Virus record (IMG/VR): IMGVR_UViG_3300045988_088999
Location: 48,961-112,960 of that record
DNA: 64,000 nucleotides
Source of the DNA: a virus
Direction: 5' to 3' (one strand)
Shown here: piece after piece, positions 1 through 64,000 of the stretch
Layout of the letters: the number at the start of each line of letters is the position of its first letter
Numbering within the stretch: the stretch's first letter is position 1
Notes under the pieces: model-generated
What the model was told of the DNA's origin: nothing
Database searches by the model: none
The model's input: only the letters and a program-made list of their open reading frames with translations
Made by a program: the position numbers and the translations under genes

Positions 1-407
1 TGAATACTGATGGAAAATATGTGTTTGAAATCAAAGAACGCACTATCGTTCCTACGCTTACTTCACAAGTAGCAGTTAGTAGCGATATTAACGCAAGACG
101 TATTGTATTTAAAGTACCAGCAACCATTGATGGATACGATGTAAGGGACTCTAATTTTACTGTTAGATGTCTTAATGCTGCTGGTGCGCTTAATGAATAT
201 AGTATGACCAATAAGAGGGTCGTAATTGAAAATAATGCGACCTATATTTATGTTGAATGGATAATGGACGGCTCTGTTACACAAAAAAGCGGCGTTGTAA
301 AATATGATGTGTCTATTTACGATGCAACTAAATCAATATATGCTTGGCATAGCTTGCCATCCACATTCAACGTGGAAGCTGGTATATCAGAGATTAACTC
401 TGATTAA
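1..407 (+). CDS. tail-fibre N-terminal domain protein (5' end lies outside window)
   Basis: Frame is open from nt 3. Residues NTDGKYVFEIKERTIVP...VVKYDVSIYD align with the N-terminus of the 1019-aa fibre ORF at 4007 (LNGTYIFEIVNRTIVP...VTYDVSIYD). Confidence 0.6.
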   Translation, partial: NTDGKYVFEIKERTIVPTLTSQVAVSSDINARRIVFKVPATIDGYDVRDSNFTVRCLNAAGALNEYSMTNKRVVIENNATYIYVEWIMDGSVTQKSGVVKYDVSIYDATKSIYAWHSLPSTFNVEAGISEINSD

Positions 408-435
408 AATATTAACTCTTTTGGAGGATTAAATT

Positions 436-1644
436 ATGGGAAAACTTTTAAGAGATGAAACTTTTGTTGCTGCTATGAATAAGCAGAACGCCATACTGGA
501 AGTTCTTGCTGCCGATAAGATACAGCAGATGTCTGGTAACTGGGCAGAAGTTGCTACTCTAGTTCGTGCTGGTTATGCAGAATATGTTTATGATTTTGGC
601 GACCAGTTTAAGGATAAGTGGACTGATACCGCTAACTCTAATAAGGAATATGCGAACTATAATTGGCACGTTGGTCATTTCGGCAATTACTTACTTCAGG
701 ATGGCGAAACTGTACCGGGTATGACTATTCAGGCACACTATGCGCATCCGTTTGGTGTACAGTTTAGTCACCAGAGAGCATTTTTGAAGTGTGATACCGA
801 ATTAGCCGCTGGTACTTACTACTTTACGATAGAAACTAAGTGGGGTAACAATGTTGCTGCTGGTGATATTGTCAGCTTCACTCTTACTAAGCCGGTTCCT
901 GCTGGTGGACGTATTTCAGGTTGCTATGGAGCACCTGACCAAGTAAAAGCTAACTGGCGTATCTATACTTGGGCGGCAGATGGTAAGACTAAGGTTGAAG
1001 ACAACATTACTCCGACATTTACCGCATCTGGTACGAATCTTGGTACTATGAAGCATGATAAGCGTAACGGCAACTTGAACTCCTGTCAGGAAATGGCTTA
1101 TGGATGGAACAGGTGGAAAACATCCGCACTACGTCAGTACCTAAATAGCTCTGCTACTAAGGGTAACTGGTGGGTAGCACAGGATGAGTGGGATATTGCA
1201 CCTGACGAGTTGGCATTCCATGACGGTTTCTTGACTGGTATGCCAGCTGACCTTTTAGATGCTATCAAGCCTGTTAAGATTGTTACCTATCCAAATACCG
1301 TAAATGACGATATTGCTGGTAATACCCCTGACGTTACCTACGATAAGGTATTCTTGCCAGCACTTGAGCAGATTTATGTAAATCCTCAGAAAGCTGGCGA
1401 GGGAGATGCTTGGGAATACTGGAAGCGTGTTGCTGGCACCACCACTCCGTTGGCTCAGTGGGGTACTTATCCTCAGATGATTACCTATGCTATTGAGAAT
1501 ACTTCTAGCGCACAGGGTGTGCGCTTGCGGTCTGCTTATCGTGGCAATGCTATTAGTGCGTGGTATGTCAACTCTAGCGGTTACGTCAACGGCTACGGCG
1601 CGAGCAACTCGCATAGGTTCTCGCCCGCTTGTGTCATCTGCTAA
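436..1644 (+). CDS. DGR variable (target) protein, putative receptor-binding fibre component with a C-terminal variable region
   Basis: GGAGG RBS upstream of the ATG. The last ~40 codons (nt 1513-1634) are an adenine-mutagenised copy of the repeat at 2259-2380. A stem-loop follows the stop. Confidence 0.85.
   Translation: MGKLLRDETFVAAMNKQNAILEVLAADKIQQMSGNWAEVATLVRAGYAEYVYDFGDQFKDKWTDTANSNKEYANYNWHVGHFGNYLLQDGETVPGMTIQAHYAHPFGVQFSHQRAFLKCDTELAAGTYYFTIETKWGNNVAAGDIVSFTLTKPVPAGGRISGCYGAPDQVKANWRIYTWAADGKTKVEDNITPTFTASGTNLGTMKHDKRNGNLNSCQEMAYGWNRWKTSALRQYLNSSATKGNWWVAQDEWDIAPDELAFHDGFLTGMPADLLDAIKPVKIVTYPNTVNDDIAGNTPDVTYDKVFLPALEQIYVNPQKAGEGDAWEYWKRVAGTTTPLAQWGTYPQMITYAIENTSSAQGVRLRSAYRGNAISAWYVNSSGYVNGYGASNSHRFSPACVIC
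1513..1634 (+). repeat. DGR variable repeat (VR)
   Basis: 122-bp alignment with 2259-2380. The 16 mismatches all fall where the other copy has A (A to G/T/C). Homology stops after ...cccgCttgtGt, which fits an IMH boundary. Confidence 0.9.
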
Positions 1645-1653
1645 TCCTAGTAA

Positions 1654-1690
1654 TCTTGCACGAATACTTTCGTGCAAGATTTTCTATTTA
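1654..1690 (+). terminator. 11-bp stem-loop (tcttgcacgaa/ttcgtgcaaga) plus T-tract, 20 nt downstream of the VR
   Basis: Perfect inverted repeat followed by ttttctattt. Could serve as a rho-independent terminator and/or the hairpin that DGRs need downstream of the VR for homing. Confidence 0.7.
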
Positions 1691-1783
1691 GATTAAAAGC
1701 AGTAATTTCCTTAGAGAAATACTGTTGTCCGAATATTAACAATAAAAGCAAATATATAAAAATTAAATTAAGGAGGCCGCACA

Positions 1784-2080
1784 ATGTCTGTTCCGGCTGG
1801 TCAAAGAAAAGAAAATAGACTAGAAGTCGTTATGCAAGCCAGAGAGCTTGCAGTCTACACTTTAAGAATCACATCTAACAAGAATGTATTTATTCCTGAT
1901 TACGATGAATCGGTCAAACTAAAAATCCAAGATTCCGCATTGACCATCTTTAATAATCTTATGGATGCAAACAACATTAGAGTTGACGATAATGTTGGAA
2001 GATGGCAGGAGCGCGATAAGCTCCAAAGAGATGCGGCAAAAGCGTGTAATACACTATTAAACCTTATATACTTGGCATAG
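1784..2080 (+). CDS. avd: Avd-like DGR accessory protein (small helical protein)
   Basis: 98 aa, AGGAGG RBS. Sits between the target gene and the TR, as in canonical target-avd-TR-RT cassettes. Avd-like size and helical composition. No strong motif, so the call rests on position. Confidence 0.5.
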   Translation: MSVPAGQRKENRLEVVMQARELAVYTLRITSNKNVFIPDYDESVKLKIQDSALTIFNNLMDANNIRVDDNVGRWQERDKLQRDAAKACNTLLNLIYLA

Positions 2081-2258
2081 ACGTTATATCATCTAAGAGC
2101 CAGCCGTATTAAGTATTGGTCTGAATCTGTCATTTCAGTCAGAGGTTTAATTCGTAAGTGGAATCACAGCGATTGTACTCGGTATGGACATCTCCTTAAA
2201 GAATCTAAAGAAAAAGACGAAACTTAATTTTTATATATATTTGGGTTATAACCTGATT

Positions 2259-2380
2259 CAGAATGTGCGCTTGCGGTCTGCTAATCGTGGCAATGCTAAT
2301 AATACGTGGAATGTCAACTCTAGCGGTAACGTCAACAACAACAACGCGAGCAACTCGAATAGGTTCTCGCCCGATTGTAT
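2259..2380 (+). repeat. DGR template repeat (TR)
   Basis: Invariant partner of the VR. The frame reading NVRLRSANRGNANNTWNVNSSGNVNNNNASNSNRFSP is rich in AAC (Asn) codons, and each is altered in the VR. Confidence 0.9.
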
Positions 2381-2572
2381 TTGAAAGTCCCTAATAAAAA
2401 ATCTTACGCATAGCGCAAGCTAGGTTCTCGACTTCAAACACAAGGAGGTTATAACCCTGTTATCTTGCTAAAAAAAATATAAAAGATAACTAAACCACTC
2501 TATGCCGATGGCGTTGGTTTTCGAGCCAGTACGCCTATATACGGCTTAGTTTAGTTGTTGTGTCAAAGTTTA
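2381..2572 (+). other. TR-RT spacer, probable structured part of the DGR template RNA
   Basis: ~190 nt non-coding stretch between the TR and the RT start, where DGR spacer RNA lies in characterised elements. Confidence 0.4.
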
Positions 2573-3526
2573 ATGAATAATAATTAGGAATCGAATCAAG
2601 TAGTAAATGTCCTAGACTTCGAGCACCTACTTGATTCTTTATATAAGTGCAAGAAAAATGTTAGCTGGAAAGAATCTGTCGCTAATTTCTATATTCATGG
2701 AATCGAACAGGTTCTTAAACTAGAAGAACAACTTGCAAACGGAACATATCAACCACGTCCAACTAAGACTGTTCATATCACTCATCCGAAAGAAAGAATT
2801 GCTGTAAGCATAGCTTTCAGAGACAGAGTATATCAACGTAGTCTTAATGATAATATAGTGTATCCGTTAATGACTCGAAGTTTTATTTATGATAATTGTG
2901 CTTGTCAAAAGGGTAAAGGAACCGATTTCGCTAGAGGCCGTTTAAAATGTCATCTGCAAAGATGCTATAGAAAGAATGGTCTTGATGCTTGGGTTCTGCA
3001 ATGCGACATTAAGCACTATTATGATAATATGCGGCATGATACAACAAATGCCTTGTTCAGAGAGAAATTACCAGTAGAATATGCAGATAGAGTCTGTAGA
3101 ATATTAAATGAACAATATCTTGGTGATACAGGGTATAATCCCGGTAGCCAAGTTGTTCAGATTGCTGGTATTTCTGTTCTGGATAGACTTGACCATAAGA
3201 TTAAAGAACGTATGCACATTAAGTATTATATTCGTTATATGGATGACTTTATTCTTATTCATCACGATAGAAATTACTTAATCAAGTGTATGCACGAGAT
3301 TCAAGAAGAACTAGCTAAAATTGGTCTTGAATTGCATCCTAAGAAAACCAAACTCTATAGAGTTGGTAAAGGTATTCCATTCTTAGGATTTAAATTCAGG
3401 CTTACCGAAACCGGTAAGGTCGTTATGTCAATTCTTGGAGATAATGTTAAGAATGAAAAGCGTAAATTACGTAAAATGGTTAAACTTGTTGTAAAAGGTC
3501 GCAGAACCAAAGAAAAAATAGATTAG
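2573..3526 (+). CDS. DGR reverse transcriptase, with an in-frame TAG at codon 5
   Basis: RT motifs sit upstream of the tool's GTG at 2858: FEHLL..YKCKK, TYQPRP, FRDRVYQRSL, FIYDNCACQKGKGTD, PGSQ, RYMDDFILI, ELHPKKT, FLGFKF. The frame is open from 2588. ATG 2573 (MNNN) is separated from it only by TAG 2585-2587. Confidence 0.85.
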
Positions 3527-3623
3527 TGCTATAGTTGTTGGGTTGCTCATGCAGAGCATGGTAATTCATATAAACTAATATAGCGAATGAATAAATTCTA
3601 CGATGATTTATGGAGGTAGAATT

Positions 3624-3803
3624 ATGATTTTTCAGAAGGCGATTATGAATCCTCACGAGGAGAAGATGGTCGAATATCGCAATGCTTAGATTAGCAATCA
3701 ACAGTCTTTGATTGAGTATATTGCTGTTATGAGTGATATTGACCTACCTGTTGAAGAAGAGAAAACCGCTAGTATGGGCGGCATGGAAGATATGGAGGGC
3801 TAA
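3624..3803 (+). CDS. small hypothetical protein (59 aa only if the in-frame TAG at 3687-3689 is read through; otherwise a 21-aa peptide)
   Basis: Strong GGAGGT RBS 6 nt before the ATG. The frame stays open after the TAG until the TAA at 3801. Confidence 0.35.
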
Positions 3804-3806
3804 TAT

Positions 3807-3959
3807 ATGACCGATATGGAACTGTCCGCACACGGAAAGAAAGCTAAGTATTACTACGATTCTGGTTTCTGGACTAAGAAAATGGTTTATAACGTAACCA
3901 AAAAGGGCTGGATTACTCCAGAAGAGTACGAGTATATTACTGACGATAAGTACATTTAA
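3807..3959 (+). CDS. xkdX: XkdX-like small tail-associated protein
   Basis: 50 aa; FWTKKMVYNVTKKGWITPEEYEYITD matches the XkdX family signature (W.K.MV...V.KGWIT.EEY.EIT). GGAGGG RBS. Confidence 0.7.
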   Translation: MTDMELSAHGKKAKYYYDSGFWTKKMVYNVTKKGWITPEEYEYITDDKYI

Positions 3960-3966
3960 TAAGTTG

Positions 3967-3999
3967 GGTGTAGCATTAGCTACACCATTATTTTTAATT
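3967..3999 (+). terminator. rho-independent terminator
   Basis: 8-bp stem ggtgtagc/gctacacc with loop atta, then attatttttaattt. Confidence 0.7.
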
Positions 4000-4006
4000 T
4001 AGGAGG

Positions 4007-7000
4007 TTGAATAGCTTGAACGGAACTTATATTTTTGAAATTGTAAACAGAACAATCGTTCCAAGCGCAACTGAAGAATTGGCTGTTGTAAATGATAATG
4101 ATTCAAGATATATTACCTTTAAGATTCCATCAGTGATTGATGGTATTGATATTACCGATAAGATTCTTACTGTCAGATATGTCAATTCTCTGAATCGTTA
4201 TGACCAGTTTTTCTGTAATAGCAGAGAGGTTATTACGGAAGGTAACGAGCAGTTTGTCCTGTTCGACTGGGTTCTTGATTCTAATGTCACAAGTGCTAAA
4301 GGCACTGTAACTTATGATGTATCAATATATGATACAAATGATATGACTAACGTATCACAATATATTCTTCACACAAAACCAGCTACTTTTCAGGTTGAGG
4401 AAGGATTACTTGATACCGGTGCGCCTATCGAAGATGAGAATACACTTCAGGCAGCTATTGATAGTTTTAATGCTATCGCTGCTAAATATTACCATGATAC
4501 GCTTGCAGCATCAAAAGCGGCTCAAGCGGCTGCTGATGCTGCCGCTAAAAGTGCTGCATCGTTAAAGGTAGATACTACACTTACACTTTCTGGCTATGCC
4601 GCTGATGCAAAAGCTGTCGGAGATAGATTGACCGGTAAAGCAGAATCGTCTGAAGTAACCTCTATTAGAAGTGATTTACAGAATGAAATTGACAGAGCTA
4701 CTGATGCGGAAAGTCAGCTAAAGGAAGATTTAGAAATCAGCAAAATTTTTAAAACTTCAAACATTCTTTCAGCCAGTGATTATAATTTTAAAAAGAATTA
4801 TTATTACAGTCCGTCTGTCAACGATTTTGTTTCCAGAAATGGAAATATTGCGTATAATCAGCCTATTTCGGCTGGTGAAAGCGAAGTATATGTGTCAAAT
4901 GCAAGTATTGCTGTATTTTTGGACAAAGACAACAGAGTAATTAGTCATAATGAATCAAGTACAACTGTGGAATCATTTGCAGTTTACACAACGCCAGCCG
5001 AATGTAAATCAATAATGGTTAGTTGGTATTATACAGCAGATATTAACAAATTATACTTTGCACAATACAATTCTGGCGCACTCTACACAAAAAGAAATGC
5101 ACTAACAAAAACATTGTTTTCGAACATTGATGCCTCACAAGCTAATGTAAATGGGTCAAGATTAACAGACGCGGTGCGTGGCAAAATACTTGAAGGTAAT
5201 ACAAACATAGGTAAAACTTATGACGTAGACATTAAACAGGGCGTTAATTTTATCATTAAAATCAACCCCAAAAATGCAAACGTAACAATTAGCGAAATTA
5301 CAAAAGACGGTTCCCAAAACTACATTAACTATAATCAGCATATTTCCAACAATGGGTTATACAGATTTACTGCAAGCACAGATATTTTAGGGCTTAGATT
5401 CACAGACATGACAGAAGAAATTAAATTTTCTGTGTATCTTCCAAACGATGACAACAAAGCACTTGAACTTTTTTTCCCGGAGCAATTCCGTCCTGATAAA
5501 AATATCAAAGAAAGAAATACCGTTTCTGGGTATAGAATTAACGCACTGGAACGAAAAATTGACACCGCCGCAACTGGAAATATTACTTTCTATGATGTCA
5601 GCGGATGCGAATATATCCGAATCAGCCCATTCAGATTTTACGGAACGCATGGGTACGCATTTTTTTACAACAACGGCTTTGTGCCTAACATCACAACTCA
5701 CATTGAACAAGTAAAAATTATTGATTCAAAAGAAACATTAAGTTTCCAAGACACGGTTATCAAAGTGCCAGATGGATGCAACTATTTTGGCATGACGTGG
5801 CTAAATGAAAATAATTACGTTCCAAAAGTCACTAAAATGCTATTTGCAGAAAAAGAAAATTCTAATCTACAAGACTTTTATGGAATTTTCAAAAATTTTG
5901 GCAACCAAAATTGCTATAGTTTATTGTCACTTATTGCTAATTCAACAAAATCCACTAACTTGACATCTCAAACCCTTAAAAAACTAACAAAAAATGACAT
6001 CTCATTTGGACACATGGGCCAACTTGTAATTAAAGATGGCATGTGCTATGCAAGCTTTTTGCAAAACAGTGGAACGGATGGAGAAGCCCTATACAGTGAA
6101 ACAAGCGAACTTGTCCTTGCAAAATTTTTGCTTTCAGATACACTGTCGGATAGCTTTTCGCCTGATACAAACACTCAAGTCAAAGCAATAGGAAAACTCG
6201 GAAGTGCTTGTGCAGGACATATTGCAAAATCAATATATAAGGATAATGCAATGTGTTTAATTGGCAATAAACTGTATATTACATTTATGTTTATTTCTGA
6301 GACTGATTCTGACGCACACCTGTTTAGAAAAGTATATAATATCAGTTCTGACACATTTGAGGACGAAGTAGCTTGCGAAATTGAATATAAGGGTAAAACA
6401 TATCCGTTTACAAACAGCACAATCAACATGATTTACGGTGAAAATCATTTAAATCAAAATGCTAGTGGAATCATGGAAATTGTAAGCGAATGGAGCAAAT
6501 ACAATTCGGAATACTATGCAACCGGAATCAACGGTGACAAGCCAAACAACGGGTTTATTATTAAAACGTCTGATTTTAAGAAATATTATTTTGTTGATGT
6601 ATTGCCATTCAATGACAACGGAATAGCAGAAATTGCATCTATTGTGTACGATAACAAGTTGTATGTCGCGTGTCGTCAAAATTACGGGCTTCCATATCTA
6701 CTTTTAGCTTTTTATAACCTACAAAACGGAACATGGGGTACACCATACAGGATTCAAGACGGGAATGTAAGACCTTGGTTTTACAAAAAAGACGGGGCGT
6801 TATATTTAATTAACACAATCGAAGAGTATTACCGCAGATATACTAATATTTCTAATGTTTTAACATCCGGCTATCTTGGTGCATCAGCACCAATCAAAAT
6901 AATCGCTACATTATGTAATTGTGGAAATTATATTGCAACATCGGAGTATAACAAGAATACATACTATGTGTGTACATATAAAGGAACAATTTATTTTGGA

Positions 7001-7066
7001 ATATTAGACGTTATCAAATATGACGAGACTATCGTTAATAACAAATTGCTAAAACTACTGGAATGA
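4007..7066 (+). CDS. tail fibre protein (1019 aa); the true start is probably the TTG at 4016
   Basis: N-terminal domain paralogous to ORF 1-407. Ala-rich coiled segment (AAKYYHDTLAASKAAQAAADAAAKSAAS). Long beta-rich C-terminal part. The AGGAGG RBS directly abuts the first TTG. Confidence 0.75.
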   Translation: MNSLNGTYIFEIVNRTIVPSATEELAVVNDNDSRYITFKIPSVIDGIDITDKILTVRYVNSLNRYDQFFCNSREVITEGNEQFVLFDWVLDSNVTSAKGTVTYDVSIYDTNDMTNVSQYILHTKPATFQVEEGLLDTGAPIEDENTLQAAIDSFNAIAAKYYHDTLAASKAAQAAADAAAKSAASLKVDTTLTLSGYAADAKAVGDRLTGKAESSEVTSIRSDLQNEIDRATDAESQLKEDLEISKIFKTSNILSASDYNFKKNYYYSPSVNDFVSRNGNIAYNQPISAGESEVYVSNASIAVFLDKDNRVISHNESSTTVESFAVYTTPAECKSIMVSWYYTADINKLYFAQYNSGALYTKRNALTKTLFSNIDASQANVNGSRLTDAVRGKILEGNTNIGKTYDVDIKQGVNFIIKINPKNANVTISEITKDGSQNYINYNQHISNNGLYRFTASTDILGLRFTDMTEEIKFSVYLPNDDNKALELFFPEQFRPDKNIKERNTVSGYRINALERKIDTAATGNITFYDVSGCEYIRISPFRFYGTHGYAFFYNNGFVPNITTHIEQVKIIDSKETLSFQDTVIKVPDGCNYFGMTWLNENNYVPKVTKMLFAEKENSNLQDFYGIFKNFGNQNCYSLLSLIANSTKSTNLTSQTLKKLTKNDISFGHMGQLVIKDGMCYASFLQNSGTDGEALYSETSELVLAKFLLSDTLSDSFSPDTNTQVKAIGKLGSACAGHIAKSIYKDNAMCLIGNKLYITFMFISETDSDAHLFRKVYNISSDTFEDEVACEIEYKGKTYPFTNSTINMIYGENHLNQNASGIMEIVSEWSKYNSEYYATGINGDKPNNGFIIKTSDFKKYYFVDVLPFNDNGIAEIASIVYDNKLYVACRQNYGLPYLLLAFYNLQNGTWGTPYRIQDGNVRPWFYKKDGALYLINTIEEYYRRYTNISNVLTSGYLGASAPIKIIATLCNCGNYIATSEYNKNTYYVCTYKGTIYFGILDVIKYDETIVNNKLLKLLE

Positions 7067-7112
7067 TAGCCAACCTGATAACTAAATGAGATTTTAGCAT
7101 ACTTATAACGAG

Positions 7113-7748
7113 GTGATAATTATGGTTAAAACTTATAGCGTAAAAAATCAAGGTAATGTCAAATTATCTACAAACTTTACCGTAAAAGAGTTCGCCTGCA
7201 AAGATGGTTCCGATTCTGTTCTTATCGACATTGCTCTCGTTGAAGTCCTACAAAAAATTCGTGAACATTTTGGCAAACCAGTTATAATAAATTCTGCGTA
7301 TCGTACACCAGAGCATAATCGTAGGGTCGGCGGTACTTCCGGTTCATATCACGTAAAAGGTATGGCCGCTGATATTCAGATTTCTGGTGTATCAGCAGTT
7401 GAGATTGCTTATTTTGCTCAGACTATTACTAACGGTGTTGGTGTTTACTACTATGGTAACACTAACTTTGTTCATGTAGATACTAGACAAAATAGAACTT
7501 TCTGGCTATGTGCGCAAGCTGGACGTTACGAATATTACAGAACTGATTTAATGCCAATAATCAAACGTGGAACAAATGTTGGCAAGGCTTCTGCTGTAAA
7601 GTTTGTTCAAAAGAAACTTGGTTTACCTATTGACGGTCAATTTGGAAAAAATACTGAAAATAAGGTAAAAGAGTTCCAGAAAGTACATGGTTTAACTGCT
7701 GACGGAATTGTTGGAATGAACACTTGGAAAGCAATGTTTGTTAGATAA
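7113..7748 (+). CDS. endolysin: M15-family zinc peptidase with C-terminal peptidoglycan-binding domain
   Basis: SAYRTPEHNRRVGGTSGSYHVKGMAADI matches the peptidase M15 (YcbK-like) motif. The C-terminus LGLPIDGQFGKNT...GLTADGIVGMNTW is a PG_binding_1-type repeat. Confidence 0.75.
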   Translation: MIIMVKTYSVKNQGNVKLSTNFTVKEFACKDGSDSVLIDIALVEVLQKIREHFGKPVIINSAYRTPEHNRRVGGTSGSYHVKGMAADIQISGVSAVEIAYFAQTITNGVGVYYYGNTNFVHVDTRQNRTFWLCAQAGRYEYYRTDLMPIIKRGTNVGKASAVKFVQKKLGLPIDGQFGKNTENKVKEFQKVHGLTADGIVGMNTWKAMFVR

Positions 7749-7759
7749 TCTAAGGAGAA

Positions 7760-8077
7760 ATGAATATGACTATTGAACTGTTTTGTACTTTGCTTCTTGC
7801 TTTTGGTACTCTGACTACAATCGTTGTTGAGTTCCTAAAGAAGATTCTTACTGGTCTAAAGATTAACTACAACACATCCGCTGTTGCTCTTGGCACTGGT
7901 GGACTTGTTGGTGTAGTTGGTACTTGTGCGTACTTTGTAATGGCAAATATCGCATTTACTCCACAGAGTATCATGTGGATTATTTTTGAAGGTATCTGTG
8001 TCATTATGGGTTCACAGCTAGGCTACGATAAGATTGTGGCAATAATTAAACAAATAACTGCTAATAAACGGGCATAA
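7760..8077 (+). CDS. holin-like membrane protein
   Basis: 105 aa with 2-3 predicted TM helices and a charged C-terminus, immediately downstream of the endolysin. Confidence 0.6.
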   Translation: MNMTIELFCTLLLAFGTLTTIVVEFLKKILTGLKINYNTSAVALGTGGLVGVVGTCAYFVMANIAFTPQSIMWIIFEGICVIMGSQLGYDKIVAIIKQITANKRA

Positions 8078-8093
8078 TATAATAGGGATAGTA

Positions 8094-8135
8094 ACTAAAA
8101 ATGTTACTATCCCTATCTTTTTCGTCTTTAGGCCA
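8094..8135. terminator. bidirectional rho-independent terminator at the strand switch
   Basis: 12-bp stem agggatagtaac/gttactatccct, loop taaaaat, T-rich on both sides. Separates the + late block from the - block. Confidence 0.8.
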
Positions 8136-8158
8136 TATTGAACATTTTATAAGACCTC

Positions 8159-8419
8159 TTAGCACTCACCGCAACATTCACCACAGCAATGCGCTTTTAC
8201 GAGTTCTCCAATCTTATTCTGTGCAGTCTTAAATGCTTCATTAAAATTTTCAATAGCGGATTCTGCATCGACATCCTTGTAATCAGAACCACCATCTGCC
8301 CACATAATAGTCCATCCGTGTTTGCCAGCCTCAATTCTTACAGTCAGCCCAAAATTATCTTTGTAACTTTCACGCAATTCAACTTCACTACTGGGCATCA
8401 TGCCAAACATTCGTTTCAT
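8159..8419 (-). CDS. hypothetical protein with Cys-rich C-terminus (HCCGECCGEC)
   Basis: ORF with GGAG RBS. Confidence 0.5.
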   Translation of the reverse strand: MKRMFGMMPSSEVELRESYKDNFGLTVRIEAGKHGWTIMWADGGSDYKDVDAESAIENFNEAFKTAQNKIGELVKAHCCGECCGEC

Positions 8420-8441
8420 TTTATAGGCTCCAACCTCTTAT

Positions 8442-9296
8442 TTACTTACCCTTGGTAACGACTGTATCGGCCCCCTGTACAGTAACCCAACCATGCTTCA
8501 GACGAGCTTCTGCTTCCTTCATCTGAATCAGCTCAGGAGTGATAGACTCGGAAAGCACCTTATTTGCATTAGCCTCGGCCTGTGCTTCAATCATCTTAAC
8601 GTCAGCTTCTGCCTGTGCCTTAACTTTATCAGTCTCTGCCTGAGCCAAAGCTGTCTGCTTATTCAGCTCTGCAATCTCTGCATCCTGTTTCGCCTGTTCC
8701 TTTGCACGAATCTTCTGCATCAGGGTATCGTCAGGCTGTGCATCAACAATTAAAGCAGAGGTGACGTTGATACCATATTCATTAGACAGCTTTTCATTCA
8801 GATATTCAGTGATTGCGGCATTAACACCAGCACGGTCATCGGAATAAATCTGCATAACACTAAACTTTGGAGTAACTTCCTTGACATAAGCAATAATGTC
8901 GTTCTGAATCTTGCTCTCCATCAAGCTTTCGCCGTTCATTCCGTTAAACTTTGTGTAAAGTTCAACAATACGATTTGCGTCAAAGCTATAGTTTACAGTC
9001 AGGTTGATAGCAATAGTGCCACCATTTGCGGGCGCATCAATGTGCCAATCTGCGTGTTCTTTAGCGCCATAATCCTCTGCACTATTAGAAAATACAATTC
9101 TCTGCTGACTAATAGGGAAGTTGGCAACGTGTTTCATGGGACTCATAAAGTGCCAACCCTGAGAAATCGTAGTCTGCTCAACACCCTTTGCAGAGTAAAC
9201 AACACCAACATAGCCGACAGGAACACGGACAACACAAGTTACCACAATAATCAGTGCGATAACTGCGGCAACAATACCAGAAATAATTTTCTTCAT
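8442..9296 (-). CDS. SPFH/band-7 (flotillin/prohibitin-like) membrane protein
   Basis: N-terminal TM helix, SPFH-like core, then an EA-rich coiled coil (AKEQAKQDAEIAELNKQTALAQAETDKVKAQAEADVK). Confidence 0.65.
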   Translation of the reverse strand: MKKIISGIVAAVIALIIVVTCVVRVPVGYVGVVYSAKGVEQTTISQGWHFMSPMKHVANFPISQQRIVFSNSAEDYGAKEHADWHIDAPANGGTIAINLTVNYSFDANRIVELYTKFNGMNGESLMESKIQNDIIAYVKEVTPKFSVMQIYSDDRAGVNAAITEYLNEKLSNEYGINVTSALIVDAQPDDTLMQKIRAKEQAKQDAEIAELNKQTALAQAETDKVKAQAEADVKMIEAQAEANANKVLSESITPELIQMKEAEARLKHGWVTVQGADTVVTKGK

Positions 9297-9398
9297 ACAG
9301 TCTCCTTTAATTTGGTTTTAGATTTATCTATTCAAAACTTATTCTCGATAATGTAGTAAACAACTACCGTAATTACCAAAAATAAGATAATCCATTGC

Positions 9399-9611
9399 TT
9401 AATGAATAACATAGACTTGATACCTCAATTTTTTATTGAGCAGAACTGCACGTTCCGGCTTAAAGGTTTTGGTATGACCATAACCATCGACCCTTTTCAT
9501 AGCATCAGCTTCATCTTCAGCAAAAACACAGATATGTGTATCATACGTTTTGCTCGGTAAAGCAAGGTAATACTGCGTCATTTTACCATATACAATATAC
9601 CAGTCACCCAA
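9399..9611 (-). CDS. small hypothetical protein (MGDWYIVYG family, paralog of 23447-23635)
   Basis: Shared N-terminus MG(D/E)WYIV.G.M. Confidence 0.5.
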   Translation of the reverse strand: MGDWYIVYGKMTQYYLALPSKTYDTHICVFAEDEADAMKRVDGYGHTKTFKPERAVLLNKKLRYQVYVIH

Positions 9612-9626
9612 AATTATTCACCGCCA

Positions 9627-9839
9627 TCAAAATAATTCATACACAGTAGTGTCATCCAATTCGGTCGTGCTGTATTCAATGAAATACGCGCCTCTTTTAG
9701 ACAACTTTTCGTCAACCTTGCGCTTTGCCTCATTAGGACTAATAGCGCAAGTGATGCAGTGTCTTACACGTTTGTTGTTATCAATGTCGTACTGAACACC
9801 AGCGACAAGGTAATATTTCTTAGATTGCATATTACTCAC
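9627..9839 (-). CDS. small hypothetical protein
   Basis: ORF of 70 aa, tandem with the 9399 gene. Confidence 0.45.
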   Translation of the reverse strand: MSNMQSKKYYLVAGVQYDIDNNKRVRHCITCAISPNEAKRKVDEKLSKRGAYFIEYSTTELDDTTVYELF

Positions 9840-10188
9840 CGCTAAGTTCCATCAGCTCCTCAACATCAGTAGATGTAACACGATAAAGAGTAGCTTTATT
9901 ATAATACGACTGGTAGCAATCATCCATAATAAGCAGAAGATTATCATAGAAGTAATAGTCTCTCGGACGGTTTACCATCTCACACATATTGACAATTTCG
10001 CCATTATCATTTACTGTAATTGTAAATGCGGTGTCATTACGAATGAAAATAAGGTAAATATGCTCGTTTAACTTTTTAATTTTGGATTCGTTCTTTTTGA
10101 GGTATGCCAAAATCTCGTCGGCATTCATCCTGTAAAGAGCATCCACTACATTATCATAGTTAAAGTCGCTAGAAATCTTAAAGTCCAT
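9832..10188 (-). CDS. hypothetical protein
   Basis: First gene downstream of promoter P1. Confidence 0.5.
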   Translation of the reverse strand: MDFKISSDFNYDNVVDALYRMNADEILAYLKKNESKIKKLNEHIYLIFIRNDTAFTITVNDNGEIVNMCEMVNRPRDYYFYDNLLLIMDDCYQSYYNKATLYRVTSTDVEELMELSGE

Positions 10189-10238
10189 ATTCGTTTATCC
10201 TTTCGTGTCGCTTGTTTTCTGTCCCTTGGAACATCTAT

Positions 10239-10267
10239 ATTATACCATACTAGACGCAGAAACGCAA
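10239..10267 (-). promoter_or_regulatory. sigma70-type promoter P1 (-35 TTGCGT, 17 nt, -10 TATAAT)
   Basis: Reverse complement reads cccTTGCGT-N17-TATAATatag. Member of the 13-copy conserved promoter family. Confidence 0.6.
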
Positions 10268-10289
10268 GGGATTCTTTGTGAACAATTTG

Positions 10290-10487
10290 TTAACTGTCGA
10301 TATTGACAACAACCTGTTTGGCCTCTTTGTCGAAGTGTACACGGCCACTCCAACGGCTCAGATGGTATCGTGTGCCGCCTAAATTGAACACAACAGGCCA
10401 ATCCTCAAGCGGCAGAGTATCGCCATAATCAGCCGCTTCTTCCTGCAAATCGACACACAAATCGTTAAAACTGATACCCATTCTCAC
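10290..10487 (-). CDS. small hypothetical protein
   Basis: ORF of 65 aa. Confidence 0.4.
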   Translation of the reverse strand: MRMGISFNDLCVDLQEEAADYGDTLPLEDWPVVFNLGGTRYHLSRWSGRVHFDKEAKQVVVNIDS

Positions 10488-11518
10488 TTAACCTCCGAGT
10501 TATCTAAAACAAACCGATTCTTTGTAGTACAGACAAAAGTTGCTGGAATAATATTCTGCTGAAGCTCAATGTTAATATCAGAAATATTATTGATTTCCTC
10601 AATAGCATCATTGATAGACTTGTTAGAATTTCGGTTAGTTGTAGCCATCATCTTAGCAAGTTCATTGCCATCATAAGCAGTATAAGTCCACTTTTGTTCA
10701 CCTTCTGGTTTATATGCCAGCATAATCTCATATAGTCTAGCAGAATACTTATGCGTAAAGTGCATAACAGTATTTGCGTTATAGTCAATCTGGCTAGTCA
10801 TATTACAATAGCTTGCGAACAAAGGGTTTAACTGAATACCAACAATCCTATCAGCACCAATTACAGGCTTATCAACGATACCATGTAATTCATATTCTTT
10901 TCCGGCGCTTGTCATAATAGGAATACGCTTGCAAGCAAGTTCCAGTAATGCGTTAATTGCGCTCCTATTTGATTGACCGCCACGGGAAGTAATGACGTGT
11001 GCGAGGTAGTCATCTAAAGAGAAATGAATTGTCAACATACCGGCATCACCGTTATATCGAAACTCGTTTGTTTTCATAAGAACGTACATGAAAGCCCTTT
11101 GTTCAACTGTGCTAAAGCTATATCGAGAGTTCTTGATAAACCGCTTACTAAGAGTAATTCTCTTTTCGTAAATCTTAGCACGGTCAAATCTAGTCCATCC
11201 GGGGTGATACTGGTTGTGTCGTTTAATCAATTCTTTAGCCTGATATTGTTGAATGATAGTAAGACTTTCGCATCGTATATTTAATACAGGCGAATGTTCA
11301 TTGATTAGATAGCGTTCAACAAGCGCAGACTTAGCTTCGGAATCTAATTCAACAAAGTAAACAGTGGACTCCTTCAATTCTTTTAGATGCTCTCTGCTGA
11401 TATTGTCACTAGGGTCGGATTCATGCTTATTGATTCTATCTCTTAGATTAGAATTGCACTTTCCGACATATAACCACGGATGAAGTGGATGAATATATCT
11501 ATATACGTAATATCCCAT
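10484..11518 (-). CDS. GIY-YIG-like N-terminal domain protein (possible free-standing homing endonuclease)
   Basis: N-terminus YVYRYIHPLHPWLYVGKCNSNLRDRINKH resembles GIY-(10)-YIG...R...H. Long C-terminal region of unknown fold. Confidence 0.4.
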   Translation of the reverse strand: MGYYVYRYIHPLHPWLYVGKCNSNLRDRINKHESDPSDNISREHLKELKESTVYFVELDSEAKSALVERYLINEHSPVLNIRCESLTIIQQYQAKELIKRHNQYHPGWTRFDRAKIYEKRITLSKRFIKNSRYSFSTVEQRAFMYVLMKTNEFRYNGDAGMLTIHFSLDDYLAHVITSRGGQSNRSAINALLELACKRIPIMTSAGKEYELHGIVDKPVIGADRIVGIQLNPLFASYCNMTSQIDYNANTVMHFTHKYSARLYEIMLAYKPEGEQKWTYTAYDGNELAKMMATTNRNSNKSINDAIEEINNISDINIELQQNIIPATFVCTTKNRFVLDNSEVK

Positions 11519-11759
11519 TAGCCCTCCTTTGCTACCGATAGAACAAGCACTGCATACCCGTTATCTTCACCAGAAGTTATCAACCAGCTAGTGATAAACA
11601 CAAGGTTGCCGAAGAAATACTTTGCCTCAGAAACTGGCATTTTACACTCAAATAAAAAGCAAGGTACATTAGTATTGTTACTTTTTACATTTACTCTTAT
11701 AATAGAGTATTCTTCTATGAGGCCCAAGTCCTCAAAGGTTTGAATAGCCTCATTTAATA

Positions 11760-12152
11760 TCATCTGTTTCCCTCACTTATAGTTGTGATTTCTGGTTCAT
11801 TATATCTTAGACACGTTTTAAAATATTCAAGGAATCGCTTATGCACATACATATCATGAATAAAAGCATTTTTAGGGATATAATGTGTATTATATGCAAT
11901 TATTCTTTTGCTTACAACATAAGTAGTTCCAGATTTATTCCTCTCAGTTGTAAGATATGGAATATATAAAGTCGTACCCAGTAGACTAGAAAAATCATAT
12001 ACTATAGTTGCAATATCACCATTTTCTTGGTCGATTATCTTGTACACATCATCAAATTTTGAAGTAAACTTTTTCTGTTCACGGAATGTATGTCCATCAT
12101 GCTCATCAACAGAAAAATCAAATTTATTAAAAATGTCAGGAAATGGCATCAT
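11760..12152 (-). CDS. hypothetical protein (tandem paralog of 12161-12580)
   Basis: Shared C-terminal block IH(D/Q)M..H..F(L/M).YF....(R/K)N.PE. Confidence 0.5.
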   Translation of the reverse strand: MMPFPDIFNKFDFSVDEHDGHTFREQKKFTSKFDDVYKIIDQENGDIATIVYDFSSLLGTTLYIPYLTTERNKSGTTYVVSKRIIAYNTHYIPKNAFIHDMYVHKRFLEYFKTCLRYNEPEITTISEGNR

Positions 12153-12160
12153 TACCTCCG

Positions 12161-12580
12161 TTAGTAAGGCTCCATATCGTTGTGTATAATGACTTCTGGT
12201 ATATTACGCTTCAATCTTCCCATAAAATATCTCATAAACACATCATGATGGCTCATTTGATGAATCATCGTATTCAGAGAGATATTATGAGGATTAGCAA
12301 CGGATAGTATAAAGTCGCCAACTTCGATACCGCCAGTATCAGTTTTAATTACCTTTTCATACGAAATTGTTAGATATTTTCTTGTCACAAAGTCTGCACT
12401 TTCATAATCCATGTTAGTGATATTGGTTCTATCGTTATCTAACAATTTTGCTATATCTTCCATTTTCATCGGTGCGTCATTCAGCGTTACTTCGCGGATA
12501 TAATAATCTCCGAATATAGAACCGCTGACTTCGTACTCAAAGAAGTTTCTGGGCATAATTATACCTCTGTATTTACCCAA
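12161..12580 (-). CDS. hypothetical protein (tandem paralog of 11760-12152)
   Basis: See 11760-12152. Confidence 0.5.
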   Translation of the reverse strand: MGKYRGIIMPRNFFEYEVSGSIFGDYYIREVTLNDAPMKMEDIAKLLDNDRTNITNMDYESADFVTRKYLTISYEKVIKTDTGGIEVGDFILSVANPHNISLNTMIHQMSHHDVFMRYFMGRLKRNIPEVIIHNDMEPY

Positions 12581-12864
12581 ATACGCTTATTAGATGTTGG
12601 GCCAAAACAAGACTCACGCTCTTTAAAACCGTACTTGGACAAGTCGCCATCGGAATCGGTTATACATACGTGAATTGCATTTTTATCAATAATTGTATAC
12701 ATGTTACCGTGTTTGAGAGGTCTATTATCATACTCACAGTATGGAAGCCAACCTTTTCTGAATCCTTTGTTAGCATCATATACTTCGTTATCGAAGTAGT
12801 TTTCGATAATCACACTATCCATTGGAACTGTATAACAAAGAACTCCTCTTACGATATTATTCAT
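12559..12864 (-). CDS. hypothetical protein
   Basis: ORF of 101 aa. Confidence 0.45.
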   Translation of the reverse strand: MNNIVRGVLCYTVPMDSVIIENYFDNEVYDANKGFRKGWLPYCEYDNRPLKHGNMYTIIDKNAIHVCITDSDGDLSKYGFKERESCFGPTSNKRIWVNTEV

Positions 12865-14327
12865 AAAATACTACCACCACTTAAATTAAATAATTCGGAT
12901 GCTTTTGCATACAGGGCATCATGTTTATTCTCGATTAAATCTAAGAAATACAGATGCAAAAGATGGTTTAAAGTTTTACGGATGCGGATACCTTCAAAGC
13001 CAATTTCCATAAGGTCATCTCCGTTAATGTCAAGGTCTTTTACAGTGAATACATTTTCGTCCTTAACATCATAGAAGATGCTCATAGAGTCGTAGCATTG
13101 TTCCCAACTGTTTGAATAGCAAGCAGGAATATTACTCTGCATCAGCATCAAATCAAGCATACGTTCTGTATCTTCTTTACCAAGTTTGTTGATAAGAACG
13201 CGCATCTTATATTTGCTCGTAGGGACAAATTCAAAAGACTGCTTGATGATACGACACACAGACTCCATAGTAGCGTTGTCGAACTTTAGGTCTTTCATGA
13301 CGTTATGTGCGATAGCACTTGCCGCAGTTGCAATTTCTTCCAAGGTCAGATGCTTGCGAATTTCGCTTTCAAACATTGTGAGATTACGGAACAGTAACGC
13401 ATAAGAAGTAATCTTATCGCGGTGATTATCACCTTCAATAAATTCATGCGCAATATCTGTATAAAGGTCGAAGCGACTCGGATTTTCTGTATATGAGATA
13501 TTTCCTGTTAGATTATTAAGTTCTGGGATAATTTCTACAAGAATATCGCTAAACTTCATCATAATATCACCGAACTTATATGTTGTAATCATCTTATCAA
13601 GTTCTGCGCGGATTCTCTCTTTAGATACACATTCCAGTTTCTTTTTGCAGACACGCATACCATAGGCCGTGTCTTCGTCAATATTGTAACCAAAGACACA
13701 AGCAAATCGCATAGCACGAAGAATCCGCAAGCCATCCTCTTGAAATCTAAGAACAGGATTGCCAACACATACAATCTTCTCTGCATGGAGACACCAGAAA
13801 CCGTTGTAGGGGTCAACAAAGCCGCGTTCTTTATTATACGCAATAGCGTTAATACTAAAATCACGTCTGCTTAAATCTTCCTCAATGGTTTTAGCGAACT
13901 TTACGCTGTCTGGATGCCGACCGTCAGAATAATCACCATCAATGCGGAACGTGGTAATTTCATACCCTACGCTATCAATCATAACAGTGACAGTACCATG
14001 TTTGATGCCAGTTTCGATAATCTGCTCATTGTTGAATACAGATTCAATCTGCTCCGGTGTTGCAGACGTGGTAATGTCAAAATCTTTTGGAGTTCTCATC
14101 CGAAGCATATCTCTGACACAACCACCTACAAGATATGCTTCATGTCCTGCATTAGATAAAGAATCTAACAAAAACATAGCGGTATTGAATCGCTTATCCT
14201 TCTCAATTTGTGCCAAACAACGCTTCTGGAACGATTCAGAAATAGCATAATTATTGCTATTTAATTTTCTACTCGTAAATCCCTCAACAGGGATAGTATT
14301 AGGTAGCTCCTGTGTTCTAAAACTCAT
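12861..14327 (-). CDS. cca: tRNA nucleotidyltransferase (CCA-adding enzyme / poly(A) polymerase family)
   Basis: YLVGGCVRDMLRMRTPKDFDITT...GTVTV...YEITTFRIDGDYSDGRHP...EEDLSRRDFSINAIA matches the class II head-domain signature GG.VRD...D.D...RRDFTINA. Confidence 0.85.
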   Translation of the reverse strand: MSFRTQELPNTIPVEGFTSRKLNSNNYAISESFQKRCLAQIEKDKRFNTAMFLLDSLSNAGHEAYLVGGCVRDMLRMRTPKDFDITTSATPEQIESVFNNEQIIETGIKHGTVTVMIDSVGYEITTFRIDGDYSDGRHPDSVKFAKTIEEDLSRRDFSINAIAYNKERGFVDPYNGFWCLHAEKIVCVGNPVLRFQEDGLRILRAMRFACVFGYNIDEDTAYGMRVCKKKLECVSKERIRAELDKMITTYKFGDIMMKFSDILVEIIPELNNLTGNISYTENPSRFDLYTDIAHEFIEGDNHRDKITSYALLFRNLTMFESEIRKHLTLEEIATAASAIAHNVMKDLKFDNATMESVCRIIKQSFEFVPTSKYKMRVLINKLGKEDTERMLDLMLMQSNIPACYSNSWEQCYDSMSIFYDVKDENVFTVKDLDINGDDLMEIGFEGIRIRKTLNHLLHLYFLDLIENKHDALYAKASELFNLSGGSIL

Positions 14328-14618
14328 TTACTCCTCCATATACGCTTTCACTGCCAAATAAAGCCGTTCTGCAATTTCATCACAGTATGCTCTATTGATA
14401 ATATTCCCAAAATATCCACGCAGATTCAGTTTAGTTTCCTTAATAGTTTGGTTGTATTTAATTTTGATAGCCTCTATCATAAGGATGTTGAGGTATAGCT
14501 GTACAGTAGTATCGCACCCATGCACCGTTTTACCATCGTGTGTTTCTTGAGCGAAATAGCGGTCTACAAGCGGCTTAACGCTGTAAGCCGCCTCAACATA
14601 AACTCTCGTTATTGCCAT
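14328..14618 (-). CDS. hypothetical protein (start revised to the internal ATG with AAGGA RBS)
   Basis: The tool's GTG start would overlap the upstream micro-ORF. Confidence 0.45.
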   Translation of the reverse strand: MAITRVYVEAAYSVKPLVDRYFAQETHDGKTVHGCDTTVQLYLNILMIEAIKIKYNQTIKETKLNLRGYFGNIINRAYCDEIAERLYLAVKAYMEE

Positions 14619-14634
14619 TGTTACATTATTCCTT

Positions 14635-14784
14635 TCACGCACATACGATTAAATAAAGAATGAGACTCACGGCAACATAAGCGAACCACCAGCCGATGAT
14701 AGCCCACCATGAAATAGAAATGAGGCCAAAAGCCTTTAAAATAGCGACAACGATTGCAATATAATCACCAATACCAAGTCTCAT
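14635..14784 (-). CDS. 49-aa hydrophobic micro-protein (below the ORF-track cutoff)
   Basis: AAGGAGG RBS 9 nt upstream of the ATG. MRLGIGDYIAIVVAILKAFGLISISWWAIIGWWFAYVAVSLILYLIVCA. Confidence 0.45.
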   Translation of the reverse strand: MRLGIGDYIAIVVAILKAFGLISISWWAIIGWWFAYVAVSLILYLIVCA

Positions 14785-14798
14785 TTTTAGATTCCTCC

Positions 14799-15104
14799 TT
14801 AGATACCGTGTTCTTCCATATACGTATTTGTGATGGAATATATTACACGTGCAAATCTAATTGCAGTATCACGCTCACAAACATCCGTGAGCAGTCCGAT
14901 AAGTAATGTCTTTACATTATCAAAACCGAATCCTGCAAGCGTGAATTTGATACCAACATAAACGATGTTTCTTACAAATGTAAGCTCAAGCCCTCTATTG
15001 ATATGATTCTTTACAACAAATTTTCTAATCGCATCGGCAACCATTTCATCACGAAGAATTTCTCCTGCGACCATTATTTGATTGATTTCCATAATATCCA
15101 CCAC
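14799..15104 (-). CDS. hypothetical protein
   Basis: First gene downstream of promoter P2. Confidence 0.5.
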   Translation of the reverse strand: MVDIMEINQIMVAGEILRDEMVADAIRKFVVKNHINRGLELTFVRNIVYVGIKFTLAGFGFDNVKTLLIGLLTDVCERDTAIRFARVIYSITNTYMEEHGI

Positions 15105-15115
15105 CTTACACCTAT

Positions 15116-15144
15116 ATTATACCAAAGAAAATCGGATTTGTCAA
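15116..15144 (-). promoter_or_regulatory. sigma70-type promoter P2 (TTGACA-17-TATAAT)
   Basis: Reverse complement reads gggcTTGACA-N17-TATAATataggtg. Confidence 0.65.
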
Positions 15145-15198
15145 GCCCTTTACGAAAAAACACTATGGTAAAATTTACCATAGTGTTGTATGTAACAG

Positions 15199-15543
15199 TT
15201 AGTTTTTACTAACCGCAAGTTTATCAACAATATTTTCGAGAGATTTAATGTTCAACTCTCGCCGTTCCTGTTTGCTACGTTCTAGCTTTAATGTTATCCT
15301 GCTCTGTAATTTACATTCATATTCAGCATCTTCGAGACAATCGGCATAACAGAATCCCCATGCTGTAACTGCCGTGTAATGTCCATCTTCGCAACGATAG
15401 ACAAATAGCGGTGTTATACCATCACGTTTGTAATATCCCAAAGCTGGGCCAAACAATGTATAACCGCCATCTGGCGACCCTTTGATTCCACAAGCAAATA
15501 CTGGATTGCTCTTTGGAATTTCTCTTTCAAATTTATAAACCAT
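15199..15543 (-). CDS. hypothetical protein
   Basis: ORF of 114 aa. Confidence 0.45.
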   Translation of the reverse strand: MVYKFEREIPKSNPVFACGIKGSPDGGYTLFGPALGYYKRDGITPLFVYRCEDGHYTAVTAWGFCYADCLEDAEYECKLQSRITLKLERSKQERRELNIKSLENIVDKLAVSKN

Positions 15544-15699
15544 GTCGGCCTCCTTAAAATGCTATCTGATACTTTGGAATTGTTTCTTTACGTACCACAA
15601 CACGTTTATTTATATACATTAAAACACTTTGTATCCAAAAGTTTAGTTTCAAAATCCTTACAATCGGGGAGGAATGTCTTTACGCAAAATTATGTTCCG

Positions 15700-16053
15700 T
15701 TATAAGCTATAAACCTTTCGTCTGTTTTCTTTTTCGCACATCAACAGATAATCCTTAAATACGGTAAGGCCAGACACTTCATCAAGAAATTCTTTTTCAC
15801 TTAGATTTTCTTTAATAACAATAGTTGCTACGAAATGTCTGTCACTACCGTCAGTTGGATTACAGAATATATCGAACATCGTAATACATACCCATGGATG
15901 GGGTGAGCGACATATCTCTGAAATCTCCTGATGATAATTGATAATCATGTCTTGAATATTATCTAAAGTAAGAACTGTATCTGGGATAACTTCTTTGCCA
16001 ACTAAATCGTCTTCGCCAAAATAGAATCTTACTTGACACATACAATGTCGCAT
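15700..16053 (-). CDS. hypothetical protein (paralog of 16066-16422)
   Basis: Aligns with the neighbouring gene (MRxxxCxxxxYxxxDDxxGxEV...). Confidence 0.5.
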   Translation of the reverse strand: MRHCMCQVRFYFGEDDLVGKEVIPDTVLTLDNIQDMIINYHQEISEICRSPHPWVCITMFDIFCNPTDGSDRHFVATIVIKENLSEKEFLDEVSGLTVFKDYLLMCEKENRRKVYSL

Positions 16054-16065
16054 CTCGACACCTCC

Positions 16066-16422
16066 TTATCCACCGAAAGGGCAAGTGATTTCTTTTTCGT
16101 TTTCTTTTAGATGTTTGAATAAATATTGTCTGAATATATCGACTTCAAACATCTCTCTCGCAACGTCATGCCTCGTTAAATGGTCGTGATGTTTTAGGCC
16201 GATGGCTATTGTCTCGTTTCGTCTGGTAACACAGCGAACAGTGATACTCGTTACTTCCCAGTCACGCCCAGTGTATAAGATGACTTCTGTAATGTTATCG
16301 CTATATCTCTTTATAAACAGCTCTAAATCAGATAAAGTAGCATATTCGGCTATGCCCACTTCTCTGCCGAGCCAGTCATCATCGTTATAGTAACATATAG
16401 CATTACATTTATATAATCTCAT
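16066..16422 (-). CDS. hypothetical protein (paralog of 15700-16053)
   Basis: Tandem duplicate. Confidence 0.5.
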   Translation of the reverse strand: MRLYKCNAICYYNDDDWLGREVGIAEYATLSDLELFIKRYSDNITEVILYTGRDWEVTSITVRCVTRRNETIAIGLKHHDHLTRHDVAREMFEVDIFRQYLFKHLKENEKEITCPFGG

Positions 16423-16563
16423 TTAGATTACTCCGACACCCTGCAATCCAAGAATTAAAGCAATAAGAATCCAAGAAACTGCTACACCGTCATACTTCTT
16501 GTGGTAGCCAAAGTAACCACTGTACGACGCAAGAATAACACACAAGATAGTATAAATATTCAT
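16423..16563 (-). CDS. 46-aa membrane micro-protein (start revised to internal ATG with AAAGGAG RBS)
   Basis: TAATG overlap with the upstream 50-aa micro-ORF. Confidence 0.35.
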   Translation of the reverse strand: MNIYTILCVILASYSGYFGYHKKYDGVAVSWILIALILGLQGVGVI

Positions 16564-16715
16564 TAGATAACTCCTTTTCCTACAAGTGCAACAGCGACTA
16601 GAAGTACGCAACCGCCAAATATAGCGTCGATAAATTTCGCATCAAGCAGTTCGTTACCAATATATACTCCAATACAAAACGGGATTACACGGTGCATCAA
16701 AAATTCATAACTCAT
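16563..16715 (-). CDS. 50-aa membrane micro-protein, translationally coupled (ATGA overlap with 16712-17083)
   Basis: MSYEFLMHRVIPFCIGVYIGNELLDAKFIDAIFGGCVLLVAVALVGKGVI. Not in the ORF track. Confidence 0.35.
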   Translation of the reverse strand: MSYEFLMHRVIPFCIGVYIGNELLDAKFIDAIFGGCVLLVAVALVGKGVI

Positions 16716-17083
16716 TTATTGCTCCATTCATTTACGTCAATATTCAATTCTCTCGACAACCAATCTGCAACAAGGTGTCTGTGACAAAAATCTTCCGGTC
16801 TTTCATAACATAGTAGAACACAGTCTGCGTTGTTACTTAATCGCTTTAGGTCATCGTATACGTTCTGCGCAACAAGCGTTGAGAGAACTTCTGAATCGTA
16901 ATGTTCGATATAATAGTTGTTGTCTTTGTTTTTCTTCCATTCTAAGAAGAATCCAATTTTGGGCGCAATCTTTTTATATTGTAAGCCAGTATACCATTCT
17001 GGTGCTTTACCAGCGATAGAGATTCTTACAATATCATCTGGAATCTTTCTTAAATTTGCATAATAGCTTGTATAAATTTTCAT
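16712..17083 (-). CDS. DUF488-family protein
   Basis: MKIYTSYY...CVLLCYERPEDFCHRHLVADWLS matches the DUF488 pattern ikiyT.G...v.LLC.E..p..CHR.lva. Confidence 0.55.
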   Translation of the reverse strand: MKIYTSYYANLRKIPDDIVRISIAGKAPEWYTGLQYKKIAPKIGFFLEWKKNKDNNYYIEHYDSEVLSTLVAQNVYDDLKRLSNNADCVLLCYERPEDFCHRHLVADWLSRELNIDVNEWSNK

Positions 17084-17502
17084 TATTCTGTATCATCACC
17101 AACTTTCTGATTATTACGAATATCATAGATACGGTCAACACTGTAGTCCATAATGTCCTTAATGGCATCGCTTACGCTATCGCTGACATCTGATGTAGTA
17201 TCGCCAACATACTCGGTAATTGCTTGAATATTTTGCGGAGTTGCAAATTTAGCAAGTGCCATCTTATAACAGGTGTCTTCTGATGGACAGAAAATACCGA
17301 GGATAATAATAACAACACCAATGATGATACCTTTAATAGATTTTTTTACAAAACTTATCAAATCGTCGTCACCAAGTGAACCACATAGGATAAGGATTGA
17401 AATAAGAACCGCCATACATCCAAAAATAATTAAAGCAATTCCGAGCGTATCTGCAATTCTAGCGAAATAGAAAAACCAAGGGCTAATAATAGGCGTATTC
17501 AT
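17083..17502 (-). CDS. membrane protein (2 TM helices)
   Basis: Hydrophobic segments. Confidence 0.5.
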   Translation of the reverse strand: MNTPIISPWFFYFARIADTLGIALIIFGCMAVLISILILCGSLGDDDLISFVKKSIKGIIIGVVIIILGIFCPSEDTCYKMALAKFATPQNIQAITEYVGDTTSDVSDSVSDAIKDIMDYSVDRIYDIRNNQKVGDDTE

Positions 17503-17819
17503 CCTAAAATCACCTCGCCATCTTCGTTTTTAATAAAGTGTGCGCTTACATCTTCAATGAATCCACTAAATCTCCGTACATATTCGTTAATAAGCCAGTT
17601 GTAGGTTGTTACAGCCTCATCGTAATTATCATAATACAGATAATTACTAGCAGAAAAACTCCCCTTTTTATCATTCGGAACAAAGCGAGCGTTCCAGTTG
17701 CGATTGTTTACTTTACCAAGAACAGGCGGCCTGTTTACTGCAATTTTGTTTCTGCCAAATTTGAACCCGACACACCAAACATCAGTGTTAAGAGGAACTG
17801 TATTGATATAGTATTGCAT
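17499..17819 (-). CDS. hypothetical protein (paralog of 19714-20079)
   Basis: Shared NT(D/S)VWC.(G/A)F...RN......PP(V/L)LG motif. Confidence 0.5.
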   Translation of the reverse strand: MQYYINTVPLNTDVWCVGFKFGRNKIAVNRPPVLGKVNNRNWNARFVPNDKKGSFSASNYLYYDNYDEAVTTYNWLINEYVRRFSGFIEDVSAHFIKNEDGEVILG

Positions 17820-17821
17820 AA

Positions 17822-18145
17822 TTACTCCATTCTATAGTTCTTTAGATATTTCACTTCTTTTGTAGCTGGCATACGACCCCGAATATGGTCATTTTGGTGT
17901 TTATCCCAGTATGAGCCGATAATTGTGTTCACATCCATTGATTCGTATTGCCGACCTCTGTACAATCTTGTTCGTCTTGGCAAATATTCATCCCACCATT
18001 CGATAAGACTGTCTCCACGAATAGCTTGACGATAAACACTAATCGTATAACCAAGTTTTAACAAATGAATCGCATAGCATCTATCAAGCGTAAACTTTTT
18101 TGTTCTGTCTACATAGTATAAAAGGGCACAAGGACTCTTTTTCAT
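17822..18145 (-). CDS. hypothetical protein
   Basis: ORF of 107 aa. Confidence 0.45.
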   Translation of the reverse strand: MKKSPCALLYYVDRTKKFTLDRCYAIHLLKLGYTISVYRQAIRGDSLIEWWDEYLPRRTRLYRGRQYESMDVNTIIGSYWDKHQNDHIRGRMPATKEVKYLKNYRME

Positions 18146-18161
18146 ATCTTAATGATACCTC

Positions 18162-19358
18162 TTAAAACATAACCTCTGGCAATGTACGTTTATAGTATAC
18201 CAAATTCTTCTCATAAATAGTGTGGAAATCTGACATATTGTTCCACATTACAACGGAGCCGTGTCCAATAAGATTGACTGTATAAAACTTCTTTGTTGTA
18301 TCAGTTAAAATGTTTTCAACTTCTCTGGCCTCTTCTATAGCACCGCACGGAATTGCTAATTTCGTAAACGGCGCATTTTTAATATAACAATGACTATGAA
18401 GGATGTAGTTTATATTACTATACTTATTATAAAGCAGCATCTGCACAGGCGTATCAACTGACGGCTTATCTGTGCCACAATACATAAGTTTATCGTTATC
18501 CATATATACCGGAACGAAATTATCAAGTGTGATAAATCGTTTATCAATATTCCGTTTAGACACGAAAATATACCCATTTCTTCTAAAACTCGGCATACCC
18601 TTTCCGCATCGTCCAACTTGCGGTGGTAACTTTCGTATACTGGCATTACCAACAAAACGTGTTGTCACGCAATCTGTCGGCATAAACTCCTGAAATTTCG
18701 TAGCGTATCTTTTTACTGTATCAACAAAATCGTTCTCATCTGGAACACCAATAACTCTGTCCGATTTATACTCATTTTGTTTGAACTGGTCAAAATACCA
18801 CGACAAAACAAGACCTTTATCTGTGACGGATTGTGTCGTGTTCTGCCGAGTCATAGATTTAAGAAAAATCAACCTATCTATACAGGTTTGCATTGCAAGT
18901 TCAATATCTATTCCATCATACCATACAGAACCAAGTGGGTCAAATATCGTAATATTAAAAAGCCCAGTATCTGTTCTCTTAAACTTGAATGATAGGTTTG
19001 CCTTTACAGAAATAGTTCTTTGCAAAAGTTCTTGGAATGAATATTTGTCAACATCGTCTCTCTTAGATGTGATGAGCATTGTAAATGGGTCGTAATCTTT
19101 TACGCTCCTATTTTTTACGAAGCTATTATCAATATTGGGCCACCAAAAAACAAAATCATAATGCTTTTTGCTAATTAAATTCAAAATATTTTGAATCTCA
19201 TCATAATCGCCGCCGTTGAATAACAGTACGCTTTCTATATGACTATCATTTTTTAAAATGTTATAACATTTGTTTGCCAAACCAGATTTTTTGCCATCAT
19301 TACCAAAATCTCCGGCTACAATAATTGCAGTATATCCCACTTTACACACCTCATACAT
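18162..19358 (-). CDS. hypothetical 398-aa protein, possible nucleotide-binding enzyme
   Basis: N-terminus IIVAGDFGNDGKKSG; C-terminus HSHCY...IPCGAIEEA...LIGHGSVV. No confident family. Confidence 0.5.
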   Translation of the reverse strand: MYEVCKVGYTAIIVAGDFGNDGKKSGLANKCYNILKNDSHIESVLLFNGGDYDEIQNILNLISKKHYDFVFWWPNIDNSFVKNRSVKDYDPFTMLITSKRDDVDKYSFQELLQRTISVKANLSFKFKRTDTGLFNITIFDPLGSVWYDGIDIELAMQTCIDRLIFLKSMTRQNTTQSVTDKGLVLSWYFDQFKQNEYKSDRVIGVPDENDFVDTVKRYATKFQEFMPTDCVTTRFVGNASIRKLPPQVGRCGKGMPSFRRNGYIFVSKRNIDKRFITLDNFVPVYMDNDKLMYCGTDKPSVDTPVQMLLYNKYSNINYILHSHCYIKNAPFTKLAIPCGAIEEAREVENILTDTTKKFYTVNLIGHGSVVMWNNMSDFHTIYEKNLVYYKRTLPEVMF

Positions 19359-19404
19359 AACATTTTAACATCCACAACTATCTGGGTCGGTGAATCCTTT
19401 TCTC

Positions 19405-19596
19405 TTAACCACTTACACCACGCCTCACCTCGTTGTCCCAACCACATTCCGGGCAATCGCATTTGTAAGTTGCTGGGTAATTGAAAGTGCCAACATTAAA
19501 CACCGTATTTTCTGTATTCTCTTGATAAATACATCCACAATTACGACAAGTAAATGTTACACACTTTCTTTTGATACCATGCACTAAAATTCTCAT
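19405..19596 (-). CDS. zinc-ribbon protein
   Basis: CRNCGC...CDCPECG. Confidence 0.5.
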   Translation of the reverse strand: MRILVHGIKRKCVTFTCRNCGCIYQENTENTVFNVGTFNYPATYKCDCPECGWDNEVRRGVSG

Positions 19597-19597
19597 G

Positions 19598-19713
19598 TTA
19601 CCTCCATTTTAGATGTCCAGCTTTGTATAAGACATATAAGAAACTTGCGAATACATAAATCCCACCGAGTAGTATGACTATCGGAAGTGCTAATAGAATA
19701 TATACTAAAATAC
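19598..19713 (-). CDS. 39-aa membrane micro-protein (coupled, not in ORF track)
   Basis: MSILVYILLALPIVILLGGIYVFASFLYVLYKAGHLKWR. Its 3' end supplies the GGAGGT RBS for the next gene. Confidence 0.3.
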
Positions 19714-20079
19714 TCATACAGAACTGCCTACGTTATCGGCAACGTACATATCCTTCAGTCGTTCGCGTAACCTTACCAGCTTATTGATAGTCTCGACTAT
19801 TTCGTGTGCGATGTCTTTTTGCGCTTTTGTAAGGCATTTGTTATAATATTCTGCCGCTTCTTCATAAGTCAAAAAATAGTCATAATCACCAAACGACCAA
19901 CGCGCAATCTTATGAGTGCTGTTTTCTGGAACAAAGTTATATTTACAACCGCTATAAGTTTCTCCTTCAAAATGTCCCAAAAGAGGTGGCAGATTTCTGA
20001 TAATTGTACTACAGTTTCGTGATAACTCAAAAGCAGTACACCAAACAGAAGTATTTAAACTAACTTCACGACTTTTCAT
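19714..20079 (-). CDS. hypothetical protein (paralog of 17499-17819)
   Basis: See 17499-17819. Confidence 0.5.
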   Translation of the reverse strand: MKSREVSLNTSVWCTAFELSRNCSTIIRNLPPLLGHFEGETYSGCKYNFVPENSTHKIARWSFGDYDYFLTYEEAAEYYNKCLTKAQKDIAHEIVETINKLVRLRERLKDMYVADNVGSSV

Positions 20080-20091
20080 ATATACTCCTTA

Positions 20092-20538
20092 TTACCAATA
20101 TGTCTTAACACATCCTTGTACCGGGTCGCTATAACTTCGTCCTTCGCAATCCTCGTAAGTTCCTTTATACGATGCAGAAACAAGTTTCAGTGGATATTTA
20201 AGTTTATCAATATCTTCATTAAGACAACCAATGTTAATGCCACGCCAACGATTATTGTTATTGCTGGTCTTACCTTTGGCAAGAATATCTTTCATAGTAG
20301 ACGGATATTTGTCACCATCGTAAATCATATTAGGACGTTTGTTCCAATACGCGAGAATACCGTAGAGGTCAGCCATATTATCTTTGGTATCCCAAAGAAC
20401 ATACCCATATCCCTGATAGTGGTCTTTAATAAAACCACCACCAAACTCCTTCGGAATAAGAATTTTGTAGCTATCGCCATCTACGATATTACTCCGTTTC
20501 GTAGTTTTATCTGCTCTCATCCAAGAAAAACATCCCAT
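20092..20538 (-). CDS. hypothetical protein
   Basis: ORF of 148 aa. Confidence 0.45.
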   Translation of the reverse strand: MGCFSWMRADKTTKRSNIVDGDSYKILIPKEFGGGFIKDHYQGYGYVLWDTKDNMADLYGILAYWNKRPNMIYDGDKYPSTMKDILAKGKTSNNNNRWRGINIGCLNEDIDKLKYPLKLVSASYKGTYEDCEGRSYSDPVQGCVKTYW

Positions 20539-20553
20539 AGCAATTTACCCCCT

Positions 20554-20766
20554 TTACAGCCTTAACTCATAAATAGGTTTATTATTCTTGTCAAACCATT
20601 TTAGTTTCTGCCCACATCTCCCACAGAAGTTGTTCGGTATGCCATCTTTGTTAAACAGCATTTCCCAACTTCCACAGCCCGGACACACAAATTTTCCTCT
20701 GTGTATACCAACAAGTTCAGATTTTTCACGATATTCCATAATTTCTCCTAAAAATTTAACGTACAT
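20554..20766 (-). CDS. zinc-ribbon protein
   Basis: CPGCGSW...CGRCGQKL. Confidence 0.5.
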   Translation of the reverse strand: MYVKFLGEIMEYREKSELVGIHRGKFVCPGCGSWEMLFNKDGIPNNFCGRCGQKLKWFDKNNKPIYELRL

Positions 20767-21700
20767 ACGTTGTTTTTATTACACAAAAGTCAAATTTTAT
20801 CTAAAAAATAATGACCATAATCTCGCTTGTACGGATGTGAAATTTCCAGTATGTCTTTTGCTGAATATAGGTTATAGTAAACATCCACAGTAATGTCACC
20901 AAGAAGTGCATCTACAGTATTAAACAAAGAAACGCCATTTAAAAGCATTTCTTCCATTCTCTGCCAAAGAAGCTGTTTCATCTTTTCGTATGTTCCCATA
21001 TACATTATTACCTTAAAACGGCCATACCCATTCAAAAATATCAACGACAATATGAAAACCAATATAGCCGATTCCTAAAAGTCCGCCAAGAATAAAAATA
21101 CTAATGACAACATCAATTACTTCTCTATAAATCTCCATCTTGCCCCCTTGTCATACTTATTCCAAATCTCTTTAGCCTTTTCATAAGATATGCCATAGGT
21201 AGGACAACTTATCGTGTTTTTATCTTTCTGCATACCCAGAAACGTCTTATCAGTAGTTTTATAAGGAAGCTCAAACTCAACTAAGCCGCCATCTATAATA
21301 CAGAGAACAAAATTGATTAAACAAACTGGAATAAATATAATCGCATAAAACCAAGTTTTAATTTCCTGTTTTCTATACAACGCCTTATCCTCATCTAAGA
21401 TAAGATAGTAGTCGCAGAACTTTTGCGCCTATTCTACACAGTTGTTATACTTGCCAATATATGTCCAGTCTGACAATGTGATACGCTTTTTAATCATCTT
21501 ACCTCCTATTATGCTATTGTTATAAATCCGGCGACAAAAGAATCTACCGCTAAACATCCAAGTGTGTATAAAGCAGTGGTAAATAAACCACGGGGAATCG
21601 CCCACACTACAAAACCATAAAGCTCAAGCAATGCTACAATCGCTATAACGCTAAAGATAGCTACCATAAAGAAAACGTCAGATAAATCCATAAAACCACC

Positions 21701-21913
21701 TCACTCTGTATCAATCACGATTGTTCCGTCAAAACCTTCGTAAATGATAGCGTCACTGAGCTTACACGTTGCAAGCTCTTGTACTCGAACAGATTTCTTT
21801 CCACAGCAAGGACATTCATAATAATGATGTTTGCCAGTCTCGATTGTGATTTCCTGCTCAGGATTATCTTTTGCAAGTTTCTGTAATTTATCAATAACTT
21901 TATAAACTTTCAT
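21701..21913 (-). CDS. small zinc-binding protein
   Basis: CPCCGKK...C. Confidence 0.45.
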   Translation of the reverse strand: MKVYKVIDKLQKLAKDNPEQEITIETGKHHYYECPCCGKKSVRVQELATCKLSDAIIYEGFDGTIVIDTE

Positions 21914-22967
21914 ACACTATTCCATCCGATTCATCAGAGTACATATAGTTGTGCGCATAGTCAATTTCAGTTTTCCAAATTTTGAGGTAGTCGTCGATTG
22001 GGATTCCCCAACAATAAATGTCATCGTCGTTATAGTGTTCAAGCCCATAGTCGGCGACATATTTAATAATCTCGTGACGAGTCTCACGCATCAACTTCAA
22101 GGTATCATCGTTCGTAGCACCGTTACGACCAGCAAGTTCTTGATAGTAAATCGCTTCGTTGAGCTGTTCCAAGTCACTTTTCAGTTTTGCTTCTGCGGCA
22201 TCTGTGTTATCCATATTTTTCGCACAATGTTTTTTAGCTTCGGCTCTACAATTTTCTAGCTCTTTTGCAAGTTGTGCGTTTTCTTTTTTGTACTGACTTA
22301 CTTTCTTGTAAGCACGATTTAAAGCATCTGCATAATTTACTTTGTTTTCTACTGCTGAAGTTGTAGATGTAAGTATTGTATCTGTATCACTTACAGACTT
22401 ACTCGCCGTTTCCGCCTTGTAGTTCTCGTCGAAGTCACCATTGATTTTAGCAAAATTCTTAATACCTTCAATATCTGTGACAGAAACGGAATTATTCTTA
22501 ATAAACGTCTCTATATCTGCAAGCATTTTAGAGAAGATACTACCGTATGTGTCTCTGGTTTTACATACAAGGTTGCTATATAAAGAAGTTGATACACATT
22601 TATCAATCGAGTCGAGAGTATTTGCGAGTTCTTTACAGTATACCGTATAGAAGCGTTCAAACTGTTTCAATTCGTATTTTGTAAGATAGTCATTAATTTT
22701 TGACATATATCTACTGACGATACTATTGACAATGACGCTGTGATTTACGCATTTGTTATACGATTCTCGTTTGGCGTGTTCTTTTGCGTTAGCGCTCATC
22801 TCGCGTTCAACTTTGGTAACATATAGCGAGTACCTTTCTTCTGCTTCGTCCTCGTGCGCATCGTCATACCAAGTATTTTCGCATAAATCAACAATGAGTA
22901 CACAAGCTAATATTACTACAATGAGAATTATTGCAAATCCACATATCATAAATTTTAAACCGACCAT
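21900..22967 (-). CDS. membrane-anchored coiled-coil protein
   Basis: N-terminal TM helix, then long helical/coiled regions. First gene downstream of promoter P3. Confidence 0.5.
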   Translation of the reverse strand: MVGLKFMICGFAIILIVVILACVLIVDLCENTWYDDAHEDEAEERYSLYVTKVEREMSANAKEHAKRESYNKCVNHSVIVNSIVSRYMSKINDYLTKYELKQFERFYTVYCKELANTLDSIDKCVSTSLYSNLVCKTRDTYGSIFSKMLADIETFIKNNSVSVTDIEGIKNFAKINGDFDENYKAETASKSVSDTDTILTSTTSAVENKVNYADALNRAYKKVSQYKKENAQLAKELENCRAEAKKHCAKNMDNTDAAEAKLKSDLEQLNEAIYYQELAGRNGATNDDTLKLMRETRHEIIKYVADYGLEHYNDDDIYCWGIPIDDYLKIWKTEIDYAHNYMYSDESDGIVYESL

Positions 22968-23004
22968 AAATGCCTCCGCTATCGTGCATCCTTCTTACAC
23001 CTAT

Positions 23005-23033
23005 ATTATACCATAGAAAACAATGAAAGTCAA
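23005..23033 (-). promoter_or_regulatory. sigma70-type promoter P3 (TTGACT-17-TATAAT)
   Basis: Reverse complement reads cccTTGACT-N17-TATAATataggtg. Confidence 0.65.
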
Positions 23034-23081
23034 GGGAAATCTAAAGAAAAAGACTGGAAATTTCCTCCAGTCTTACAACTA

Positions 23082-23444
23082 TTAGTTGTTTTTGGCGTAT
23101 TCAACACCCATTCTGAAGCAGACGCACGAATTGCCCCATTCACTAAGAGGAATCCAGCCATCGTGAATCTTTACTGCGGCGATATGCTCATCGTAAAAAA
23201 TAGCACTAAGAATCCTATCACCATTCCAAGGCTCTAAAAAGACATGGTTACGGACGATAGCCGCGTCCTTATTACATAATGACCATGTGCCATCATCGGT
23301 AAAGCGCAATACTCTACTGCCGCCCATATCATCACCATCACCATTGACGAGCGTATAAGTAAGTTCTTCTGAATATGGATTTACCTTATATTCATCAAGA
23401 TGCACCTTACTCATAGTGATTTTGCTAATATCAAAATCTTCCAT
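23082..23444 (-). CDS. hypothetical protein
   Basis: ORF of 120 aa. Confidence 0.45.
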   Translation of the reverse strand: MEDFDISKITMSKVHLDEYKVNPYSEELTYTLVNGDGDDMGGSRVLRFTDDGTWSLCNKDAAIVRNHVFLEPWNGDRILSAIFYDEHIAAVKIHDGWIPLSEWGNSCVCFRMGVEYAKNN

Positions 23445-23446
23445 AA

Positions 23447-23635
23447 TTAGTATACCTTATTCTTATCAAGGCGGCTTACGTCAGCAGGAGTAAACAGGCA
23501 ATCTGCATCAGTCTCCAAATGCTTTTTTGCCTTAGACTTTGCTTCGTTTACAGTCTCGGCATACACGATAACTTTTGTGGTGTACTTACGACAGCCATCA
23601 TCCATATTACCACGAACAATATACCACTCGCCCAT
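23447..23635 (-). CDS. small hypothetical protein (MGEWYIVRG family, paralog of 9399-9611)
   Basis: N-terminal identity MG.WYIV.G.M. Confidence 0.5.
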   Translation of the reverse strand: MGEWYIVRGNMDDGCRKYTTKVIVYAETVNEAKSKAKKHLETDADCLFTPADVSRLDKNKVY

Positions 23636-23899
23636 TTAATCCTCCTTGTGCCATTCAGAAAATACGGAAGTATCATTAGAATTTGCAAATACCTCAACAC
23701 CGACAATATCTGCAACAACAGGTTTACCGTTAATATCGTTGCCCAACATCTGTCCCATGAGCATTTGCTTAAACTCATCACGAATCTGTCCTGCGACAGT
23801 CGTTTCAGTAACCCCAGCGGCAATAGCCTTTTGCAGATTCTCGTCAATCTGCGCCGCGTCCATGCTATTTTCGACAGTAAATTCAACCTTAATCTTCAT
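23636..23899 (-). CDS. hypothetical protein
   Basis: ORF of 87 aa. Confidence 0.45.
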   Translation of the reverse strand: MKIKVEFTVENSMDAAQIDENLQKAIAAGVTETTVAGQIRDEFKQMLMGQMLGNDINGKPVVADIVGVEVFANSNDTSVFSEWHKED

Positions 23900-23901
23900 A
23901 A

Positions 23902-24393
23902 CTATTTCTCCAATCTGTTCCCAAGAACGTCATAATTATCGTAGTAACGATACATAGAAGTGACCCAAGAACGCTTCTCGATACAACCATCATAGAAAAC
24001 GAGTGTTCCGGCTAAATTAGCACTGCACTCATTGAGTGCTTTCCGAATAACTGCCTCTGTGCGCCCCATAAAGTAAGAATCATCAATAAGTACGTAATTC
24101 TCACCGGACTTTACATATTCGGAAAGGTCTAACTTTGTGTTAGATTTACGCAAGCCGCCCGGAACAATCAGGTCTGTAGTAAAACCATAATTGAAATATG
24201 CAATTCCGGTTTTACCGGTAACAACATACTTATATTTGTCGTGCGGATACATTATCTTAACATCGTGGTCAAGCATTGCAAGAATCTCTTTACTCGCTCT
24301 GATAGAATCGTCAAGCTGGTCAAAGAAAATCTCGCCACCAACAAACTTTTCCAAAAGCTCATTTACCTTTGTGACAACAATATCGTAACTCAT
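23902..24393 (-). CDS. hypothetical protein with a weak phosphoribosyltransferase-like motif
   Basis: VLIDDSYFMGRTEA resembles a PRTase PRPP loop. Low confidence. Confidence 0.35.
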   Translation of the reverse strand: MSYDIVVTKVNELLEKFVGGEIFFDQLDDSIRASKEILAMLDHDVKIMYPHDKYKYVVTGKTGIAYFNYGFTTDLIVPGGLRKSNTKLDLSEYVKSGENYVLIDDSYFMGRTEAVIRKALNECSANLAGTLVFYDGCIEKRSWVTSMYRYYDNYDVLGNRLEK

Positions 24394-25067
24394 TTTTGTT
24401 TTATCTTAACCTTTCTATCGCCAATAATACGATTCTCGATTTCAAGATTTTCTGATGCAATATTTTGCATCTTTGCTACTTCTCTATCCTGCACTTCGCG
24501 TACAACTTCCCTAATATCTCTTAGATTTTTTAACTGTGCATCGACCGTTTCTGTTGCACACAGACTTTTCAAACCCTTACTAACAGTCAAGCACATTGCG
24601 AAGTAATCAAAATATGTCGCTGGGTTTAAAACGACATAGTTATTGTTTTTACTAGCAATATGACAAATTACAAAATTATGTCTCATATCTTTACAAGACC
24701 AGTCATAATAATCATCGTACACAAATCTATCTTCATAGTAATTACAGCTAACATAGTCAAAATCTGCACGAAGTTCTTTGACAGATAACAACTGTTTAAT
24801 CTGTGCATACTTCATCTTAGGGAGAAGTTCATTAGGGCAATGCAATCTATATTTACAAAAGGCTCTATACTGAGGAATCTGTGACCCGGTAGGCGATACT
24901 CTAATCAGCAATAGAATAAACCAGACAATAAATGCGACTCCGTACCACTTCGAAGGTTTTGACGCGAGGAACGCGATAACAGCCGGTGAAAAACCAAAAA
25001 TTGTGTAGACCCAAAATACGCAAGAACTAATCATTCTTTTACAACCTTTCCACCAAAGTAATCCCAC
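24390..25067 (-). CDS. membrane protein
   Basis: Multiple N-terminal TM helices. Confidence 0.45.
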   Translation of the reverse strand: MGLLWWKGCKRMISSCVFWVYTIFGFSPAVIAFLASKPSKWYGVAFIVWFILLLIRVSPTGSQIPQYRAFCKYRLHCPNELLPKMKYAQIKQLLSVKELRADFDYVSCNYYEDRFVYDDYYDWSCKDMRHNFVICHIASKNNNYVVLNPATYFDYFAMCLTVSKGLKSLCATETVDAQLKNLRDIREVVREVQDREVAKMQNIASENLEIENRIIGDRKVKIKQK

Positions 25068-25570
25068 TCAGAACCATCCGCAAAATAAATTGCATCACTA
25101 ATTTTAGCTTTCTTCTTTAACTCAATTTCATCAGGTTTTGAATTAAAAAGAGCATTATAAACCATACGATAACAGTTCATATTCGGACTATACTTAGGAC
25201 TACGAAAAATTGGCATATCGTCTCCAGTAAGATACTTCATAATTGCCGCACATACACCAGCAGAACGACTACAACCAGCCTCGCACTGAACGATAATTTT
25301 TTCAACGTAAGTCTTGTTTATCCAGCCCTTGATAAACTTCGCCACTTCTTCACCCTGTTCGTCAGACATTGCAGTTTCCCACTTCGTACTGACTTCGCAA
25401 TCGTTGAACTGTAATCTAAGAAAGTGGATGTTGTCTGCTGTGCAGTCATCACCAGCAAGAGGTGCGCCAATATCAGTGATAGAAACTACGAGTGTTTCAA
25501 CATTGTCCGGGTTCATAAGGTAATCTTCTAGCACATAACGGCTCATTACCTTGAAATCAGGATAACTCAT
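25031..25570 (-). CDS. protein tyrosine / dual-specificity phosphatase
   Basis: CX5R P-loop VQCEAGCSRSAGV (HCxxGxxRS signature). Confidence 0.65.
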   Translation of the reverse strand: MSYPDFKVMSRYVLEDYLMNPDNVETLVVSITDIGAPLAGDDCTADNIHFLRLQFNDCEVSTKWETAMSDEQGEEVAKFIKGWINKTYVEKIIVQCEAGCSRSAGVCAAIMKYLTGDDMPIFRSPKYSPNMNCYRMVYNALFNSKPDEIELKKKAKISDAIYFADGSEWDYFGGKVVKE

Positions 25571-25580
25571 ATTTTCCTCC

Positions 25581-26054
25581 TCACAAAATAGATTCGCTTC
25601 CGCTGTCGTGCATCATACGAATCATATAAATATTCTCACGAACAAGCATAAGAGTTTTGCCAAGCTGATTACGTCCAACAGTACATTCGTAATCCATACC
25701 CCAATAACGGTCATTCCAACTGTTGCCCTCAACCAAAGTCATTCCATTAGTTGCCAACAGCTTATCGGCCAGCTTTGGATTCTGGATAAACTTCGCCATA
25801 ACAATCTCGTACATCACTTTGTCTTTTACGTCGTCCCAATCGGAGCGCAAATCGACAAGACGGCGACCCTCGCGCTTAGATTTAGACGGGTCAAGTGTCG
25901 CAAAATACTTACGCTTTTCAATATCCAAAGTTTTCTGGGCCTGAAAAGCCGCCTCAGAACTGCCATAAGCAATTCCATCATAAGTTACCGGACACTGATA
26001 AAAATTGCTCAAAAAGAAATACTCACCATCAAAGCGGTTAATTACATTCTCCAT
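25581..26054 (-). CDS. NADAR / YbiA-family (DUF1768) protein
   Basis: YGSSEAAFQAQK...DWDDVKDKVMYEIVMAKFIQNPKLADKLLATNGMTLVEGNSWNDRYWG matches the NADAR consensus. Confidence 0.65.
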   Translation of the reverse strand: MENVINRFDGEYFFLSNFYQCPVTYDGIAYGSSEAAFQAQKTLDIEKRKYFATLDPSKSKREGRRLVDLRSDWDDVKDKVMYEIVMAKFIQNPKLADKLLATNGMTLVEGNSWNDRYWGMDYECTVGRNQLGKTLMLVRENIYMIRMMHDSGSESIL

Positions 26055-26066
26055 TTGTTATCTCCT

Positions 26067-26486
26067 TTAGATTAAATTACCAAGGTCTAAAAAACTATAC
26101 ATCGAAAGTGAAAACACAATCTGTGCTATATGGGCCATTTGGTCTGTTGATAAACTAATTTCCAGTTTGTTGGCTTTGCTGTTATCAATAATCATGTGGG
26201 TCACTGTATTAAATACTATACACAATACATATACCCATAAAGCATCCAAATATCCATTTGCGTAATAAGAATATAATGAAATTATTAACAACGGTATATG
26301 CGTTGTAAAAGACCAAGAAAAGGAATGTTCAAAAAGTGCGAACACCCAATCATGCTCATATAACTTGTCTGGATAATTCTTCTTCCGCCAAGACTTCTGC
26401 TTTAAGTCTCCGAGAAATCCTTGCAAATGAAAGTCGTCAATCAGATGTAGATAGAACATAATGAAGAACATAATTATATATTTCAT
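26067..26486 (-). CDS. membrane protein
   Basis: Hydrophobic helices. Confidence 0.45.
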   Translation of the reverse strand: MKYIIMFFIMFYLHLIDDFHLQGFLGDLKQKSWRKKNYPDKLYEHDWVFALFEHSFSWSFTTHIPLLIISLYSYYANGYLDALWVYVLCIVFNTVTHMIIDNSKANKLEISLSTDQMAHIAQIVFSLSMYSFLDLGNLI

Positions 26487-26764
26487 TCAAAGTCTTCCTT
26501 TTCAAAACCATCTTTGTCTACTTGACCGCTTAATATAAACCACTTAATCATATTATATGTCGCATCAATAGTCCAACCAATCACTGTTGAAATAATAAGG
26601 TATGGCAACCAAAAGATAACAAAAAAGGAAATGACTACATCCTCTTTTATCCCATCATATTGCCATAGTCCGTATTCGGTATAAATATCTGGAAAGCATT
26701 CGAGAAAGTACATTGAACCGACTCCAACATATAGTATAAGTAATAACGGCACTAACCCGAACAT
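26483..26764 (-). CDS. membrane protein
   Basis: First gene downstream of promoter P4. Confidence 0.45.
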   Translation of the reverse strand: MFGLVPLLLILYVGVGSMYFLECFPDIYTEYGLWQYDGIKEDVVISFFVIFWLPYLIISTVIGWTIDATYNMIKWFILSGQVDKDGFEKEDFE

Positions 26765-26792
26765 ATCAATCTAACCTCCATTCCATAACTAT

Positions 26793-26821
26793 ATTATAGC
26801 AAAAATACCCGGAAAAGTCAA
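26793..26821 (-). promoter_or_regulatory. sigma70-type promoter P4 (TTGACT-17-TATAAT), -35 region inside an inverted repeat cccggaaa...tttccggg
   Basis: Reverse complement reads cccTTGACT-N17-TATAATatag. Confidence 0.65.
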
Positions 26822-26847
26822 GGGCTTTCCGGGTAAAATTTTTAATA

Positions 26848-27606
26848 TTACACTTCAGTAGAATGAAGCGTCTTAATCTCCGTATATCTCTGCCGCATCT
26901 CTGCCGCCTTTCCACAGCTCATAGCGCCCTCTGGACAAGCGCCACAAGCACAAGATGGGCCAGCGTTCTTAAACAAATGCGGGGCAATAGGATATACCAG
27001 CTTTAGCATCTTCTCGGCACACTCACGAATCTCCCACTGCGCACGATTGCAACAACGCATATTAAAAAAGTGGTTAAGTTCACGAGCATTCATCGTGATA
27101 ATCATTTTGGTACAACAAGCCTCTGGCAATACATAACGTGCATCTTCCTGCGCTTTCTTTTCTGCCGATTTAGCATCCATCCCAGACTGAATATACCTTA
27201 CCGTCAAATATTTGCGGAGTTCCTCATAAGATTCAAGCGCATAACCAACAGCATCTTCAAATGTTTTTGATGCCGGTTCGTCATCTGTAAACTCTTCAGG
27301 CATAACAAACCCTGCGCTCGTCATGTCAACATAGCGTTGTGACTGAACTGAAAGAGATGCGAGACGATGACGGGAGATTTGCGCCAAAAAACTACGCGAT
27401 ACTCCTTCGATGCCAAATGTAAAACTTGCGTGTTCTGTCGGACTTTGATGCCCCAAATCAGAAAGCCTATTTAAGAATGAGCAAACTTTTTCATCTGTTA
27501 AACCATCCATCAAGGTTGCTATATTAGATTTTGCATAACACAACTTAGCAGCCGCCGCTACAATTTTTTCTGGATTTTGCGTATATGTCAAAAGTTTTAC
27601 TTCCAT
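26848..27606 (-). CDS. thyX: flavin-dependent thymidylate synthase
   Basis: ThyX motif RHRLASLSVQSQRY (RHRxxSxxxxSxRY). Confidence 0.85.
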   Translation of the reverse strand: MEVKLLTYTQNPEKIVAAAAKLCYAKSNIATLMDGLTDEKVCSFLNRLSDLGHQSPTEHASFTFGIEGVSRSFLAQISRHRLASLSVQSQRYVDMTSAGFVMPEEFTDDEPASKTFEDAVGYALESYEELRKYLTVRYIQSGMDAKSAEKKAQEDARYVLPEACCTKMIITMNARELNHFFNMRCCNRAQWEIRECAEKMLKLVYPIAPHLFKNAGPSCACGACPEGAMSCGKAAEMRQRYTEIKTLHSTEV

Positions 27607-27872
27607 TTATTATACCTCGATATTTAAAGTAGAATCATGTGGAATAACTTCACTACTAAAAGGGAACAAAACCGTAGTGAATACATCGCTATCCGTGGCT
27701 TCATCTGTTTCAGACTTTGGCGAGTATACCTTTAAAGAATTAACACCGAACTGCGGTTTAATTCGCATATAGTAAGCGCCTTCATATTCAAAGACGCTAC
27801 CGACTGCTACATCTTCAAACTTTACTTTTTTTGCACTTGAATCTAAAATAACATTTACCTCTGTCGTCATAT

Positions 27873-28220
27873 TTATACCTCCAAATCATACCAATTATCG
27901 TAGTCTATAATTTTCTTTCCGTACTTTTCTGCGCACTCGTGCTCAATTTTACAACCACGAGCACCAGACCATCCGGGCAAGAATACTACAATATCTGCAT
28001 CTGCCATCATGTAGAGTGACATTCCAAGACATTTTAATGGTGTTGCCGGGTCTTCATTATCTAAATCATCGAAGATTGTGTCCATTACCTCAATTTCTTC
28101 GTTAGATAGCTTGCCTAACCTATCTGCCCATTCATTGTGTTCAGTGCGAATCTGTTCGCTTGTTTTACCTTGCACCGGCTGGCTAATAAATACTCTTACC
28201 ATATCAACCCTCCGTATCAA
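27873..28220 (-). CDS. nucleoside 2-deoxyribosyltransferase-like (DUF4406-type) protein
   Basis: DADIVVFLPGWSGARGCKIEHECAEKYGKKI resembles that family. Confidence 0.4.
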   Translation of the reverse strand: MIRRVDMVRVFISQPVQGKTSEQIRTEHNEWADRLGKLSNEEIEVMDTIFDDLDNEDPATPLKCLGMSLYMMADADIVVFLPGWSGARGCKIEHECAEKYGKKIIDYDNWYDLEV

Positions 28221-28530
28221 TCAAGTCAAATTTATGATATTTGCCTTCTGATGCTAAGTCATCGGCATATTTTGTCCACACTTTTTCCAGTTCATCAAGA
28301 TTTCCATTGCATAGTGCAAAAGCACGGTTCGGACGAAGAAGCCATATATCAGATGTCCTTACTATCAAACCCGGAGCAAACTCGCAAATATCAAAAGTCC
28401 CCATCTCTACACAGTTACAGACATATTCATGCGTAGTAATGCGTAGATAAAATTTATCCTTTAGAATAAACAACTGTCCGGGTTGAATCGAACCTAGATT
28501 TACCTTTTTCATAAAATCTACCATTATCAA
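28204..28530 (-). CDS. hypothetical protein
   Basis: ORF of 108 aa. Confidence 0.4.
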   Translation of the reverse strand: MIMVDFMKKVNLGSIQPGQLFILKDKFYLRITTHEYVCNCVEMGTFDICEFAPGLIVRTSDIWLLRPNRAFALCNGNLDELEKVWTKYADDLASEGKYHKFDLIDTEG

Positions 28531-28826
28531 TTACCTCTCTTAATAGGCAACCACTCTGTAACGGTAATCACCTTTTCGTGTCTCTCAACCTCTTCTGGCT
28601 GAAAATCAAATTCGCTCTCCTGACACTCTGTTAATCCCTTAAACCAATCAATTCCAAAGTATCGCCCACCGAGTTCAACGACCGTATACATGCCTCTGAC
28701 CCATCGTCCATCGTCACCTTCCTGTGTATCAATATCATAATTATACACGAGTTTACTTAATTCACAACTTGTAAGTGATTCGCCGCTATCAATCTTAGAT
28801 AGCATTTTCTTTTCAAAATCGTCCAT
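28527..28826 (-). CDS. hypothetical protein
   Basis: ORF of 99 aa. Confidence 0.4.
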   Translation of the reverse strand: MDDFEKKMLSKIDSGESLTSCELSKLVYNYDIDTQEGDDGRWVRGMYTVVELGGRYFGIDWFKGLTECQESEFDFQPEEVERHEKVITVTEWLPIKRGN

Positions 28827-28858
28827 ATTTTTGTTCCTTTAATAATAGTAGTTTTTTA

Positions 28859-29614
28859 TTAAATATACTCCAAAGCCTTGCCAATTACAAACAGCTTTTC
28901 AGTAGGATATTCACGGCCAGTTGCACTGATTGTTCTTGCAACTTTCTTTTCCCAAATACAAGTAAAATCATCTGGCATCCATTGCTCGCTAACGATGACA
29001 ATATTATCCTTGCTAAGTTTCCTACAAATATCATAGAATTTATCGTAATCAAATCCCTTTGATACATCATACTTTGTAGTATTTAAGTAAGGAATATCAA
29101 AATAAAAAACTACTTCCTTCTGACCGCTAAAACTCTTCCATAATTCGAGAAAATCACCTGACGTGAAGATAATATCCTTTAGATTTGGTGCTTGCTGTTC
29201 GAGATTTCTTTTCCCTTCTTGATAATAGTCACGGACTTTATCTCCATATTTAGTATGCTCGATTACAGTGTTTGCATAACCACCATCAAAGAACTTGCCA
29301 TTATAAGATGCAAGAAATCCAACATTTCCAACAAGCCAATCCGGGTAATTATCTTTATTTAGTTTTACATCTGTATATGTATCTTTAGATACTCTACCAA
29401 GTAACTCTCCGCCATTGGCAGCATACTTCAAAAGCGCAATAAGGTATTTGTTCTTATCAATTCCATGACGTATATCACAACTAATTTTATCAATTACGTT
29501 TGCACCACCGACAAAACCCTCAACATATATATACGCACCACTTTTATCAATAAACGACTGGATAATCGGGCAAATGTCTTTTGCGATTCTTGCCTTGCTT
29601 CCCATATACTTCAT
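28859..29614 (-). CDS. dam: DNA N6-adenine methyltransferase (Dam / D12 class)
   Basis: N-terminus MKYMGSKARIAKDI, FVGGANV, catalytic DIPY (DPPY variant). Confidence 0.7.
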   Translation of the reverse strand: MKYMGSKARIAKDICPIIQSFIDKSGAYIYVEGFVGGANVIDKISCDIRHGIDKNKYLIALLKYAANGGELLGRVSKDTYTDVKLNKDNYPDWLVGNVGFLASYNGKFFDGGYANTVIEHTKYGDKVRDYYQEGKRNLEQQAPNLKDIIFTSGDFLELWKSFSGQKEVVFYFDIPYLNTTKYDVSKGFDYDKFYDICRKLSKDNIVIVSEQWMPDDFTCIWEKKVARTISATGREYPTEKLFVIGKALEYI

Positions 29615-29618
29615 AAAA

Positions 29619-30287
29619 TTACCACCTCACTGGCTCTAAGCCATTCTCAATCAAAAACTCATTCGCTTTTGCGAAGTGACCATTCCCAAAGAAGCCACGA
29701 TTCGCACTTAGCGGTGACGGATGCGCAGATTCTAGGAATTTATGATTTTGATTTGTAATTAGATTCTTTTTAGACCCGGCATTCTTACCCCATAATAAGT
29801 AAATGATGGGCTGGTCGTATTTCTCCAACTCTTTAATTGCGTCATCGGTCAATGTTTCCCAACCCTGATTTGCGTGTGATAGTGGTTCGTGCTGTCTTAC
29901 TGTTAAAATTGTGTTCAACAGTAAGACACCCTGTTCTGCCCATCTTGTCAAATCCTGCGACCACTCACTACGCTCAACTGCTTCAGAATTAAGTTCCTTT
30001 TGAATATTTTTTAAAGATGGCGGAGTTGGATATACGCCGTTCCTAACAGAAAACGACAGGCCCATTGCTTGCCCATCGCCATGGTAACAGTCTTGTCCAA
30101 TTATTACCACCTTTGTATTGTGTATAGGCGTTAATTCAAACGCCTTAAAGATGTCTTGCATCGGTGGATATACCGTCTTTGTTGCATATTCCTGTGCAAG
30201 AAATCTCTTTAGATTTTTATAAAATAGTTTTTGCTGTTCTATATCAAAGAACGGTTGCCAATCATTTCCTACGTTAATCATTAGCAA
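29619..30287 (-). CDS. ung: uracil-DNA glycosylase (family 1)
   Basis: VVIIGQDCYHGDGQAMGLSFSV and HPSPLSA motifs. Confidence 0.85.
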   Translation of the reverse strand: MLMINVGNDWQPFFDIEQQKLFYKNLKRFLAQEYATKTVYPPMQDIFKAFELTPIHNTKVVIIGQDCYHGDGQAMGLSFSVRNGVYPTPPSLKNIQKELNSEAVERSEWSQDLTRWAEQGVLLLNTILTVRQHEPLSHANQGWETLTDDAIKELEKYDQPIIYLLWGKNAGSKKNLITNQNHKFLESAHPSPLSANRGFFGNGHFAKANEFLIENGLEPVRW

Positions 30288-30490
30288 AAGTCCTCCAAAA
30301 TGTTATGTCCGGTCTTTTTCTTAAACGCCTCACAAATTGCGTTGTGTCGCGCAACAACGTACCGATAATCATTTTCGTAAGGGCTTGTGAATCTAACCTG
30401 ACGAATAGAATTTCTAAACATAAAATACAGCGTATCTTCCGATTCGTTTGCCAAATCTAAAACAAGCTGATTATACTCAGTTTCCGTCAT
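30281..30490 (-). CDS. hypothetical protein (start revised to MTETEY with GGAGGA RBS)
   Basis: The tool's longer ORF overlaps the neighbouring gene by 86 nt. Confidence 0.4.
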   Translation of the reverse strand: MTETEYNQLVLDLANESEDTLYFMFRNSIRQVRFTSPYENDYRYVVARHNAICEAFKKKTGHNILEDFC

Positions 30491-30743
30491 TGCTATCCTC
30501 CGTATCGTCAACAAGCTCATCACACATAAATTCCCATCTGGTAACATCGAGAATCTTATCACAAACCACTACGCTCTTATCGAGGCCATGGTCTTCAGTG
30601 ATTCTACCACTCTTGTCGCACCAGAAAAACCCACCCTTGGACTTAACATACTGAATCCAAAGACTCCAATATTCTGGCCGAATCATAACGCTGTTCTTCT
30701 TCGCATATTTGATAGCATCAATAAAACTTTTCTCTACAATCAT
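30477..30743 (-). CDS. hypothetical protein
   Basis: ORF of 88 aa. Confidence 0.4.
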   Translation of the reverse strand: MIVEKSFIDAIKYAKKNSVMIRPEYWSLWIQYVKSKGGFFWCDKSGRITEDHGLDKSVVVCDKILDVTRWEFMCDELVDDTEDSNDGN

Positions 30744-30925
30744 ATTTTACCTCTTCATAAGTTCCATCATTCTCTTTGCGGCGTTATACTGGCATCGTGC
30801 AACATCATACTTAACGTATACGTCATGGTTACTGCCATGCTGCTTATCGAGCATATTACCGTAGTAGTCCATTGCACTTTTCAATTCTGCCAGATAGCGT
30901 TCAGCATCGGTTACATGGGTCATAA

Positions 30926-31858
30926 CTACACCTCGTCTTCGATAAGTGGAATATTCTCAGGATTTACATTGTTCCACTTTTTATTGTCGTAGCTCCTCCA
31001 TTGGAATTTGCCGTGAAGAGTGCGAAACTCAATATCTACTAACTTCTTTTGCTTTAACATAAAGTAGGCAATTCTACGTGCATCAGATTCCAACATACCG
31101 TCACGGACAAGTTTATTTAAAGCCTTGTCCATTTCAAGAATCGTGTACTGTTCATCAGTTAAACCAGAAACCCAGTCATATTCATGCTCAATACAGTCTT
31201 TTAATCTTACTGCATCGTCATACGTTGCGAATGTAAGACTCTTAGAAAGAGTTATGTTGTCAGACTCGTAATCACTCTTCAAAATCGGCTTCCAACTGCC
31301 CTTATCAATCTCACTATATGGGCAAGACGCATATCCGACTACATCATTTCTCTTACAAATAATACCAGATTTGTACGCCGCCTTGATAGCATCAATATCT
31401 TTCAAATTCGGAGGTTCACCACCAATAAGTTCATACAGCGGTTTCCGATTGAAAGTAAACAGATGTCTACTGTCGGAAAGTTCCTTTTTAGACGGATATT
31501 TTCTCCAAGATACATTCTGAAAATACTCACGCCAAGATGCGGTATCTGTAAATAACTTTTCAGTCTTTTCGTCATATAGTCTGAACGTGATATATTCGGC
31601 AACTGCAAGATGATTAGCAACATAACAGTCTGGATATACGTCTACGATAATCCCACACTGCACAGATACTTTTCTCTCAATCGCTGCGCTAGGACTTCTT
31701 TCTACCCAATAAACAATATCATCGACTTTTACATCCTTTGCAGAGTCCTCTTTTATCTTTAGATAAGGTGTCTTAAAATCTGGATATTGTGAATTGGTGT
31801 ATGGTGATAGCCAGTATTTCGTATAGTCTGTGCTGGCCTGACACTCTGTTAGTTTCAT
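30926..31858 (-). CDS. hypothetical protein (310 aa)
   Basis: First gene downstream of promoter P5. Confidence 0.5.
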   Translation of the reverse strand: MKLTECQASTDYTKYWLSPYTNSQYPDFKTPYLKIKEDSAKDVKVDDIVYWVERSPSAAIERKVSVQCGIIVDVYPDCYVANHLAVAEYITFRLYDEKTEKLFTDTASWREYFQNVSWRKYPSKKELSDSRHLFTFNRKPLYELIGGEPPNLKDIDAIKAAYKSGIICKRNDVVGYASCPYSEIDKGSWKPILKSDYESDNITLSKSLTFATYDDAVRLKDCIEHEYDWVSGLTDEQYTILEMDKALNKLVRDGMLESDARRIAYFMLKQKKLVDIEFRTLHGKFQWRSYDNKKWNNVNPENIPLIEDEV

Positions 31859-31886
31859 GTCAAACCTCCTAAAATTTACTACCTAT

Positions 31887-31915
31887 ATTATAACAGAAAC
31901 CCCTTGATTTGTCAA
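31887..31915 (-). promoter_or_regulatory. sigma70-type promoter P5 (TTGACA-17-TATAAT), -35 embedded in the palindrome aaccccttga/tcaaggggtt
   Basis: Reverse complement reads aaccccTTGACAaatcaaggggtttctgtTATAATatagg. Confidence 0.65.
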
Positions 31916-31932
31916 GGGGTTTCAGAAAATTT

Positions 31933-32304
31933 TTAGATATTCACAGGGTACTTTTCCTTGAGCTGACCTAATAGCGTCTCATAGACAGCTCTGGCCTCCG
32001 GGGACAATTCCTCGATGGATTTCTTTACAGCCTCCGGGGAGCGTCTCTGGGTGGCTCTAGTGGCCTTTTGCTGAAGCACATAGCCTTCAAGTTCCCAAAG
32101 TTTGTTCTCAACGTGTTCACGGCAAATCTTTCGACCAACATCTAAGTCAAAATTCTTTGGGTCAACACATGCACTTGATTCAACAATCACAAAACCATTT
32201 GTAAACTTATAAGCACAGATTAGGCATTTTTCAAATACAACAATTTCTTTTACTTCTGCTGTATCTAAAAGTTCATTTATATATTCCTGTGTTACTGTCA
32301 TCAT
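31933..32304 (-). CDS. hypothetical protein
   Basis: ORF of 123 aa. Confidence 0.4.
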   Translation of the reverse strand: MMTVTQEYINELLDTAEVKEIVVFEKCLICAYKFTNGFVIVESSACVDPKNFDLDVGRKICREHVENKLWELEGYVLQQKATRATQRRSPEAVKKSIEELSPEARAVYETLLGQLKEKYPVNI

Positions 32305-33035
32305 TTCACCCCATATACTAGATTTTCAAGTAATGCAACTCGTGTAAGAAGTCCTACACCACCGGGCACTGGTGTAATTAGCGCATCATCAGAGTAGCAA
32401 GACTTATCAACATCACCGCACAACTTGCCATCATTACCACGAGTAATCCCGACATCAATCACTACAGTTTCTGGCCTAATCATATCTGGTGTAATTAGTC
32501 CCGGTCTACCAGTAGCTGTCACAATTAAATCTGATTGCAAACACCATTTTTTTAAATCAACTGTATGACTATCACACCAAATTACTGTTGCCCCACGTCC
32601 TTTAATTAAATTTGCACACGGTTCACCGACTATATGGCTTTTGCCAATTACTGTACAAACTTTTCCAACAAAATTATAATTGAGTTCGTTATCCAATAAC
32701 TCAATTACCCCTTTAGGAGTTGCAGGGACAAACTTAGTATTAGGTAAAAATCCATCAACGTCAAATTCTGGTTTAATATGTGTCGCAATTCCTTTTAGAT
32801 GTTCTGGAACAGGCAACTGAACTATAACACCAGCAACCTTTGGATTTTCTTGCGACATTATTAAAACTCTCAACGCTTCTGCATATTCAGTATCTACTGA
32901 AAGTTTATATCTTATCGTGCGCAATCCAACCTCTTCGCAATCACGCATCTTTCCATTTACATAAGCATTGCTTGCAGGATTGTCACCAAACTGAATTATT
33001 ACGAGCGTATCCTTAGACGGCTTTATTTTAGACAA
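32301..33035 (-). CDS. folD: methylenetetrahydrofolate dehydrogenase/cyclohydrolase (FolD-like, short)
   Basis: VQLPVPEH...KPEFDVDGF and C-terminal TPVPGGVGLLT, with the FolD motifs in canonical order. Confidence 0.75.
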   Translation of the reverse strand: MSKIKPSKDTLVIIQFGDNPASNAYVNGKMRDCEEVGLRTIRYKLSVDTEYAEALRVLIMSQENPKVAGVIVQLPVPEHLKGIATHIKPEFDVDGFLPNTKFVPATPKGVIELLDNELNYNFVGKVCTVIGKSHIVGEPCANLIKGRGATVIWCDSHTVDLKKWCLQSDLIVTATGRPGLITPDMIRPETVVIDVGITRGNDGKLCGDVDKSCYSDDALITPVPGGVGLLTRVALLENLVYGVK

Positions 33036-33085
33036 ATAATCTTGTATATCCGTCTTTCGCTTCTAAACATAAGATTTGACATCAA

Positions 33086-33685
33086 TCAAAAAACCACCCC
33101 CGTATCAATATTTGCATTATCATAAATCGCACGTGAATAGTCTTTCAGTGCGTTATAAGAATTATCCTCTTTAATCTCCCAAAGCATACAATTTACAAAT
33201 TTCTTAGTTTGTGGGTGCATCGCAATAGGCTTGGAACACTTGCCAAGCCACCATTGCCATTCTTTATCTAATGTGAAGGCTTTGCCCATATATGCTCGTC
33301 CTGCACCAAGATAATCGCACACCATTTCAAGCGCGTATTTATACGGCATTTTTAGCGGTGTTCCACCATTATCAAAATTATCTTGCCAATATTCATAGTG
33401 ATGTGGGTTACGTCCTTTATGGTGTTGCCACGCCATAGAGTAACCATTCTCTTCTTTGCAAGCATCAATGGGGCTTCTGTTGCCTTGATAATATTTCACA
33501 CCCTCCCAAAACTCAACCGGCGAAAACTTACTAAGGTCGTGGGTAATCCCTTGCCAAGGGATACCAGCTTTGCAACAAAAGTAAAATACCCAATACCTAT
33601 GAACGATAATCTTCTTTAAGTGCAAAAAGAAATTACTCAGTTTCATATAGTGCCTTCTCCTCCGGGAATCTCTCATAATATACAT
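33086..33685 (-). CDS. hypothetical His-rich protein
   Basis: WQHHKGRNPHHYEYW. Confidence 0.4.
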   Translation of the reverse strand: MYIMRDSRRRRHYMKLSNFFLHLKKIIVHRYWVFYFCCKAGIPWQGITHDLSKFSPVEFWEGVKYYQGNRSPIDACKEENGYSMAWQHHKGRNPHHYEYWQDNFDNGGTPLKMPYKYALEMVCDYLGAGRAYMGKAFTLDKEWQWWLGKCSKPIAMHPQTKKFVNCMLWEIKEDNSYNALKDYSRAIYDNANIDTGVVF

Positions 33686-34091
33686 CTTTCTCGTCTGGGC
33701 AATCTTTGAAATACTTCGCGCGCTCTTTTGGATGATTCATAAAGAGTCTACGAATCATGTCAAGTCGCTTATATTCGTTATATTCCTCGAACTCTTTATC
33801 GTGCATAGGTTGCCAATAAGCAGTAGTAAGTGCTACCATCTTATACGCTTCTTCGAATGTAACGTCAGTTACTTTACAGTATGTCCGGCCTTTATCCCAG
33901 TTTGTATCGTTCAAAACACGCACATCTTTTTCTGAATACCAGCACCATTTATCCCCAATTCCGCAATATGTCATCCCATACTTGCCGAATAAATCTGGAT
34001 AATCTACCTCTGCGCCAAGCCAAGGATAACAATATTTCTTGAGAAACTCCCAAGGTTTAAGTTTCTCGATGCTTTTTAACTCATCCTGCAT
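33633..34091 (-). CDS. hypothetical protein
   Basis: ORF of 152 aa. Confidence 0.4.
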   Translation of the reverse strand: MQDELKSIEKLKPWEFLKKYCYPWLGAEVDYPDLFGKYGMTYCGIGDKWCWYSEKDVRVLNDTNWDKGRTYCKVTDVTFEEAYKMVALTTAYWQPMHDKEFEEYNEYKRLDMIRRLFMNHPKERAKYFKDCPDEKDVYYERFPEEKALYETE

Positions 34092-34100
34092 TTAGACACC

Positions 34101-34613
34101 TCACTTTTTGTCAGTGCTACCGAATCCACCATTACGAAGCCCGTCCGCATCATCGTCATTCGTCTTTAGATAATTCATAAAGATACCCTGTGCAATAGCC
34201 ATTCCAGTTTTCACATTTACACTATCAGAGTTGTGATTTTCAAGACGATACTTAATGAAGATATGACCTTCATTATCAGACTTAGAATAATCACTATCTA
34301 CGATACCGATAGTATTGGCAAGACGCATATAGTGCCTAGTGCCAAGACCACTACGAGGTGCAATCATCAAAAACTTATCATCGTCCATAATCGCACGAAT
34401 ACCAGTTGGAATAATAAGCTCTGCGTTAGGCTCTTCAAGAATGAACTCGAATGGACTAAAGAAATCATAACCGCAAGAGCCTGTAGTGCTACGTCTCGGA
34501 AGTCTCAAACTGTCATAGATGTTCTTAATACAGCCCTTTTCAATTTCGTCACCAAAAATTGCGACATAATCTTTTTCAAACTGCTCATAACTAATCTTTT
34601 CAAACTTAACCAT
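34101..34613 (-). CDS. dut: dUTP diphosphatase
   Basis: APRSGLG and IGIVDSDYSKSDNEG (GvIDsDYrGe) motifs. Confidence 0.8.
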   Translation of the reverse strand: MVKFEKISYEQFEKDYVAIFGDEIEKGCIKNIYDSLRLPRRSTTGSCGYDFFSPFEFILEEPNAELIIPTGIRAIMDDDKFLMIAPRSGLGTRHYMRLANTIGIVDSDYSKSDNEGHIFIKYRLENHNSDSVNVKTGMAIAQGIFMNYLKTNDDDADGLRNGGFGSTDKK

Positions 34614-34624
34614 CGTTATACTCC

Positions 34625-35131
34625 TTAACCTCTTTTTAAATAGTTTACAAAACCTCTTGCTTTTGCATCTAAAGCATCAAGGTCACTATCATTATTCAAA
34701 ACAAAATCATAATTATAAGACTCCGTATATTTATCAGAATCGTTAGATACAATTTGCTGATTGTTTGCACGTTTAACCAAAACAGTTATTGCACCAAAAT
34801 CTCTTACAATACGTGCAATTTCACCCGGCTCTCTAATATGTATAAATAGAAGTTCCTGTTCTGGCTGGTTCTTAAACCAATGAATCTCTTCCGCGATTTT
34901 CTTATATGGAATATCATCATATTCAGTAAGTAATTCTTTGAGCTTGCTAAGGAATAAACGAGACTTTAGGTTTTTTTCGCCATTCCATCCAGCAAAATGC
35001 GCTACATCTTTTACGAAATCAACGCTTGAGAAATTAGTAGTTGTAGCATATTTACTGGCGAACGATACGAATGTGTCTTTACCGCTTCTCGGCATACCAT
35101 TGATAACAATAACTTTATGTATAACAATCAC
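34625..35131 (-). CDS. deoxynucleoside monophosphate kinase (T4 gp1-like)
   Basis: P-loop INGMPRSGKDTF resembles the T4 dNMP kinase SGVKRSGKDT. Confidence 0.6.
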   Translation of the reverse strand: MIVIHKVIVINGMPRSGKDTFVSFASKYATTTNFSSVDFVKDVAHFAGWNGEKNLKSRLFLSKLKELLTEYDDIPYKKIAEEIHWFKNQPEQELLFIHIREPGEIARIVRDFGAITVLVKRANNQQIVSNDSDKYTESYNYDFVLNNDSDLDALDAKARGFVNYLKRG

Positions 35132-35640
35132 CCCTCAACAACAATCAAATCATCAGCGTAAAATAACCACTTAACAGGAGAATTATCCTCTGCTAACTCA
35201 TAAGCGATACCAGTGAACTTAGTACCTTTCTTTGTATCAATCGCAGTAAACACAACATCCTTATTCTTTAGCAAGAATTTTCTGAATCTATCTGCGATAG
35301 ATAGTTTGCGTGACAAAATCTTGTCAACGTCAAGTTTTACCTTTTTCCCATCAAGCGTCTCAATCTTATCGTAAGAAATTTCTACCTTCATTTTACGCCA
35401 CCTTCATTTCCAAATGGAAAATCTTCCAAGTCCAAATATTATCATCACACACAATCTGATAACTTAATCCGTCAGAACCAATGCTTGTATCATAGTCAAT
35501 ATCAATGTTGTCCAAGCAGTTAAGGACAACATTGATACTACTATCCATCTTTCTTAATGCAATCTCTTTTGAACTGCAAATGGTCGGAGCAAAAATCTCG
35601 TTATCTGATACACTACAAAGTAGCCACATAAAATACCTCC

Positions 35641-38600
35641 TTACATAACCACAAACTCATAATCAGTAATATAAAAATATCCACGCTTATTTTTATACCA
35701 ATCACGAATCTTAATTACATCGTTCTTATTGAACTTACACTTTTTATACAGTTTATAAGGAATCGTGTAAGAGCTACGCTTACCAGAACCGATAGACTGT
35801 GCATCAATGATAACGCCCCAAGGTTCAACAGCTTCACGCTGTTTCATAACTTTCATTTCAAGAATGACAATTTTAGGTCTATCTTCGGATTTGTCAGTCT
35901 TAATGCCAATGTAACCCATATACTCAAGCTGATTAGCAATCTTGGTTTTAATGTCAACATCACCAAGATTCATTGTCATAATGTACTGTTCAATCTCGTT
36001 CAAGATATTATGGCAATTCAGCTTATTAAACTGCTTTTCAGTTTCGTTAGCATTGCGTTTAATAATGCTCATTGTAATCTCGTCTGGAATCTTGCTCTTA
36101 GCAATCGTTTTTGCTTCGCCCTTCTTAAAGAACTGGAACTGCTTAAAGATTGTTGCCAACTCTCTGCAAGTACCGAACTCTTCGAAGTAATCAAGCTTAA
36201 TCAAAGTCTCAACTTGGTCACGAGGCATACCAGATGCCTGAATATCATACAGTAGGTCGGTAAACGTCTTGTAAGAATTATCCTTCAAAGAATACAAGAA
36301 ATCAGAATATCCTGCATTTAATCCCTTGATACTACTCGTACCTTTATAAATACTATTCGTAGTAAGGTCATAAAAGTATTCTGCCTTCGCATGTCTGAAC
36401 TTAGGCGCAAGAATCTTTACCTTGCGACTATTTGCGTATTCAATAGCTTCTGCTGTCTTGTTATCGTCACCGTTCCATGCGTTAAGGCAAGAAGTCAAAT
36501 ACTGTAACGGATAATGATAACGCAGATATGCACATTCATAGCTAATGCAAGAATAGCTCAAACTATGAACCAGCGAGAATGAATATCGTGTAGCGTCGAG
36601 AATACACTGTAAGAACGGATTGATAATCTTGTCAGACTGCTCATCGGTTAAATGATATTTGACCTTTGCGTTCTTTTCCCAACCTTCCTTAATAATAGGA
36701 AGCTGGTCACGTGTACCAAGTTTCTTACCGATAATCTTACGAAGCTTATCAGCTCTCAAGAAATCATAACCACAGAACTCCTGAACAAAAGCCATCTGAG
36801 GTTCCTGCATAATTGCATAGCCCATAGAAGAACCAAGCAAATCATCAATCTCTCTGATTCCTGTTTTAGATACGATGCCGTTCGTCGCATCATCATAAAC
36901 TCCCTTGCCACAGGGACGAATAAGAGCATTGATGAATGTCAGCAAATCCAAACGTGTCATATTAGGAATCTGCTTCTTAATCTTGTTGTAAACCTCTGGC
37001 GACAGCATCTTATCAACTGTACGCTGACCGTAGTTGGAGTTCATCTGGAAAATCAAAGATGTATCTTCTTTAATACTATTCCAGACTGCATCATCCTCAA
37101 AGTCAATCGTCTTAGGTGATAATCTCTCGATACCAGCTAACTTACAGGTTTCATTGATGATACCCACGTTATCGAGGCCAAGGGCATCCTGCTTCGTAAA
37201 ATTAAGGGAATCAAGCTCCTTCATATTGATGCAGGAGACAGGATAGGGGTCATCTTTTAGATAACACAGACCAAATTCTGATTCAATGTCATGGTCAGAA
37301 ACAACAACACCAGACGGATGAGAACCGATACTAACGATAGTGCCAATAACAATATCAACGTACTTGAACAACTCTGGATATTTCTTACGCCAGCTATCAT
37401 CAATGGTAACAATCTTTTCTTCATCGACTGCTACTTCATGAACAGCTTTTGCAATCGTATCAACCTCATCGAGAGGCATATCCAATCCACGTCCAATATC
37501 ACGAATTGCACCCTTTAATGCGATTGTGTTGAATGTAATAATTTCACAAGTCTTGACATTCGGAAGGTCTAGGTGGTCGTTCAACATCCAGAACTTCAAT
37601 TTATCACGGTCTTTTGCCGAGTTATCCATATCAACGTCAGCCAAGCTGTACTTAGATTTATCCATGAATCGCCAGAAATAAAATCCATATTTCAATGGAT
37701 TAACTTCGGTCACACCCAAAGCGTACAAAGCCAAGGAACTAGCGGCGCTTCCACGTGCAGGGCCTTGCCACATATCATGCGAATGTTCCCAACGCACAAT
37801 ATGGTCTTCGAGAAGAATAAAGTCGGTAGCGTTCAGAGCCTTAAATGTGTCAATCTCCTGCTCCAAACGCGAAGTTACTTCTTCTTTTGAAAAACCTTCT
37901 TTGATAATCGGGTCGATAGTTTCCGGTGCAAACAACTTCTCACGGAGGACTTTTTCACCATCCTCATAAATCTTTGCATACTTAAAACTTCTGTCAAGTT
38001 CAAAAGGTTCAATCATATCTGCCATAACATTTGTGTTATTGATTGCAGACATATATTCTTCTTCACTGAGGGCATCTTGTGTTCTATATGCCTCGACAAG
38101 CTCATCGTAGGTTTTCCATGTCAAATCCCAGCCGACTTCATCATCAAAGAAAACTCCCTTACCACGCTGTAGTGCGCTACGACCAAGTTCATGCTCTGCG
38201 TTTAAACAGTGCGTATCAGTACCAGCAATCAATCTAAGGCCAGTTTCCCTAGACAAACTTGCCAAGTATCTATTATACTCAAACTGCTTCTGCGTATTGT
38301 GGTGTTGAACTTCCAAGAAACATCTATCTTTGTGTCTTGTTAAGAATCTAAGATAAGACTCCTTCGCACTTTCAGTTCCCCTGCACAATGCAGATGCGAC
38401 ACAGGCAGTAGTAATAATAATGTTATTACTCGTGGAGAACAGTTCAGCGAACGTAATTCGAGGTGCATAGTAATAATGACCATCAACACGATTAAATGCC
38501 TTACCCTGCAAGACGTTAAGTTCCTTAACGCCCTCCCAGTTTCTAGCAATCAAAACGCAGTGGTAATTATCACGAATCTTTTCCTCGCCCTCATTTGGAA

Positions 38601-38832
38601 TGCGCTCTGTAAGATATGCCTCCATTGCATGAATGTATTTCATGCCAGCGGCTTCAATGGCATCTTTCTTATGAACCCATTCAAAGATATTGCCGTGCTC
38701 TGAAAAAGCCATAGCAGTCATTCCACACGCTTTTGCTTTTTCTATGTACTGCTTATACGTAGTAACTGAGTCAATATTAGTGACCGCATTACTCAGCATA
38801 GTATGTAAGTGGTAGACTGTATAATTTGCCAT
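35641..38832 (-). CDS. DNA polymerase III alpha-like replicative polymerase (PHP domain + Pol IIIalpha core)
   Basis: N-terminal PHP motif YHLHTMLSNAVTNID...AFSEHGNIFEW. 1063 aa, same operon as the primase-helicase. Confidence 0.75.
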   Translation of the reverse strand: MANYTVYHLHTMLSNAVTNIDSVTTYKQYIEKAKACGMTAMAFSEHGNIFEWVHKKDAIEAAGMKYIHAMEAYLTERIPNEGEEKIRDNYHCVLIARNWEGVKELNVLQGKAFNRVDGHYYYAPRITFAELFSTSNNIIITTACVASALCRGTESAKESYLRFLTRHKDRCFLEVQHHNTQKQFEYNRYLASLSRETGLRLIAGTDTHCLNAEHELGRSALQRGKGVFFDDEVGWDLTWKTYDELVEAYRTQDALSEEEYMSAINNTNVMADMIEPFELDRSFKYAKIYEDGEKVLREKLFAPETIDPIIKEGFSKEEVTSRLEQEIDTFKALNATDFILLEDHIVRWEHSHDMWQGPARGSAASSLALYALGVTEVNPLKYGFYFWRFMDKSKYSLADVDMDNSAKDRDKLKFWMLNDHLDLPNVKTCEIITFNTIALKGAIRDIGRGLDMPLDEVDTIAKAVHEVAVDEEKIVTIDDSWRKKYPELFKYVDIVIGTIVSIGSHPSGVVVSDHDIESEFGLCYLKDDPYPVSCINMKELDSLNFTKQDALGLDNVGIINETCKLAGIERLSPKTIDFEDDAVWNSIKEDTSLIFQMNSNYGQRTVDKMLSPEVYNKIKKQIPNMTRLDLLTFINALIRPCGKGVYDDATNGIVSKTGIREIDDLLGSSMGYAIMQEPQMAFVQEFCGYDFLRADKLRKIIGKKLGTRDQLPIIKEGWEKNAKVKYHLTDEQSDKIINPFLQCILDATRYSFSLVHSLSYSCISYECAYLRYHYPLQYLTSCLNAWNGDDNKTAEAIEYANSRKVKILAPKFRHAKAEYFYDLTTNSIYKGTSSIKGLNAGYSDFLYSLKDNSYKTFTDLLYDIQASGMPRDQVETLIKLDYFEEFGTCRELATIFKQFQFFKKGEAKTIAKSKIPDEITMSIIKRNANETEKQFNKLNCHNILNEIEQYIMTMNLGDVDIKTKIANQLEYMGYIGIKTDKSEDRPKIVILEMKVMKQREAVEPWGVIIDAQSIGSGKRSSYTIPYKLYKKCKFNKNDVIKIRDWYKNKRGYFYITDYEFVVM

Positions 38833-38844
38833 TACATCACCTCA

Positions 38845-41811
38845 TCAATACGGAGTATTATTGGCTGCGGCTTGTTCATAATCAAGAACTCTGTCACCAA
38901 CAAGCAAGCCATTCTTACCAAAAATCGGAGTATTGTATCTAATCAAGCCTTTATCCCAAGAATACTGCTTGAATCTATCGTCACCATCACCATACAGGCG
39001 GCGAGTTACGCGGTCATATCTAAGACCAATTCTTTCACCATGAATACCAAGCGTTCTATCCTTAAAAACTGTGAACTGTCTGTCGTATCCCTGTGCCTTC
39101 AAATCATTATCCCAAACCTTTTCAAGTCCGTAGATTCTATCAGCCATATTAACAATGTTAGATGTACCAAGAATCTCATACTCGGAAAGAGGAATACCAG
39201 CCTGTTGCTTACGAGGATGGCAAACAAGATGAACTTCCAATCCATTCTGTTTTGTAAAATGAATCAGCTTATTCATAAAGTCAACCTGAATGCCAGTCAC
39301 TTCTGTATCAGAAATACCACGGAAATTCAGACACAGCCAGTTATCAAGAACAAAAACTTTTGTGCCAAACCGCTTATAAACTTCCTTCATCTTATTAAAG
39401 ACCATATCTGGGTTAGACAAAAGCAGATTGTCATAAACAAAGATTTTTTTTGCATAGTATTGCTTGATGGCTTGTGTTGCTTGCGGGGTAGGTTTATAGA
39501 ACTGGAATCCATTAGCACCAGTATATTCAACAGAGTGCTGTCTACCAGCCGCCTGTGCCAAGACCCAGTTTAACATCTGGCTTGTTGTCGATTCAGCATT
39601 AAACCAGAACACTGTATTTCCCTTATCAATCGCTTCAAGCACAACGGTTTGAGAAATCATAGTGGTCTTGCCACAGTTTCCAGTAACAACAATATCGTTG
39701 CCACGCCGCATAATCCACTTGTGCGAAGGAACAGTGAAGCAGTATTTGAATCCATCTTTAGTTTCATACTTCTCTATTTTGGCCTTATTCTCTTCACTAC
39801 TACACGACATACTAGCAGTAGTTCTAGTAGATACACTTACGTAATATTCGCAAGACTTTCTCGTGTACCACTTACCACAAGTGAAATACTTCTGACCAGA
39901 ACGGTCATTTGCACGAATTGTTGCTCTATATCCACAAGACGTATACGCAAATTGCACAAAATCTGCGGTTGCTTTAACAGAAGTAGAAAATCTCATACGT
40001 CCGACATTATCAACACTGCCATCCCAGAACATGATATTGTCGCAGATGACCTTTAACTGTTTATGCGAACAATCGTACCAATAGTCAGTAAACTCCTTTT
40101 CTCTACGAGGAGCATAGAAATAGAAATCTGTATAACCATTTGCCGCAGATTCACGCTCAGTATACTCAATACCACATTCGCTAAAAATCTTACGAATCTC
40201 AATCTTCTTTCTATCCTTCTTTAGATGGAGTCTACACAAGTTAGTCTTGTTATGCGTAAAAGTGCCATCACAAATGACAGCACACATCAACTTAATCTCT
40301 GCATCACTCAAATCAATACCAACGCCGCCATAATTAAACGCTTTAATAAAACGTCCAGTAAAACCCTCTTTATTAGATTCGTGTCTACGCTTCACTTCTG
40401 CGAAAGGCAAAGACATAAGTTTTCCATCCTGATTTAGATAATAAACATTATGCTCTTCGCTCAAACACTGATTGATTCCGTACTTGGTCTTAAAATGCCA
40501 CAGATAATCACACTTGTATTTATGGAACACAGAAGGAGTTACAAGCTCTGCTGTTCCGTCATCGTTATACTGTAGCACTTTATCGCCATTCTGGAAATCA
40601 GCGATTCGTTTCCACTTAGTACCATCAAAGAACTCTGTATCACAGTCAACACAACCTGAATAGGCAGTCCAGATATTCAATGTTCCGTCAATGAAACCGT
40701 AAATCTGTCTATCAAGCGAATTGATACCGCTCGGAATATATTCAGTCTGTTCAATATCAAATTCCTCAACGTCCATCAGGTCAATAACGCTTTCCATAGG
40801 AATTTCTTCGGCAGAGTTAATCAACGCAAGGATTCTTGCGCTACCACAAGCCAACAAAACATTGTTCGCATCGGTTTTACGAATATCTACATTCTCATTA
40901 AAGCTGTGATAGTAATTATAAACTGCTTCTTCGTCATCCTCCGTGGGTTTGACAATCTTGATACGATATTCGCCAAGACGAGGGATGGCTTTTTTCATGC
41001 CGCTTTCACCAGCATCATCATTGTCAAACCAAAGGATAATATCTTCAAACTGGTCTAAGAACTCGTAGTTAAAGTTAATCCAGTTATCATCATTCGCACC
41101 GGACGGGATACTTACAACATTCTTGAAACCAGCTTCGATACAAGCCATTGTATCGTTCATGCCCTCTGTCAACAAAAGCGGCTGTGTTACATCAATTTTG
41201 TTGATATTATAAAGAATGGGACAAGTATCAGCGTTTTTCTGATAGAAGTATTTCGGTTCGCCACTCTTAATTGCATGACTTGGGCGATACTTAACTGTAA
41301 CAATACGTCCGGTTAAGTCCCTGAACTGATACGCAACATTCCCATGCGCATCAGAACCAAGACCAACATATCGACACGTCTCTTCGGAAATACCGCGCTT
41401 CGCCATGTATTCCAACGCAACACCGGAAATATTATCTTCAACTTTAGGGTATCTAAAGTTCTTGAAATAATCCTTCTGTTCAGTTGGCGCTGTAAAACTA
41501 AACAAAGATGGGTCGTATTTTACCTTTGTCTCATCTAACAAACGCTTAACTGCCTTCATGTAAGGTTCACCAAACTTGTACATATAATAGTCCAAGATAC
41601 CGAATACCTTACCAGTGGAGAAGTCCTTAAAGTAATAGTCCTTTTTCATCCACATCATTGAAGGATTATTGTCGTTAGCATTGAAGATAGATTTTGCAGA
41701 GCCTTTCTCTGGATTCCACTCTTCAAGCGGATAACCTTCTGCGATAATCTCTGCTTGTCTATCACCAAGAACTCCTTTTGCTTCAATGATTTTATCCAGA
41801 AGTTCACTCAT
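38845..41811 (-). CDS. bifunctional DNA primase (TOPRIM) / helicase, interrupted by an intein
   Basis: TOPRIM segment LLLTEGMNDTMACIEAGF...WFDNDDAGE. The helicase Walker A (AYSG|CGKTT) is split by a 326-aa insertion. Confidence 0.8.
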   Translation of the reverse strand: MSELLDKIIEAKGVLGDRQAEIIAEGYPLEEWNPEKGSAKSIFNANDNNPSMMWMKKDYYFKDFSTGKVFGILDYYMYKFGEPYMKAVKRLLDETKVKYDPSLFSFTAPTEQKDYFKNFRYPKVEDNISGVALEYMAKRGISEETCRYVGLGSDAHGNVAYQFRDLTGRIVTVKYRPSHAIKSGEPKYFYQKNADTCPILYNINKIDVTQPLLLTEGMNDTMACIEAGFKNVVSIPSGANDDNWINFNYEFLDQFEDIILWFDNDDAGESGMKKAIPRLGEYRIKIVKPTEDDEEAVYNYYHSFNENVDIRKTDANNVLLACGSARILALINSAEEIPMESVIDLMDVEEFDIEQTEYIPSGINSLDRQIYGFIDGTLNIWTAYSGCVDCDTEFFDGTKWKRIADFQNGDKVLQYNDDGTAELVTPSVFHKYKCDYLWHFKTKYGINQCLSEEHNVYYLNQDGKLMSLPFAEVKRRHESNKEGFTGRFIKAFNYGGVGIDLSDAEIKLMCAVICDGTFTHNKTNLCRLHLKKDRKKIEIRKIFSECGIEYTERESAANGYTDFYFYAPRREKEFTDYWYDCSHKQLKVICDNIMFWDGSVDNVGRMRFSTSVKATADFVQFAYTSCGYRATIRANDRSGQKYFTCGKWYTRKSCEYYVSVSTRTTASMSCSSEENKAKIEKYETKDGFKYCFTVPSHKWIMRRGNDIVVTGNCGKTTMISQTVVLEAIDKGNTVFWFNAESTTSQMLNWVLAQAAGRQHSVEYTGANGFQFYKPTPQATQAIKQYYAKKIFVYDNLLLSNPDMVFNKMKEVYKRFGTKVFVLDNWLCLNFRGISDTEVTGIQVDFMNKLIHFTKQNGLEVHLVCHPRKQQAGIPLSEYEILGTSNIVNMADRIYGLEKVWDNDLKAQGYDRQFTVFKDRTLGIHGERIGLRYDRVTRRLYGDGDDRFKQYSWDKGLIRYNTPIFGKNGLLVGDRVLDYEQAAANNTPY
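39676..40653 (-). mobile_element. intein with LAGLIDADG homing-endonuclease domain in the helicase P-loop
   Basis: Block A CVDCDTEFFDG. LAGLIDADG-like LSDAEIKLMCAVICDGTF. Block F/G KYCFTVPSHKWIMRRGNDIVVTGN, then the +1 Cys. Excision would restore AYSGCGKTT. Confidence 0.7.
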
Positions 41812-41825
41812 GCAAATCTTTCTCC

Positions 41826-42515
41826 TTAATTAGTTAATTGCCCGTAAGGACATTGATGACGAAAATCACAGAAATTGTTGCAATAGAAGTCGAACTTTCC
41901 ATTGTTCTCTTGAGTGATAGGTTTAAACTCAAATTCGCCCTCTATCTCATCAACGGTTGATTCTATCCAGTTTAAGACTTCGTTTAGTCTATTCTCGTCG
42001 AAATCAACCCATGTCCATTTATTTAATCTAAACATAAAGAACGCCATCTTTTTCGGATATTCGCCATACATTTGCTTCATTGCCCAAGCATAAGAATACA
42101 ACTGCTTCTCGTATTCGATGCGTTCCGCTTTGCTCTTCCAATTTCCTTTAGATTTATAATCAATAATCAGTAGGCCATCATCGTTTTCTGCAATAACGTC
42201 TATTTGACCTTGCAATCTAAATTTGTCTTTGAAAGGTAGTTCAAAATGTTTTTCAGCTTCTAAAATCTTAAAATCAAAACCTGTAAAATTACTTAGAAAA
42301 TCATAGCCGTCTTTGTAATATTTATACCCCATATCCCTTGAGAAGTTCTTTTCCATCTGCAAAGTAAAAGTAGATGTTACATTCTCTGCATAATGCTTCT
42401 CATAATACGAAAGCATATCATATATATCAAGTTCGCCTTTTCCATACATCTCCAATATCTTGTGCATATATGACCCAAATTCGCTTGTGCCATGTGATTC
42501 TGGAATCATTTTCAT
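41826..42515 (-). CDS. Cas4/RecB-like PD-(D/E)XK nuclease with C-terminal Cys cluster
   Basis: IIDYKSKG (D-x-K), QLYSYAW (QxxxY), C-terminal YCNNFCDFRHQC. Confidence 0.6.
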   Translation of the reverse strand: MKMIPESHGTSEFGSYMHKILEMYGKGELDIYDMLSYYEKHYAENVTSTFTLQMEKNFSRDMGYKYYKDGYDFLSNFTGFDFKILEAEKHFELPFKDKFRLQGQIDVIAENDDGLLIIDYKSKGNWKSKAERIEYEKQLYSYAWAMKQMYGEYPKKMAFFMFRLNKWTWVDFDENRLNEVLNWIESTVDEIEGEFEFKPITQENNGKFDFYCNNFCDFRHQCPYGQLTN

Positions 42516-42629
42516 ATCATCGAAATAATGAAGATAGTAGTAATATTTGCAGTTAAAGAAACTTTTTAGTTTTGAAAAAGAGTAGGTGTTTACCTACACA
42601 TTCTTATTCATACCCATGTCAATCATCCT

Positions 42630-42665
42630 ATAATAAAAATGGGGCGGAGCGCAACCGCTCGCCCC
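42630..42665 (-). terminator. rho-independent terminator (minus strand)
   Basis: GC-rich hairpin ggggcggagcg-caac-cgctcgcccc; the T-tract on the minus strand is the complement of ataataaaaat. Confidence 0.65.
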
Positions 42666-42684
42666 ATAAATCATACTTTAGTTA

Positions 42685-43101
42685 TTAGAACGGCAGTTCG
42701 TCATTGTCCTCAGAGGGTGCATTTGCTACCATAGTTGCCTGAGTATCATTGGTAGTTGCAGTATTTGCATTGCCGCCATTCTTACCGCCACAGAAAGAAA
42801 TGTTGCTTGCAACAATCTCGATTGCGGTACGGTTATTACCATCCTTATCGGTGTACTTCCGAGACTGCAAAGAACCTTCAAGAGCAATCATATCTCCCTG
42901 ATGGAAATACTTACAGACAAAATCTGCGGTCTGCCGCCAAGCAACGACATTCAGGAAATCTGCCTGACGCTCATTGGTAGTCTTGTCAACATAATTGCGG
43001 TTAACTGCGACACTGAAGCTAGTCACGCTAGTGCCGTTATCAAGCTGACGCAGTTCCGGGTCACGAACCATACGACCCATAATAACAACATGATTCAGCA
43101 T
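42685..43101 (-). CDS. ssb: single-stranded DNA-binding protein
   Basis: OB-fold SSB N-terminus and acidic tail ending DDLPF. Confidence 0.8.
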   Translation of the reverse strand: MLNHVVIMGRMVRDPELRQLDNGTSVTSFSVAVNRNYVDKTTNERQADFLNVVAWRQTADFVCKYFHQGDMIALEGSLQSRKYTDKDGNNRTAIEIVASNISFCGGKNGGNANTATTNDTQATMVANAPSEDNDELPF

Positions 43102-43121
43102 ATTTCAAATTCTCCTTTAGA

Positions 43122-43328
43122 TTAGAAAATAACATACGTTTCAAGATATTTCTTCAACTGACCAGCATTAGTAAACTTATGCTTTGCAAGCTCTTCCATC
43201 GCCTTCTGTGTTGCATCAGCCGAAGTGCTAAGTCTGTAGATATAATGGCTGTATTTTGTATTACCGTTTACAGCCTCCCACAGAATTATTTTTGCAATTT
43301 GTCTACCAGAAAGATAAGCACTTTTCAT
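43122..43328 (-). CDS. small hypothetical protein
   Basis: ORF of 68 aa. Confidence 0.4.
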   Translation of the reverse strand: MKSAYLSGRQIAKIILWEAVNGNTKYSHYIYRLSTSADATQKAMEELAKHKFTNAGQLKKYLETYVIF

Positions 43329-44335
43329 TATGCCAAACTCTCCAATTCTGCGAGAACAGCCTTTGCTACATCACCGTCTGTAATCGTATTGTAGTTCGCA
43401 ACAGGCTTACCATTTACAATGTGATGCTTAGAAATAGCCTTTGCAATATCCATACGGTCAACGCCCTTTGTCTTGAGCGCTTCAATCAGACTTGCGATAG
43501 ACTCAATGTCGGACGCAACCTCTGAGTCGGATGCTTTTCCATTTGCCGCAGGATTACCGACAGAAACCTCTGCTTTTACCGGATTATAATTGCCAGCGTA
43601 AGAGTTGTCATCCGCTCCATCGTTTGCCCAGTCGATAATCTTAGAACCGTGGCTTTCATCAAGGATAGTAGTTCCTTCGTTCTCGAAGATATGAGTATTA
43701 TCCTTTTCGCACTTCGCCATGTGGCTATCGCGGTCAATCAAGAACGTAGTAGTGAAGTAATACTCAAAACCGTCACGCTGTTTTGCACCAACGCCCAACT
43801 TCTTGACAGTTACCTTGCCACGGTCATCCTTATCCAGCTCATATTGGTCTTTTCCGCGCATTGTGCTGATAATATGTATCGGAGAATATGCCATTGTGTC
43901 GATGAACTTATCGTGGCGAGGAGTAACCTTTGCCCATGCCTGATAGTTTCCACCAAACTGCTGTTGTAAATCAAGACAACCACCACGTCCTTCCCATTCA
44001 GCGGACGAACTATCAATCACAAGAATTGAATACTTCTGCTGAACAGCAAAGTTGATAAGGTCAATAAACAGCTCAGGATTGTAAGGGGGATTCAAGTCAA
44101 CAATGTCGAACTTAAACTCCTTAGCATAATACCGACCACGAGGGCCTTCTGTATTCGCAAAAAGAATTTTACCGTTAGTTCCCTCAAGAACATCACGCTT
44201 CCGCATTTCGTCAATCATACCAGTTGCCAAACGCAATGCGGAATAACTCTTGCCGCATCCACTAGGCCCCATCAGCGCAATCTTAACAGCAATCTTCTCA
44301 CGTACAGCTTCTTGTACATTAAAATTAAATGCCAT
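43328..44335 (-). CDS. RecA-fold P-loop ATPase (Sak4-like)
   Basis: Walker A LMGPSGCGKS; Walker B ILVIDSS. Adjacent to ssb. Confidence 0.55.
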   Translation of the reverse strand: MAFNFNVQEAVREKIAVKIALMGPSGCGKSYSALRLATGMIDEMRKRDVLEGTNGKILFANTEGPRGRYYAKEFKFDIVDLNPPYNPELFIDLINFAVQQKYSILVIDSSSAEWEGRGGCLDLQQQFGGNYQAWAKVTPRHDKFIDTMAYSPIHIISTMRGKDQYELDKDDRGKVTVKKLGVGAKQRDGFEYYFTTTFLIDRDSHMAKCEKDNTHIFENEGTTILDESHGSKIIDWANDGADDNSYAGNYNPVKAEVSVGNPAANGKASDSEVASDIESIASLIEALKTKGVDRMDIAKAISKHHIVNGKPVANYNTITDGDVAKAVLAELESLA

Positions 44336-44377
44336 GTAAATTACCTCTTATGTATATAGAATAAATCGAACAACTAT

Positions 44378-44406
44378 ATTATATCAAATTTTTTGAAATT
44401 TGTCAA
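44378..44406 (-). promoter_or_regulatory. sigma70-type promoter P6 (TTGACA-17-TATAAT)
   Basis: Reverse complement reads ccacTTGACA-N17-TATAATatag. Confidence 0.65.
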
Positions 44407-45092
44407 GTGGTTTTTGAAAATAATTTTTCAGTTTTGTAGACTCGGCCTTGCCGCACATCTACCTGTCTTGCAATCTGCTTAGACCAAACACAAGCAAAAT
44501 CATTAGGAGCAGTCTCTTCGCTTACAAGAACAGTACACCTTTTTGAAAGCTCTCTGACATACTCCCAAAACGCTTCATGGTCAAAATCACCAGTAGAATA
44601 TCCAGTAGTTCCTTTATATGGTGGGTCTAAATACACGACCGAACCATTCGGGATTGATACATCTCGATAATCGCCACATAAGAACTCTGCATTCTTTAAA
44701 CCGTTTAGGTCACGATAAATACTGTGACTTGCACCAGCACAAAAATCTTCGCCGCGTTTATTTCTTGCAAGACCGCCAAACCACTTACCGGAATAACTAC
44801 ACGCAAAACCAACATATCCGGTCAATCCGGGGTCTTCATCTTTGTGCGCTTTCACGTAATCGTATGTTGACTTCGTGATTTTATCCGGTAACTGCCTTCC
44901 GGCCTGAACATCTCGCCACATGGCGATTAGATATGGATGCGCGTCATTAAGAATTTTGCGATTCGCATTGACACGCGACTCAATAGAACAGCTCCCGCAA
45001 AACAAAGATATAAAATCACGATTTCCTATCACTGAATTGATATAATCCGAAATGTCTTTTGCGATTCTGCTCTTACCGCCTAAATATCTCAT
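44403..45092 (-). CDS. dam: DNA N6-adenine methyltransferase (second Dam-class paralog)
   Basis: MRYLGGKSRIAKDI and catalytic DPPY. Confidence 0.7.
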   Translation of the reverse strand: MRYLGGKSRIAKDISDYINSVIGNRDFISLFCGSCSIESRVNANRKILNDAHPYLIAMWRDVQAGRQLPDKITKSTYDYVKAHKDEDPGLTGYVGFACSYSGKWFGGLARNKRGEDFCAGASHSIYRDLNGLKNAEFLCGDYRDVSIPNGSVVYLDPPYKGTTGYSTGDFDHEAFWEYVRELSKRCTVLVSEETAPNDFACVWSKQIARQVDVRQGRVYKTEKLFSKTT

Positions 45093-45120
45093 CTAAACAC
45101 CTGTTATGTATAAGGGGTAA

Positions 45121-45459
45121 TTACCCCTCGTTGTGTGCATACTTAGTCGCAACAAATGCGTCCTTGTCTGCAACAACCTTGTCGCGGTTCTCGGTCACGA
45201 GAACGATTGCGGCCTCCTGTGCCGCAATCTCATGCTCGCATTCAGCAATGGCGGCCTTCAGTGCCTTAATGTAGCGCTTGTGCTCTGCAATCTTAGCGTC
45301 CTTCTTGGCAATCTTGTACTTGAACTCTGCCAGCTTCTTACCGAAGTCCGCGTCAAAGGTATCCTCTGCGTGACACACAGCCATCACCTTGATACGCTTG
45401 CCAAACTCGTGACCCAGAGCGATAACGCGATTGTGATTCTCATAAACCTTCAGCTTCAT
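45121..45459 (-). CDS. hypothetical helical protein
   Basis: First gene downstream of promoter P7. Confidence 0.45.
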   Translation of the reverse strand: MKLKVYENHNRVIALGHEFGKRIKVMAVCHAEDTFDADFGKKLAEFKYKIAKKDAKIAEHKRYIKALKAAIAECEHEIAAQEAAIVLVTENRDKVVADKDAFVATKYAHNEG

Positions 45460-45514
45460 AATTTTTTCTCCTTTAGTTCTTTTGTTTTTGTTTTATTGCC
45501 TTTCGACTGTCTAT

Positions 45515-45543
45515 ATTATAGCATAGAAACCGGCCAAAGTCAA
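45515..45543 (-). promoter_or_regulatory. sigma70-type promoter P7 (TTGACT-17-TATAAT)
   Basis: Reverse complement reads ccccTTGACT-N17-TATAATatag. Confidence 0.65.
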
Positions 45544-45813
45544 GGGGTTTTGGAAAATTTCTTAAAGAAAAATCCGGGATGATTACTACCTAGTAGTAGT
45601 ATACCATCCCGGACTCAAGAAGTCAAGAGGTTATTCTAAATTTTTTAACTCGGAATTTATAAAGTCTATCTTCTGTTCTATAAACAACAACTGTTGGTTG
45701 TAATAGTCAGACTGATACGCTTCACAAGACTGAAGCAAACCGTTCGTCTCGTCAAGTTCTGACTGAACCCCATTTAGTTCATCTAATAGGAACTGTCGAT
45801 AATCAGATTTGCC

Positions 45814-46344
45814 CTATTCAGCAAAGTATTCAGAATATTCATAATAAAGCTCTGTAATTTCAATAGTAGCTTTATTTTTCTTCTGACCGTTTGCCTTTCG
45901 CTTTTTTACAGCACCCTCGCCGCAAGTATAAACATAGAACGCATCTTCCATATTTGTAGCTTTATCCATTGCGTGTCTAAGAATCAATGCACCAGCTCTA
46001 ATGTTTGTCTCTGGGTTATACAAACCTTTCTTAGATGTTTTTAATCCATTATTTGAAAGAAAATTCAAAATATCTGACGTACATCCAACTTGCATTAGGC
46101 CAATATAGCTTGTGCCAACATCGCTCTTAAATCTTGACTCGTGATAGATAATAGCAACTAACGCAGAATACGGAACATCAAGCTCCTCGCTTACTTCTCT
46201 TGTATATACTTTTAGATTGTTATTCCACGATTCATATAATTCAAACTTGTCACTAAAATCTGCCGCTTTTGACGGAACTGCCACAGCGCAAATTATCGCA
46301 AATGTTGTAAGCAAAGCAATGATAGCTCCTAGCAGTTTCTTCAT
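45814..46344 (-). CDS. secreted lytic transglycosylase (SLT domain)
   Basis: Signal peptide; YHESRFKSDVGTSYIGLMQV matches the SLT ES...GLMQ motif. Confidence 0.75.
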   Translation of the reverse strand: MKKLLGAIIALLTTFAIICAVAVPSKAADFSDKFELYESWNNNLKVYTREVSEELDVPYSALVAIIYHESRFKSDVGTSYIGLMQVGCTSDILNFLSNNGLKTSKKGLYNPETNIRAGALILRHAMDKATNMEDAFYVYTCGEGAVKKRKANGQKKNKATIEITELYYEYSEYFAE

Positions 46345-46362
46345 GCAACCATCTCCTATTCA

Positions 46363-46405
46363 TAATAATAAAAATTGGGAACGAATCGTACTCACTCGTT
46401 CCCAT
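46363..46405 (-). terminator. rho-independent terminator closing the tRNA operon
   Basis: 8-bp stem gggaacga/tcgttccc; minus strand then reads aatttttattatta. Confidence 0.65.
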
Positions 46406-46661
46406 CCACCAAATATCGCGCAGTCGTATTCTCTAGTCCCGACCCGGACTACCGCTTTCTCCCACGGTGGGGCGTGATACCCTTCCGAGTATCGTTTCTC
46501 AAGCCAGCTTGAGGATAAATGATGGGGTGGCGCGAACACCTGTCGTCGGCATCAAAACCACTAATCAGAGCACCGCAAAGTGTAATAGTGTACATCTATT
46601 ACAACAGTTCGGTCTGCTCCTAAAGGCATCCCTTTACCAGTCCGCTTTAATTCTCACTTAT
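46406..46661 (-). ncRNA. unassigned ~255-nt structured trailer between tRNA-Cys and the terminator (possible small RNA)
   Basis: Several 5-8-bp hairpins (tgtaatag/ctattaca, cccac/gtggg) and no ORF. I could not fit a tRNA to it. Confidence 0.2.
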
Positions 46662-46736
46662 TGGAGCGTCATATTGGAGTCGAACCAATCTAAAAGAGAT
46701 TTGCAGTCTCTCGCCTATCCGTCTGGCACATGACGC
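46662..46736 (-). tRNA. tRNA-Cys (anticodon GCA), CCA encoded
   Basis: Hand-folded cloverleaf: acceptor GCGTCAT/ATGACGC, anticodon arm AGAGA-CTGCAAA-TCTCT, T-arm ATTGG-TTCGACT-CCAAT. Confidence 0.8.
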
Positions 46737-46862
46737 ATATTTGCAATTTAGGTTTTGCGAACCACACATCGAGCATATACTCCGTTAAATCCCCTTGTGG
46801 TACAATCACTCCGAGACGGTTTTGTAACACCGTATGCTCCATTTTGTTCATCTTTACGGTCA

Positions 46863-46953
46863 TGGCGTGGTAGAAGGGATTTGAACCCCTGCACGGCCTA
46901 CGCCGCCTACTTGCTTTCCAAGCAAGCCCCTTCGACCTCTTGGGTACTACCAC
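46863..46953 (-). tRNA. tRNA-Ser (anticodon GGA), type II, CCA encoded
   Basis: Acceptor GTGGTAG/CTACCAC, anticodon arm CTTGC-TTGGAAA-GCAAG, 19-nt variable arm, T-loop TTCAAAT. Confidence 0.75.
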
Positions 46954-46956
46954 ATA

Positions 46957-47187
46957 TTATGCCTTAGTTACTAAAGGCATAACGCGAGTATCGTTGCATC
47001 CAGCGGTTTCATACCTAGTGAATACACGATATTTTCTATCAGATTTCAGAGTATCTTTATAATACTTCAAAATCCTTAAACCGTATTTACTCTTAGACGT
47101 TTTATTATTAACTTGATAATTAGCCCAGTCAATAATCTCTTTTCCAGTAAACATAGTTCCGTTTTGATAGCTCAGAATATTTTTCAT
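46957..47187 (-). CDS. small hypothetical protein (76 aa) inside the tRNA array
   Basis: GAGGT RBS; ORF flanked by tRNAs. Confidence 0.5.
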   Translation of the reverse strand: MKNILSYQNGTMFTGKEIIDWANYQVNNKTSKSKYGLRILKYYKDTLKSDRKYRVFTRYETAGCNDTRVMPLVTKA

Positions 47188-47204
47188 TTGTTACCTCACA
47201 ATAA

Positions 47205-47281
47205 TGGTGTTTCCAGAATGAATCGAACATTCGACCTCAATCTTATCAGGATTGCGCTCTAACCAACTGAGCTATGGAAAC
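47205..47281 (-). tRNA. tRNA-Ile (anticodon GAT), CCA encoded
   Basis: Canonical cloverleaf: GTTTCCA-TA-GCTC-AGTTGGTTA-GAGC-G-CAATC-CTGATAA-GATTG-AGGTC-GAATG-TTCGATT-CATTC-TGGAAAC-A-CCA. Confidence 0.9.
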
Positions 47282-47310
47282 ATAAATTGCTGTCTTTCCA
47301 GCAGTCATCG
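47282..47310. repeat. 29-nt motif ataaattgctgtctttccagcagtcat (5-bp hairpin tgctg/cagca), copy 1 of 2, immediately 5' of a tRNA
   Basis: Identical copy at 48832-48860. Confidence 0.5.
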
Positions 47311-47429
47311 GTTTATCCGCAATGTGCTTGTTCCTTAACACAAACACGGCATACTGTCATATCACGCATTTACTATATTTTTTACGCATACCAGCTACAA
47401 TAGTTGCAACTCGAAAACTACTTACCGCG

Positions 47430-47517
47430 TGGTGCGCCCGGTGGGACTTGAACCCACGATAGGAATAATCCACCCCGGATTAAAAGTCCGGTGCTATACC
47501 AACTTAGCTACGAGCGC
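47430..47517 (-). tRNA. tRNA-Lys (anticodon TTT) with an unusual 17-nt variable region
   Basis: Acceptor GCGCTCG/CGGGCGC (one G.T), anticodon arm CCGGA-CTTTTAA-TCCGG, T-arm GTGGG-TTCAAGT-CCCAC. The variable region GGTGGATTATTCCTATC is far longer than in normal Lys tRNAs. Confidence 0.6.
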
Positions 47518-47656
47518 AAATGAAAGCACGAATACCCGCCCACGTGCATGGTACTTGCTCTTCTGTCTTGTCAGTACCTCCCAAGTCCATTAACTCTATG
47601 GACACGATAGTTAAAAATACTTGCCTATACCTATTCTACCACGGCATAGGTGCGAT

Positions 47657-47744
47657 TGGAGCCAGTGACAGGACTTGAACCTGCGAGAACCCTTTCGGCA
47701 TCGGGATTACAAAACCCGCGTTCTACCAACTGAACTACACTGGC
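47657..47744 (-). tRNA. tRNA-Thr (anticodon TGT) with an unusual 17-nt variable region
   Basis: Acceptor GCCAGTG/CACTGGC, anticodon loop TTTGTAA, T-arm GCAGG-TTCAAGT-CCTGT. Variable region ATGCCGAAAGGGTTCTC. Confidence 0.6.
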
Positions 47745-47842
47745 AAATCTAAAAGACACATTAAAAATTGAACAATAAAGCTACTCAAAATTTAACAAGA
47801 GTTTGCTGGATGTGTCTTTTCATATATAAAAATAAAGGAGGG

Positions 47843-48079
47843 TTATTTTCTTACCTTCATATCTAACATAGTAAGCCTATCTTCACGCCTAAAAGAAATT
47901 ATATCATACCATCTTTCTAAGATGTATTTTAGCTGTCTAAGTTCACTCTCGTTGAACGGTTCACGTTCATCTCTTAGATATAAAGTAACAATTCCATTTT
48001 CTTCACCAATCTTTAGTCGGGAAATCTTGCTCATAATGTTATCATCAGCAACTTCACCCAACATTTGAAAGAAAACCAT
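47843..48079 (-). CDS. small hypothetical protein (78 aa) inside the tRNA array
   Basis: ORF between tRNA genes. Confidence 0.45.
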   Translation of the reverse strand: MVFFQMLGEVADDNIMSKISRLKIGEENGIVTLYLRDEREPFNESELRQLKYILERWYDIISFRREDRLTMLDMKVRK

Positions 48080-48135
48080 AGGATTATTATTATCAATCTA
48101 CTGCATCGGATTCATTCCCCTTCTTTTTTAGATTT

Positions 48136-55390: not shown

Positions 55391-55419
55391 ATAATACCAT
55401 ACTTTCACAGAAAAGTCAA
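55391..55419 (-). promoter_or_regulatory. sigma70-type promoter P11 (TTGACT-17-TATTAT)
   Basis: Reverse complement reads ccccTTGACT-N17-TATTATataggtg. Confidence 0.6.
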
Positions 55420-55778
55420 GGGGTTTTTGAATTTTTCTTCAATCTAAAGTATGATTCGTAGATAGCATTGGCTAACTGGTAAATTTTACCATAGGTAGTC
55501 CAACTAGCTAGATTTAACGTAACTACGTTACTTACGGAATTATAATTTACGTATGTATACATACTATACAAGTCAGAAATCATAATCTGCAACATACGGT
55601 TATCTACGTCAAACTCCAGTGTTATCTTATTATAATCTAAAGAATGCTTCGGATAAATGCCAGATGTAGAAAGAAGACCCAGCAATAGACTATACATATC
55701 ACCAAAGTCTTCTTTATATCTGGCCTTATCATTTAAAACACTCTTGTCGATAGCTTCAAAATGATTAGGCAAATACAT
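55416..55778 (-). CDS. hypothetical protein
   Basis: ORF of 120 aa. Confidence 0.45.
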   Translation of the reverse strand: MYLPNHFEAIDKSVLNDKARYKEDFGDMYSLLLGLLSTSGIYPKHSLDYNKITLEFDVDNRMLQIMISDLYSMYTYVNYNSVSNVVTLNLASWTTYGKIYQLANAIYESYFRLKKNSKTP

Positions 55779-55785
55779 AATTCAA

Positions 55786-56991
55786 TTACTGTTTAAACAA
55801 AGTAGCAAACATCTTAGATGCTTCACTACGAACATCGGTGTCAAGAAATACGCAAGCAAAATTAGGGCTACCCTTAAATTCGTCACACATCTTAACAAGC
55901 GGATTGCTAATAGTCTTATTGATTAGTGACTGCTTATAGTCACCAGAAAAGAAAATTCTTGAGTTCTGACCAAGCCGTGTGCCAACCAAACGCAACTGTG
56001 ATTCCGTCAAATCCTCTGCTTCATCAACGACCATAATGGTGCTATCGTAAGTAGTTCCTTTTAGATAATAAGGAATCTGTACATCAAGTACACCGCGCTG
56101 CTTCAGACTCTGCAACTCGAACTCACCGCCTTTTAACTGTTGCTCCAAAGGCTTAAAGAAATCACCAACTTTTTGCTCAAACTCTCCGGGCAAGTAACCA
56201 ACTGCGCTACCTTCGCCACGCGCTTCACGTACACCAAGAATCTTGGACTGATAGCCTTTCTCATTTACACCATACAATCCCATCTGCATAGACAAGAAGG
56301 ACTTACCGGAACCATACGTTCCTAGAATTGCAACAATGTCAATATCCTTGTTGTTTAAAGCGTCAAGCGCACATCTCTGCAAACTGTTCTTACCCTTAAT
56401 AATTCCAGACGGAGGTAGCTTTAATTCAACAAATTTTTTGCCATCAAAACGCATTTCTTTCGTTTTGCCAATCGACTTATCGTCAATTACAATATACTCA
56501 TTGGCATACAACTTCGACATATCAATAACATCCATCTGCTCATTGATTTCGTCAGTTGTGCCGCTAATCTTAATATATCCCTCGTAAATATCTTCTTTAA
56601 TGCTATTTAGCGTCTCTGTTTTTAGACAAAAGATGTTTTTCGCAATGTTATAGCAATTTACATCATCTGTAACAAAAACGACATCATCTGTTTCAGAATT
56701 TAACAGATATGCTTCTGTTGTAATAATTGCATCCGGCGTTACCTCAAGTCCTCTTGCGGCCAATTCCTTAACAATTCTGTCATAAGGGTAGTTACAAACG
56801 ATATAATTGTTCCCATCCTGAAAAGCGTGTGCCACTTTCCTTGCGCGATACCTAGTTTCATCGTCTTTCTTGCCAGATGTCTTAATGCTCTCAATTTCCT
56901 CAAGCGTTTTATGAGAACATGCAAATTTCTCAATAAATGCACTTTCACGCAGACTTAGCAGAGCATTGGTATCATAGAAAGTTAATGCCAT
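55786..56991 (-). CDS. PIN-domain + PhoH-like ATPase (YlaK-type)
   Basis: N-terminal PIN-like acidic fold (MALTFYDTNALL); P-loop ILGTYGSGKSF of PhoH-family ATPases. Confidence 0.65.
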   Translation of the reverse strand: MALTFYDTNALLSLRESAFIEKFACSHKTLEEIESIKTSGKKDDETRYRARKVAHAFQDGNNYIVCNYPYDRIVKELAARGLEVTPDAIITTEAYLLNSETDDVVFVTDDVNCYNIAKNIFCLKTETLNSIKEDIYEGYIKISGTTDEINEQMDVIDMSKLYANEYIVIDDKSIGKTKEMRFDGKKFVELKLPPSGIIKGKNSLQRCALDALNNKDIDIVAILGTYGSGKSFLSMQMGLYGVNEKGYQSKILGVREARGEGSAVGYLPGEFEQKVGDFFKPLEQQLKGGEFELQSLKQRGVLDVQIPYYLKGTTYDSTIMVVDEAEDLTESQLRLVGTRLGQNSRIFFSGDYKQSLINKTISNPLVKMCDEFKGSPNFACVFLDTDVRSEASKMFATLFKQ

Positions 56992-57040
56992 ATTTCAACC
57001 TCTTTTATATGTATTTAACCGCCATTTGGCGGTTATTTCT

Positions 57041-57946
57041 TTAATGTGCGTTTACATCACAGTTATGCACTTGCATAACCTCGTTATATATTTCGTCGCC
57101 AAGACGTTCACGCATCTTATCTTTTCCGGTATTGCCCTTACCAAACGTATAGGGAATCATGTGGTAGTTGATAAGAACTGCAATATGCAGTTTATCTTTG
57201 TCCGTAATTTCTTTCGGATAGTTCAAGAACAAAGAATCATACGCACCAACATTCTGATGACTGTAATAATGTGCGTTTCCATCAGTTGTTCCATTCATTT
57301 TAGTAAATGTCTTAGTAGCCGGTTTACCAATATCATGGACAAGAGCAGCCCACTGAACATACATATTGTATTCCTCATTCACTGCGTAACGCCACGCCTC
57401 TTTCATGTGTGCGCCAAGCGTAAACTCGTGATGCGGATTTTCCTGATTGTAATTCAAAAGGCTGTCAACAAGGTCAAACGGCTCATACGGAGCTACCAAC
57501 TTAACGCGCCGAACGGTAATTTCGTCCCATCCCTCGAAGTAGTACGGAATGTCAATTCCCTTACGCATACGCTCCATAGCAGACATGGGGACTTTCCGCT
57601 CTCGCTTCTGATTGCGCATAACGCAGACAGAATACGGAGTAGCCATAAAGACGCAATGCTTATGACACTTTACCTTCGCCATCTCGCGCAAGAATCCTTC
57701 GCGCCGTTTAGCATTGATATTCGTTGCATCATACACGACACTAAAACCGTCTTTCATTGCAGTGCGAATGCGATTATGCAGAGTGTTAAATACCAGATTA
57801 TTGTCAGTCTGGTCATTTTCATCACCAAAAAGTTCCTTGCGAATCGCATCAGAACTAAAGATGAGATACCCCTTTCCCATATACTCATTCGCTACGGTAG
57901 ACTTTCCGCTTGCCGGAAGTCCAACCAACATAACAAACTCCTGCAT
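57041..57946 (-). CDS. P-loop kinase fused to HD-domain phosphohydrolase (polynucleotide-kinase-like RNA/nucleotide repair enzyme)
   Basis: Walker A GLPASGKST at the N-terminus; HD motif AALVHDIGK plus downstream His residues at the C-terminus. Confidence 0.55.
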   Translation of the reverse strand: MQEFVMLVGLPASGKSTVANEYMGKGYLIFSSDAIRKELFGDENDQTDNNLVFNTLHNRIRTAMKDGFSVVYDATNINAKRREGFLREMAKVKCHKHCVFMATPYSVCVMRNQKRERKVPMSAMERMRKGIDIPYYFEGWDEITVRRVKLVAPYEPFDLVDSLLNYNQENPHHEFTLGAHMKEAWRYAVNEEYNMYVQWAALVHDIGKPATKTFTKMNGTTDGNAHYYSHQNVGAYDSLFLNYPKEITDKDKLHIAVLINYHMIPYTFGKGNTGKDKMRERLGDEIYNEVMQVHNCDVNAH

Positions 57947-57958
57947 ATTTATACCTCC

Positions 57959-59221
57959 TTAATTACAGTTGGCAGTATATCTAGCATCTTCACCAGCGCC
58001 AAGATAACGAGAAACAAAATTCGGTAACGATGCAAAATTTTCAGAGATGACGTTTGCGAAATCAATCACACCAGTCACACTTTCACGTCCATCCATGATA
58101 TAATGAATTTTCTTATTATCGCACTGGTCAACAGCGTTGATAGCAAACGATAAGTTGAAGTCTCCTTCAACAAATTGTGTCACGCTCAGGTCGCGCATAA
58201 TGCGACCAACAAATCTGTCAACATCAAACATGGCGTATCTAATGCTACCCTGCCATTCGTTGTGTACGTTTGTGTTATCAATAATTTTTGTGCTTAGATT
58301 ATTTACATCAGTCTCGCCCGGAAGAATACCAGCACCATGTCGAGTTGTATACCAACGTGTAGCATAACAAATCTCAATGTCGAACTCGTCCATACTCTTT
58401 ACATCGAAACCATCTAAAACATCAAAATCTGAACTAAGCCCGGTATATGTCGGAGTCGTATTCTCACCTTGCTCGTAGTATTTCTGCGAAATTGCAAGAC
58501 CCTGCGCGTTTTCAAACACAAGTCGCTTATATTTTGCACTAAGCTCTGTCTTAGTAAACTTTTTTACCGTAACGTGTTTGATAAAGAAGGCCAAGTCGCT
58601 CAAAAAAGACAATACGTAATCTTTCTCAAAGTTACTAACGAACTGCTCCGGGATGTCACGGCCATCAAGAACCTCATGTAAACGTGCAGGAACATAATCC
58701 ATACAAATAATATCCAACTTTTCTGCAATCGGAATCCAGTTATTCTCTTCGTTCGCTTTCTGGACTTCTTTTACAGTAATTGCGTATTTTGGCTTTTTGC
58801 TACGGATAATGGCTTCATAGACACCAAGACCACAAGAACCAAAGCGACCATCACCAAGCGCAGTTTCCCAACACTGGTTAATTAAAGCATCCCAAGGCGT
58901 AGCAACGAAACAGTTTTCATCGACATATACATTCGGAGTAAAACCAAGTTCACGCAGTTCATCCCACTCCGTAGAAAATACCATAGGATTTACCTGAAAA
59001 ATTTCACTGATAATAGTATCAGCGCCGTTCATAGTTCCAGAACCGAAGTGATGAAAAATATGTCGCTTATCTCCTTTTACAACAGTATGACCCCGCTGTG
59101 CTCCTCCGTTTGTGAGCACAACAGCCATATCGCCGTTCTTACATTCACGAGTAAAGTAGTCAACAGTTCGACCTTTACCCTCGTCACCATACTGTGCGCC
59201 AATCACAATCTTAATGTCCAT
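57959..59221 (-). CDS. adenylosuccinate synthetase homolog (PurA family), start revised to MDIKIVIG
   Basis: KIVIGAQYGDEGKGRTVD (GxQWGDEGKGK), NGGAQRGHTVV (GGHNAGH), GRFGSCGLG. GGGAGGG RBS before the internal ATG, and promoter P12 lies inside the tool's longer ORF. Confidence 0.75.
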   Translation of the reverse strand: MDIKIVIGAQYGDEGKGRTVDYFTRECKNGDMAVVLTNGGAQRGHTVVKGDKRHIFHHFGSGTMNGADTIISEIFQVNPMVFSTEWDELRELGFTPNVYVDENCFVATPWDALINQCWETALGDGRFGSCGLGVYEAIIRSKKPKYAITVKEVQKANEENNWIPIAEKLDIICMDYVPARLHEVLDGRDIPEQFVSNFEKDYVLSFLSDLAFFIKHVTVKKFTKTELSAKYKRLVFENAQGLAISQKYYEQGENTTPTYTGLSSDFDVLDGFDVKSMDEFDIEICYATRWYTTRHGAGILPGETDVNNLSTKIIDNTNVHNEWQGSIRYAMFDVDRFVGRIMRDLSVTQFVEGDFNLSFAINAVDQCDNKKIHYIMDGRESVTGVIDFANVISENFASLPNFVSRYLGAGEDARYTANCN

Positions 59222-59255
59222 ATAAACCCTCCCGTCAAGTATCTTTGACACCATT

Positions 59256-59284
59256 ATTATATCATAGACGCTAGGAAAAGTCAA
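59256..59284 (-). promoter_or_regulatory. sigma70-type promoter P12 (TTGACT-17-TATAAT)
   Basis: Reverse complement reads ccccTTGACT-N17-TATAATaatgg. Confidence 0.65.
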
Positions 59285-59336
59285 GGGGTTTTGCAAAATA
59301 AAAAGCGTGGATTTCTCCACGCTAAATCGTTAGATT

Positions 59337-60299
59337 TTAGAACTCGACCAAGCCATTGACTGCGGTAGCAGTGTTATTCCCAGTTGTTGCCAGTCCTTCG
59401 ATAGCCTTACGGACAACGATTCCGGTAGAACCATCCCAGCTATCACAGATAGAGTCAATGTCCTTGCCAGCCAGTGCTTCCAAAATGGAAACAACAATTT
59501 CGGCAATCTTGTTGTAGTCAGACACATGGATTGCACGTTCACCCAGAAGTTCACCAAAGCTATCATCGACAAGGCTTGTATCGTGATAACGATAACGATT
59601 AGAATAGTAGTTGCCCTGCTCGATAATCAGATGGAAAACATCCCAATCACGACTAACTGCATTCAGCAGCTCTTCGGAACTAATGCTGTCCTCTTCGATA
59701 GTAGTTCCAAATACCTTCTGAATCTGCCTACGAGTGAGTTTATCGGGACACGGCTCGTCACCCATAGTAATCAAAATACCCTTCTTATGACGCTTTTCGA
59801 TTGCATCCGCACTAACATAATTGGTTGCAAAATACCAAGGAAGTGTATAAGACTCCTGACTATTGCCACCACCCCTTCCTTCGTACCACACCTTCTGCAA
59901 AGCCTCTGCGATGCGAATGTCGCTCTCAAACTGACTTACCTGAAGCGGTGCGAGGTCATAGTCAGCATCACCAACAGCCATAAAGCAAACCTGCGGGTCG
60001 GTAATAGAACCACGATTATAAATCTCCTGCATCAGAGTATTAAGGTTCATAATAACAGAGCGCAGAACAGGCGACATAGAACCAGTGACATCCAGCGCAA
60101 TGATAATAGGCGTACTATTCGGATTATCATGGCTGTCACGAGACTCGCGGACAGTAATATTTTTCGGATTCATGTCATCCGGCATAGCGGTTGACTGATA
60201 TAGACTAGACGAGCCGCCACCAGAAACACTCGTCTTATTGCTGACATGACGAGTAGAATAACTGTCCCAGCTAGATGCGTCCCAATGCGAATATCCCAT
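59337..60299 (-). CDS. von Willebrand factor A domain protein
   Basis: MIDAS motif IIALDVTGSMSP. Confidence 0.55.
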   Translation of the reverse strand: MGYSHWDASSWDSYSTRHVSNKTSVSGGGSSSLYQSTAMPDDMNPKNITVRESRDSHDNPNSTPIIIALDVTGSMSPVLRSVIMNLNTLMQEIYNRGSITDPQVCFMAVGDADYDLAPLQVSQFESDIRIAEALQKVWYEGRGGGNSQESYTLPWYFATNYVSADAIEKRHKKGILITMGDEPCPDKLTRRQIQKVFGTTIEEDSISSEELLNAVSRDWDVFHLIIEQGNYYSNRYRYHDTSLVDDSFGELLGERAIHVSDYNKIAEIVVSILEALAGKDIDSICDSWDGSTGIVVRKAIEGLATTGNNTATAVNGLVEF

Positions 60300-60319
60300 G
60301 TTAAAGTTCTCCTTTATAA

Positions 60320-61333
60320 TTACAATTTAATTTTACCCATTTCTGGATTCATCTTAGTAAATGTGCGTTTTCCAAATGCCGCATCAAGCGACATTTCCCA
60401 TCTCTTCATTTCTGTAGGCGGGTATTCACCAGACCCGGTTCTTAGCCACATCATAATCTGGTCTGGAACTGTTGCGTCTGAAATTTTTGAAGTGCATCCA
60501 AGCAACTTAATTCCGAGCATCTTGATACATTCCATATCAGTGCTTTTCTTAGATTTCTTGTTACGCTTTGCAGATGGCGGCATTACATCATAAACCTCAC
60601 TGCTAACGCCAATCATCTTAGTGTCAACAGGACGTGTGTACCACCAACCACCATACAGCATAATTCCATGTCGCGCAATATCAACAAAGCAACTGTTAAT
60701 ATCAATTCCGTTATGAACGATATTATTGTAAGACAAGAAACATGCAAGATTAAGCAGACGTGAAATCATCCAAGCAGTATGCTTAATAGGAATCCTACCG
60801 TTAAAGTTACTCCACACCTCAGACAGAGGAACACAGCCGTATTCACGTTTGATAATAATTACGCGTTCATCGTTATTTTCAAAATTCTGAACAATATGCG
60901 GTAATGCGTAATCAATACTCTGCATCATATCTCTAGGACACGAGAATTTTGTTGAATTGATGTAATTGTCGTAATACTTTTTATGCTGTCTAGCAATTAC
61001 GTATACAACGTGATTATTACACAAATACATCTTGCCAAGTTCAAAGTTATATTCTTTTAGATACGAAACAACGAGCGTTTTGCCGTTTGGTTTAAGCAAC
61101 CGAACCTTGTTAGTTTCATCCCATTTACCTTTAGCGATAAGGTCTGTAGCTTTTTCATAAAGCATCACAATCTTTGACGTTACTTCTTGGTACGTCATTT
61201 CTCCATTGTGAAAGTCTGGATGAAACGCTTTCAGATATTCACGATACTCTGCTTTTAAGATTACAGGGTCGTTCGTGAATACATCATCAACAGACGATGC
61301 TTTTAGAACATCATCAACTGTCTTGCACTTCAC
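60320..61333 (-). CDS. J-domain (DnaJ-like) protein
   Basis: YREYLKAFHPDFH contains the HPD tripeptide in J-domain context. Confidence 0.55.
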   Translation of the reverse strand: MKCKTVDDVLKASSVDDVFTNDPVILKAEYREYLKAFHPDFHNGEMTYQEVTSKIVMLYEKATDLIAKGKWDETNKVRLLKPNGKTLVVSYLKEYNFELGKMYLCNNHVVYVIARQHKKYYDNYINSTKFSCPRDMMQSIDYALPHIVQNFENNDERVIIIKREYGCVPLSEVWSNFNGRIPIKHTAWMISRLLNLACFLSYNNIVHNGIDINSCFVDIARHGIMLYGGWWYTRPVDTKMIGVSSEVYDVMPPSAKRNKKSKKSTDMECIKMLGIKLLGCTSKISDATVPDQIMMWLRTGSGEYPPTEMKRWEMSLDAAFGKRTFTKMNPEMGKIKL

Positions 61334-61356
61334 TTTATCCCTCCGTTTCTATCATT

Positions 61357-61385
61357 ATTATACACCTAAAGGCACAGTTTGTCAA
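61357..61385 (-). promoter_or_regulatory. sigma70-type promoter P13 (TTGACA-17-TATAAT)
   Basis: Reverse complement reads ccgcTTGACA-N17-TATAATaatga. Confidence 0.65.
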
Positions 61386-61413
61386 GCGGTTTTATCAAAA
61401 AATATGCACAATT

Positions 61414-62220
61414 TTACGCCTCCGCTTTGTCACAATTTTGGTCAAAATCACGGTACAGAATATACTTTTTTACAACACCATTAGCAAATGAGATAGCATT
61501 AAACCAGCCGGGCGGATTCGGTTCATCTTTTACTGGCGGTTCAATATTTTTTACTTCATCAAAGAACTGTGCGCTATCAAGAACGCCACTCTTAACATTG
61601 CCAATAAAGCATCTCTCAGACAGGTCAGCAATATAAAATTCTGGGCGCGAATTTAACTGTACACTACTTTCATTCATGAGCTGGCCGTAAAGATTCTTTA
61701 AGCGCAACGCTTCGTACATCCGTTTTGACTGTCTTTCTTCCTCGCCATTAGCACAAGAGTTTCTGTCATAATCGTTTAGAATATTACGAATTGCCCCATA
61801 TACAGCGTTCTGATAGTTCCACAAGTATCTATCATAAATCTCTTTTCTGACATTATAAAAATCTCGAAAAGAATCGTCCACAATGACGTAATCGGAAAAT
61901 AGCGATTCGAGATTAACAAAACTACCCTTTGACAGCTGTTTTGCGAAATCACGAATATCCATCAACTTTACCAGACCATCATCAGAGGAATCAGACGAGA
62001 ACTCCACTTGCGTCAACGTCTTTACATCTGGTTTACCACCGATTAAATCATCAAGTGATGGCATGGTAACAATAACACAGTCAATATCGGAATTACTATC
62101 GTCAAGACCATAATTCTGACTACCAAATAAACCAACAAATGCAACCTTGCACTTTCTATTTAGCTCGATATAGTCCTTTCTACTTTTCAATCTCGCCAAA
62201 ATTCTATGATACTTACCCAT
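61414..62220 (-). CDS. Pol-beta-superfamily nucleotidyltransferase
   Basis: FVGLFGSQNYGLDDSNSDIDCVIV fits the NTase-fold signature GS-x9-13-DxD. Confidence 0.55.
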   Translation of the reverse strand: MGKYHRILARLKSRKDYIELNRKCKVAFVGLFGSQNYGLDDSNSDIDCVIVTMPSLDDLIGGKPDVKTLTQVEFSSDSSDDGLVKLMDIRDFAKQLSKGSFVNLESLFSDYVIVDDSFRDFYNVRKEIYDRYLWNYQNAVYGAIRNILNDYDRNSCANGEEERQSKRMYEALRLKNLYGQLMNESSVQLNSRPEFYIADLSERCFIGNVKSGVLDSAQFFDEVKNIEPPVKDEPNPPGWFNAISFANGVVKKYILYRDFDQNCDKAEA

Positions 62221-62581
62221 TTAATCTCATCCTTTCTGCCTTTAACCACGCTTCTGGTGTCAATTTAGTATAGAACTCACCATAGGCATTACTATTAAAG
62301 AATTTCTCCTGACTTTCCAAGGATAGCGATTCAACGTATTCAAACATTGCATCCTCATCTTTGTATTCAAGTAAATCCTCTTCGACTGCATCACTATTAT
62401 CGGCAAGTTCTCTATTTTCCACAGCAACAATAAACTTAAATGGACTATTTTCGAGGCAGTTCTTGCAAAGGAATAGTCTCGTTCCCCATCCATCAAATCG
62501 ACTACCGTATTTCAGCGGTAAAATATCAATAGCGACTACATTAGTGTCTGCATTACATTTCATACATTTCTCGTTATTCAT
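62213..62581 (-). CDS. zinc-finger protein
   Basis: CMKCNAD...CKNC. Confidence 0.45.
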   Translation of the reverse strand: MNNEKCMKCNADTNVVAIDILPLKYGSRFDGWGTRLFLCKNCLENSPFKFIVAVENRELADNSDAVEEDLLEYKDEDAMFEYVESLSLESQEKFFNSNAYGEFYTKLTPEAWLKAERMRLNG

Positions 62582-62805
62582 TTCTTAATACCGCCTTTAT
62601 AATGTCTTAAATAATATGTGAAACGCTCAGTAAACTCTTCGTCGGTCAGTGTTTTATCAAGTACGGTCTTTGAAATATTGTAAGTTACTATCCTGTACTG
62701 ACCATTAAAACTGAACTCTGTGATGTTACAATCTTTATCGACAAAATACAAAATTTTGCCACTATCAATAATATCAACAAGCTGTTCGTATGTATGATAT
62801 GCCAT
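62578..62805 (-). CDS. small hypothetical protein
   Basis: ORF of 75 aa. Confidence 0.4.
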   Translation of the reverse strand: MAYHTYEQLVDIIDSGKILYFVDKDCNITEFSFNGQYRIVTYNISKTVLDKTLTDEEFTERFTYYLRHYKGGIKK

Positions 62806-62869
62806 TTAATAAATAATGCCGACTTATCTTCATATTAAAGACAGTATCGGCACTTCTCCTTATTTTAGA

Positions 62870-63991
62870 TTACTCGTCATGCTTCATCATATACTTACGG
62901 CTGACGTTCTTAAAAGAACGCTGACCATCAAGGCTACGATAAACCCAGCCCTCACGCAAACCAGTGCCAACAATACACTCACCATCAGCATCCAACTTCA
63001 AAGTTTCCATATCGTCAGGCAAGATATAATGCTCGTCTGCGATAGGAACCCAATCAATGCCATTGGCATTGCAAATCTTCTTTGCCTCCAAGGAGTTGAT
63101 ACGTCCAATATCAGAACGAATCAGATTGTAACCAAAGAAACGCACCTCACCATACTTATGAGGATTACCCTGAAGATTAGGGCCAGCGGTTTCACCCTGC
63201 AATGCCGCATACTTTAGGTTATTATCCTTGATGTAACGCTTCAAGAACTCATCAATATGATACTTGTCGTTCATATCCCAGTACACATTAGATTCAGCGT
63301 TACCGCCCTTATTGTGCCAAGTGAACTGATTACGGTCAAGCTGACGTACATTACGAGAACATACATAATACTCCCAACGACCAAACGGTTTCTTTTCCAT
63401 GATATAAGTAGAAGAAGTTCCATCAATCTTCTGGGTCTTAATCCAAGGCTCTTTGTCCTTCAGAATAAATGGCATATTCTCAACGCGCTCTTCATCCGAC
63501 TTCTTTACGTATTCAAACTTAGTAGGGAACTTACGAGGATTAGTTACCTTCTTGCCAGTAAAGAAATTCTTGATACGCTCGAAGAAAGTCAGCTTCTTTT
63601 CAACCACATCCGACTTACGGGCGTTGTCCTCCTCGACAGAATAACGAACCTTCAAAATATCGGTAACATCATCACCGATATTTGCATCCTTTAATTCGTC
63701 AAATACACTCACAGGCATAATCAATCCCTGAGAGTATACCTTGCACATCTTAATACACTTAACCTTATAGTCACGCTTTGCCATAAAAGCGAACCGAGGG
63801 TCGTTTGCATTTACCTTAGAGTCAACCTCAAAATAAACACACTTATCTCCGGGCTTAAACTGGTCAGCCTTAGAAACAATGACTCCCCATCCCCCTACTC
63901 TAGCGTATTCTACCCTATCATACCCATCCAAAGGAGAGATGTCGTCAATCTTAGTAATATACGCTAAAGCTCTTTTACCATTGATAATCAT
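62870..63991 (-). CDS. ATP-dependent RNA ligase, Rnl5 (Deinococcus DraRnl-like) family with N-terminal OB-like domain
   Basis: GDKCVYFEVDS, QGLIMPVSVF, GDDVTDILKV, FPTKFEYVKKSDEERVEN. Motif I KTQKIDGTS (KxDG) lies near residue 188, as in DraRnl. Confidence 0.7.
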   Translation of the reverse strand: MIINGKRALAYITKIDDISPLDGYDRVEYARVGGWGVIVSKADQFKPGDKCVYFEVDSKVNANDPRFAFMAKRDYKVKCIKMCKVYSQGLIMPVSVFDELKDANIGDDVTDILKVRYSVEEDNARKSDVVEKKLTFFERIKNFFTGKKVTNPRKFPTKFEYVKKSDEERVENMPFILKDKEPWIKTQKIDGTSSTYIMEKKPFGRWEYYVCSRNVRQLDRNQFTWHNKGGNAESNVYWDMNDKYHIDEFLKRYIKDNNLKYAALQGETAGPNLQGNPHKYGEVRFFGYNLIRSDIGRINSLEAKKICNANGIDWVPIADEHYILPDDMETLKLDADGECIVGTGLREGWVYRSLDGQRSFKNVSRKYMMKHDE

Positions 63992-64000
63992 ATTATTTTA

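What the first reader, a model, noticed from the sequence alone, without database searches (positions are those of the whole stretch)
436..3526. Complete diversity-generating retroelement (target-avd-TR-RT) in the tail-fibre locus
The last ~120 bp of the 402-aa gene (VR, 1513-1634) and a non-coding copy 750 bp downstream (TR, 2259-2380) differ at 16 positions. Every difference is where the TR has A, with changes to G, T or C, and there are no other substitutions. The TR frame is full of AAC codons that become variable codons in the VR: NANNTWNVNSSGNVNNNNASNSNRF becomes NAISAWYVNSSGYVNGYGASNSHRF. A small helical ORF (Avd-like) sits between the two repeats. Right after the TR is an RT with the DGR-type motifs FIYDNCACQKGKGTD, PGSQ, RYMDDF and ELHPKKT. 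The cassette lies between two tail-fibre paralogs and an XkdX gene, so it most likely diversifies the phage receptor-binding protein. This is the clearest functional system in the window.
Basis: partly seen in the sequence, partly recalled or inferred. Interest (0 to 1): 0.9.

Follow-up and report, generated by a model that had tools for sequence, protein, structure and literature searches.

The report
Gut-phage DGR with amber-recoded genes
This is a genuine, recently active diversity-generating retroelement that rewrites the tip of a phage surface protein; it is an ordinary example of a well-known system, except that its two enzyme genes can only be translated if the stop codon TAG is read as glutamine.

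Summary
VR 1513-1634 and TR 2259-2380 align without gaps and differ at 16 sites. All 16 are TR adenines, at codon positions 1 or 2.

The interpretation as a complete DGR (target, avd, TR, RT) is supported:
- The RT's closest solved relative is the Bordetella phage DGR RT.
- The Avd model is a four-helix bundle like Avd.
- The target's C-terminal domain (DUF6273) has a C-type-lectin fold.
- In four near-identical phage contigs the TR is almost invariant, while the VR varies at 30 of 35 TR-adenine columns.
- Substitutions private to one contig's TR are mirrored in its own VR.
- The TR is embedded in an RNA that maps onto the published BPP-1 DGR RNA (template:primer duplex, two-nucleotide linker, stop duplex, stem-loop). 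Compensatory changes across relatives support this.

The gene models need correcting. avd and RT contain in-frame TAG codons, and the RT has no usable start without reading one. Each internal TAG at a position shared with a homologue outside the phage's own lineage is CAG or CAA in at least one close relative, so TAG encodes Gln. Avd is 147 aa, not 98. The RT is about 348-380 aa.

I found no CUA suppressor tRNA in the sequence I could reach.

Amber codons in DGR RT genes and DUF6273 DGR targets are both already published. This is a new member of a known kind.

The parts
21..407 (+). 128-aa protein homologous to the N-terminal about 130 aa of the 1019-aa tail fibre. Possibly a virion-anchoring module next to the DGR target.
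   Evidence: BLASTP 40% identity, E 1e-31; phrog_25888
436..1644 (+). DGR target gene, 402 aa, no in-frame TAG. The C-terminal part is a DUF6273 domain with a C-type-lectin fold.
1513..1634 (+). VR (variable repeat), codons 360-400 of the target. The part predicted to be copied from cDNA ends at about 1628. 1629-1634 (TTGTGT) is an IMH-like end.
1652..1681 (+). Inverted repeat: 13-bp stem, 4-nt loop TACT, starting 18 nt after the VR. Candidate DGR target-site hairpin/cruciform; it also looks like a terminator.
   Evidence: A hairpin sits at the same place, with unrelated sequence, in L001, L006, L008 and L010, mostly without a T-tract. Compare PMC3240598.
1736..1763 (+). Sigma-70-like promoter match upstream of avd (weak evidence).
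   Evidence: 9 of 12 consensus positions; matches are not enriched over shuffles
1784..2227 (+). avd, 147 codons, with TAG at 2078-2080 (codon 99) read as Gln.
   Evidence: phrog_3206 'Avd protein of DGR' spans residues 2-144. All 147-aa homologues have Q99. AF2 four-helix bundle with helix 4 at residues 106-134. TM 0.81-0.88 to 4dwl, 8ub7 Avd chains, 2gsc and 2rld.
2243..2254 (+). 5' strand of the long-range 'stop' duplex of the DGR RNA. Pairs with 2446-2457.
   Evidence: MFE fold, z -3.3. Compensatory changes in five lineages.
2259..2380 (+). TR (template repeat), 35 A, 14 AAY codons in the VR frame.
   Evidence: Almost invariant in relatives.
2403..2419 (+). Small stem-loop just downstream of the TR (CTTACGC-ATA-GCGCAAG), in the position of the Avd-binding stem-loop of BPP-1.
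   Evidence: My reading of the sequences is that L003 repairs the A.C mismatch to A-U and changes C-G to U-A.
2433..2445 (+). Sp primer strand UUCAAACACAA (pairs with TR 3' end 2375-2385) plus GG linker. Predicted priming adenosine A2443.
   Evidence: Conserved ACACAAGGA motif at 2438-2446. TR:Sp pairing co-varies across lineages. Architecture as in 10.1101/2023.10.23.563531. The priming site itself is inferred.
2446..2457 (+). 3' strand of the stop duplex.
2459..2490 (+). Stem-loop directly after the stop duplex, followed by CUAAAC (adenosines).
   Evidence: Short stem-loops followed by A-rich sequence occupy the same place in L001, L008 and L010.
2573..3715 (+). DGR reverse transcriptase. 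ATG 2573. TAG read as Gln at 2585, 3524 and 3581. The ancestral stop position is TAG 3617 (348 codons). If that TAG is also read through, the frame ends at TGA 3713-3715.
   Evidence: phrog_1423 E 1e-76; RVT_1; 8ub7_A E 3e-20 over residues 8-343
3624..3803 (+). 59-codon ORF conserved downstream of the RT in related cassettes. TAG at 3687 is CAG in four relatives. Function unknown.
3807..3959 (+). XkdX-family gene (context).
   Evidence: Pfam PF09693 E 5e-10
4007..7066 (+). 1019-aa tail-fibre-like gene (context), no TAG.

Best explanation
This is a complete, recently active diversity-generating retroelement (DGR) of a large, uncultured phage. Related IMG/VR contigs are 115-150 kb. Homologues come from gut and rumen samples, and the host is probably a member of the Clostridia.

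Proposed mechanism. [quoted passage not shown] 1. An RNA spanning about 2240-2570 is transcribed.
2. The RNA folds so that the segment just upstream of the TR (2243-2254) pairs with spacer 2446-2457, forming the 'stop' duplex. The 3' end of the TR (2375-2385) pairs with spacer 2433-2443.
3. The Avd-RT complex primes cDNA synthesis in cis from the spacer adenosine next to that duplex (predicted A2443). It copies the TR starting at A2374 and misincorporates opposite adenines.
4. The cDNA replaces VR 1513-about 1628 at the 3' end of the 402-aa target gene. The downstream hairpin (1652-1681) probably helps.
5. This re-randomises up to 14 AAY codons, about 15^14 protein variants. The affected residues lie on the C-type-lectin-fold tip of a protein encoded among tail-fibre and lysis genes.

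Second point. avd and RT carry in-frame TAG codons that are decoded as glutamine (genetic code 15). Without amber suppression no RT can be made, and Avd loses its fourth helix.
For: A-specific mismatches
- 16 of 16 TR/VR differences are at TR adenines, all at codon positions 1 or 2.
- About 25 related cassettes show the same A-only pattern.

Activity in the population
- Among the window and three 95-99% relatives, the VR varies at 30 of 35 TR-A columns but only 5 of 87 other columns.
- Four of those five co-vary with the same contig's TR.

Proteins
- RT: phrog_1423 at 1e-76. Best PDB hit is the RT chain of the DGR RNP, 8ub7_A, at 3e-20 full length. The GxxxSQ and YMDD motifs are present.
- Avd: phrog_3206. 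AF2 gives a four-helix bundle with pLDDT 87, TM 0.81 to 4dwl.
- Target: DUF6273. The fold matches the DGR variable protein TvpA and C-type lectins. DUF6273 is a published DGR target domain with the VR at its C-terminus (PMC11792537).

RNA
- 12-bp long-range duplex in the MFE fold, z -3.3.
- The same duplex exists with different sequences in L001, L006, L008 and L010. Seven of 11 pairs show compensatory changes. Cognate duplexes average -16.1 kcal/mol against -6.3 for non-cognate.
- The TR-3'end:spacer duplex co-varies: UUGUUUA/UAAACAA, UUGUGU/ACACAA, CUG/CAG.
- The layout matches BPP-1: Sp47-56:TR117-129, 2-nt linker, Sp59-70:avd369-379, stem-loop, adenosines.

TAG = Gln
- Under the standard code there is no start codon between TAG 2585 and GTG 2858.
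- TAG/CAG/CAA polymorphism is seen at avd codon 99, RT codons 46, 318 and 337, and orfX codon 22.
- All 147-aa Avd homologues have Q99, and 98-aa truncated gene calls exist for TAG alleles.
- Family and PDB alignments run across the TAG positions.
- Long tail genes of relatives carry in-frame TAGs at strain-specific positions.
- All five contigs share RT TAG codon 5 yet have different VRs, so homing continued in TAG-bearing genomes.
Against: - No tRNA with a CUA anticodon was found in the window or in the flanks of near-identical contigs.
- TAG still ends 3 of 50 long ORFs. The RT's ancestral stop position is itself a TAG (3617), so termination there is unclear.
- The VR-downstream hairpin is not GC-rich, and its loop (TACT) is not the GRNA consensus of PMC3240598. 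In this lineage it also fits an ordinary terminator.
- No distinct IMH/IMH* pair is recognisable. Only 6 nt of homology follow the predicted cDNA start.
- The virion location of the target is inferred from synteny only. One PHROG hit is labelled 'Hoc-like head decoration'.
- No experiment or read-level data was available.
Confidence: 0.93

Rival explanations
1. The cassette is a decaying, now inactive DGR. The TAG codons are nonsense mutations that have killed avd and RT, and the TR/VR pattern is a fossil of past activity.
For: - Under the standard code, avd is truncated at residue 98 and the RT has no start before its catalytic motifs.
- No suppressor tRNA was found.
- Each TAG differs from CAG by one transition.
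Against: - All six in-frame stops across avd, RT and orfX are TAG. There is no TAA, no TGA and no frameshift.
- Protein sequence downstream of each TAG stays conserved and aligns with PHROG profiles and bRT.
- TAGs also occur inside 540- to 2100-codon tail genes of relatives.
- Contigs that share the TAG alleles have different VRs. L005's private TR substitutions have been copied into its VR.
Confidence: 0.04
2. The RT belongs to a group II intron, a retron or a defence-associated RT. The repeat pair is a coincidental duplication of the gene's 3' end.
For: NCBIfam's best (sub-threshold) hit is the group II intron RT/maturase, at 91.8 bits against a cutoff of 300. Drt and retron models give weak hits.
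Against: - All those scores are far below the family cutoffs.
- The best solved relative is the DGR RT.
- No Rfam intron or retron RNA is present in 1-9000.
- The mismatches are A-only, an Avd gene is present, and the DGR RNA architecture is present.
Confidence: 0.01
3. The DGR is active, but its target is a capsid-decoration or mucus-/host-tissue-adhesion protein rather than the receptor-binding tail protein.
For: - phrog_10993 'Hoc-like head decoration' matches residues 218-401 at E 5e-15.
- Published discussions of gut-phage DGR targets raise non-receptor roles (PMC10743442).
Against: - The gene lies after the tape-measure and tail genes.
- It directly follows a 128-aa homologue of the tail-fibre N-terminus.
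- It precedes XkdX, a 1019-aa fibre and an endolysin.
Confidence: 0.2

Closest known systems
Bordetella phage BPP-1 DGR (mtd-avd-TR-brt)
   Same: - Gene order target-avd-TR-RT.
- A-specific mutagenesis of a C-terminal VR on a C-type-lectin fold.
- Avd four-helix bundle.
- RT is the closest solved relative (8ub7_A).
- Same RNA layout: TR-3'end:spacer primer duplex, 2-nt linker, upstream:spacer stop duplex, stem-loop plus adenosines.
- Hairpin downstream of the VR.
   Different: - Protein identities are low. Avd is not detectable by sequence against the PDB.
- The target is DUF6273, not Mtd.
- The hairpin is AT-rich, with a non-GRNA loop.
- Only about 6 nt of IMH-like homology.
- The spacer stem-loop is enlarged: 8 bp with a 16-nt A-rich loop.
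- avd and RT need UAG read as Gln.
DGRs of Faecalibacterium prophages with DUF6273 targets (Lelie, CP11, Roos, Pioen; PMC11792537)
   Same: Gut Clostridia phages. The DGR target carries DUF6273 with the VR at the C-terminus of the domain.
   Different: I did not compare the sequences directly. As far as I read, amber recoding is not reported for those prophages. The present phage is much larger (at least 115 kb) and has about 22 tRNAs.
[quoted passage not shown]
   Same: A TAG-recoded phage whose DGR RT gene contains in-frame amber codons. C-type-lectin target in the structural gene block.
   Different: - Those are Crassvirales and carry CUA suppressor tRNAs; most lack avd.
- Here the phage is unrelated (XkdX, M15 endolysin, Pol III alpha).
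- avd is present and itself recoded.
- No suppressor tRNA was found.
Stop-codon-recoded (code 15) gut phages (10.1101/2021.08.26.457843)
   Same: TAG read as Gln in late genes. Early and replication genes are free of in-frame TAG. A standard-code host is predicted.
   Different: Recoding is sparse: 0-4% of Gln codons in tail genes. Within the window it is concentrated in the DGR accessory genes (19%). DGRs are not mentioned in that paper.

Membership tests
Diversity-generating retroelement | TR/VR repeat pair whose differences are (almost) all at TR adenines | tested here: met
   16 of 16 mismatches at TR A. The same pattern holds in about 25 related loci.
Diversity-generating retroelement | Adjacent RT of the DGR clade (motif 4 GxxxSQ, YMDD) | tested here: met
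   GYNPGSQ and RYMDDF are present. Best PDB hit is DGR RT 8ub7_A at 3e-20, against 3e-10 for group II. I did not build an RT phylogeny.
Diversity-generating retroelement | Accessory protein Avd (four-helix bundle of the Avd/IVS family) | tested here: met
   phrog_3206 E 1e-8 over residues 2-144. AF2 model matches 4dwl_D, 8ub7_B/C/E, 2gsc and 2rld at TM 0.73-0.88. Pentamer formation was not tested.
Diversity-generating retroelement | VR at the C-terminal end of a C-type-lectin-fold (or Ig) target domain | tested here: met
   [not shown]
Diversity-generating retroelement | Invariant TR, diversified VR, one-way TR to VR transfer in related genomes | tested here: met
   30 of 35 A columns vary against 5 of 87 non-A columns. 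Four of those five mirror the contig's own TR change.
Diversity-generating retroelement | DGR RNA elements flanking the TR (template:primer duplex, stop duplex, stem-loops) | tested here: met
   Predicted folds plus compensatory changes, compared. Structure and priming site are predictions.
Diversity-generating retroelement | GC-rich hairpin/cruciform with 4-nt GRNA loop 4-34 bp downstream of the VR | tested here: inconclusive
   A 13-bp stem with a 4-nt loop lies 18 nt downstream and is conserved in position across lineages. But it has only 5 GC pairs, its loop is TACT, and it is followed by a T-rich tail like a terminator.
Diversity-generating retroelement | IMH/IMH* pair at the 3' ends of VR and TR | tested here: inconclusive
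   Only TTGTGT (VR) against TTGTAT (TR) lies beyond the predicted cDNA start. The GC-rich GGTTCTCGCCCG lies inside the copied part.
Diversity-generating retroelement | Adenine-mutagenic reverse transcription and retrohoming shown biochemically | not testable with these tools
   Needs an experiment.
Genetic code 15 (TAG = Gln) recoded phage | In-frame TAG in conserved genes, aligned with Gln in homologues | tested here: met
   Five sites show TAG/CAG/CAA polymorphism. Q99 is present in all Avd homologues. Tail genes of relatives carry in-frame TAGs.
Genetic code 15 (TAG = Gln) recoded phage | Phage-encoded suppressor tRNA with CUA anticodon | tested here: inconclusive
   None among the 13 + 9 tRNAs found. 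None in any flank examined. About 17-27 kb of the roughly 150-kb genome type was not seen.
Genetic code 15 (TAG = Gln) recoded phage | TAG not used as a terminator | tested here: inconclusive
   TAG ends 3 of 50 long ORFs. Two of those are followed by another stop within 3 codons. The RT's ancestral stop is a TAG.
Group II intron / retron RT | Family-level RT score and an associated structured RNA (intron domains, msr/msd) | tested here: not met
   Group II RT scores 91.8 bits against a cutoff of 300; retron 28.9 against 235. No Rfam hit in 1-9000.

The most novel reading that the evidence does not exclude
The amber codons may not be incidental. They may act as a gate that restricts DGR mutagenesis to the phase of infection in which UAG is decoded.
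- TAG makes up 4 of 21 Gln codons in avd+RT, against 1 of 62 in the other + strand genes of the window.
- One TAG sits at RT codon 5 in all five related contigs, so no RT at all is made before the code switch.
- No canonical CUA tRNA is detectable in most of the genome, so the decoding itself might use a non-canonical suppressor.
Probability: 0.2. Interest if true: 0.6.

Novelty: new member of a known kind. Interest (0 to 1): 0.35.

Why it matters
As a DGR it adds little. Thousands are known in gut phages, and DUF6273 targets and amber-containing DGR RT genes are both published.

It matters in three practical ways.
1. Standard-code gene calling splits avd and RT. The databases already hold 98-aa 'Avd' fragments. 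DGR finders will therefore miss or mis-annotate cassettes like this one.
2. The family gives a clean natural covariation data set for the DGR RNA elements seen in the BPP-1 cryo-EM structure. It includes a predicted priming adenosine in a distant Clostridia-phage lineage.
3. If amber codons really gate RT synthesis, that would be a simple way of timing hypermutation.

Tried and rejected
- Additional VRs. I searched both TR ends across the whole window, allowing 3 mismatches. Only the one VR was found.
- Rfam on 1-9000. No relevant hit.
- A misreading of my own. I first took the only GenBank phage hit (MT835664) for a match to the TR-RT spacer. It is actually a match to the RT motif region, because query coordinates were offset by 435. 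That record proved useful as a standard-code relative with the same gene order.
- Naive genome-wide ORF-length comparison under different codes. Uninformative.
- Suppressor tRNA hunt.
  - ARAGORN at relaxed thresholds and with introns, plus Rfam, on the window.
  - I then walked the related IMG/VR contigs in 10-kb steps in both directions. This used all viral and metagenome scans.
  - It found a second tRNA array (Met, Asn, Gln-UUG, Pro, Asp, Ala, Leu, Ser, Ser) but no CUA tRNA.
- The look-up of encoding contigs with a window protein. Not on record.
- Sequence searches of the target and Avd against the PDB. Nothing meaningful; fold searches were needed.
- NCBIfam. It has no DGR-specific RT or Avd model.
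- Megablast of 25 kb of the replication region against GenBank phages. No match.
- Pseudogene reading of the TAGs. Considered and rejected (see rival explanations).


Full report
**1. The observation**

An ungapped comparison of 1513-1634 (the last 122 nt but ten of the 402-codon ORF 436-1644) with 2259-2380 gives 16 mismatches. In every case the downstream copy has A: 9 A>G, 5 A>T, 2 A>C. All lie at first or second codon positions. The downstream copy has 35 A in 122 nt, so the chance that 16 random mismatches all fall on A is about 2e-9 (my arithmetic). Both ends of the repeat occur nowhere else in the window, so there is one VR within these 64 kb. In the VR frame the TR has 14 AAY codons.

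**2. The gene models are wrong because TAG is a sense codon here**

*What the standard code gives*
- The 98-aa ORF (1784-2080) stops at a TAG, and the frame runs on to TAA at 2225-2227.
- The RT frame has ATG at 2573 and TAG at codon 5 (2585). It is then open for 313 codons, with further TAGs at 3524, 3581, 3617 and 3692 before TGA at 3713-3715.
- Between 2588 and 2858 there is no ATG, GTG or TTG in frame. Under the standard code the N-terminal 95 residues of the RT could not be made.
- The small ORF 3624-3803 also has one in-frame TAG.

*Family matches across the TAGs.* With TAG translated, PHROG 'Avd protein of DGR' matches residues 2-144 of 147, and the RT PHROG matches residues 12-341. Both matches run across the TAG positions.

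*Comparison with close relatives.* This is decisive. The search for related loci returned four IMG/VR contigs with 95-99% identical cassettes (L002-L005), and more distant ones.

| Site | TAG in | Gln codon in |
|---|---|---|
| avd codon 99 | window, L002, L005 | CAG in L003, L004 |
| RT codon 46 | L002 | CAG or CAA elsewhere |
| RT codons 318 and 337 | window, L002, L003, L005 | CAA in L004 |
| orfX codon 22 | window | CAG in the other four |

RT codon 5 is TAG in all five contigs. It lies in an N-terminal extension that does not align with more distant RTs.

*Database homologues.* All 147-aa Avd homologues have Q at position 99. The database also holds 98-aa truncated calls (P0144, 41 members), which are the TAG alleles.

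*Other genes.* Tail genes upstream of the window in relatives carry in-frame TAGs at strain-specific positions. These include a 2116-codon tape-measure frame and frames of about 1300 and 540 codons.

*Conclusion.* TAG = Gln (code 15). TAG 3617 sits where the standard-code relative L001 ends its RT (…LWRE*). The RT is therefore 348 aa, plus a poorly conserved tail of 4-32 aa if that TAG is also read through.

**3. Is it a DGR?**

- *RT.* RVT_1. The best solved relative is 8ub7_A, E 3e-20 over residues 8-343, against 3e-10 for a group II intron RT. Entry 8ub7 is titled 'Diversity-generating retroelement (DGR) ribonucleoprotein reverse transcriptase'. NCBIfam group II, retron and Drt models all score far below their cutoffs.
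- *Avd.* The AF2 model was built on P0121, which is 99% identical and has Q99. Its pLDDT is 87. Helices span 10-30, 42-63, 71-102 and 106-134. It superposes on BPP-1 Avd (4dwl_D, TM 0.81), on the Avd chains of 8ub7, and on the IVS-family pentamers 2gsc and 2rld. Stopping at residue 98 would delete helix 4.

**4. Is it active?**

Among the window, L002, L003 and L005 the TR is nearly invariant. The VR differs at 30 of the 35 TR-adenine columns and at only 5 of 87 other columns. Four of those five are positions where that contig's own TR carries the same substitution. That is the signature of one-way TR-to-VR copying. All these contigs carry the RT codon-5 TAG, so copying has continued in TAG-bearing genomes. 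The same A-only pattern is seen in about 25 more distant cassettes of the family.

**5. The RNA**

*The fold.* Folding 2228-2590 gives a 12-bp long-range helix, 2243-2254 with 2446-2457, that encloses the TR (z -3.3).

*Covariation of the long-range helix.* Each divergent lineage has the equivalent helix with a different sequence:
- GGGUAAUAGUU / AACUAUUAUCC
- GGGAUAUAGGCU / AGCCUAUACUCCC
- GGGAUGUAGGUU / AACCUCAUCCC
- AUGGAGUGAGGCU / AGUCUCGCUACCAU

Seven of 11 consensus pairs show double-sided changes. Cognate duplexes average -16.1 kcal/mol against -6.3 for non-cognate combinations.

*The primer duplex.* Two nucleotides (GG) upstream of the helix's 3' strand lies a conserved ACACAAGGA motif (2438-2446). 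Its 5' part pairs with the 3' end of the TR, and this pairing co-varies:

| Lineage | TR 3' end | Spacer |
|---|---|---|
| window | UUGUAU | ACACAA |
| L003 | UUGUGU | GCGCAA |
| L008 | UUGUGU | ACACAA |
| L010 | UUGUUUA | UAAACAA |
| L006 | CUGUAU | ACGCAG |

*Comparison with BPP-1.* This matches the layout of the BPP-1 RNP (10.1101/2023.10.23.563531):
- Sp47-56 pairs with TR117-129, with A56 priming and G117 templating first.
- A two-nucleotide linker follows.
- Sp59-70 pairs with the segment upstream of the TR (the 'cPRT Stop').
- A short stem-loop and adenosines follow.

*Inference for this element.* By analogy I predict priming from A2443 and a first templated base at TR A2374. That would place the 2379/1633 difference outside the cDNA, in a 6-nt IMH-like end. 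This step is inference.

*Other RNA features.* A small stem-loop at 2403-2419 lies where BPP-1 has its Avd-binding stem-loop. It shows a compensatory change in L003.

**6. The target site**

An inverted repeat (13-bp stem, loop TACT) starts 18 nt after the VR. Every lineage examined has a strong hairpin at that position with an unrelated sequence, mostly without a T-tract. This fits the DGR hairpin/cruciform of PMC3240598. In the window lineage the stem is AT-rich, the loop is not GRNA, and a T-rich tail follows. A plain terminator cannot be excluded.

**7. Context**

- *Genes on the + strand:* a 128-aa homologue of the fibre N-terminus, the target, avd, TR, RT, orfX, XkdX, a 1019-aa fibre, an M15/PG-binding endolysin, and a small ORF (7760-8077) that may be the holin.
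- *Genes on the - strand:* replication and metabolism genes and 13 tRNAs.
- *Relatives:* contigs are 115-150 kb.
- *GenBank:* no GenBank phage is close.
- *Hosts:* target homologues occur mostly in Clostridia MAGs and in one Lachnospiraceae isolate.

**8. What remains open**

- No CUA suppressor tRNA was found in the window or in the flanks I could reach. The 10 kb beyond the last IMG/VR locus was inferred from an 88%-identical metagenome contig, assuming it is collinear. About 17-27 kb of the roughly 150-kb genome type was not seen (note).
- TAG accounts for 4 of 21 Gln codons in avd+RT. It accounts for 1 of 62 in the other + strand genes of the window (Fisher p 0.013) and 9 of 240 in a relative's tail genes. 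The numbers are small but suggest enrichment.
- Amber codons in DGR RT genes have been reported in Zeta crAss-like phages (PMC12386605). The recoded-phage survey I read does not mention DGRs.

**9. Verdict**

Its gene boundaries need correcting for TAG = Gln. It is a new member of a known kind and of moderate-to-low interest. The possible gating of mutagenesis by amber suppression is the only lead worth pursuing.

Noticed in passing
window 47430-47517 and 47657-47744 (- strand): Two 88-nt tRNAs have long, class-II-like variable arms but carry anticodons UUU (Lys) and UGU (Thr). Lys and Thr tRNAs normally have short variable arms.
   Followed up: partly
window 49086-49157 (- strand): A degenerate tRNA-like sequence (GAA anticodon, C at position 33, unpaired acceptor end). 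Rfam finds it (41 bits); ARAGORN at default settings does not.
   Followed up: partly
window 53221-54720 (- strand); L099 2262-2362, L100 1369-1468: The window encodes a DUF2828 + DUF7788/VWA protein. In relatives, the second tRNA array has a sub-threshold YrlA (Y RNA-like) match between tRNA-Gln and tRNA-Pro. Together these could be a phage Ro/Y-RNA-like pair.
   Followed up: no
[not shown]
   Followed up: no
window 21-407 and 4007-7066: A stand-alone 128-aa protein is 40% identical to the N-terminus of the 1019-aa fibre and sits directly upstream of the DGR target. It looks like a split fibre: an anchor module plus a separate variable head.
   Followed up: partly
window 35641-38832 and 38845-41811 (- strand): The Toprim-domain ORF (988 aa) and the Pol III alpha ORF (1063 aa) lie in the same frame, separated by a TGA and a few codons. 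Reading through TGA would give a 2063-codon frame. Probably coincidence.
   Followed up: no
window 45814-46344 (- strand): One of only three long ORFs that end in TAG. Read-through would add 62 codons.
   Followed up: no
window 12861-14327, 51630-53162, 57959-59320, 62870-63991 (- strand): Auxiliary genes in the window: a CCA-adding/poly(A) polymerase family enzyme, an SPFH/flotillin protein, an adenylosuccinate synthetase and an RNA ligase.
   Followed up: no
window 3617-3715: If the TAG at the RT's ancestral stop is read through, the RT gains a 32-aa tail whose coding sequence overlaps orfX by 92 nt. The tail length differs among close relatives (4, 12 or 32 aa).
   Followed up: partly
L101-L104 (about 37 kb upstream of the window start in relatives): Relatives carry a second tRNA array (Met, Asn, Gln-UUG, Pro, Asp, Ala, Leu, Ser, Ser) next to ClpP-like and HU-like genes. 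Some have a roughly 730-nt insertion after tRNA-Met.
   Followed up: partly
L036 161-1249: A tyrosine-recombinase-like ORF sits just upstream of the tape-measure gene in relatives and contains no in-frame TAG.
   Followed up: no

Follow-up and report, generated by a model that had tools for sequence, protein, structure and literature searches.

The first 3.7 kb of the window, by which we mean the whole 64,000-nucleotide stretch of viral DNA analysed here, carry on the + strand a complete cassette of a diversity-generating retroelement (DGR), composed of a target gene, an Avd-sized open reading frame (ORF), a template repeat (TR) and a reverse transcriptase (RT). The target gene (436-1644, +), taken from the ORF list, encodes 402 amino acids, has the variable repeat (VR) at its 3′ end and stops with TAA at 1642-1644. 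Residues 219-399 of its product match Pfam DUF6273 (E = 3e-11), and the protein has 361 relatives in viral contigs. Between the target gene and the TR, a position also occupied by avd in BPP-1, lies a putative Avd-like accessory gene of 147 codons (1784-2227, +), recognized from its translation and containing an in-frame TAG at 2078-2080; a Pfam match was not found for this ORF. The DGR reverse transcriptase gene (2573-3619, +), identified from its translation and a match to Pfam RVT_1 (E = 9e-17), is likewise interrupted by in-frame TAG codons, its end coordinate being that of the fourth of these (codon 349), with the true stop uncertain. Its stretch NPGSQVVQIAG probably represents the GxxxSQ motif that is a hallmark of DGRs. 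Relatives of this RT are 45-70% identical, and a TR/VR pair adjoins the RT in 65 of 80 genome loci. GC skew in the window, positive on the + strand, was considered as a sign of co-directional replication and discarded, as it simply tracks the orientation of the genes, with a switch near 8 kb.

The VR (1513-1634, +), counted as the whole stretch homologous to the TR (2259-2380, +), has its diversified positions between 1516 and 1612. Pairwise alignment of the two repeats gives 15-16 mismatches, every one of them at a TR adenine, and mismatches are confined to TR adenines in 62 related loci as well. The window and three related loci (L001, L002 and L004) encode target proteins that are about 94% identical and possess near-identical TRs, while their VRs differ at TR-adenine positions; such divergence among four phages with a common TR points to recent activity of the DGR. 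A search of the 64-kb window found no second VR of this TR, which leaves the comparison without an internal replicate. Together with the adjoining DGR-type RT, the restriction of TR/VR differences to TR adenines establishes the locus as a DGR.

Megablast against GenBank phages returned a single 93-nt match, to the TR-RT spacer, and relatives were therefore drawn from IMG/VR and GTDB genomes. Three samples were assembled. Sample 1 comprises loci with relatives of the target protein (43-94% identical) and sample 2 loci matching a degenerate DNA pattern for the C-terminal PACVIC-stop. Sample 3 comprises bacterial and archaeal species genomes with RT relatives (45-61% identical), assigned to Clostridia, Saccharibacteria, Collinsella, Prevotella and others, in which the VRs were located solely by A-biased similarity to the TR.

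Homology between the repeats stops abruptly at the end of the VR, as an earlier note on this DNA had observed from the letters alone: the last matching pair is T1634/T2380, beyond which the flanks cannot be aligned. The same note held that the flanks diverge completely, which is correct for their sequence and less so for their structure, given that the TR flank has a hairpin of its own, CTTACGC-ATA-GCGCAAG (2403-2419, +; 7 bp including one non-Watson-Crick pair, 22 nt past the TR). Most relatives carry a comparable element 15-25 nt past the TR, with a stem of 7-8 bp and a loop of ATA, ACA or GCA. This TR-side hairpin is probably a piece of the spacer RNA rather than a target signal. An Rfam scan of window positions 1-8000 (E up to 1) gave nothing relevant for either the VR-side hairpin described below or the TR spacer. 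At the opposite edge of the VR, a 5′ palindrome, AGCGCACA-ggg-TGTGCGCT (1507-1525), was dismissed as a coding coincidence, being confined to the window's own clade.

Two elements make up the 3′ end of the VR. The upstream one is an A-free GC-rich tract, GGTTCTCGCCCG (1616-1627, +), common to VR and TR (TR copy at 2362-2373), 12 nt long with G or C at 8 positions; the last diversified position upstream of it is 1612. It is followed by an IMH-like tail, CTTGTGT (1628-1634, +), whose TR counterpart is ATTGTAT (2374-2380), so that C1628 and G1633 stand opposite TR adenines. The C/A difference between C1628 and A2374 recurs in 48 of 49 protein-anchored loci and, in an independent RT-anchored set, in 44 of 53; all other TR-adenine columns are mixtures of A, C, G and T in the VRs of the protein-anchored relatives. 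C1628 falls in a GCT (Ala) codon in the window's clade and in a CTT (Leu) codon in another clade, that is, in two reading frames, which makes protein selection an unlikely cause of its fixation. Locus L002 is informative about the extent of transfer. Three substitutions within its GC-rich tract are present in both TR and VR, while later positions still differ, among them an additional, unhomogenized T/C difference between VR and TR past the tract. That the substitutions in the tract are common to both repeats implies that TR-to-VR transfer ends within GGTTCTCGCCCG.

We conclude that 1616-1627 is likely the zone where information transfer from TR to VR ends, the counterpart of the (GC)14 of BPP-1. 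C1628, joined by G1633 in the window's small clade, reads as an IMH/IMH*-type difference and not as a product of mutagenesis. The earlier proposal of an IMH/IMH*-like pair at this boundary is upheld by these comparisons: the locus has both a GC-rich tract that bounds mutagenesis and untransferred differences downstream of it.

Beyond the boundary lies a perfect 13-bp inverted repeat (1652-1681, +), a putative DGR target-site hairpin or cruciform recovered by folding, by a hairpin scan and in relatives. Its arms, AATCTTGCACGAA (1652-1664) and TTCGTGCAAGATT (1669-1681), enclose the loop TACT (1665-1668). It had been described in the earlier note as a perfect 11-bp GC stem-loop 20 nt past the VR. 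The inverted repeat is real, the 11 bp being the inner part of a 13-bp stem; the distance was close, with 17 nt between the end of homology (1634) and the 13-bp stem and 19 nt to the 11-bp stem; the description as a GC stem fails, with G-C at 5 of 13 pairs (38% GC, against a family mean of 76%). The window hairpin is atypical: besides this low GC content, its stem exceeds the 7-10 bp of the BPP-1-type set, and its loop departs from the GRNA consensus of that set. Folding of 1620-1700, which the note had suggested, gave -22.9 kcal/mol as RNA (z = -4.3) and -14.9 kcal/mol as DNA (z = -4.75), and in each case 0 of 200 shuffles folded as well. Perfect hairpins of at least 12 bp with a short loop number only three in the 64-kb window. 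The possibility that hairpin arms are copies of the GC-rich VR end was also considered; by eye, such resemblance occurs in both orientations and in some loci only, and was attributed to chance between GC-rich sequences.

The note had further read the repeat as a DGR homing hairpin, a reading to be given up if related DGRs were without a stem-loop at this position. Relatives do carry one at the same place, as seen in 59 distinct hairpins from the 133 viral loci of samples 1 and 2 and in 47 from sample 3. Of the 59, 85% form a perfect stem of 7 bp or more no further than 65 nt past the homology end, compared with 4.1% of 5000 random 65-nt windows from the same loci; 38 of the 47 reach 7 bp as well. 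Stems in samples 1 and 2 average 0.76 GC, with lengths of 8-10 bp the most frequent.

The stems differ so much in sequence that MAFFT could not align the hairpins alone, and artificial constant anchors were added to obtain a loop-centred, ungapped alignment in which the anchor columns are unpaired and lie outside the counts. Among 16 hairpins with four-nucleotide loops, each of the 10 pairs varies in both arms and pairing extends to 95% of cells, compared with 52.5% in shuffles and 41-49% with slid partners, in an alignment of preselected, loop-centred hairpins from related loci that are not independent. Given this preselection and relatedness, the positional statistic against random windows is the less biased evidence. 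An internal stem mismatch occurs in 6 of 116 distinct sequences. Across about 100 distinct related DGRs, pairing is conserved while the sequence of the stem varies.

Conservation of the hairpin tracks the DGR rather than the end of the gene. Twelve loci possess a homologous gene with neither an RT nor a TR within 3.5 kb, and in all of them the hairpin and the ATC motifs described below are absent; the gene ends in TAG and the ribosome-binding site of the next gene follows directly. From the stop codon to that ribosome-binding site, ATC motifs, hairpin, avd, TR and RT are missing as one block. Conversely, Saccharibacteria loci without detectable N-terminal similarity in the target protein, including four whose target proteins show no similarity at E up to 1e-3, keep the hairpin and about three ATC motifs.

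The interval between the boundary and the stem contains an array of three ATC motifs (1636-1638, 1644-1646 and 1653-1655, +), spaced by 8 and 9 nt. The first copy lies within coding sequence, in a frame that differs between clades, and the third forms the base of the stem. Relatives typically have three (A)ATC copies in this interval. In sample 1, 20 distinct spacers contain 56 ATC, where 11.4 are expected and 0 of 2000 shuffles reach 56, and TR flanks of equal length contain 4. Sample 3 gives 110 ATC against 24.7 expected (shuffle maximum 40) and 7 in the TR flanks; sample 2, whose search pattern includes TAATC, was left out here. Copies are most often 8 nt apart, and in 36 of 40 cases (sample 3) the final one touches the stem or extends into it. 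GAT repeats in the TR spacer were inspected as possible pairing partners of the array and showed no consistent pattern. The loops of the relatives are mainly CACC, CACT, CAC and CCCACGGA, where CCCACGGA amounts to a CAC at the apex, two additional pairs and one A bulged out; CGCT is also seen, as is GCAA in a few. The TACT loop of the window matches the YAC pattern.

Several functions other than homing could be imagined for such a hairpin. The least credible is none at all, a palindrome arisen by chance, in favour of which only the AT-rich background speaks. Base-pairing odds give a rough expectation of about 0.006 perfect 13-bp short-loop hairpins per 64 kb, none of 200 shuffles folds equally well, and about 100 distinct relatives share the position and show covarying stems; these comparative data refute a chance origin. 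The repeat could instead be solely the Rho-independent terminator of the target gene, with no part in DGR homing. It is the strongest terminator-scan site in window 1-8000, with 13 pairs followed by TTCTATTTAG, and inspection as an intrinsic terminator likewise shows the T-rich tail TTTTCTATTTA (1680-1690, +). Moreover, the 102-nt spacer between hairpin and avd holds an imperfect second hairpin (about 1698-1726) and a promoter-like site (1736-1763), which together make separate transcription of avd-TR-RT plausible, and terminators follow the target gene in some DGRs, after the IMH in a minority (PMC5758913). What renders this explanation unlikely is its failure to extend to the relatives. A T-tract is lacking in 56 of 59 and 45 of 47 distinct homologous hairpins, the criterion of five or more T in the next 8 nt being reached by 3 and 2, respectively, and among the 59 only by the window's own clade and L099. 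In most relatives the ribosome-binding site and start codon of avd lie only about 5-25 nt past the hairpin, and homologues without a DGR have lost it, even though their genes still need a 3′ end. T-rich 8-mers are in any case common, at 6.9% of positions in sequence of 39% GC. The earlier suggestion that the structure might also be the terminator of the gene may hold for the window's phage and does not carry over to the relatives. Termination may be an added role in this phage, and not the conserved function of the hairpin; given the T-rich tail, the distance to avd and the promoter-like site, there is a small chance that in this one phage it is the only role.

A role in RNA, with the stem-loop placed at the 3′ terminus of the target mRNA or within the avd 5′ leader so as to stabilize the transcript or tune avd translation, would agree with the stable RNA fold, with the location of the hairpin directly upstream of the avd ribosome-binding site in most relatives, and with the fact that 4 of the 6 internal stem mismatches are G-T on the sense strand. 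We nevertheless regard it as very unlikely. The window hairpin is about 100 nt from avd, Watson-Crick pairing is all but exclusive in the stems (110 of 116 distinct sequences), and the mismatches occur in both orientations (4 G-T and 2 C-A, six cases being too few to decide), as fits a structure that forms on either DNA strand. In addition, the hairpin is tied to the ATC array on the VR side, and the genetics of BPP-1 place the requirement in the DNA target (PMC3240598).

The reading that we prefer, by analogy with BPP-1, is that window positions 1616-1681 most probably constitute the cis-acting recipient signal of a phage DGR, which would mark the VR, and not the TR, as the site where adenine-mutagenized cDNA is installed. 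The proposed signal runs from the A-free tract (1616-1627) through the tail with its fixed C1628 and three (A)ATC motifs to the 13-bp repeat. The repeat would extrude as a hairpin once the sense strand is single-stranded, or form a cruciform when the DNA is supercoiled, and would in this form make cDNA integration at the VR 3′ end more efficient but not itself set the point of integration; a homing function is ascribed to the hairpin in the window's clade from what is established for BPP-1. We infer that the VR-specific flank, C1628 plus the ATC array, tells recipient from donor. Some of the transcription arriving from the target gene probably also ends at this hairpin, which in the AT-rich phage of the window is followed by TTTTCTATTT.

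More tentatively, and with some doubt on our part, the (A)ATC array and the YAC-type loop could form a clade-specific recognition code for target DNA in a widespread lineage of gut DGRs. The reader of such a code might be the RT-Avd-RNA complex or a host factor, acting on the sense strand in its single-stranded state, and the code would have the function that the 21-bp IMH element has in BPP-1. Our search of the literature found no comparable repeated motif in published descriptions of DGR target sites, and the triple ATC array is the one feature that merits experiments.

How the cDNA of a DGR finds and replaces its target is a mechanistic step that is still open (PMC12875486), and knowledge of the cis elements involved comes almost entirely from one phage, BPP-1. 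The locus described here is a member of an extensive clade of DGRs in gut phages and prophages, and its recipient signal can be read from comparative data: the transfer boundary is mapped, one VR/TR difference is fixed, ATC occurs in a triple array, and the hairpin covaries and has a loop consensus of its own. This signal supplies concrete mutations for testing, and adds to BPP-1 another naturally evolved template on which to design DGRs retargeted for mutagenesis in vivo. For annotation, the hairpin is nothing out of the ordinary, being expected in a DGR that looks active. Target-site hairpins as such are already known; what differs from the prototype, BPP-1, is the ATC array and the YAC-type loop.

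In BPP-1, an inverted repeat is needed for efficient, though not absolute, homing; the structure of its stem matters and the stem sequence does not, while the loop acts in a sequence-dependent manner (PMC3240598). The requirement was confirmed by reconstitution in E. coli (PMC12875486). The BPP-1 repeat forms a hairpin or cruciform in supercoiled DNA and does not set the point of integration (PMC3240598; PMC12875486). Homing benefits if the sense strand serves as lagging-strand template, and a role proposed for the stem-loop is to prolong the open state (PMC12875486). Across the BPP-1-type set, stems are GC-rich and 7-10 bp long, with a 4-nt loop of sense-strand consensus 5′-GRNA, and lie 4-34 bp downstream of the VR (PMC3240598). 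A large survey found high-confidence GC-rich inverted repeats downstream of the IMH in only 34% of DGRs (PMC5758913), which indicates that the hairpin is not a universal element among them.

The comparison with BPP-1-type DGRs proposed in the earlier note holds for spacing, 17 nt falling within the published 4-34 bp, and breaks down at the loop, TACT lying outside GRNA. Like that of BPP-1, the window hairpin sits just past the end of VR/TR homology, between the stop codon of the target gene and avd, and is absent in that form from the TR side. It also shares with the BPP-1-type hairpins a 4-nt loop, a variable stem in which pairing is kept, and a loop conserved within the clade. The stem itself is different, at 13 bp and 38% GC, and clade loops have the consensus CAC(C/T), or carry CAC at the apex together with a bulged A. 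The BPP-1 sequence runs from (GC)14 through a 21-bp partly homologous element and a TAG stop to GCGGGGCC-GAAA-GGCCCCGC and has no ATC array; in the window, by contrast, three (A)ATC motifs stand between boundary and stem, and a T-rich tail follows.

The boundary shows a similar mixture. As in the IMH/IMH* of BPP-1, where the limit of marker transfer lies inside (GC)14 (PMC3240598), a GC-rich, A-free tract present in VR and TR limits mutagenesis and is followed by unhomogenized differences. The tract of the window is 12 nt long with 8 G or C, however, and not 14 of 14, and the residual similarity past it covers 7 nt with two differences, one of them fixed in the clade, compared with 21 bp and five differences in BPP-1; the rest of the VR-specific flank in the window is the ATC array.

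Two further systems invite comparison. With an intrinsic terminator the element has in common a stem-loop and a T-rich run directly past a stop codon, although the run of T is interrupted and is not conserved in the relatives. The targets of group IIC introns, an analogy drawn by Guo et al. 2011 (PMC3240598), provide a case in which a retroelement with an RT of the same lineage recognizes, as part of its target, a terminator-like stem-loop in single-stranded DNA by its structure and not its sequence. These introns use reverse splicing to enter the DNA downstream of their stem-loop, whereas in the DGR the cDNA replaces sequence upstream of the stem-loop and no intron RNA takes part.

At some related loci, the hairpin downstream of the variable repeat (VR) is accompanied by a second one. 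In the window, the VR hairpin is a 13-bp inverted repeat at 1652-1681. At three related loci (L082, L084 and L089), a tandem pair of hairpins lies approximately 10-70 nt past the VR, each preceded by AATC, the first reading AATC-TCGGACGAA-CACC-TTCGTCCGA and the second AATC-CCGGACGAA-CACC-TTCGTCCGG. Likewise, a further AATC followed by a second hairpin is present in L011 and L012. An 8-bp palindrome, AGCGCACA-ggg-TGTGCGCT (1507-1525), spans the 5′ edge of the VR; it is confined to the window's own clade and was seen in none of 19 further representative loci, which makes a coding coincidence the probable explanation. The same clade is distinguished by an insert of ~100 nt between the hairpin and avd, the gene of the Avd-like accessory protein, while in most relatives avd follows the hairpin within ~5-25 nt. 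Between these two elements the window holds an imperfect second stem-loop (1698-1726) and a promoter-like site (TTAACA and AAAAAT separated by 16 nt, 1736-1763).

A second conserved hairpin is found on the template repeat (TR) side, at 2403-2419 on the plus strand, and also occurs in the TR flanks of related loci. It is located 15-25 nt downstream of the TR in the window and its relatives, with a stem usually of 7-8 bp, counting G-U pairs, and a loop of ATA, ACA, GCA or CGTAA. Two motifs accompany it: C[AG][TC]AG, present in 34 of 56 TR flanks vs none of 56 VR flanks, and an ACAAGGA-like motif ~45-80 nt past the TR in 45 of 56. The hairpin and both motifs are probably spacer-RNA elements for priming; no Rfam family matched them. 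In addition, the 10-nt TAGGTTCTCG of the TR 3′ end (2360-2369) recurs directly past the TR-side hairpin (2421-2430), and, by eye, several relatives seem to have degenerate forms of a repeat of this kind. When window positions 400-3700 were compared by megablast with GenBank phages, the sole matching stretch was 2482-2574, which shares 84% identity with the human faecal phage MT835664. This stretch falls within the non-coding spacer between the TR and the reverse transcriptase (RT) gene, which points to a conserved RNA encoded there.

The DGR is not present beside every homologue of the target gene. At L050, L056, L057, L059-L063 and L065-L068 it is entirely absent; the stop codon of the gene is TAG, and immediately after it comes the ribosome-binding site of the next gene. 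These loci appear either to have lost by deletion, or never to have acquired, the block that runs from the ATC array (three (A)ATC motifs after the VR) to the RT. L021 and L055 keep the hairpin and the start of avd downstream of the target gene, with neither TR nor RT detected within the downstream sequence available, and may represent decayed or split DGRs that retain the target signal.

In the window translation, TAG is the only in-frame stop codon that occurs inside the Avd-like and RT genes (2078-2080, 2585-2587, 3524-3526, 3581-3583 and 3617-3619, plus strand). Conserved protein sequence continues beyond them, as in the RT C-terminal CYSCWVAHAEHGNSYKLI, and the near-identical phage L002 has CAG (Gln) at the place of the avd TAG. 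The RT of L001, another near-identical phage, contains one additional TAG. Together, these features suggest a phage in which TAG is read as glutamine. The window's 13 tRNA genes, clustered on the minus strand at 46662-51583 (46.6-51.6 kb), include no suppressor tRNA. GC skew and gene orientation switch sign together near 8 kb (window ~8000). The IMG/VR contigs of its relatives measure 115-150 kb, indicating a large phage.

DGRs of the window's RT clade are also carried by many genomes labelled Candidatus Saccharibacteria (L164, L167, L169, L171-L173, L180, L181, L185, L187, L195 and L223). Some of their target proteins have no detectable similarity to that of the window; the target architecture of these DGRs is ATC plus hairpin, as in the window.

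What the first reader, a model, noticed from the sequence alone, without database searches (positions are those of the whole stretch)
2573..3803. Two in-frame TAG codons whose read-through would restore full-length proteins (RT codon 5; ORF 3624)
The RT frame is open from 2588 and encodes conserved N-terminal RT sequence (..NVLDFEHLLDSLYKCKKNVSW..). The only ATG is at 2573 (MNNN), followed directly by TAG at 2585-2587, and there is no ATG, GTG or TTG until 2858, which lies after RT motifs 1-2. Separately, the ORF with a strong GGAGGT RBS at 3624 hits TAG after 21 codons (3687-3689). Its frame then continues 37 more codons to TAA at 3801, filling an otherwise empty gap before xkdX. The phage carries ~17 tRNA genes, two of them unresolved tRNA-like genes, so programmed amber suppression by a phage suppressor tRNA or TAG recoding in late genes is one possibility. 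Non-AUG initiation, pseudogenisation or sequencing errors are the alternatives.
Basis: inference. Interest (0 to 1): 0.55.

Follow-up and report, generated by a model that had tools for sequence, protein, structure and literature searches.

The report
Phage reads TAG stop as glutamine
The "broken" reverse transcriptase and neighbouring small genes of this large phage are intact genes in which the TAG stop codon is translated as glutamine, a known alternative genetic code of gut phages; no tRNA that could read TAG was found.

Summary
In the window, TAG interrupts the DGR reverse transcriptase three times (2585, 3524, 3581). It also interrupts the DGR accessory gene Avd (2078), ORF3624 (3687) and an SLT transglycosylase on the minus strand (45814-45816).

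These are sense codons, not damage:
- The same genes in nine independent assemblies of relatives carry CAG or CAA where this phage has TAG, and TAG where it has CAG.
- Across late genes, 74 of 99 TAG-versus-other codon pairs are Gln.
- Sequence after the TAGs is under purifying selection.
- The DGR shows fresh adenine-only TR/VR mutagenesis, so the RT has worked.
- TAG rarely ends a gene (3 real cases), and its neighbouring bases look like those of Gln codons.

This is TAG-to-Gln recoding ("genetic code 15"), concentrated in late genes. It is already described for gut phages, including amber codons in DGR RT genes.

No CUA-anticodon tRNA, release factor or class-I aminoacyl-tRNA-synthetase motif was found. 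I searched the window and about 82% of a 150-kb relative, which together hold two tRNA arrays with about 23 tRNAs. The decoder therefore remains unknown.

Verdict: a new member of a known kind, of moderate interest.

The parts
436..1644 (+). DGR target gene (402 aa, DUF6273 / Hoc-like C-terminal domain). Its variable repeat (VR) lies at 1513-1634. It has no in-frame TAG.
   Evidence: Pfam and PHROG hits. VR/TR repeat. All 16 VR/TR mismatches fall at TR adenines.
1784..2227 (+). Avd, the DGR accessory protein (147 aa), with an in-frame TAG at 2078-2080 (codon 99).
   Evidence: phrog_3206 'Avd protein of DGR' matches residues 2-144, across the TAG. Codon 99 is TAG in the window, L001, L004, L006 and L002, and CAR (Gln) in L003 and L005.
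2259..2380 (+). DGR template repeat (TR).
   Evidence: 120-nt direct repeat of 1513-1632. Differences from the VR occur only at TR adenines.
2573..3715 (+). DGR reverse transcriptase. ATG 2573. Translated TAGs at 2585-2587 (codon 5), 3524-3526 (codon 318) and 3581-3583 (codon 337). The ancestral stop is TAG 3617-3619 (codon 349). If that TAG is also read, a non-conserved tail runs through TAG 3692-3694 to TGA 3713-3715.
   Evidence: Translation. RVT_1 domain. P0001 is the same gene called with TAG=Q. Codon table across 6 relatives. Homologue columns: Gln in 47 of 116 at codon 337, and 36 of 116 end at LWR.
3624..3803 (+). ORF3624 (59 codons) with TAG at 3687-3689 and TAA at 3801-3803. It is in the same frame as xkdX and forms its N-terminal part in relatives.
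   Evidence: Translation. TAG 3687 is CAG in L003, L004 and L006. TAA 3801 is CAA in L004 and L006, where a single 121-126-aa ORF spans both parts. In L002 they are fused (102 aa, PF09693).
3807..3959 (+). XkdX-family small protein (50 aa).
   Evidence: PF09693, E=5e-10.
4007..8458 (+). Rest of the late/lysis block: a 1019-aa protein, an M15 peptidase with PG_binding_1 (endolysin, 7113-7748) and two small ORFs. None has an in-frame TAG in this window.
   Evidence: ORF list. Pfam.
45631..46344 (-). SLT-domain transglycosylase with an N-terminal membrane anchor (237 aa) and a translated TAG at 45814-45816.
   Evidence: PF01464. The 60-codon stretch after the TAG shows 9 synonymous and 1 non-synonymous change against each of 5 relatives. 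The real stop alternates between TAA and TGA.
46662..51583 (-). tRNA array 1: 13 canonical tRNAs (Cys, Ser, Ile, Lys, Thr, Val, Leu, Arg x3, Phe, Glu, Trp). None has a CUA anticodon. The array contains a Thg1-like gene (50137-50979).
   Evidence: ARAGORN. Rfam tRNA model. Regex for a CUA anticodon arm. PF04446.
49078..49320 (-). Element A (49228-49320) is cloverleaf-like with UAA at the anticodon position. Element B (49078-49198) has a tRNA-like core with a 6-nt anticodon loop and a mismatched acceptor stem.
   Evidence: Rfam hit of 41 bits. Folds. 95% conserved in 5 relatives. Motif enrichment: 3 matches against 0.06 expected.
12861..14327 (-). CCA-adding tRNA nucleotidyltransferase. It is part of a tRNA-maturation/repair toolkit together with the Thg1-like gene (50137-50979), a kinase+HD protein (57041-57946) and an RNA ligase (62870-63991).
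   Evidence: Pfam.
23896..24393 (-). Early gene that ends in TAG (23902-23904), with a back-up TGA two codons later (23896-23898). Gene 30920-31858 has the same arrangement (TAG 30926-30928, TGA 30920-30922).

Best explanation
The window comes from a large (about 115-150 kb), probably gut-associated tailed phage. Its late genes are written in a code in which TAG is a sense codon for glutamine (NCBI table 15).

RT, Avd, ORF3624 and the SLT transglycosylase are intact genes. Ribosomes in the late-infected cell insert Gln at UAG and terminate only at UAA or UGA. RT translation starts at ATG 2573 and reads TAG as its fifth codon, so no RT can be made while UAG still means stop.

The replication, nucleotide-metabolism and tRNA-processing genes on the minus strand contain no internal TAG and are readable in the standard code. 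The result is a temporal gate: early genes are expressed at once, and the DGR, structural and lysis genes only once UAG suppression is established.

Shown here: TAG is translated, and its meaning is Gln. Inferred: the timing and gating role.

Unknown: the decoder. No CUA tRNA, release factor or class-I aminoacyl-tRNA-synthetase motif was found in the window or in about 82% of a relative's genome. It could lie in the unseen 27 kb, be too unusual to detect, or be host-derived.
For: 1. TAG and Gln codons interchange at homologous positions among relatives.
- RT codon 46 is CAG, CAA or TAG; codons 318 and 337 are TAG or CAA.
- Avd codon 99 is TAG or CAR.
- ORF3624 has TAG where relatives have CAG.
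- The 78% relative L002 has five other TAGs, two of them where the window has Gln, and has Gln at two of the window's three internal RT TAG sites.

2. Over all late genes of four genomes, TAG pairs with CAG 53 times and with CAA 21 times out of 99. Gln is the commonest residue at RT codon 337 in 116 distant homologues.

3. In relatives, ORF ends coincide only if TAG is sense, and the TAGs sit at different codons in each. Examples are a 538-aa gene and a roughly 2100-aa tape-measure-like gene with 2, 12 and 2 TAGs.

4. Sequence after the SLT TAG shows purifying selection: 9 synonymous to 1 non-synonymous change.

5. The DGR is functional: all 16 TR/VR differences are at TR adenines.

6. The same TAGs occur in independent assemblies from different samples. 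A public gene caller already translated the gene with TAG=Q (P0001, cluster of 137 sequences).

7. TAG ends only about 3 real genes of roughly 85, and two of those have TGA two codons later.

8. The base after TAG (+4) follows the same distribution as after CAG and CAA, so there is no read-through motif.

9. The phenomenon and its late-gene bias are documented, including amber codons in DGR RT genes.
Against: No tRNA with anticodon CUA was detected. This holds for the window, both tRNA arrays of five close relatives and the other flanks fetched.

No RF motif or class-I aaRS motif (GlnRS-type or KMSKS) was found, and Pfam showed no such domain.

If UAG is fully reassigned, the RT gains a tail after its ancestral stop (3617). 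That tail is not conserved: it is 4, 12 or 31 aa long in different relatives. This hints that suppression may be partial, or that the tail is simply tolerated.

Within this window all five late-block TAGs lie in Avd, RT and ORF3624, and none in the other 2004 late codons (P about 5e-4). Uniform recoding does not predict this.

There is no protein-level evidence.
Confidence: 0.88

Rival explanations
1. Partial, regulated amber read-through rather than full reassignment. UAG stays a stop most of the time. A minority of ribosomes insert Gln, for example through near-cognate reading by the phage's own abundant tRNA-Gln(UUG), which lies just upstream of the late operon in relatives. TAG-bearing genes (RT, Avd, tape measure) are therefore made at low dose.
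For: - No dedicated CUA tRNA was found.
- A phage tRNA-Gln(UUG) is present in array 2.
- In the window, TAGs cluster in genes needed in low amounts.
- TAG is retained as the ancestral RT stop and as the stop of three early genes.
- The RT tail after 3617 is not conserved.
Against: - Genes with 6-12 TAGs, such as the tape-measure-like gene of L030 (12) and the RT of L004 (6), would yield almost no product at a few per cent read-through per codon.
- A UUG anticodon should misread UAA at least as well as UAG, yet TAA is the main terminator.
- TAG has no special sequence context.
Confidence: 0.15
2. The genes are decaying pseudogenes carrying nonsense mutations, and the DGR is a relic.
For: Under the standard code the RT is cut into pieces and lacks a start before motif 3.
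Against: - All interruptions are TAG and none is TAA or TGA (P=2e-6).
- TAG alternates with Gln codons among relatives.
- Sequence downstream of the SLT TAG is under purifying selection, and RT protein sequence is conserved on both sides of its TAGs in relatives.
- TR/VR differences are adenine-only, which indicates recent RT activity.
Confidence: 0.01
3. Sequencing or assembly errors created the TAGs.
For: None beyond the a priori possibility.
Against: The same TAGs occur in at least six independent assemblies from different samples and pipelines: Logan SRR23525258, and IMG/VR 3300039366 and 3300045988.
Confidence: 0.005
4. Standard code with unconventional expression. The RT would start at a non-AUG codon after the TAG, and ORF3624 would be two separate micro-ORFs.
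For: - No Shine-Dalgarno sequence precedes ATG 2573.
- The 65% relative L007 also lacks a canonical start upstream of its conserved RT N-terminus, although it has no internal TAG.
Against: - It cannot explain the internal TAGs at 3524 and 3581, nor those in Avd and SLT.
- No near-cognate start codon lies in frame between 2588 and 2858.
- The ATG-NNN-NNN-NNN-TAG arrangement is conserved in six relatives.
- In L002 the RT N-terminus has a similar length and begins at an ordinary ATG.
Confidence: 0.02
5. TAG is translated, but as an amino acid other than Gln, for example pyrrolysine, Tyr, Lys or Glu supplied by a host suppressor.
For: In 25 of 99 codon pairs TAG aligns with a non-Gln codon: GAA 5, ACT 4, GAT 3 and others. 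The decoder is unknown.
Against: 75% of pairs are Gln, against about 4% expected from codon usage. No other amino acid exceeds 5%. The remainder is scattered, as expected from ordinary divergence and from spurious ORFs.
Confidence: 0.03

Closest known systems
TAG-to-Gln stop-codon-recoded gut phages (genetic code 15): crAss-like, Lak, 'Garnet/Topaz/Agate' clades, phAss-1/Phassvirus (bioRxiv 10.1101/2021.08.26.457843; PMC9523058; PMC10607447)
   Same: - In-frame TAG in essential late genes, aligned to Gln in homologues.
- TAG is depleted as a terminator in a low-GC genome.
- Early genes are compatible with the standard code.
- Close relatives differ in which codons and genes are recoded.
- Large tRNA repertoires are present.
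   Different: - This is a different lineage. The best GenBank DnaE match is 59% identical (MT835481); the next matches are Clostridioides and Bacillus phages.
- No tRNA-Sup(CUA), RF2 or class-I aaRS motif was detectable in about 82% of the genome. phAss-1 has three Sup tRNAs. However, only about 40% of recoded phages have a detectable one.
Amber-interrupted DGR reverse transcriptases of zeta crAss-like phages (PMC12386605)
   Same: A DGR cassette (target, Avd, TR, RT) lies in the structural-gene block of a recoded phage, with amber codons inside the RT ORF. Standard DGR finders and gene callers miss it.
   Different: - The phage family here is unrelated (siphovirus-like, with XkdX and an M15 endolysin).
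- Avd is also interrupted.
- TAG is the fifth codon of the RT and is conserved in all six close relatives.
- Those crAss-like clades carry CTA suppressor tRNAs.
Dual-coded phage genomes detected by Mgcod (bioRxiv 10.1101/2022.06.29.495998)
   Same: The genome is divided into blocks: a standard-code block (minus-strand replication genes) and a block that needs TAG to be sense (plus-strand late genes).
   Different: The block structure is not strict. One minus-strand gene next to the tRNA array, the SLT transglycosylase, also carries a translated TAG.
Classical amber suppression (supE-type tRNA-Gln CUA) and near-cognate Gln read-through of UAG
   Same: Gln is inserted at UAG, with competition from release factor 1.
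   Different: No CUA tRNA was identified. The frequency of TAG (4-10% of all Gln-type codons in late genes) is far beyond what leaky read-through normally supports.

Membership tests
TAG-to-Gln recoded phage (genetic code 15) | In-frame TAG inside conserved genes whose full-length homologous product requires read-through | tested here: met
   RT, Avd, ORF3624 and SLT in the window. Also 17-30 late ORFs per relative.
TAG-to-Gln recoded phage (genetic code 15) | TAG positions align with glutamine in homologues | tested here: met
   74 of 99 orthologous codon pairs are CAG or CAA. Site-by-site results.
TAG-to-Gln recoded phage (genetic code 15) | TAG avoided as terminator; genes end in TAA or TGA | tested here: met
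   Crude ORF set: TAA 56, TGA 27, TAG 6, of which about 3 are real genes and 2 of those have a TGA two codons later. Real stops switch between TAA and TGA among relatives.
TAG-to-Gln recoded phage (genetic code 15) | Recoded codons concentrated in late (structural/lysis) genes; early genes readable in the standard code | tested here: met
   Translated TAGs occur only in the plus-strand DGR/late block and in the SLT gene. None occurs in the annotated minus-strand replication, nucleotide-metabolism or tRNA-processing genes. The labels 'late' and 'early' are inferred from gene function, not measured.
TAG-to-Gln recoded phage (genetic code 15) | Phage-encoded suppressor tRNA with anticodon CUA (present in about 40% of described cases) | tested here: not met
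   None found by ARAGORN, the Rfam tRNA model or a CUA-arm pattern. The search covered the window and 122.6 of 149.8 kb of relative IMGVR_UViG_3300045988_127389. 27 kb remain unseen, so absence from the whole genome is not proven.
TAG-to-Gln recoded phage (genetic code 15) | Accessory code-change genes (RF2, GlnRS), which are optional and rare | tested here: not met
   No RF GGQ motif and no class-I aaRS motif (GlnRS-type or KMSKS) in six-frame translations of all loci. Pfam of 44 window proteins shows none.
TAG-to-Gln recoded phage (genetic code 15) | Peptides with Gln at UAG | not testable with these tools
   Needs (meta)proteomics.
Diversity-generating retroelement (DGR) | RT of the DGR clade | tested here: met
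   RVT_1 domain. More than 3900 homologues; the related viral loci have an Avd homologue just upstream of the RT. The G-x-x-x-S-Q motif (GYNPGSQ) is visible in the translation.
Diversity-generating retroelement (DGR) | TR/VR pair differing only at TR adenines, with the VR at the 3' end of a target gene | tested here: met
   TR 2259-2380 and VR 1513-1634, with 16 of 16 mismatches at TR adenines. The VR lies in the last 45 codons of the 402-aa target.
Diversity-generating retroelement (DGR) | Accessory variability determinant (Avd) | tested here: met
   phrog_3206, E=1e-8, over residues 2-144.

The most novel reading that the evidence does not exclude
UAG may be decoded without any canonical suppressor tRNA. 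The decoder would be one of the conserved, helix-enclosed, non-canonical tRNA-like RNAs in the phage's tRNA arrays: window 49078-49320, or a permuted Y-RNA-like element next to tRNA-Gln in relatives. It would become functional only after maturation by the phage's own toolkit (Thg1-like 5'-repair enzyme, CCA-adding enzyme, kinase/HD protein, RNA ligase). That would make the code switch depend on an RNA-processing step. A weaker variant is that the phage tRNA-Gln(UUG) is altered so that it reads UAG.
Probability: 0.08. Interest if true: 0.85.

Novelty: new member of a known kind. Interest (0 to 1): 0.38.

Why it matters
Practical consequence: under the standard code this phage's DGR looks dead, with a truncated RT and Avd. 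DGR finders and annotation pipelines would miss it or call it a pseudogene. With table 15 it is a complete, recently active DGR.

Biological interest:
- This lineage shows recoding in progress. Genomes that are 90-99% identical differ about 2.4-fold in the TAG share of Gln-type codons in late genes (25-65 TAG codons), through simple CAG-to-TAG changes.
- It places a hypermutation enzyme behind a TAG at codon 5.
- Like the majority of recoded phages, it has no recognisable suppressor tRNA, yet it carries an unusually rich tRNA-processing toolkit.
- That combination makes it a reasonable system for the open question of how such phages actually switch the code.

Tried and rejected
**Suppressor tRNA hunt.** Methods used: ARAGORN (default, intron-permissive and relaxed), the Rfam tRNA model, and a custom pattern for a CUA anticodon arm plus T-loop.
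- Searched: the window and all relatives' loci.
- I walked relative contigs with 8 viral-contig scans, 1 metagenome scan and 1 genome scan.
- Found: a second tRNA array (Met, Asn, Gln-UUG, Pro, Asp, Ala, Leu, Ser, Ser) but no CUA tRNA.
- The metagenome scan returned only distant relatives.
- A protein search meant to extend the walk found nothing.
- A look-up of the window's last gene found no exact match.

**The extra 'tRNA' at 49086-49157.** It has a 6-nt anticodon loop (CCGAAA) and 3 of 7 acceptor pairs mismatched. Its better-preserved version in L054 has the loop CUACAAA (anticodon ACA). It is not an amber suppressor.

**Element 49228-49320.** It is cloverleaf-like with UAA at the anticodon position, which is Leu-type and not a stop reader.

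**The Y-RNA-like element in relatives (L170 7384-7507).** It is a permuted tRNA-like module. No CUA can be assembled from its ends.

**Candidate in-frame TAGs at 42596 and 45095.** Rejected. The upstream frame is not conserved at the first, and a start codon directly follows the TAG at the second.

**General TAA/TGA read-through.** The TAA/CAA case at 3801 prompted this test. It was rejected: internal TAA and TGA are rare and mostly lie at ORF ends or in doubtful ORFs.

**Theta (HDV-like) ribozymes in the tRNA spacers.** No Rfam hit. The helix topology I inferred by eye does not fit an HDV-like fold, but this was not formally tested.

**Ro60 identity of the DUF2828+vWA protein.** No PDB sequence match. 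Left open.

**Host.** Only a 7-kb contig binned with a Gastranaerophilales MAG (78%) and distant Firmicutes hits. Unresolved.
Full report
**1. The observation**

- ATG 2573 (M-N-N-N) is followed by TAG at 2585-2587. The frame then stays open, and the ORF listing finds no ATG/GTG/TTG before GTG 2858.
- ORF3624 has GGAGGT 6 nt upstream of its ATG. It has TAG at 3687-3689 after 21 codons, then 37 more codons to TAA 3801-3803.

- The RT frame continues past TAG 3524-3526 into the conserved DGR-RT C-terminus (CYSCWVAHAEHGNSYKLI), passes TAG 3581-3583 (RMNKFYDDLWR) and reaches TAG 3617-3619.
- Avd (1784-2227) has a TAG at 2078.

The pattern is not chance. The 348-codon RT frame has three TAG and no TAA or TGA, where 12.9 are expected (P=2e-6). 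The other two frames hold 20 and 53 stops.

**2. What the region is**

Positions 436-3715 form a complete diversity-generating retroelement.
- The target gene (436-1644) carries the VR at 1513-1634.
- Avd matches phrog_3206 across its TAG.
- The TR lies at 2259-2380.
- The RT has an RVT_1 domain and more than 3900 homologues.
- All 16 TR/VR differences are at TR adenines. This is the signature of mutagenic retrohoming, so a working RT has been made by this lineage.

Downstream lie XkdX, a 1019-aa protein and an M15 endolysin.

From 8.4 kb onward the genes are on the minus strand. They encode DnaE, primase, SSB, ThyX, dUTPase, FolD, methyltransferases and others. A 13-tRNA array lies at 46.6-51.6 kb.

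**3. Comparative test**

A public protein, P0001 (99% identical, a cluster of 137 sequences), has exactly the length obtained by translating 2573-3715 with TAG read as Q. Its contig and that of a 78% relative do not translate under table 11.

IMG/VR holds four relatives with RTs 93-97% identical, on contigs of 7, 64, 115 and 150 kb.

Codon by codon:
- RT codon 5 is TAG in all six genomes compared.
- Codon 46 is CAG, CAA or TAG.
- Codons 318 and 337 are TAG in five and CAA in L005.
- Codon 349 (3617) is TAG in all, including the 65% relative L007, which has no internal TAG.
- 36 of 116 distant homologues end exactly there, so 3617 is the ancestral stop.

Other sites agree.
- Avd codon 99 is TAG or CAR.
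- ORF3624's TAG is CAG in three relatives.
- The 78% relative has five different TAGs in its RT. Two of them fall where the window has Gln. It has Gln at two of the window's three internal RT TAG sites.
- In upstream structural genes of the relatives, ORF ends coincide only when TAG is sense, and the TAGs sit at different codons in each genome. The tape-measure-sized gene has 2, 12 and 2 TAGs.
- Over all orthologous late-gene codon pairs, TAG faces CAG 53 times and CAA 21 times out of 99.
- Gln is the commonest residue at RT codon 337 among distant homologues.

One minus-strand gene is also affected. The SLT transglycosylase (45631-46344) has TAG at 45814-45816. The 60 codons after it show 9 synonymous and 1 non-synonymous change against each of five relatives. 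Its real stop alternates between TAA and TGA.

Two other candidate TAGs, at 42596 and 45095, proved to be non-coding.

The nucleotide context of TAG matches that of CAG and CAA, so there is no read-through signal.

**4. Stop-codon usage**

Crude standard-code ORFs end in TAA 56 times, TGA 27 times and TAG 6 times. Of the six TAG cases, the RT and Avd ones are internal codons and one ORF overlaps a tRNA. The SLT case is also internal. Two early genes remain, and each has a TGA two codons further on.

Coding density of the late block rises from 0.875 to 0.951 when TAG is treated as sense.

**5. Interpretation**

TAG is a glutamine codon in the late genes of this phage lineage (table 15).
- Pseudogenisation, sequencing error and non-AUG initiation are each contradicted by several independent lines of evidence.
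- The phenomenon, its late-gene bias and its proposed role as a translational timer are published.
- Amber codons in DGR RT genes have been reported in zeta crAss-like phages.
- This lineage is distinct from those. The best GenBank DnaE match is 59% identical, a human faecal 'Bacteriophage sp.'; the next matches are Clostridioides and Bacillus phages.

**6. Who reads UAG?**

This is the unresolved part. ARAGORN, the Rfam tRNA model and a direct pattern scan found no CUA anticodon in the window.

I walked the relatives' contigs with all available scans.
- A second array lies just upstream of the late operon: Met, Asn, Gln(UUG), Pro, Asp, Ala, Leu(UAG), Ser, Ser.
- It too has no CUA tRNA.
- No release-factor or class-I aaRS motif was found.

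About 122.6 of 149.8 kb of contig 127389 was covered directly or through the window. 27 kb remain unseen. Gly, His and Tyr tRNAs are missing from both arrays, so a third array is possible.

Published surveys detect a TAG suppressor in only about 40% of TAG-recoded phages. This negative result is therefore typical rather than contradictory.

The phage does encode a tRNA toolkit:
- a CCA-adding enzyme;
- a Thg1-like enzyme inside the tRNA array;
- a kinase/HD protein;
- an RNA ligase.

A CCA-adding enzyme and an RNA ligase are reported as enriched in gut phages that carry tRNA-associated theta ribozymes, which the authors link to recoding.

**7. Details worth keeping**

(a) If UAG is fully reassigned, the RT acquires a tail after 3617. 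It is 31 aa long here, 4 aa in L005 and 12 aa in L006. The tail is not conserved and is presumably tolerated.

(b) Within this window all five late-block TAGs lie in Avd, RT and ORF3624, which make up 554 of 2558 codons (P about 5e-4). In the 78% relative, RT and Avd carry 5 and 3 TAGs, while the XkdX and endolysin genes carry none. One inference is that TAG accumulates where low expression is acceptable, or that it gates the mutagenic RT to late infection.

(c) The share of TAG among Gln-type codons in late genes ranges from 4% to 10% between genomes that are about 90-99% identical. CAG/TAG turnover is therefore fast and ongoing.

**8. Verdict**

It belongs to a known phenomenon: it is a new lineage-level example, with an active DGR behind amber codons and no identifiable suppressor tRNA. 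Interest is moderate. The open mechanistic question, the identity of the decoder, gives it some residual value.

Noticed in passing
window 3624-3959: ORF3624 and xkdX are in the same frame, separated only by TAA 3801 and one codon (TAA TAT ATG). In L004 and L006 that TAA is CAA, and one 121-126-aa gene spans both parts. L002 also has them fused (102 aa). L003 shares the TAA. This is either a recent gene split rescued by immediate re-initiation, or a tolerated nonsense variant.
   Followed up: partly
window 49078-49320 (-); L170 7384-7507 and 7940-8010: There is a family of conserved structured RNAs in the tRNA arrays. Each is closed by a 7-9-bp outer helix (AGAYRCR...YGYRTCT) followed by ACAGCAAY. 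The enclosed content varies: a cloverleaf, a tRNA-like core without an acceptor stem, a permuted Y-RNA-like (YrlA, 37-39 bits) module, or a plain hairpin. The motif is enriched (3 matches against 0.06 expected). Function unknown.
   Followed up: partly
window 12861-14327, 50137-50979, 57041-57946, 62870-63991 (all -): The phage encodes a full tRNA maturation/repair toolkit: a CCA-adding enzyme, a Thg1-like 3'-5' polymerase embedded in the tRNA array, an AAA_33 kinase with an HD domain, and an RNA ligase. It also encodes a DUF2828+vWA 'RNA-binding protein' (53221-54720, phrog_850) that might be Ro60-like.
   Followed up: partly
window 47430-47517 and 47657-47744 (-): tRNA-Lys(UUU) and tRNA-Thr(UGU) are 88 nt long, with 13-15-nt insertions in the variable region. 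This is unusual for these class-I tRNAs. In relatives L051, L052 and L054 the Lys tRNA is a normal 77 nt.
   Followed up: no
window 23896-23904 and 30920-30928 (-): The two early genes that still end in TAG each have a TGA exactly two codons downstream. This tandem 'back-up' stop would limit the damage once UAG suppression is on.
   Followed up: no
L007 4570-4780 (65% relative, no internal TAG): This relative's RT also has no ATG/GTG/TTG upstream of its conserved N-terminal motif (IDVCDFEHL). The database protein starts 10 residues into the motif. An ATA after a GGAG could be the start. RT initiation in this clade may be unconventional regardless of recoding.
   Followed up: no
L170 6490-7135, L168 and L171 (absent in L169): A roughly 730-bp insertion carrying what looks, read by eye, like a GIY-YIG homing-endonuclease ORF (not scanned against Pfam) sits between tRNA-Met and tRNA-Asn in three of four relatives. 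A GIY-YIG domain is also fused to a Rep3-like protein in the window (10484-11518).
   Followed up: no
relatives' late regions (merged L-loci of contigs 127389, 122016, 094428): The number of TAG codons in late genes differs markedly between near-identical genomes: 65, 25 and 36. The tape-measure-like gene has 12, 2 and 2.
   Followed up: yes
window 8442-9296 and 51630-53162 (-): Two SPFH/Band-7 (flotillin-like) proteins are encoded by the phage.
   Followed up: no

Follow-up and report, generated by a model that had tools for sequence, protein, structure and literature searches.

Fourteen repeats along a leftward gene region

The window, a 64,000-nucleotide stretch of viral DNA, includes a 56-kb leftward region whose gene content is of the early and replication type. 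It holds an array of tRNA genes, with one extra candidate tRNA at 49086-49157, and a 12.4-kb replication operon encoding an AAA_24 protein, a PD-(D/E)XK nuclease, a Toprim primase, DnaE, a dNMP kinase, a dUTPase and FolD. The virus is a large uncultured phage whose hosts are probably gut Clostridia, either Oscillospiraceae or Ruminococcus-like bacteria.

Fourteen near-consensus promoter sequences recur here, all on the minus strand and all with a spacer of exactly 17 bp. Scored with a matrix spanning -55 to +8, they reach 34.8-58.6 bits; the next-best site reaches 11.6, and shuffled sequence 13.2 at most. Exact TTGACW-N17-TATAAT occurs nine times against 0.07 expected, four further copies have one mismatch to it, and the copy at 10.2 kb has TTGCGT as its -35. 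The constant spacer and near-perfect hexamers described in an initial annotation of this DNA are therefore confirmed. That annotation counted thirteen copies, all present on the minus strand where it placed them; it overlooked a fourteenth, whose -35 starts at 45626, 83 bp upstream of the copy at 45543, and whose -10 is TATACT.

Every copy lies at a gene junction of this region, 92% of which is coding, and has the same strand as the genes downstream. The description of sigma70-type promoters facing minus-strand gene clusters, one of them ahead of the tRNA array, is borne out. Strictly intergenic placement fails in two cases: at 44406 and 55419 the upstream gene ends in a TGA that is also the TGA of TTGAC, which places the UP element and CCxC in coding sequence. 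The predicted promoters and the tRNA array are as follows.

10232..10291, minus strand: P10267, -35 TTGCGT (10262-10267), TGg, -10 TATAAT (10239-10244); predicted start 10232; 44.1 bits; 44-nt leader to ORF 9832-10188; kept in four relatives
15109..15168, minus strand: P15144, TTGACA-17-TATAAT, TGg; predicted start 15109; 17-nt leader to ATG at 15092
22998..23057, minus strand: P23033, TTGACT-17-TATAAT, TGg; 31-nt leader to ORF 21900-22967
26786..26845, minus strand: P26821, TTGACT-17-TATAAT, TGc; 22-nt leader to ORF 26483-26764
31880..31939, minus strand: P31915, TTGACA-17-TATAAT, TGt; 22-nt leader to ORF 30926-31858
44371..44430, minus strand: P44406, TTGACA-17-TATAAT, TGa; heads the 12.4-kb replication operon; -35 contains the stop codon of a Dam methylase gene
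45508..45567, minus strand: P45543, TTGACT-17-TATAAT, TGc; downstream partner in a tandem pair
45591..45650, minus strand: P45626, TTGACT-17-TATACT, TGg; 34.8 bits, the poorest match of the 14; kept in four relatives
46662..49576, minus strand: array of 12 tRNA genes, downstream of P49640
49605..49664, minus strand: P49640, TTGACA-17-TATAAT, TGg; 29 nt upstream of tRNA-Trp
51453..51512, minus strand: P51488, TTGACA-17-TAGAAT, TGa; 58.6 bits, the top score; immediately follows tRNA-Arg(cct) at 51508-51583
54972..55031, minus strand: P55007, TTGACA-17-TAAAAT, TGg
55384..55443, minus strand: P55419, TTGACT-17-TATTAT, TGg; stop of ORF 55416-55778 within the -35
59249..59308, minus strand: P59284, TTGACT-17-TATAAT, TGa; 28-nt leader to an adenylosuccinate synthetase gene (ATG at 59221)
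61350..61409, minus strand: P61385, TTGACA-17-TATAAT; 36.8 bits; 17-nt leader to GTG at 61333; alone in lacking TG at -15/-14

Each copy would form a full-consensus promoter module of ~60 bp. Its upstream half would consist of an A-tract/T-tract UP element at about -59 to -46, where the alpha C-terminal domains are expected to bind, a proximal AAAA at -43 to -40, a CC-C linker and the -35 TTGAC(A/T); the downstream half would consist of the 17-bp spacer, an extended -10 of the Gram-positive type, TRTGn (TG at -15/-14 in 13/14 copies, T at -17 in 12/14), and the -10 TATAAT. The UP element and the TRTGn extension had both been overlooked in the initial annotation. Its conserved flanks CCCC and ATAGGTG hold up as positions more than as strings: C stands at -36 in all 14 copies, at -38 in 13 and at -37 in nine, with exact CCCC in only six; A stands at -6 in all 14, G at -3 and T at -1 in 13 each, with exact ATAGGTG in only four. 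The discriminator would begin AT-rich (A at -6), and transcription is predicted to start at a pyrimidine-purine step (T at -1, G/A at +1), 7 nt past the -10. The +1 base is G in 9/14 copies, which may also tie initiation to the GTP pool of the host.

Leaders from predicted start to gene are 17-44 nt long and end in Shine-Dalgarno sequences. The modules would divide the 56-kb leftward region into transcription units comprising ORFs without known relatives, nucleotide metabolism, the replication operon, the tRNA array, which P49640 would drive, and RNA-repair genes. Their timing, like their strength, is predicted from sequence.

Stem-loops and variable segments at the modules

Six of the 14 modules contain a stem-loop: three just upstream, where the T-run also serves as the UP-element T-tract, two wrapping the -35 and one enclosing the -10 of P45626. 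In these six, an intrinsic terminator would stop transcription arriving from upstream.

15159..15187, minus strand: predicted terminator hairpin with T6, immediately upstream of P15144; 13 pairs; -15.9 kcal/mol, z -5.9; its T-run is the UP-element T-tract of P15144
23050..23074, minus strand: predicted terminator upstream of P23033; -12.9 kcal/mol, z -3.4
26806..26835, minus strand: predicted terminator hairpin TACCCGGAAAG/CTTTTCCGGGTA, from a terminator scan; -15.6 kcal/mol, z -3.6; the loop holds the -35 of P26821, with TTTTTG then in the spacer; stem kept in relatives; this is the 26.8-kb palindrome
31896..31923, minus strand: hairpin GAAACCCCTTGA-CAAA-TCAAGGGGTTTC; -19.5 kcal/mol, z -5.2; the -35 of P31915 is in the 5' arm, followed by the T-rich spacer; begins 10 nt past the stop codon of ORF 31933-32304; this is the 31.9-kb palindrome
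45570..45616, minus strand: long predicted terminator hairpin with T5, between the tandem promoters; about -29.2 to -29.8 kcal/mol, z -6.2; the -10 of P45626 is in the loop
59304..59323, minus strand: predicted terminator upstream of P59284; -13.5 kcal/mol, z -5.8; its T-run is the UP-element T-tract of P59284

Early promoters of Kayvirus and the PeSL cassettes of T4-type phages are the closest known cases. PeSLs by definition lie at indel borders and combine a strong sigma-70 early promoter with a stem-loop terminator and an upstream region rich in A and T (PMC2839356, PMC4122927). The present modules likewise repeat a composite of promoter, AT-rich upstream region and stem-loop, between genes and beside ORFs without known relatives, and several sit at insertion, deletion or replacement borders between close relatives. 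It is possible, if doubtful, that they double as PeSL-like recombination cassettes, their promoter-terminator repeats supplying homology for the swapping or loss of ORFs without relatives. Nine of 68 homology breakpoints against four close relatives fall inside modules, which occupy 3.4% of the region (p = 5e-4 relative to a uniform distribution), and variable genes adjoin P10267, P15144, P23033, P26821, P31915 and P49640. P55419 and P55007 bracket a single 107-aa ORF without known relatives, and in relative 127389 a 236-bp insertion splits P55007. After ten promoters the first gene has no PHROG match, given as a raw count. Set against the expectation for gene junctions, however, the enrichment is weak (7/12 promoter junctions versus 23/73 others, p = 0.07), whereas what defines a PeSL is its role in recombination (two copies flanking a cassette, mini-circles). 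The variable segments here have a promoter at one side only, and no cassette of one genome was found replaced by a single chimeric module in another. PeSLs carry a stem-loop, which only 6/14 modules possess, and theirs lies upstream of the AT-rich region, whereas two modules here have it around the -35.

Sequence context beyond the hexamers

The share of differing bases was counted between orthologous modules, using four relatives with ~85-98% nucleotide identity. It is 3% in the UP element (-59 to -47), 0.8% in the -35, 3% at -17 to -14 and 0.3% at -12 to -6; it is 15% in the spacer, 15% at -5 to +2 and 18% in the flanks. Changes within -5 to +2 include ATAGGTGT to ATAAGCAC, and TAGGTGT drifts about as fast as the spacer in these close relatives. 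At 54-64% DnaE identity the architecture is kept and ACAC, TTAC or TTAG replaces CCCC, which is also absent from MT835481.

The same context occurs in bacteria. The pattern AAACCCCTTGACW-N14-TGNTATAATA, searched in species-representative bacterial genomes, gave more than 120 matches as a lower bound, and ~75 of 80 among the matches listed come from gut Clostridia MAGs. Since the pattern fixes AAACCCC, these matches establish the presence of the context in hosts and not its frequency. Where the pattern leaves the base free, they too have phased A/T tracts, TRTG and +1 G. Of 117 sites among the matches listed, 43 have the start of a tRNA gene no more than 200 nt downstream (median ~20 nt), and other matches stand ahead of 16S rRNA and the L10 leader. 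Same-locus bacterial promoters outside the search selection have the consensus CCTC at -39 to -36. TTGACTTT, used by half of the phage copies, is rare in the bacterial matches (9/125 among those listed).

Bacterial rRNA and tRNA promoters offer a natural comparison. The UP consensus of the E. coli rrnB P1 type, associated with Estrem and Gourse, reportedly reads nnAAAWWTWTTTTnnnAAAnnn at -59 to -38, and TRTG is said to be the Gram-positive '-16 region' of Helmann (1995) and of Voskuil and Chambliss (1998). The present copies, phage-borne as they are, share the distal A/T-tract and proximal AAAA subsites in nearly the same register, together with TRTGnTATAAT, and their context is found directly upstream of Clostridia tRNA, 16S rRNA and L10-leader genes. 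C at -36 agrees with the classical tcTTGACat consensus; we know of no CCCC/CCYC linker at -39 to -36 in descriptions of E. coli or B. subtilis promoters.

We propose, with a probability of roughly 0.85, that all 14 repeats serve as strong promoters for host RNA polymerase with its primary sigma factor (sigma-A/sigma-70 family). Their context beyond the hexamers is that of tRNA, rRNA and ribosomal-protein promoters of the likely hosts, which would mean that the phage copies its host's strongest promoters; such imitation is an ordinary, well-known phage strategy. Judged by their sequence, the modules would be host-type strong promoters and not a phage-specific signal.

The initial annotation had instead seen in CCCC and ATAGGTG a hint of an extra recognition element. 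That these flanks are read by a phage-encoded activator or shut-off protein, and define a phage-specific promoter class, is unlikely. Among the 14 copies the flanks are more uniform than the spacers, and C at -37 (9/14) departs from the bacterial consensus T. G at -3, in 13/14 phage copies versus ~24% of unselected bacterial promoters, points to some phage-specific discriminator preference, though orthologs drift there. Phages do encode proteins that act on the sigma-A holoenzyme, such as SPO1 Gp33 (PMC13401047), but the known shut-off factors (Gp33, AsiA) target the polymerase and not a DNA motif. The element itself does not behave as a conserved site: -5 to +2 changes at the rate of the spacer while the hexamers change by 0-1%, CCCC is swapped or lost in the more distant relatives, and AAACCCC-TTGACA, a context common to Clostridia promoters, also drives bacterial tRNA and rRNA genes.

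Palindromes over the -35 and known early promoters

The palindromes noted earlier at 31.9 and 26.8 kb exist as described. Both overlap the -35, the classic position of an operator, and both are kept in close relatives; it is nevertheless quite unlikely that they are operators at which a dimeric repressor blocks the -35. Their stems are unrelated in sequence (CCCCTTGA versus ACCCGGAAA), so that one protein cannot bind both. Each hairpin, 10-13 nt past the upstream stop codon, has a T-run behind it. In relative 127389 a 1-nt insertion in the loop of the 31.9-kb hairpin is offset by a 1-nt deletion, so that stem and 17-bp spacer are both preserved. Hairpins at least as strong as -12 kcal/mol wrap the -35 in 8% of 300 phage promoters versus 0.7% of permuted controls (~11-fold), and in these unrelated phages the stem sequences are all different. 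Both palindromes are most likely intrinsic terminators fused to a promoter.

That a sigma factor or RNA polymerase encoded by the phage reads the motif in place of host sigma-A is very improbable: large Firmicutes phages such as SPO1 often encode middle or late sigma factors and the window is only part of the genome, but a Pfam scan of 43 ORFs (of ~110 in the window) turned up no sigma or RNA polymerase domain, the motif is the canonical primary-sigma consensus common to bacterial stable-RNA promoters, and phage-sigma promoters normally depart from TTGACA/TATAAT, as does the Kayvirus late promoter TGTTATATTA (PMC7698491).

Host primary-sigma promoters of this kind are documented in Kayvirus vB_SauM-515A1, where RNA-seq mapped 58 host sigma-70-dependent early promoters with the consensus TTGACW-17-TRTGN-TATANT (PMC7698491). 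Both phages carry many near-consensus copies per genome, with TTGACW, the 17-bp spacer, TRTGN and TATANT. The G-enriched start site of Kayvirus lies ~6 nt beyond the -10, similar to that predicted here, and GC-rich stem-loop and poly-T terminators bound its transcription units, a further likeness. Kayvirus is a Herelleviridae myovirus with a host of another class, whereas the present phage encodes DnaE and probably infects gut Clostridia; its promoters are predicted from sequence, those of Kayvirus mapped by RNA-seq. The UP element is sharply defined here but eluded definition in the Kayvirus study, and the CC-C linker and some promoter-fused terminators set the present modules apart.

Coliphage T5 and Bacillus phage SPO1 also possess many very strong early promoters for host polymerase, A-rich upstream and conserved beyond the hexamers, which serve the first wave of phage transcription. 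SPO1 early genes are sigma-A-dependent (PMC13401047). Hosts and flanking consensus differ from those of the present phage, whose promoters reach the replication and tRNA regions and not just a host-takeover module.

Promoter architecture and placement

Searching the window for TTGACW-N17-TATAAT returns nine exact matches, all on the minus strand, where 0.07 would be expected; permitting one mismatch recovers the remaining copies of the 13 listed in the initial annotation. A position matrix covering -55 to +8, scanned on both strands with 50 shuffles as control, identifies 14 sites at 34.8-58.6 bits, the next best site scoring 11.6 and the best of the shuffles 13.2. The overlooked copy, 83 bp upstream of the one at 45543, combines a -35 beginning at 45626 with a TATACT -10. 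The observation of a recurrent promoter is therefore confirmed and extended.

As originally described, every one of the 14 copies has a 17-nt spacer. The hexamers, said to be almost perfect, are TTGAC(A/T) at -35 in 13 of 14 (the 10.2-kb copy has TTGCGT) and exactly TATAAT at -10 in ten, with one mismatch in the other four. The flanks were described as conserved CCCC and ATAGGTG. Single positions are indeed striking (C at -36 and A at -6 in 14/14; C at -38, G at -3 and T at -1 in 13/14), but the exact strings occur in only 6/14 and 4/14 copies respectively. Two further conserved elements were absent from that description. The first is TG at -15/-14 (13/14) with T at -17 (12/14), the TRTGn extended -10 that is typical of Gram-positive promoters. 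The second is an A-tract then a T-tract at -55 to -46, followed by AAAA at -43 to -40, an arrangement whose register almost matches that of the UP-element consensus described for E. coli by Estrem and Gourse. Bases -30 to -28, right after TTGAC, are AAA in seven copies and TTT in seven (one of the latter being TTGCGTTT), and this class is stable between orthologs; the copies divide evenly between TTGACAAA and TTGACTTT.

All 14 copies sit at gene junctions and are oriented with the genes, in a region that is 92% coding, which bears out the intergenic placement claimed earlier. The predicted leaders are 17-44 nt long and end in a Shine-Dalgarno sequence and start codon. The exception is P49640 (modules are named by the start of their -35), which leads into tRNA-Trp and is the copy previously noted ahead of the tRNA array. 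In -35, spacer, -10, TG, UP element and placement, the copies have the properties of primary-sigma promoters, with binding of the polymerase alpha subunit a prediction. The upstream half of two copies overlaps the final codons of the preceding gene:

44403-44406, minus strand: TGA stop codon of the Dam methylase gene 44403-45092, identical with the TGA within the -35 TTGAC(A/T)
55416-55419, minus strand: TGA stop codon of ORF 55416-55778, likewise the TGA within the -35 TTGAC(A/T)

Since the stop codon lies inside the -35, the UP element and CC(A/C)C linker encode the protein ends ...FSKTT(stop) and ...NSKTP(stop).

At positions +3 to +10 of P10267, P51488, P55419, P55007 and P49640, the predicted transcripts begin G/A-T-G-TTCCAAGG or -TCAAG(A/G)GG. 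A leader start of TTCCAAGG or TCAAGG also follows consensus promoters of unrelated phage contigs (loci L047, L073 and L014). The shared start might help to form the ribosome-binding region or might stabilise the 5' end. The plus-strand cluster at 1-8077 contains none of the 14 promoters found by the matrix scan of both strands. Between it and the convergent minus-strand cluster, 8082-8116 forms a hairpin with a 14-bp stem and T-runs, probably a bidirectional terminator. The remaining intergenic gaps, inspected by eye for a second promoter class specific to the phage, revealed no common motif. The 14 promoters, together with six terminators, provide a predicted transcription-unit map for an uncultured gut phage.

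Probable host-type promoters, their constraint and bacterial counterparts

We consider the mechanism to be ordinary, with a probability of about 85%: the modules would be host sigma-A promoters with a UP element and an extended -10. They would mimic host stable-RNA promoters, and some are predicted to be fused to terminators. This would involve no new regulatory principle. Starting infection from many consensus host-type promoters is established for large virulent phages, both of Firmicutes and of E. coli; the early promoters of T5 and T4 follow the same principle. The nearest described case is Staphylococcus Kayvirus, whose 58 early promoters (TTGACW, 17 bp, TRTGN, TATANT) were mapped by RNA-seq, depend on host sigma-70 and have a G-enriched start about 6 nt past the -10 (PMC7698491). 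Early genes of SPO1 likewise use host sigma-A first and phage factors later (PMC13401047).

Orthologous promoters were compared position by position, using four close relatives, three protein-anchored retrievals and 42 distinct ortholog sequences. In the four close relatives all orthologous positions retain their promoter, P55007 in one relative being the sole exception. That relative, 127389, has a 236-bp segment with a small ORF (locus L123, 9495-9731) inserted into P55007 (relative to window 54990-54998). The segment separates the -35 from the leader and destroys the promoter.

Differing bases among orthologous promoters, by region
Flanks: 18%
UP element (-59 to -47): 3%
-46 to -36: 5%
-35 hexamer: 0.8%
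Spacer (-27 to -18): 15%
-17 to -14: 3%, with none at -15/-14
-12 to -6: 0.3%
-5 to +2: 15%

The low divergence indicates that the UP element, the linker, both hexamers, TRTG and A at -6 are constrained. The TAGGTG part varies about as much as the spacer, with changes such as ATAGGTGT to ATAGATGT or ATAAGCAC; all that persists there is a purine-purine-pyrimidine-purine pattern. The architecture is shared by relatives at 64% and 54% DnaE identity, whose bases at -39 to -36 are ACAC, TTAC, TTAG or CCGC. A motif scan of MT835481, a human-faecal phage contig, found few consensus promoters and neither the CCCC nor the ATAGGTG context, so this contig yielded no ortholog comparison.

Bacterial counterparts were sought by scanning one genome per species for AAACCCCTTGACW-N14-TGNTATAATA, which matched at least 120 loci. 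Of the 80 titles listed, about 75 belong to MAGs of gut Clostridia (Oscillospiraceae, Ruminococcus, Eubacteriales, Clostridia). At positions free of the search pattern, the matches listed have the same phased A/T tracts back to -75 and the same TRTG. Also among the matches listed, (i) +1 is G in 71/125 bacterial sites; (ii) a tRNA gene begins within 200 nt downstream, at a median of about 20 nt, in 43 of the 117 sites with sufficient downstream sequence; and (iii) Rfam, run on 20 of the loci, places sites before 16S rRNA (2) and the L10 leader (2). Other promoters of the same loci, outside the search pattern, have the consensus CCTC at -39 to -36, with T nearly excluded at -36. The matches identify the "aaaaCCCC" context as a variant of the one that these bacteria have at their strongest promoters, those of stable RNAs; the phage copies it. 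With tRNA-Trp following at +29, P49640 resembles the host arrangement exactly. The same architecture recurs in dense arrays in further phage contigs, unrelated to this one, that come from the same environments. In one Eubacteriales MAG (locus L146, 1824-2005), two Gut-1 sRNA matches lie just 3' of a tRNA under the same promoter motif.

The initial annotation had taken CCCC and ATAGGTG to hint at an element recognised by a phage factor. This is not supported: -5 to +2 drifts like the spacer, at 15%, and CCCC is both replaced in more distant relatives and part of a context that also occurs in bacteria. There is a residual possibility that an RRTGT discriminator or the phage-enriched TTGACTTT carries phage-specific regulatory information. 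G at -3, present in 13/14 phage copies, is commoner than in the bacterial sample, and the TTGACTTT variant (TTGACT) is rare among the bacterial matches listed (9/125).

Phages may have copied an Oscillospiraceae/Ruminococcus-like signature consisting of phased A5/T5 tracts, AAAACCYC-TTGACAAA, N and TRTGnTATAATA. If so, the copies could be close enough for the signature to serve in assigning hosts to uncultured phages. For the phage studied here, promoter mimicry suggests a host among the Oscillospiraceae or Ruminococcus-like Clostridia.

Proposed terminator fusion and the comparison with PeSLs

Two modules contain inverted repeats around the -35, which were proposed earlier as possible operators. 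These repeats exist and form stable hairpins, and four further modules are associated with predicted canonical terminators:

31.9 kb, minus strand: hairpin around the -35 of P31915, -19.5 kcal/mol, z -5.2, followed by the T-rich end of the spacer
26.8 kb, minus strand: hairpin around the -35 of P26821, -15.6 kcal/mol, z -3.6, followed by the T-rich end of the spacer; a terminator by consensus scan
15159-15187: canonical terminator immediately upstream of its promoter, its T-run forming the UP T-tract
23050-23074: canonical terminator immediately upstream of its promoter
59304-59323: canonical terminator immediately upstream of its promoter, its T-run forming the UP T-tract
45570-45616: canonical terminator enclosing the -10 of P45626

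The hairpins at 31.9 and 26.8 kb both lie 10-13 nt past the stop codon of the upstream gene. The candidates have z scores of -3.4 to -6.2, lie in intergenic gaps of 74-115 nt and have the sequence features of intrinsic terminators, namely a GC-containing stem-loop with a direct T-run, on the coding strand, just past a stop codon. Fused modules fit terminator, promoter and leader within gaps of 74-83 nt, as short as promoter-only gaps. We read the palindromes as predicted intrinsic terminators fused to promoters under compactness pressure. That they are repressor operators is unlikely: the two stems are unrelated in sequence and are followed by T-runs past stop codons, while the other 12 promoters have no such palindrome. 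Two further observations argue the same way. In relative 127389, two 1-nt indels offset each other and leave both the stem at 31.9 kb and the 17-bp spacer intact. In a census of 300 distinct promoters from retrieved phage loci, hairpins of -12 kcal/mol or stronger across the -35 occur in 8.0%, every stem being different, against 0.7% in a control with upstream and spacer halves re-paired at random; in bacterial loci the figures are 2.6% and 0.3%.

Phages of gut Clostridia may use a fused design in which the -35 lies in the hairpin loop or stem and the T-rich distal spacer supplies the U-tract; terminator, promoter and leader would together take up about 75-85 nt. A keyword search of open-access text, itself weak evidence, found neither a terminator fusion with the -35 in the loop nor a Clostridia promoter consensus. 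What would go beyond the textbook is this recurrent design together with the lineage-specific stable-RNA signature copied by phages; we put the two forward jointly as a tentative proposal, with the odds somewhat against it. The modules would offer compact parts, predicted to be strong promoters and terminators, for gut anaerobes with few genetic tools.

PeSLs, the promoter-early stem-loop cassettes of T4-type phages, are repeats composed of a promoter and a terminator, and they mediate the shuffling of genes as modules (PMC2839356, PMC4122927). The modules resemble them in being strong predicted sigma-70-like early promoters with an AT-rich upstream region. A stem-loop terminator belongs to the definition of a PeSL; a significant hairpin with a T-run is found in six of the 14 modules and in none of the other eight. 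A role as PeSL-type recombination elements is a secondary possibility. Several promoters adjoin variable genes, and 9 of 68 homology breakpoints fall within modules (p = 5e-4 against a uniform expectation), but against the fairer gene-junction expectation the excess is not significant (7/12 promoter versus 23/73 other junctions, p = 0.07). No cassette flanked by two modules was seen gained or lost, the sole such gene (55026-55349) being present in all relatives examined. Given the junction test and the lack of cassette gain or loss, we do not claim PeSL membership.

Relatives and gene content of the phage

A megablast search with 8 kb against the phage collection gave no match, and the phage was placed through its proteins only. 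Its DnaE is 59% identical to that of MT835481 and about 40% to those of large Bacillus and Clostridioides siphophages. Four close relatives (about 85-98% nucleotide identity, contigs up to 150 kb) are present in IMG/VR, along with more distant ones whose DnaE identities are 64%, 54% and about 45%. The longest related contigs suggest a phage of about 150 kb. The minus-strand genes include:

8.2-64 kb, minus strand, replication and nucleotide metabolism: DnaE-type polymerase, Toprim primase, PD-(D/E)XK nuclease, ThyX, FolD, dUTPase, UDG and two Dam methylases
8.2-64 kb, minus strand, RNA-related: PhoH, adenylosuccinate synthetase, CCA-adding enzyme, Thg1, RNA ligase and a kinase/HD protein
8.2-64 kb, minus strand: 13 tRNA genes
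49086-49157, minus strand: additional tRNA by Rfam (41 bits), not reported by ARAGORN
12861-14327, 50137-50979, 53221-54720, 57041-57946, 61414-62220 and 62870-63991, minus strand: tRNA/RNA repair and maturation set
10484-11518, minus strand: single ORF with an N-terminal GIY-YIG nuclease and a Rep3_N plasmid-type replication-initiator domain
8442-9296 and 51630-53162, minus strand: two SPFH/Band-7 (flotillin-like) genes
38845-41811, minus strand: Toprim primase-like ORF with an in-frame insertion of about 980 bp at 39674-40653

A Pfam scan of 43 ORFs found no sigma factor and no RNA polymerase, and a PHROG scan of the first gene downstream of ten promoters gave no matches. With the additional Rfam tRNA, the array may hold 13 genes rather than 12. 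It is accompanied by a rich repair and maturation set, comprising a CCA-adding enzyme, a Thg1-like guanylyltransferase, a DUF2828/vWA protein, an AAA_33 kinase with an HD domain, an RlaP-like nucleotidyltransferase and an RNA ligase, which may act in counter-defence against host anticodon nucleases. The GIY-YIG/Rep3_N fusion is unusual; a phage-plasmid lifestyle or a mobile element may lie behind it.

Three close relatives lack the insertion at 39674-40653, whose LAGLIDADG_3 match is weak (E = 0.004, below the Pfam cut-off); the insertion probably represents an intein that carries a homing endonuclease. Relatives 094428 and 101786 have a 1.36-kb insertion within DnaE (window 37173-37178), and 094428 a 1.1-kb insertion within the PhoH-like gene (window 56290-56305; the loci compared are L103/L104 and L120). 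These are probably strain-variable mobile introns, inteins or homing-endonuclease genes.
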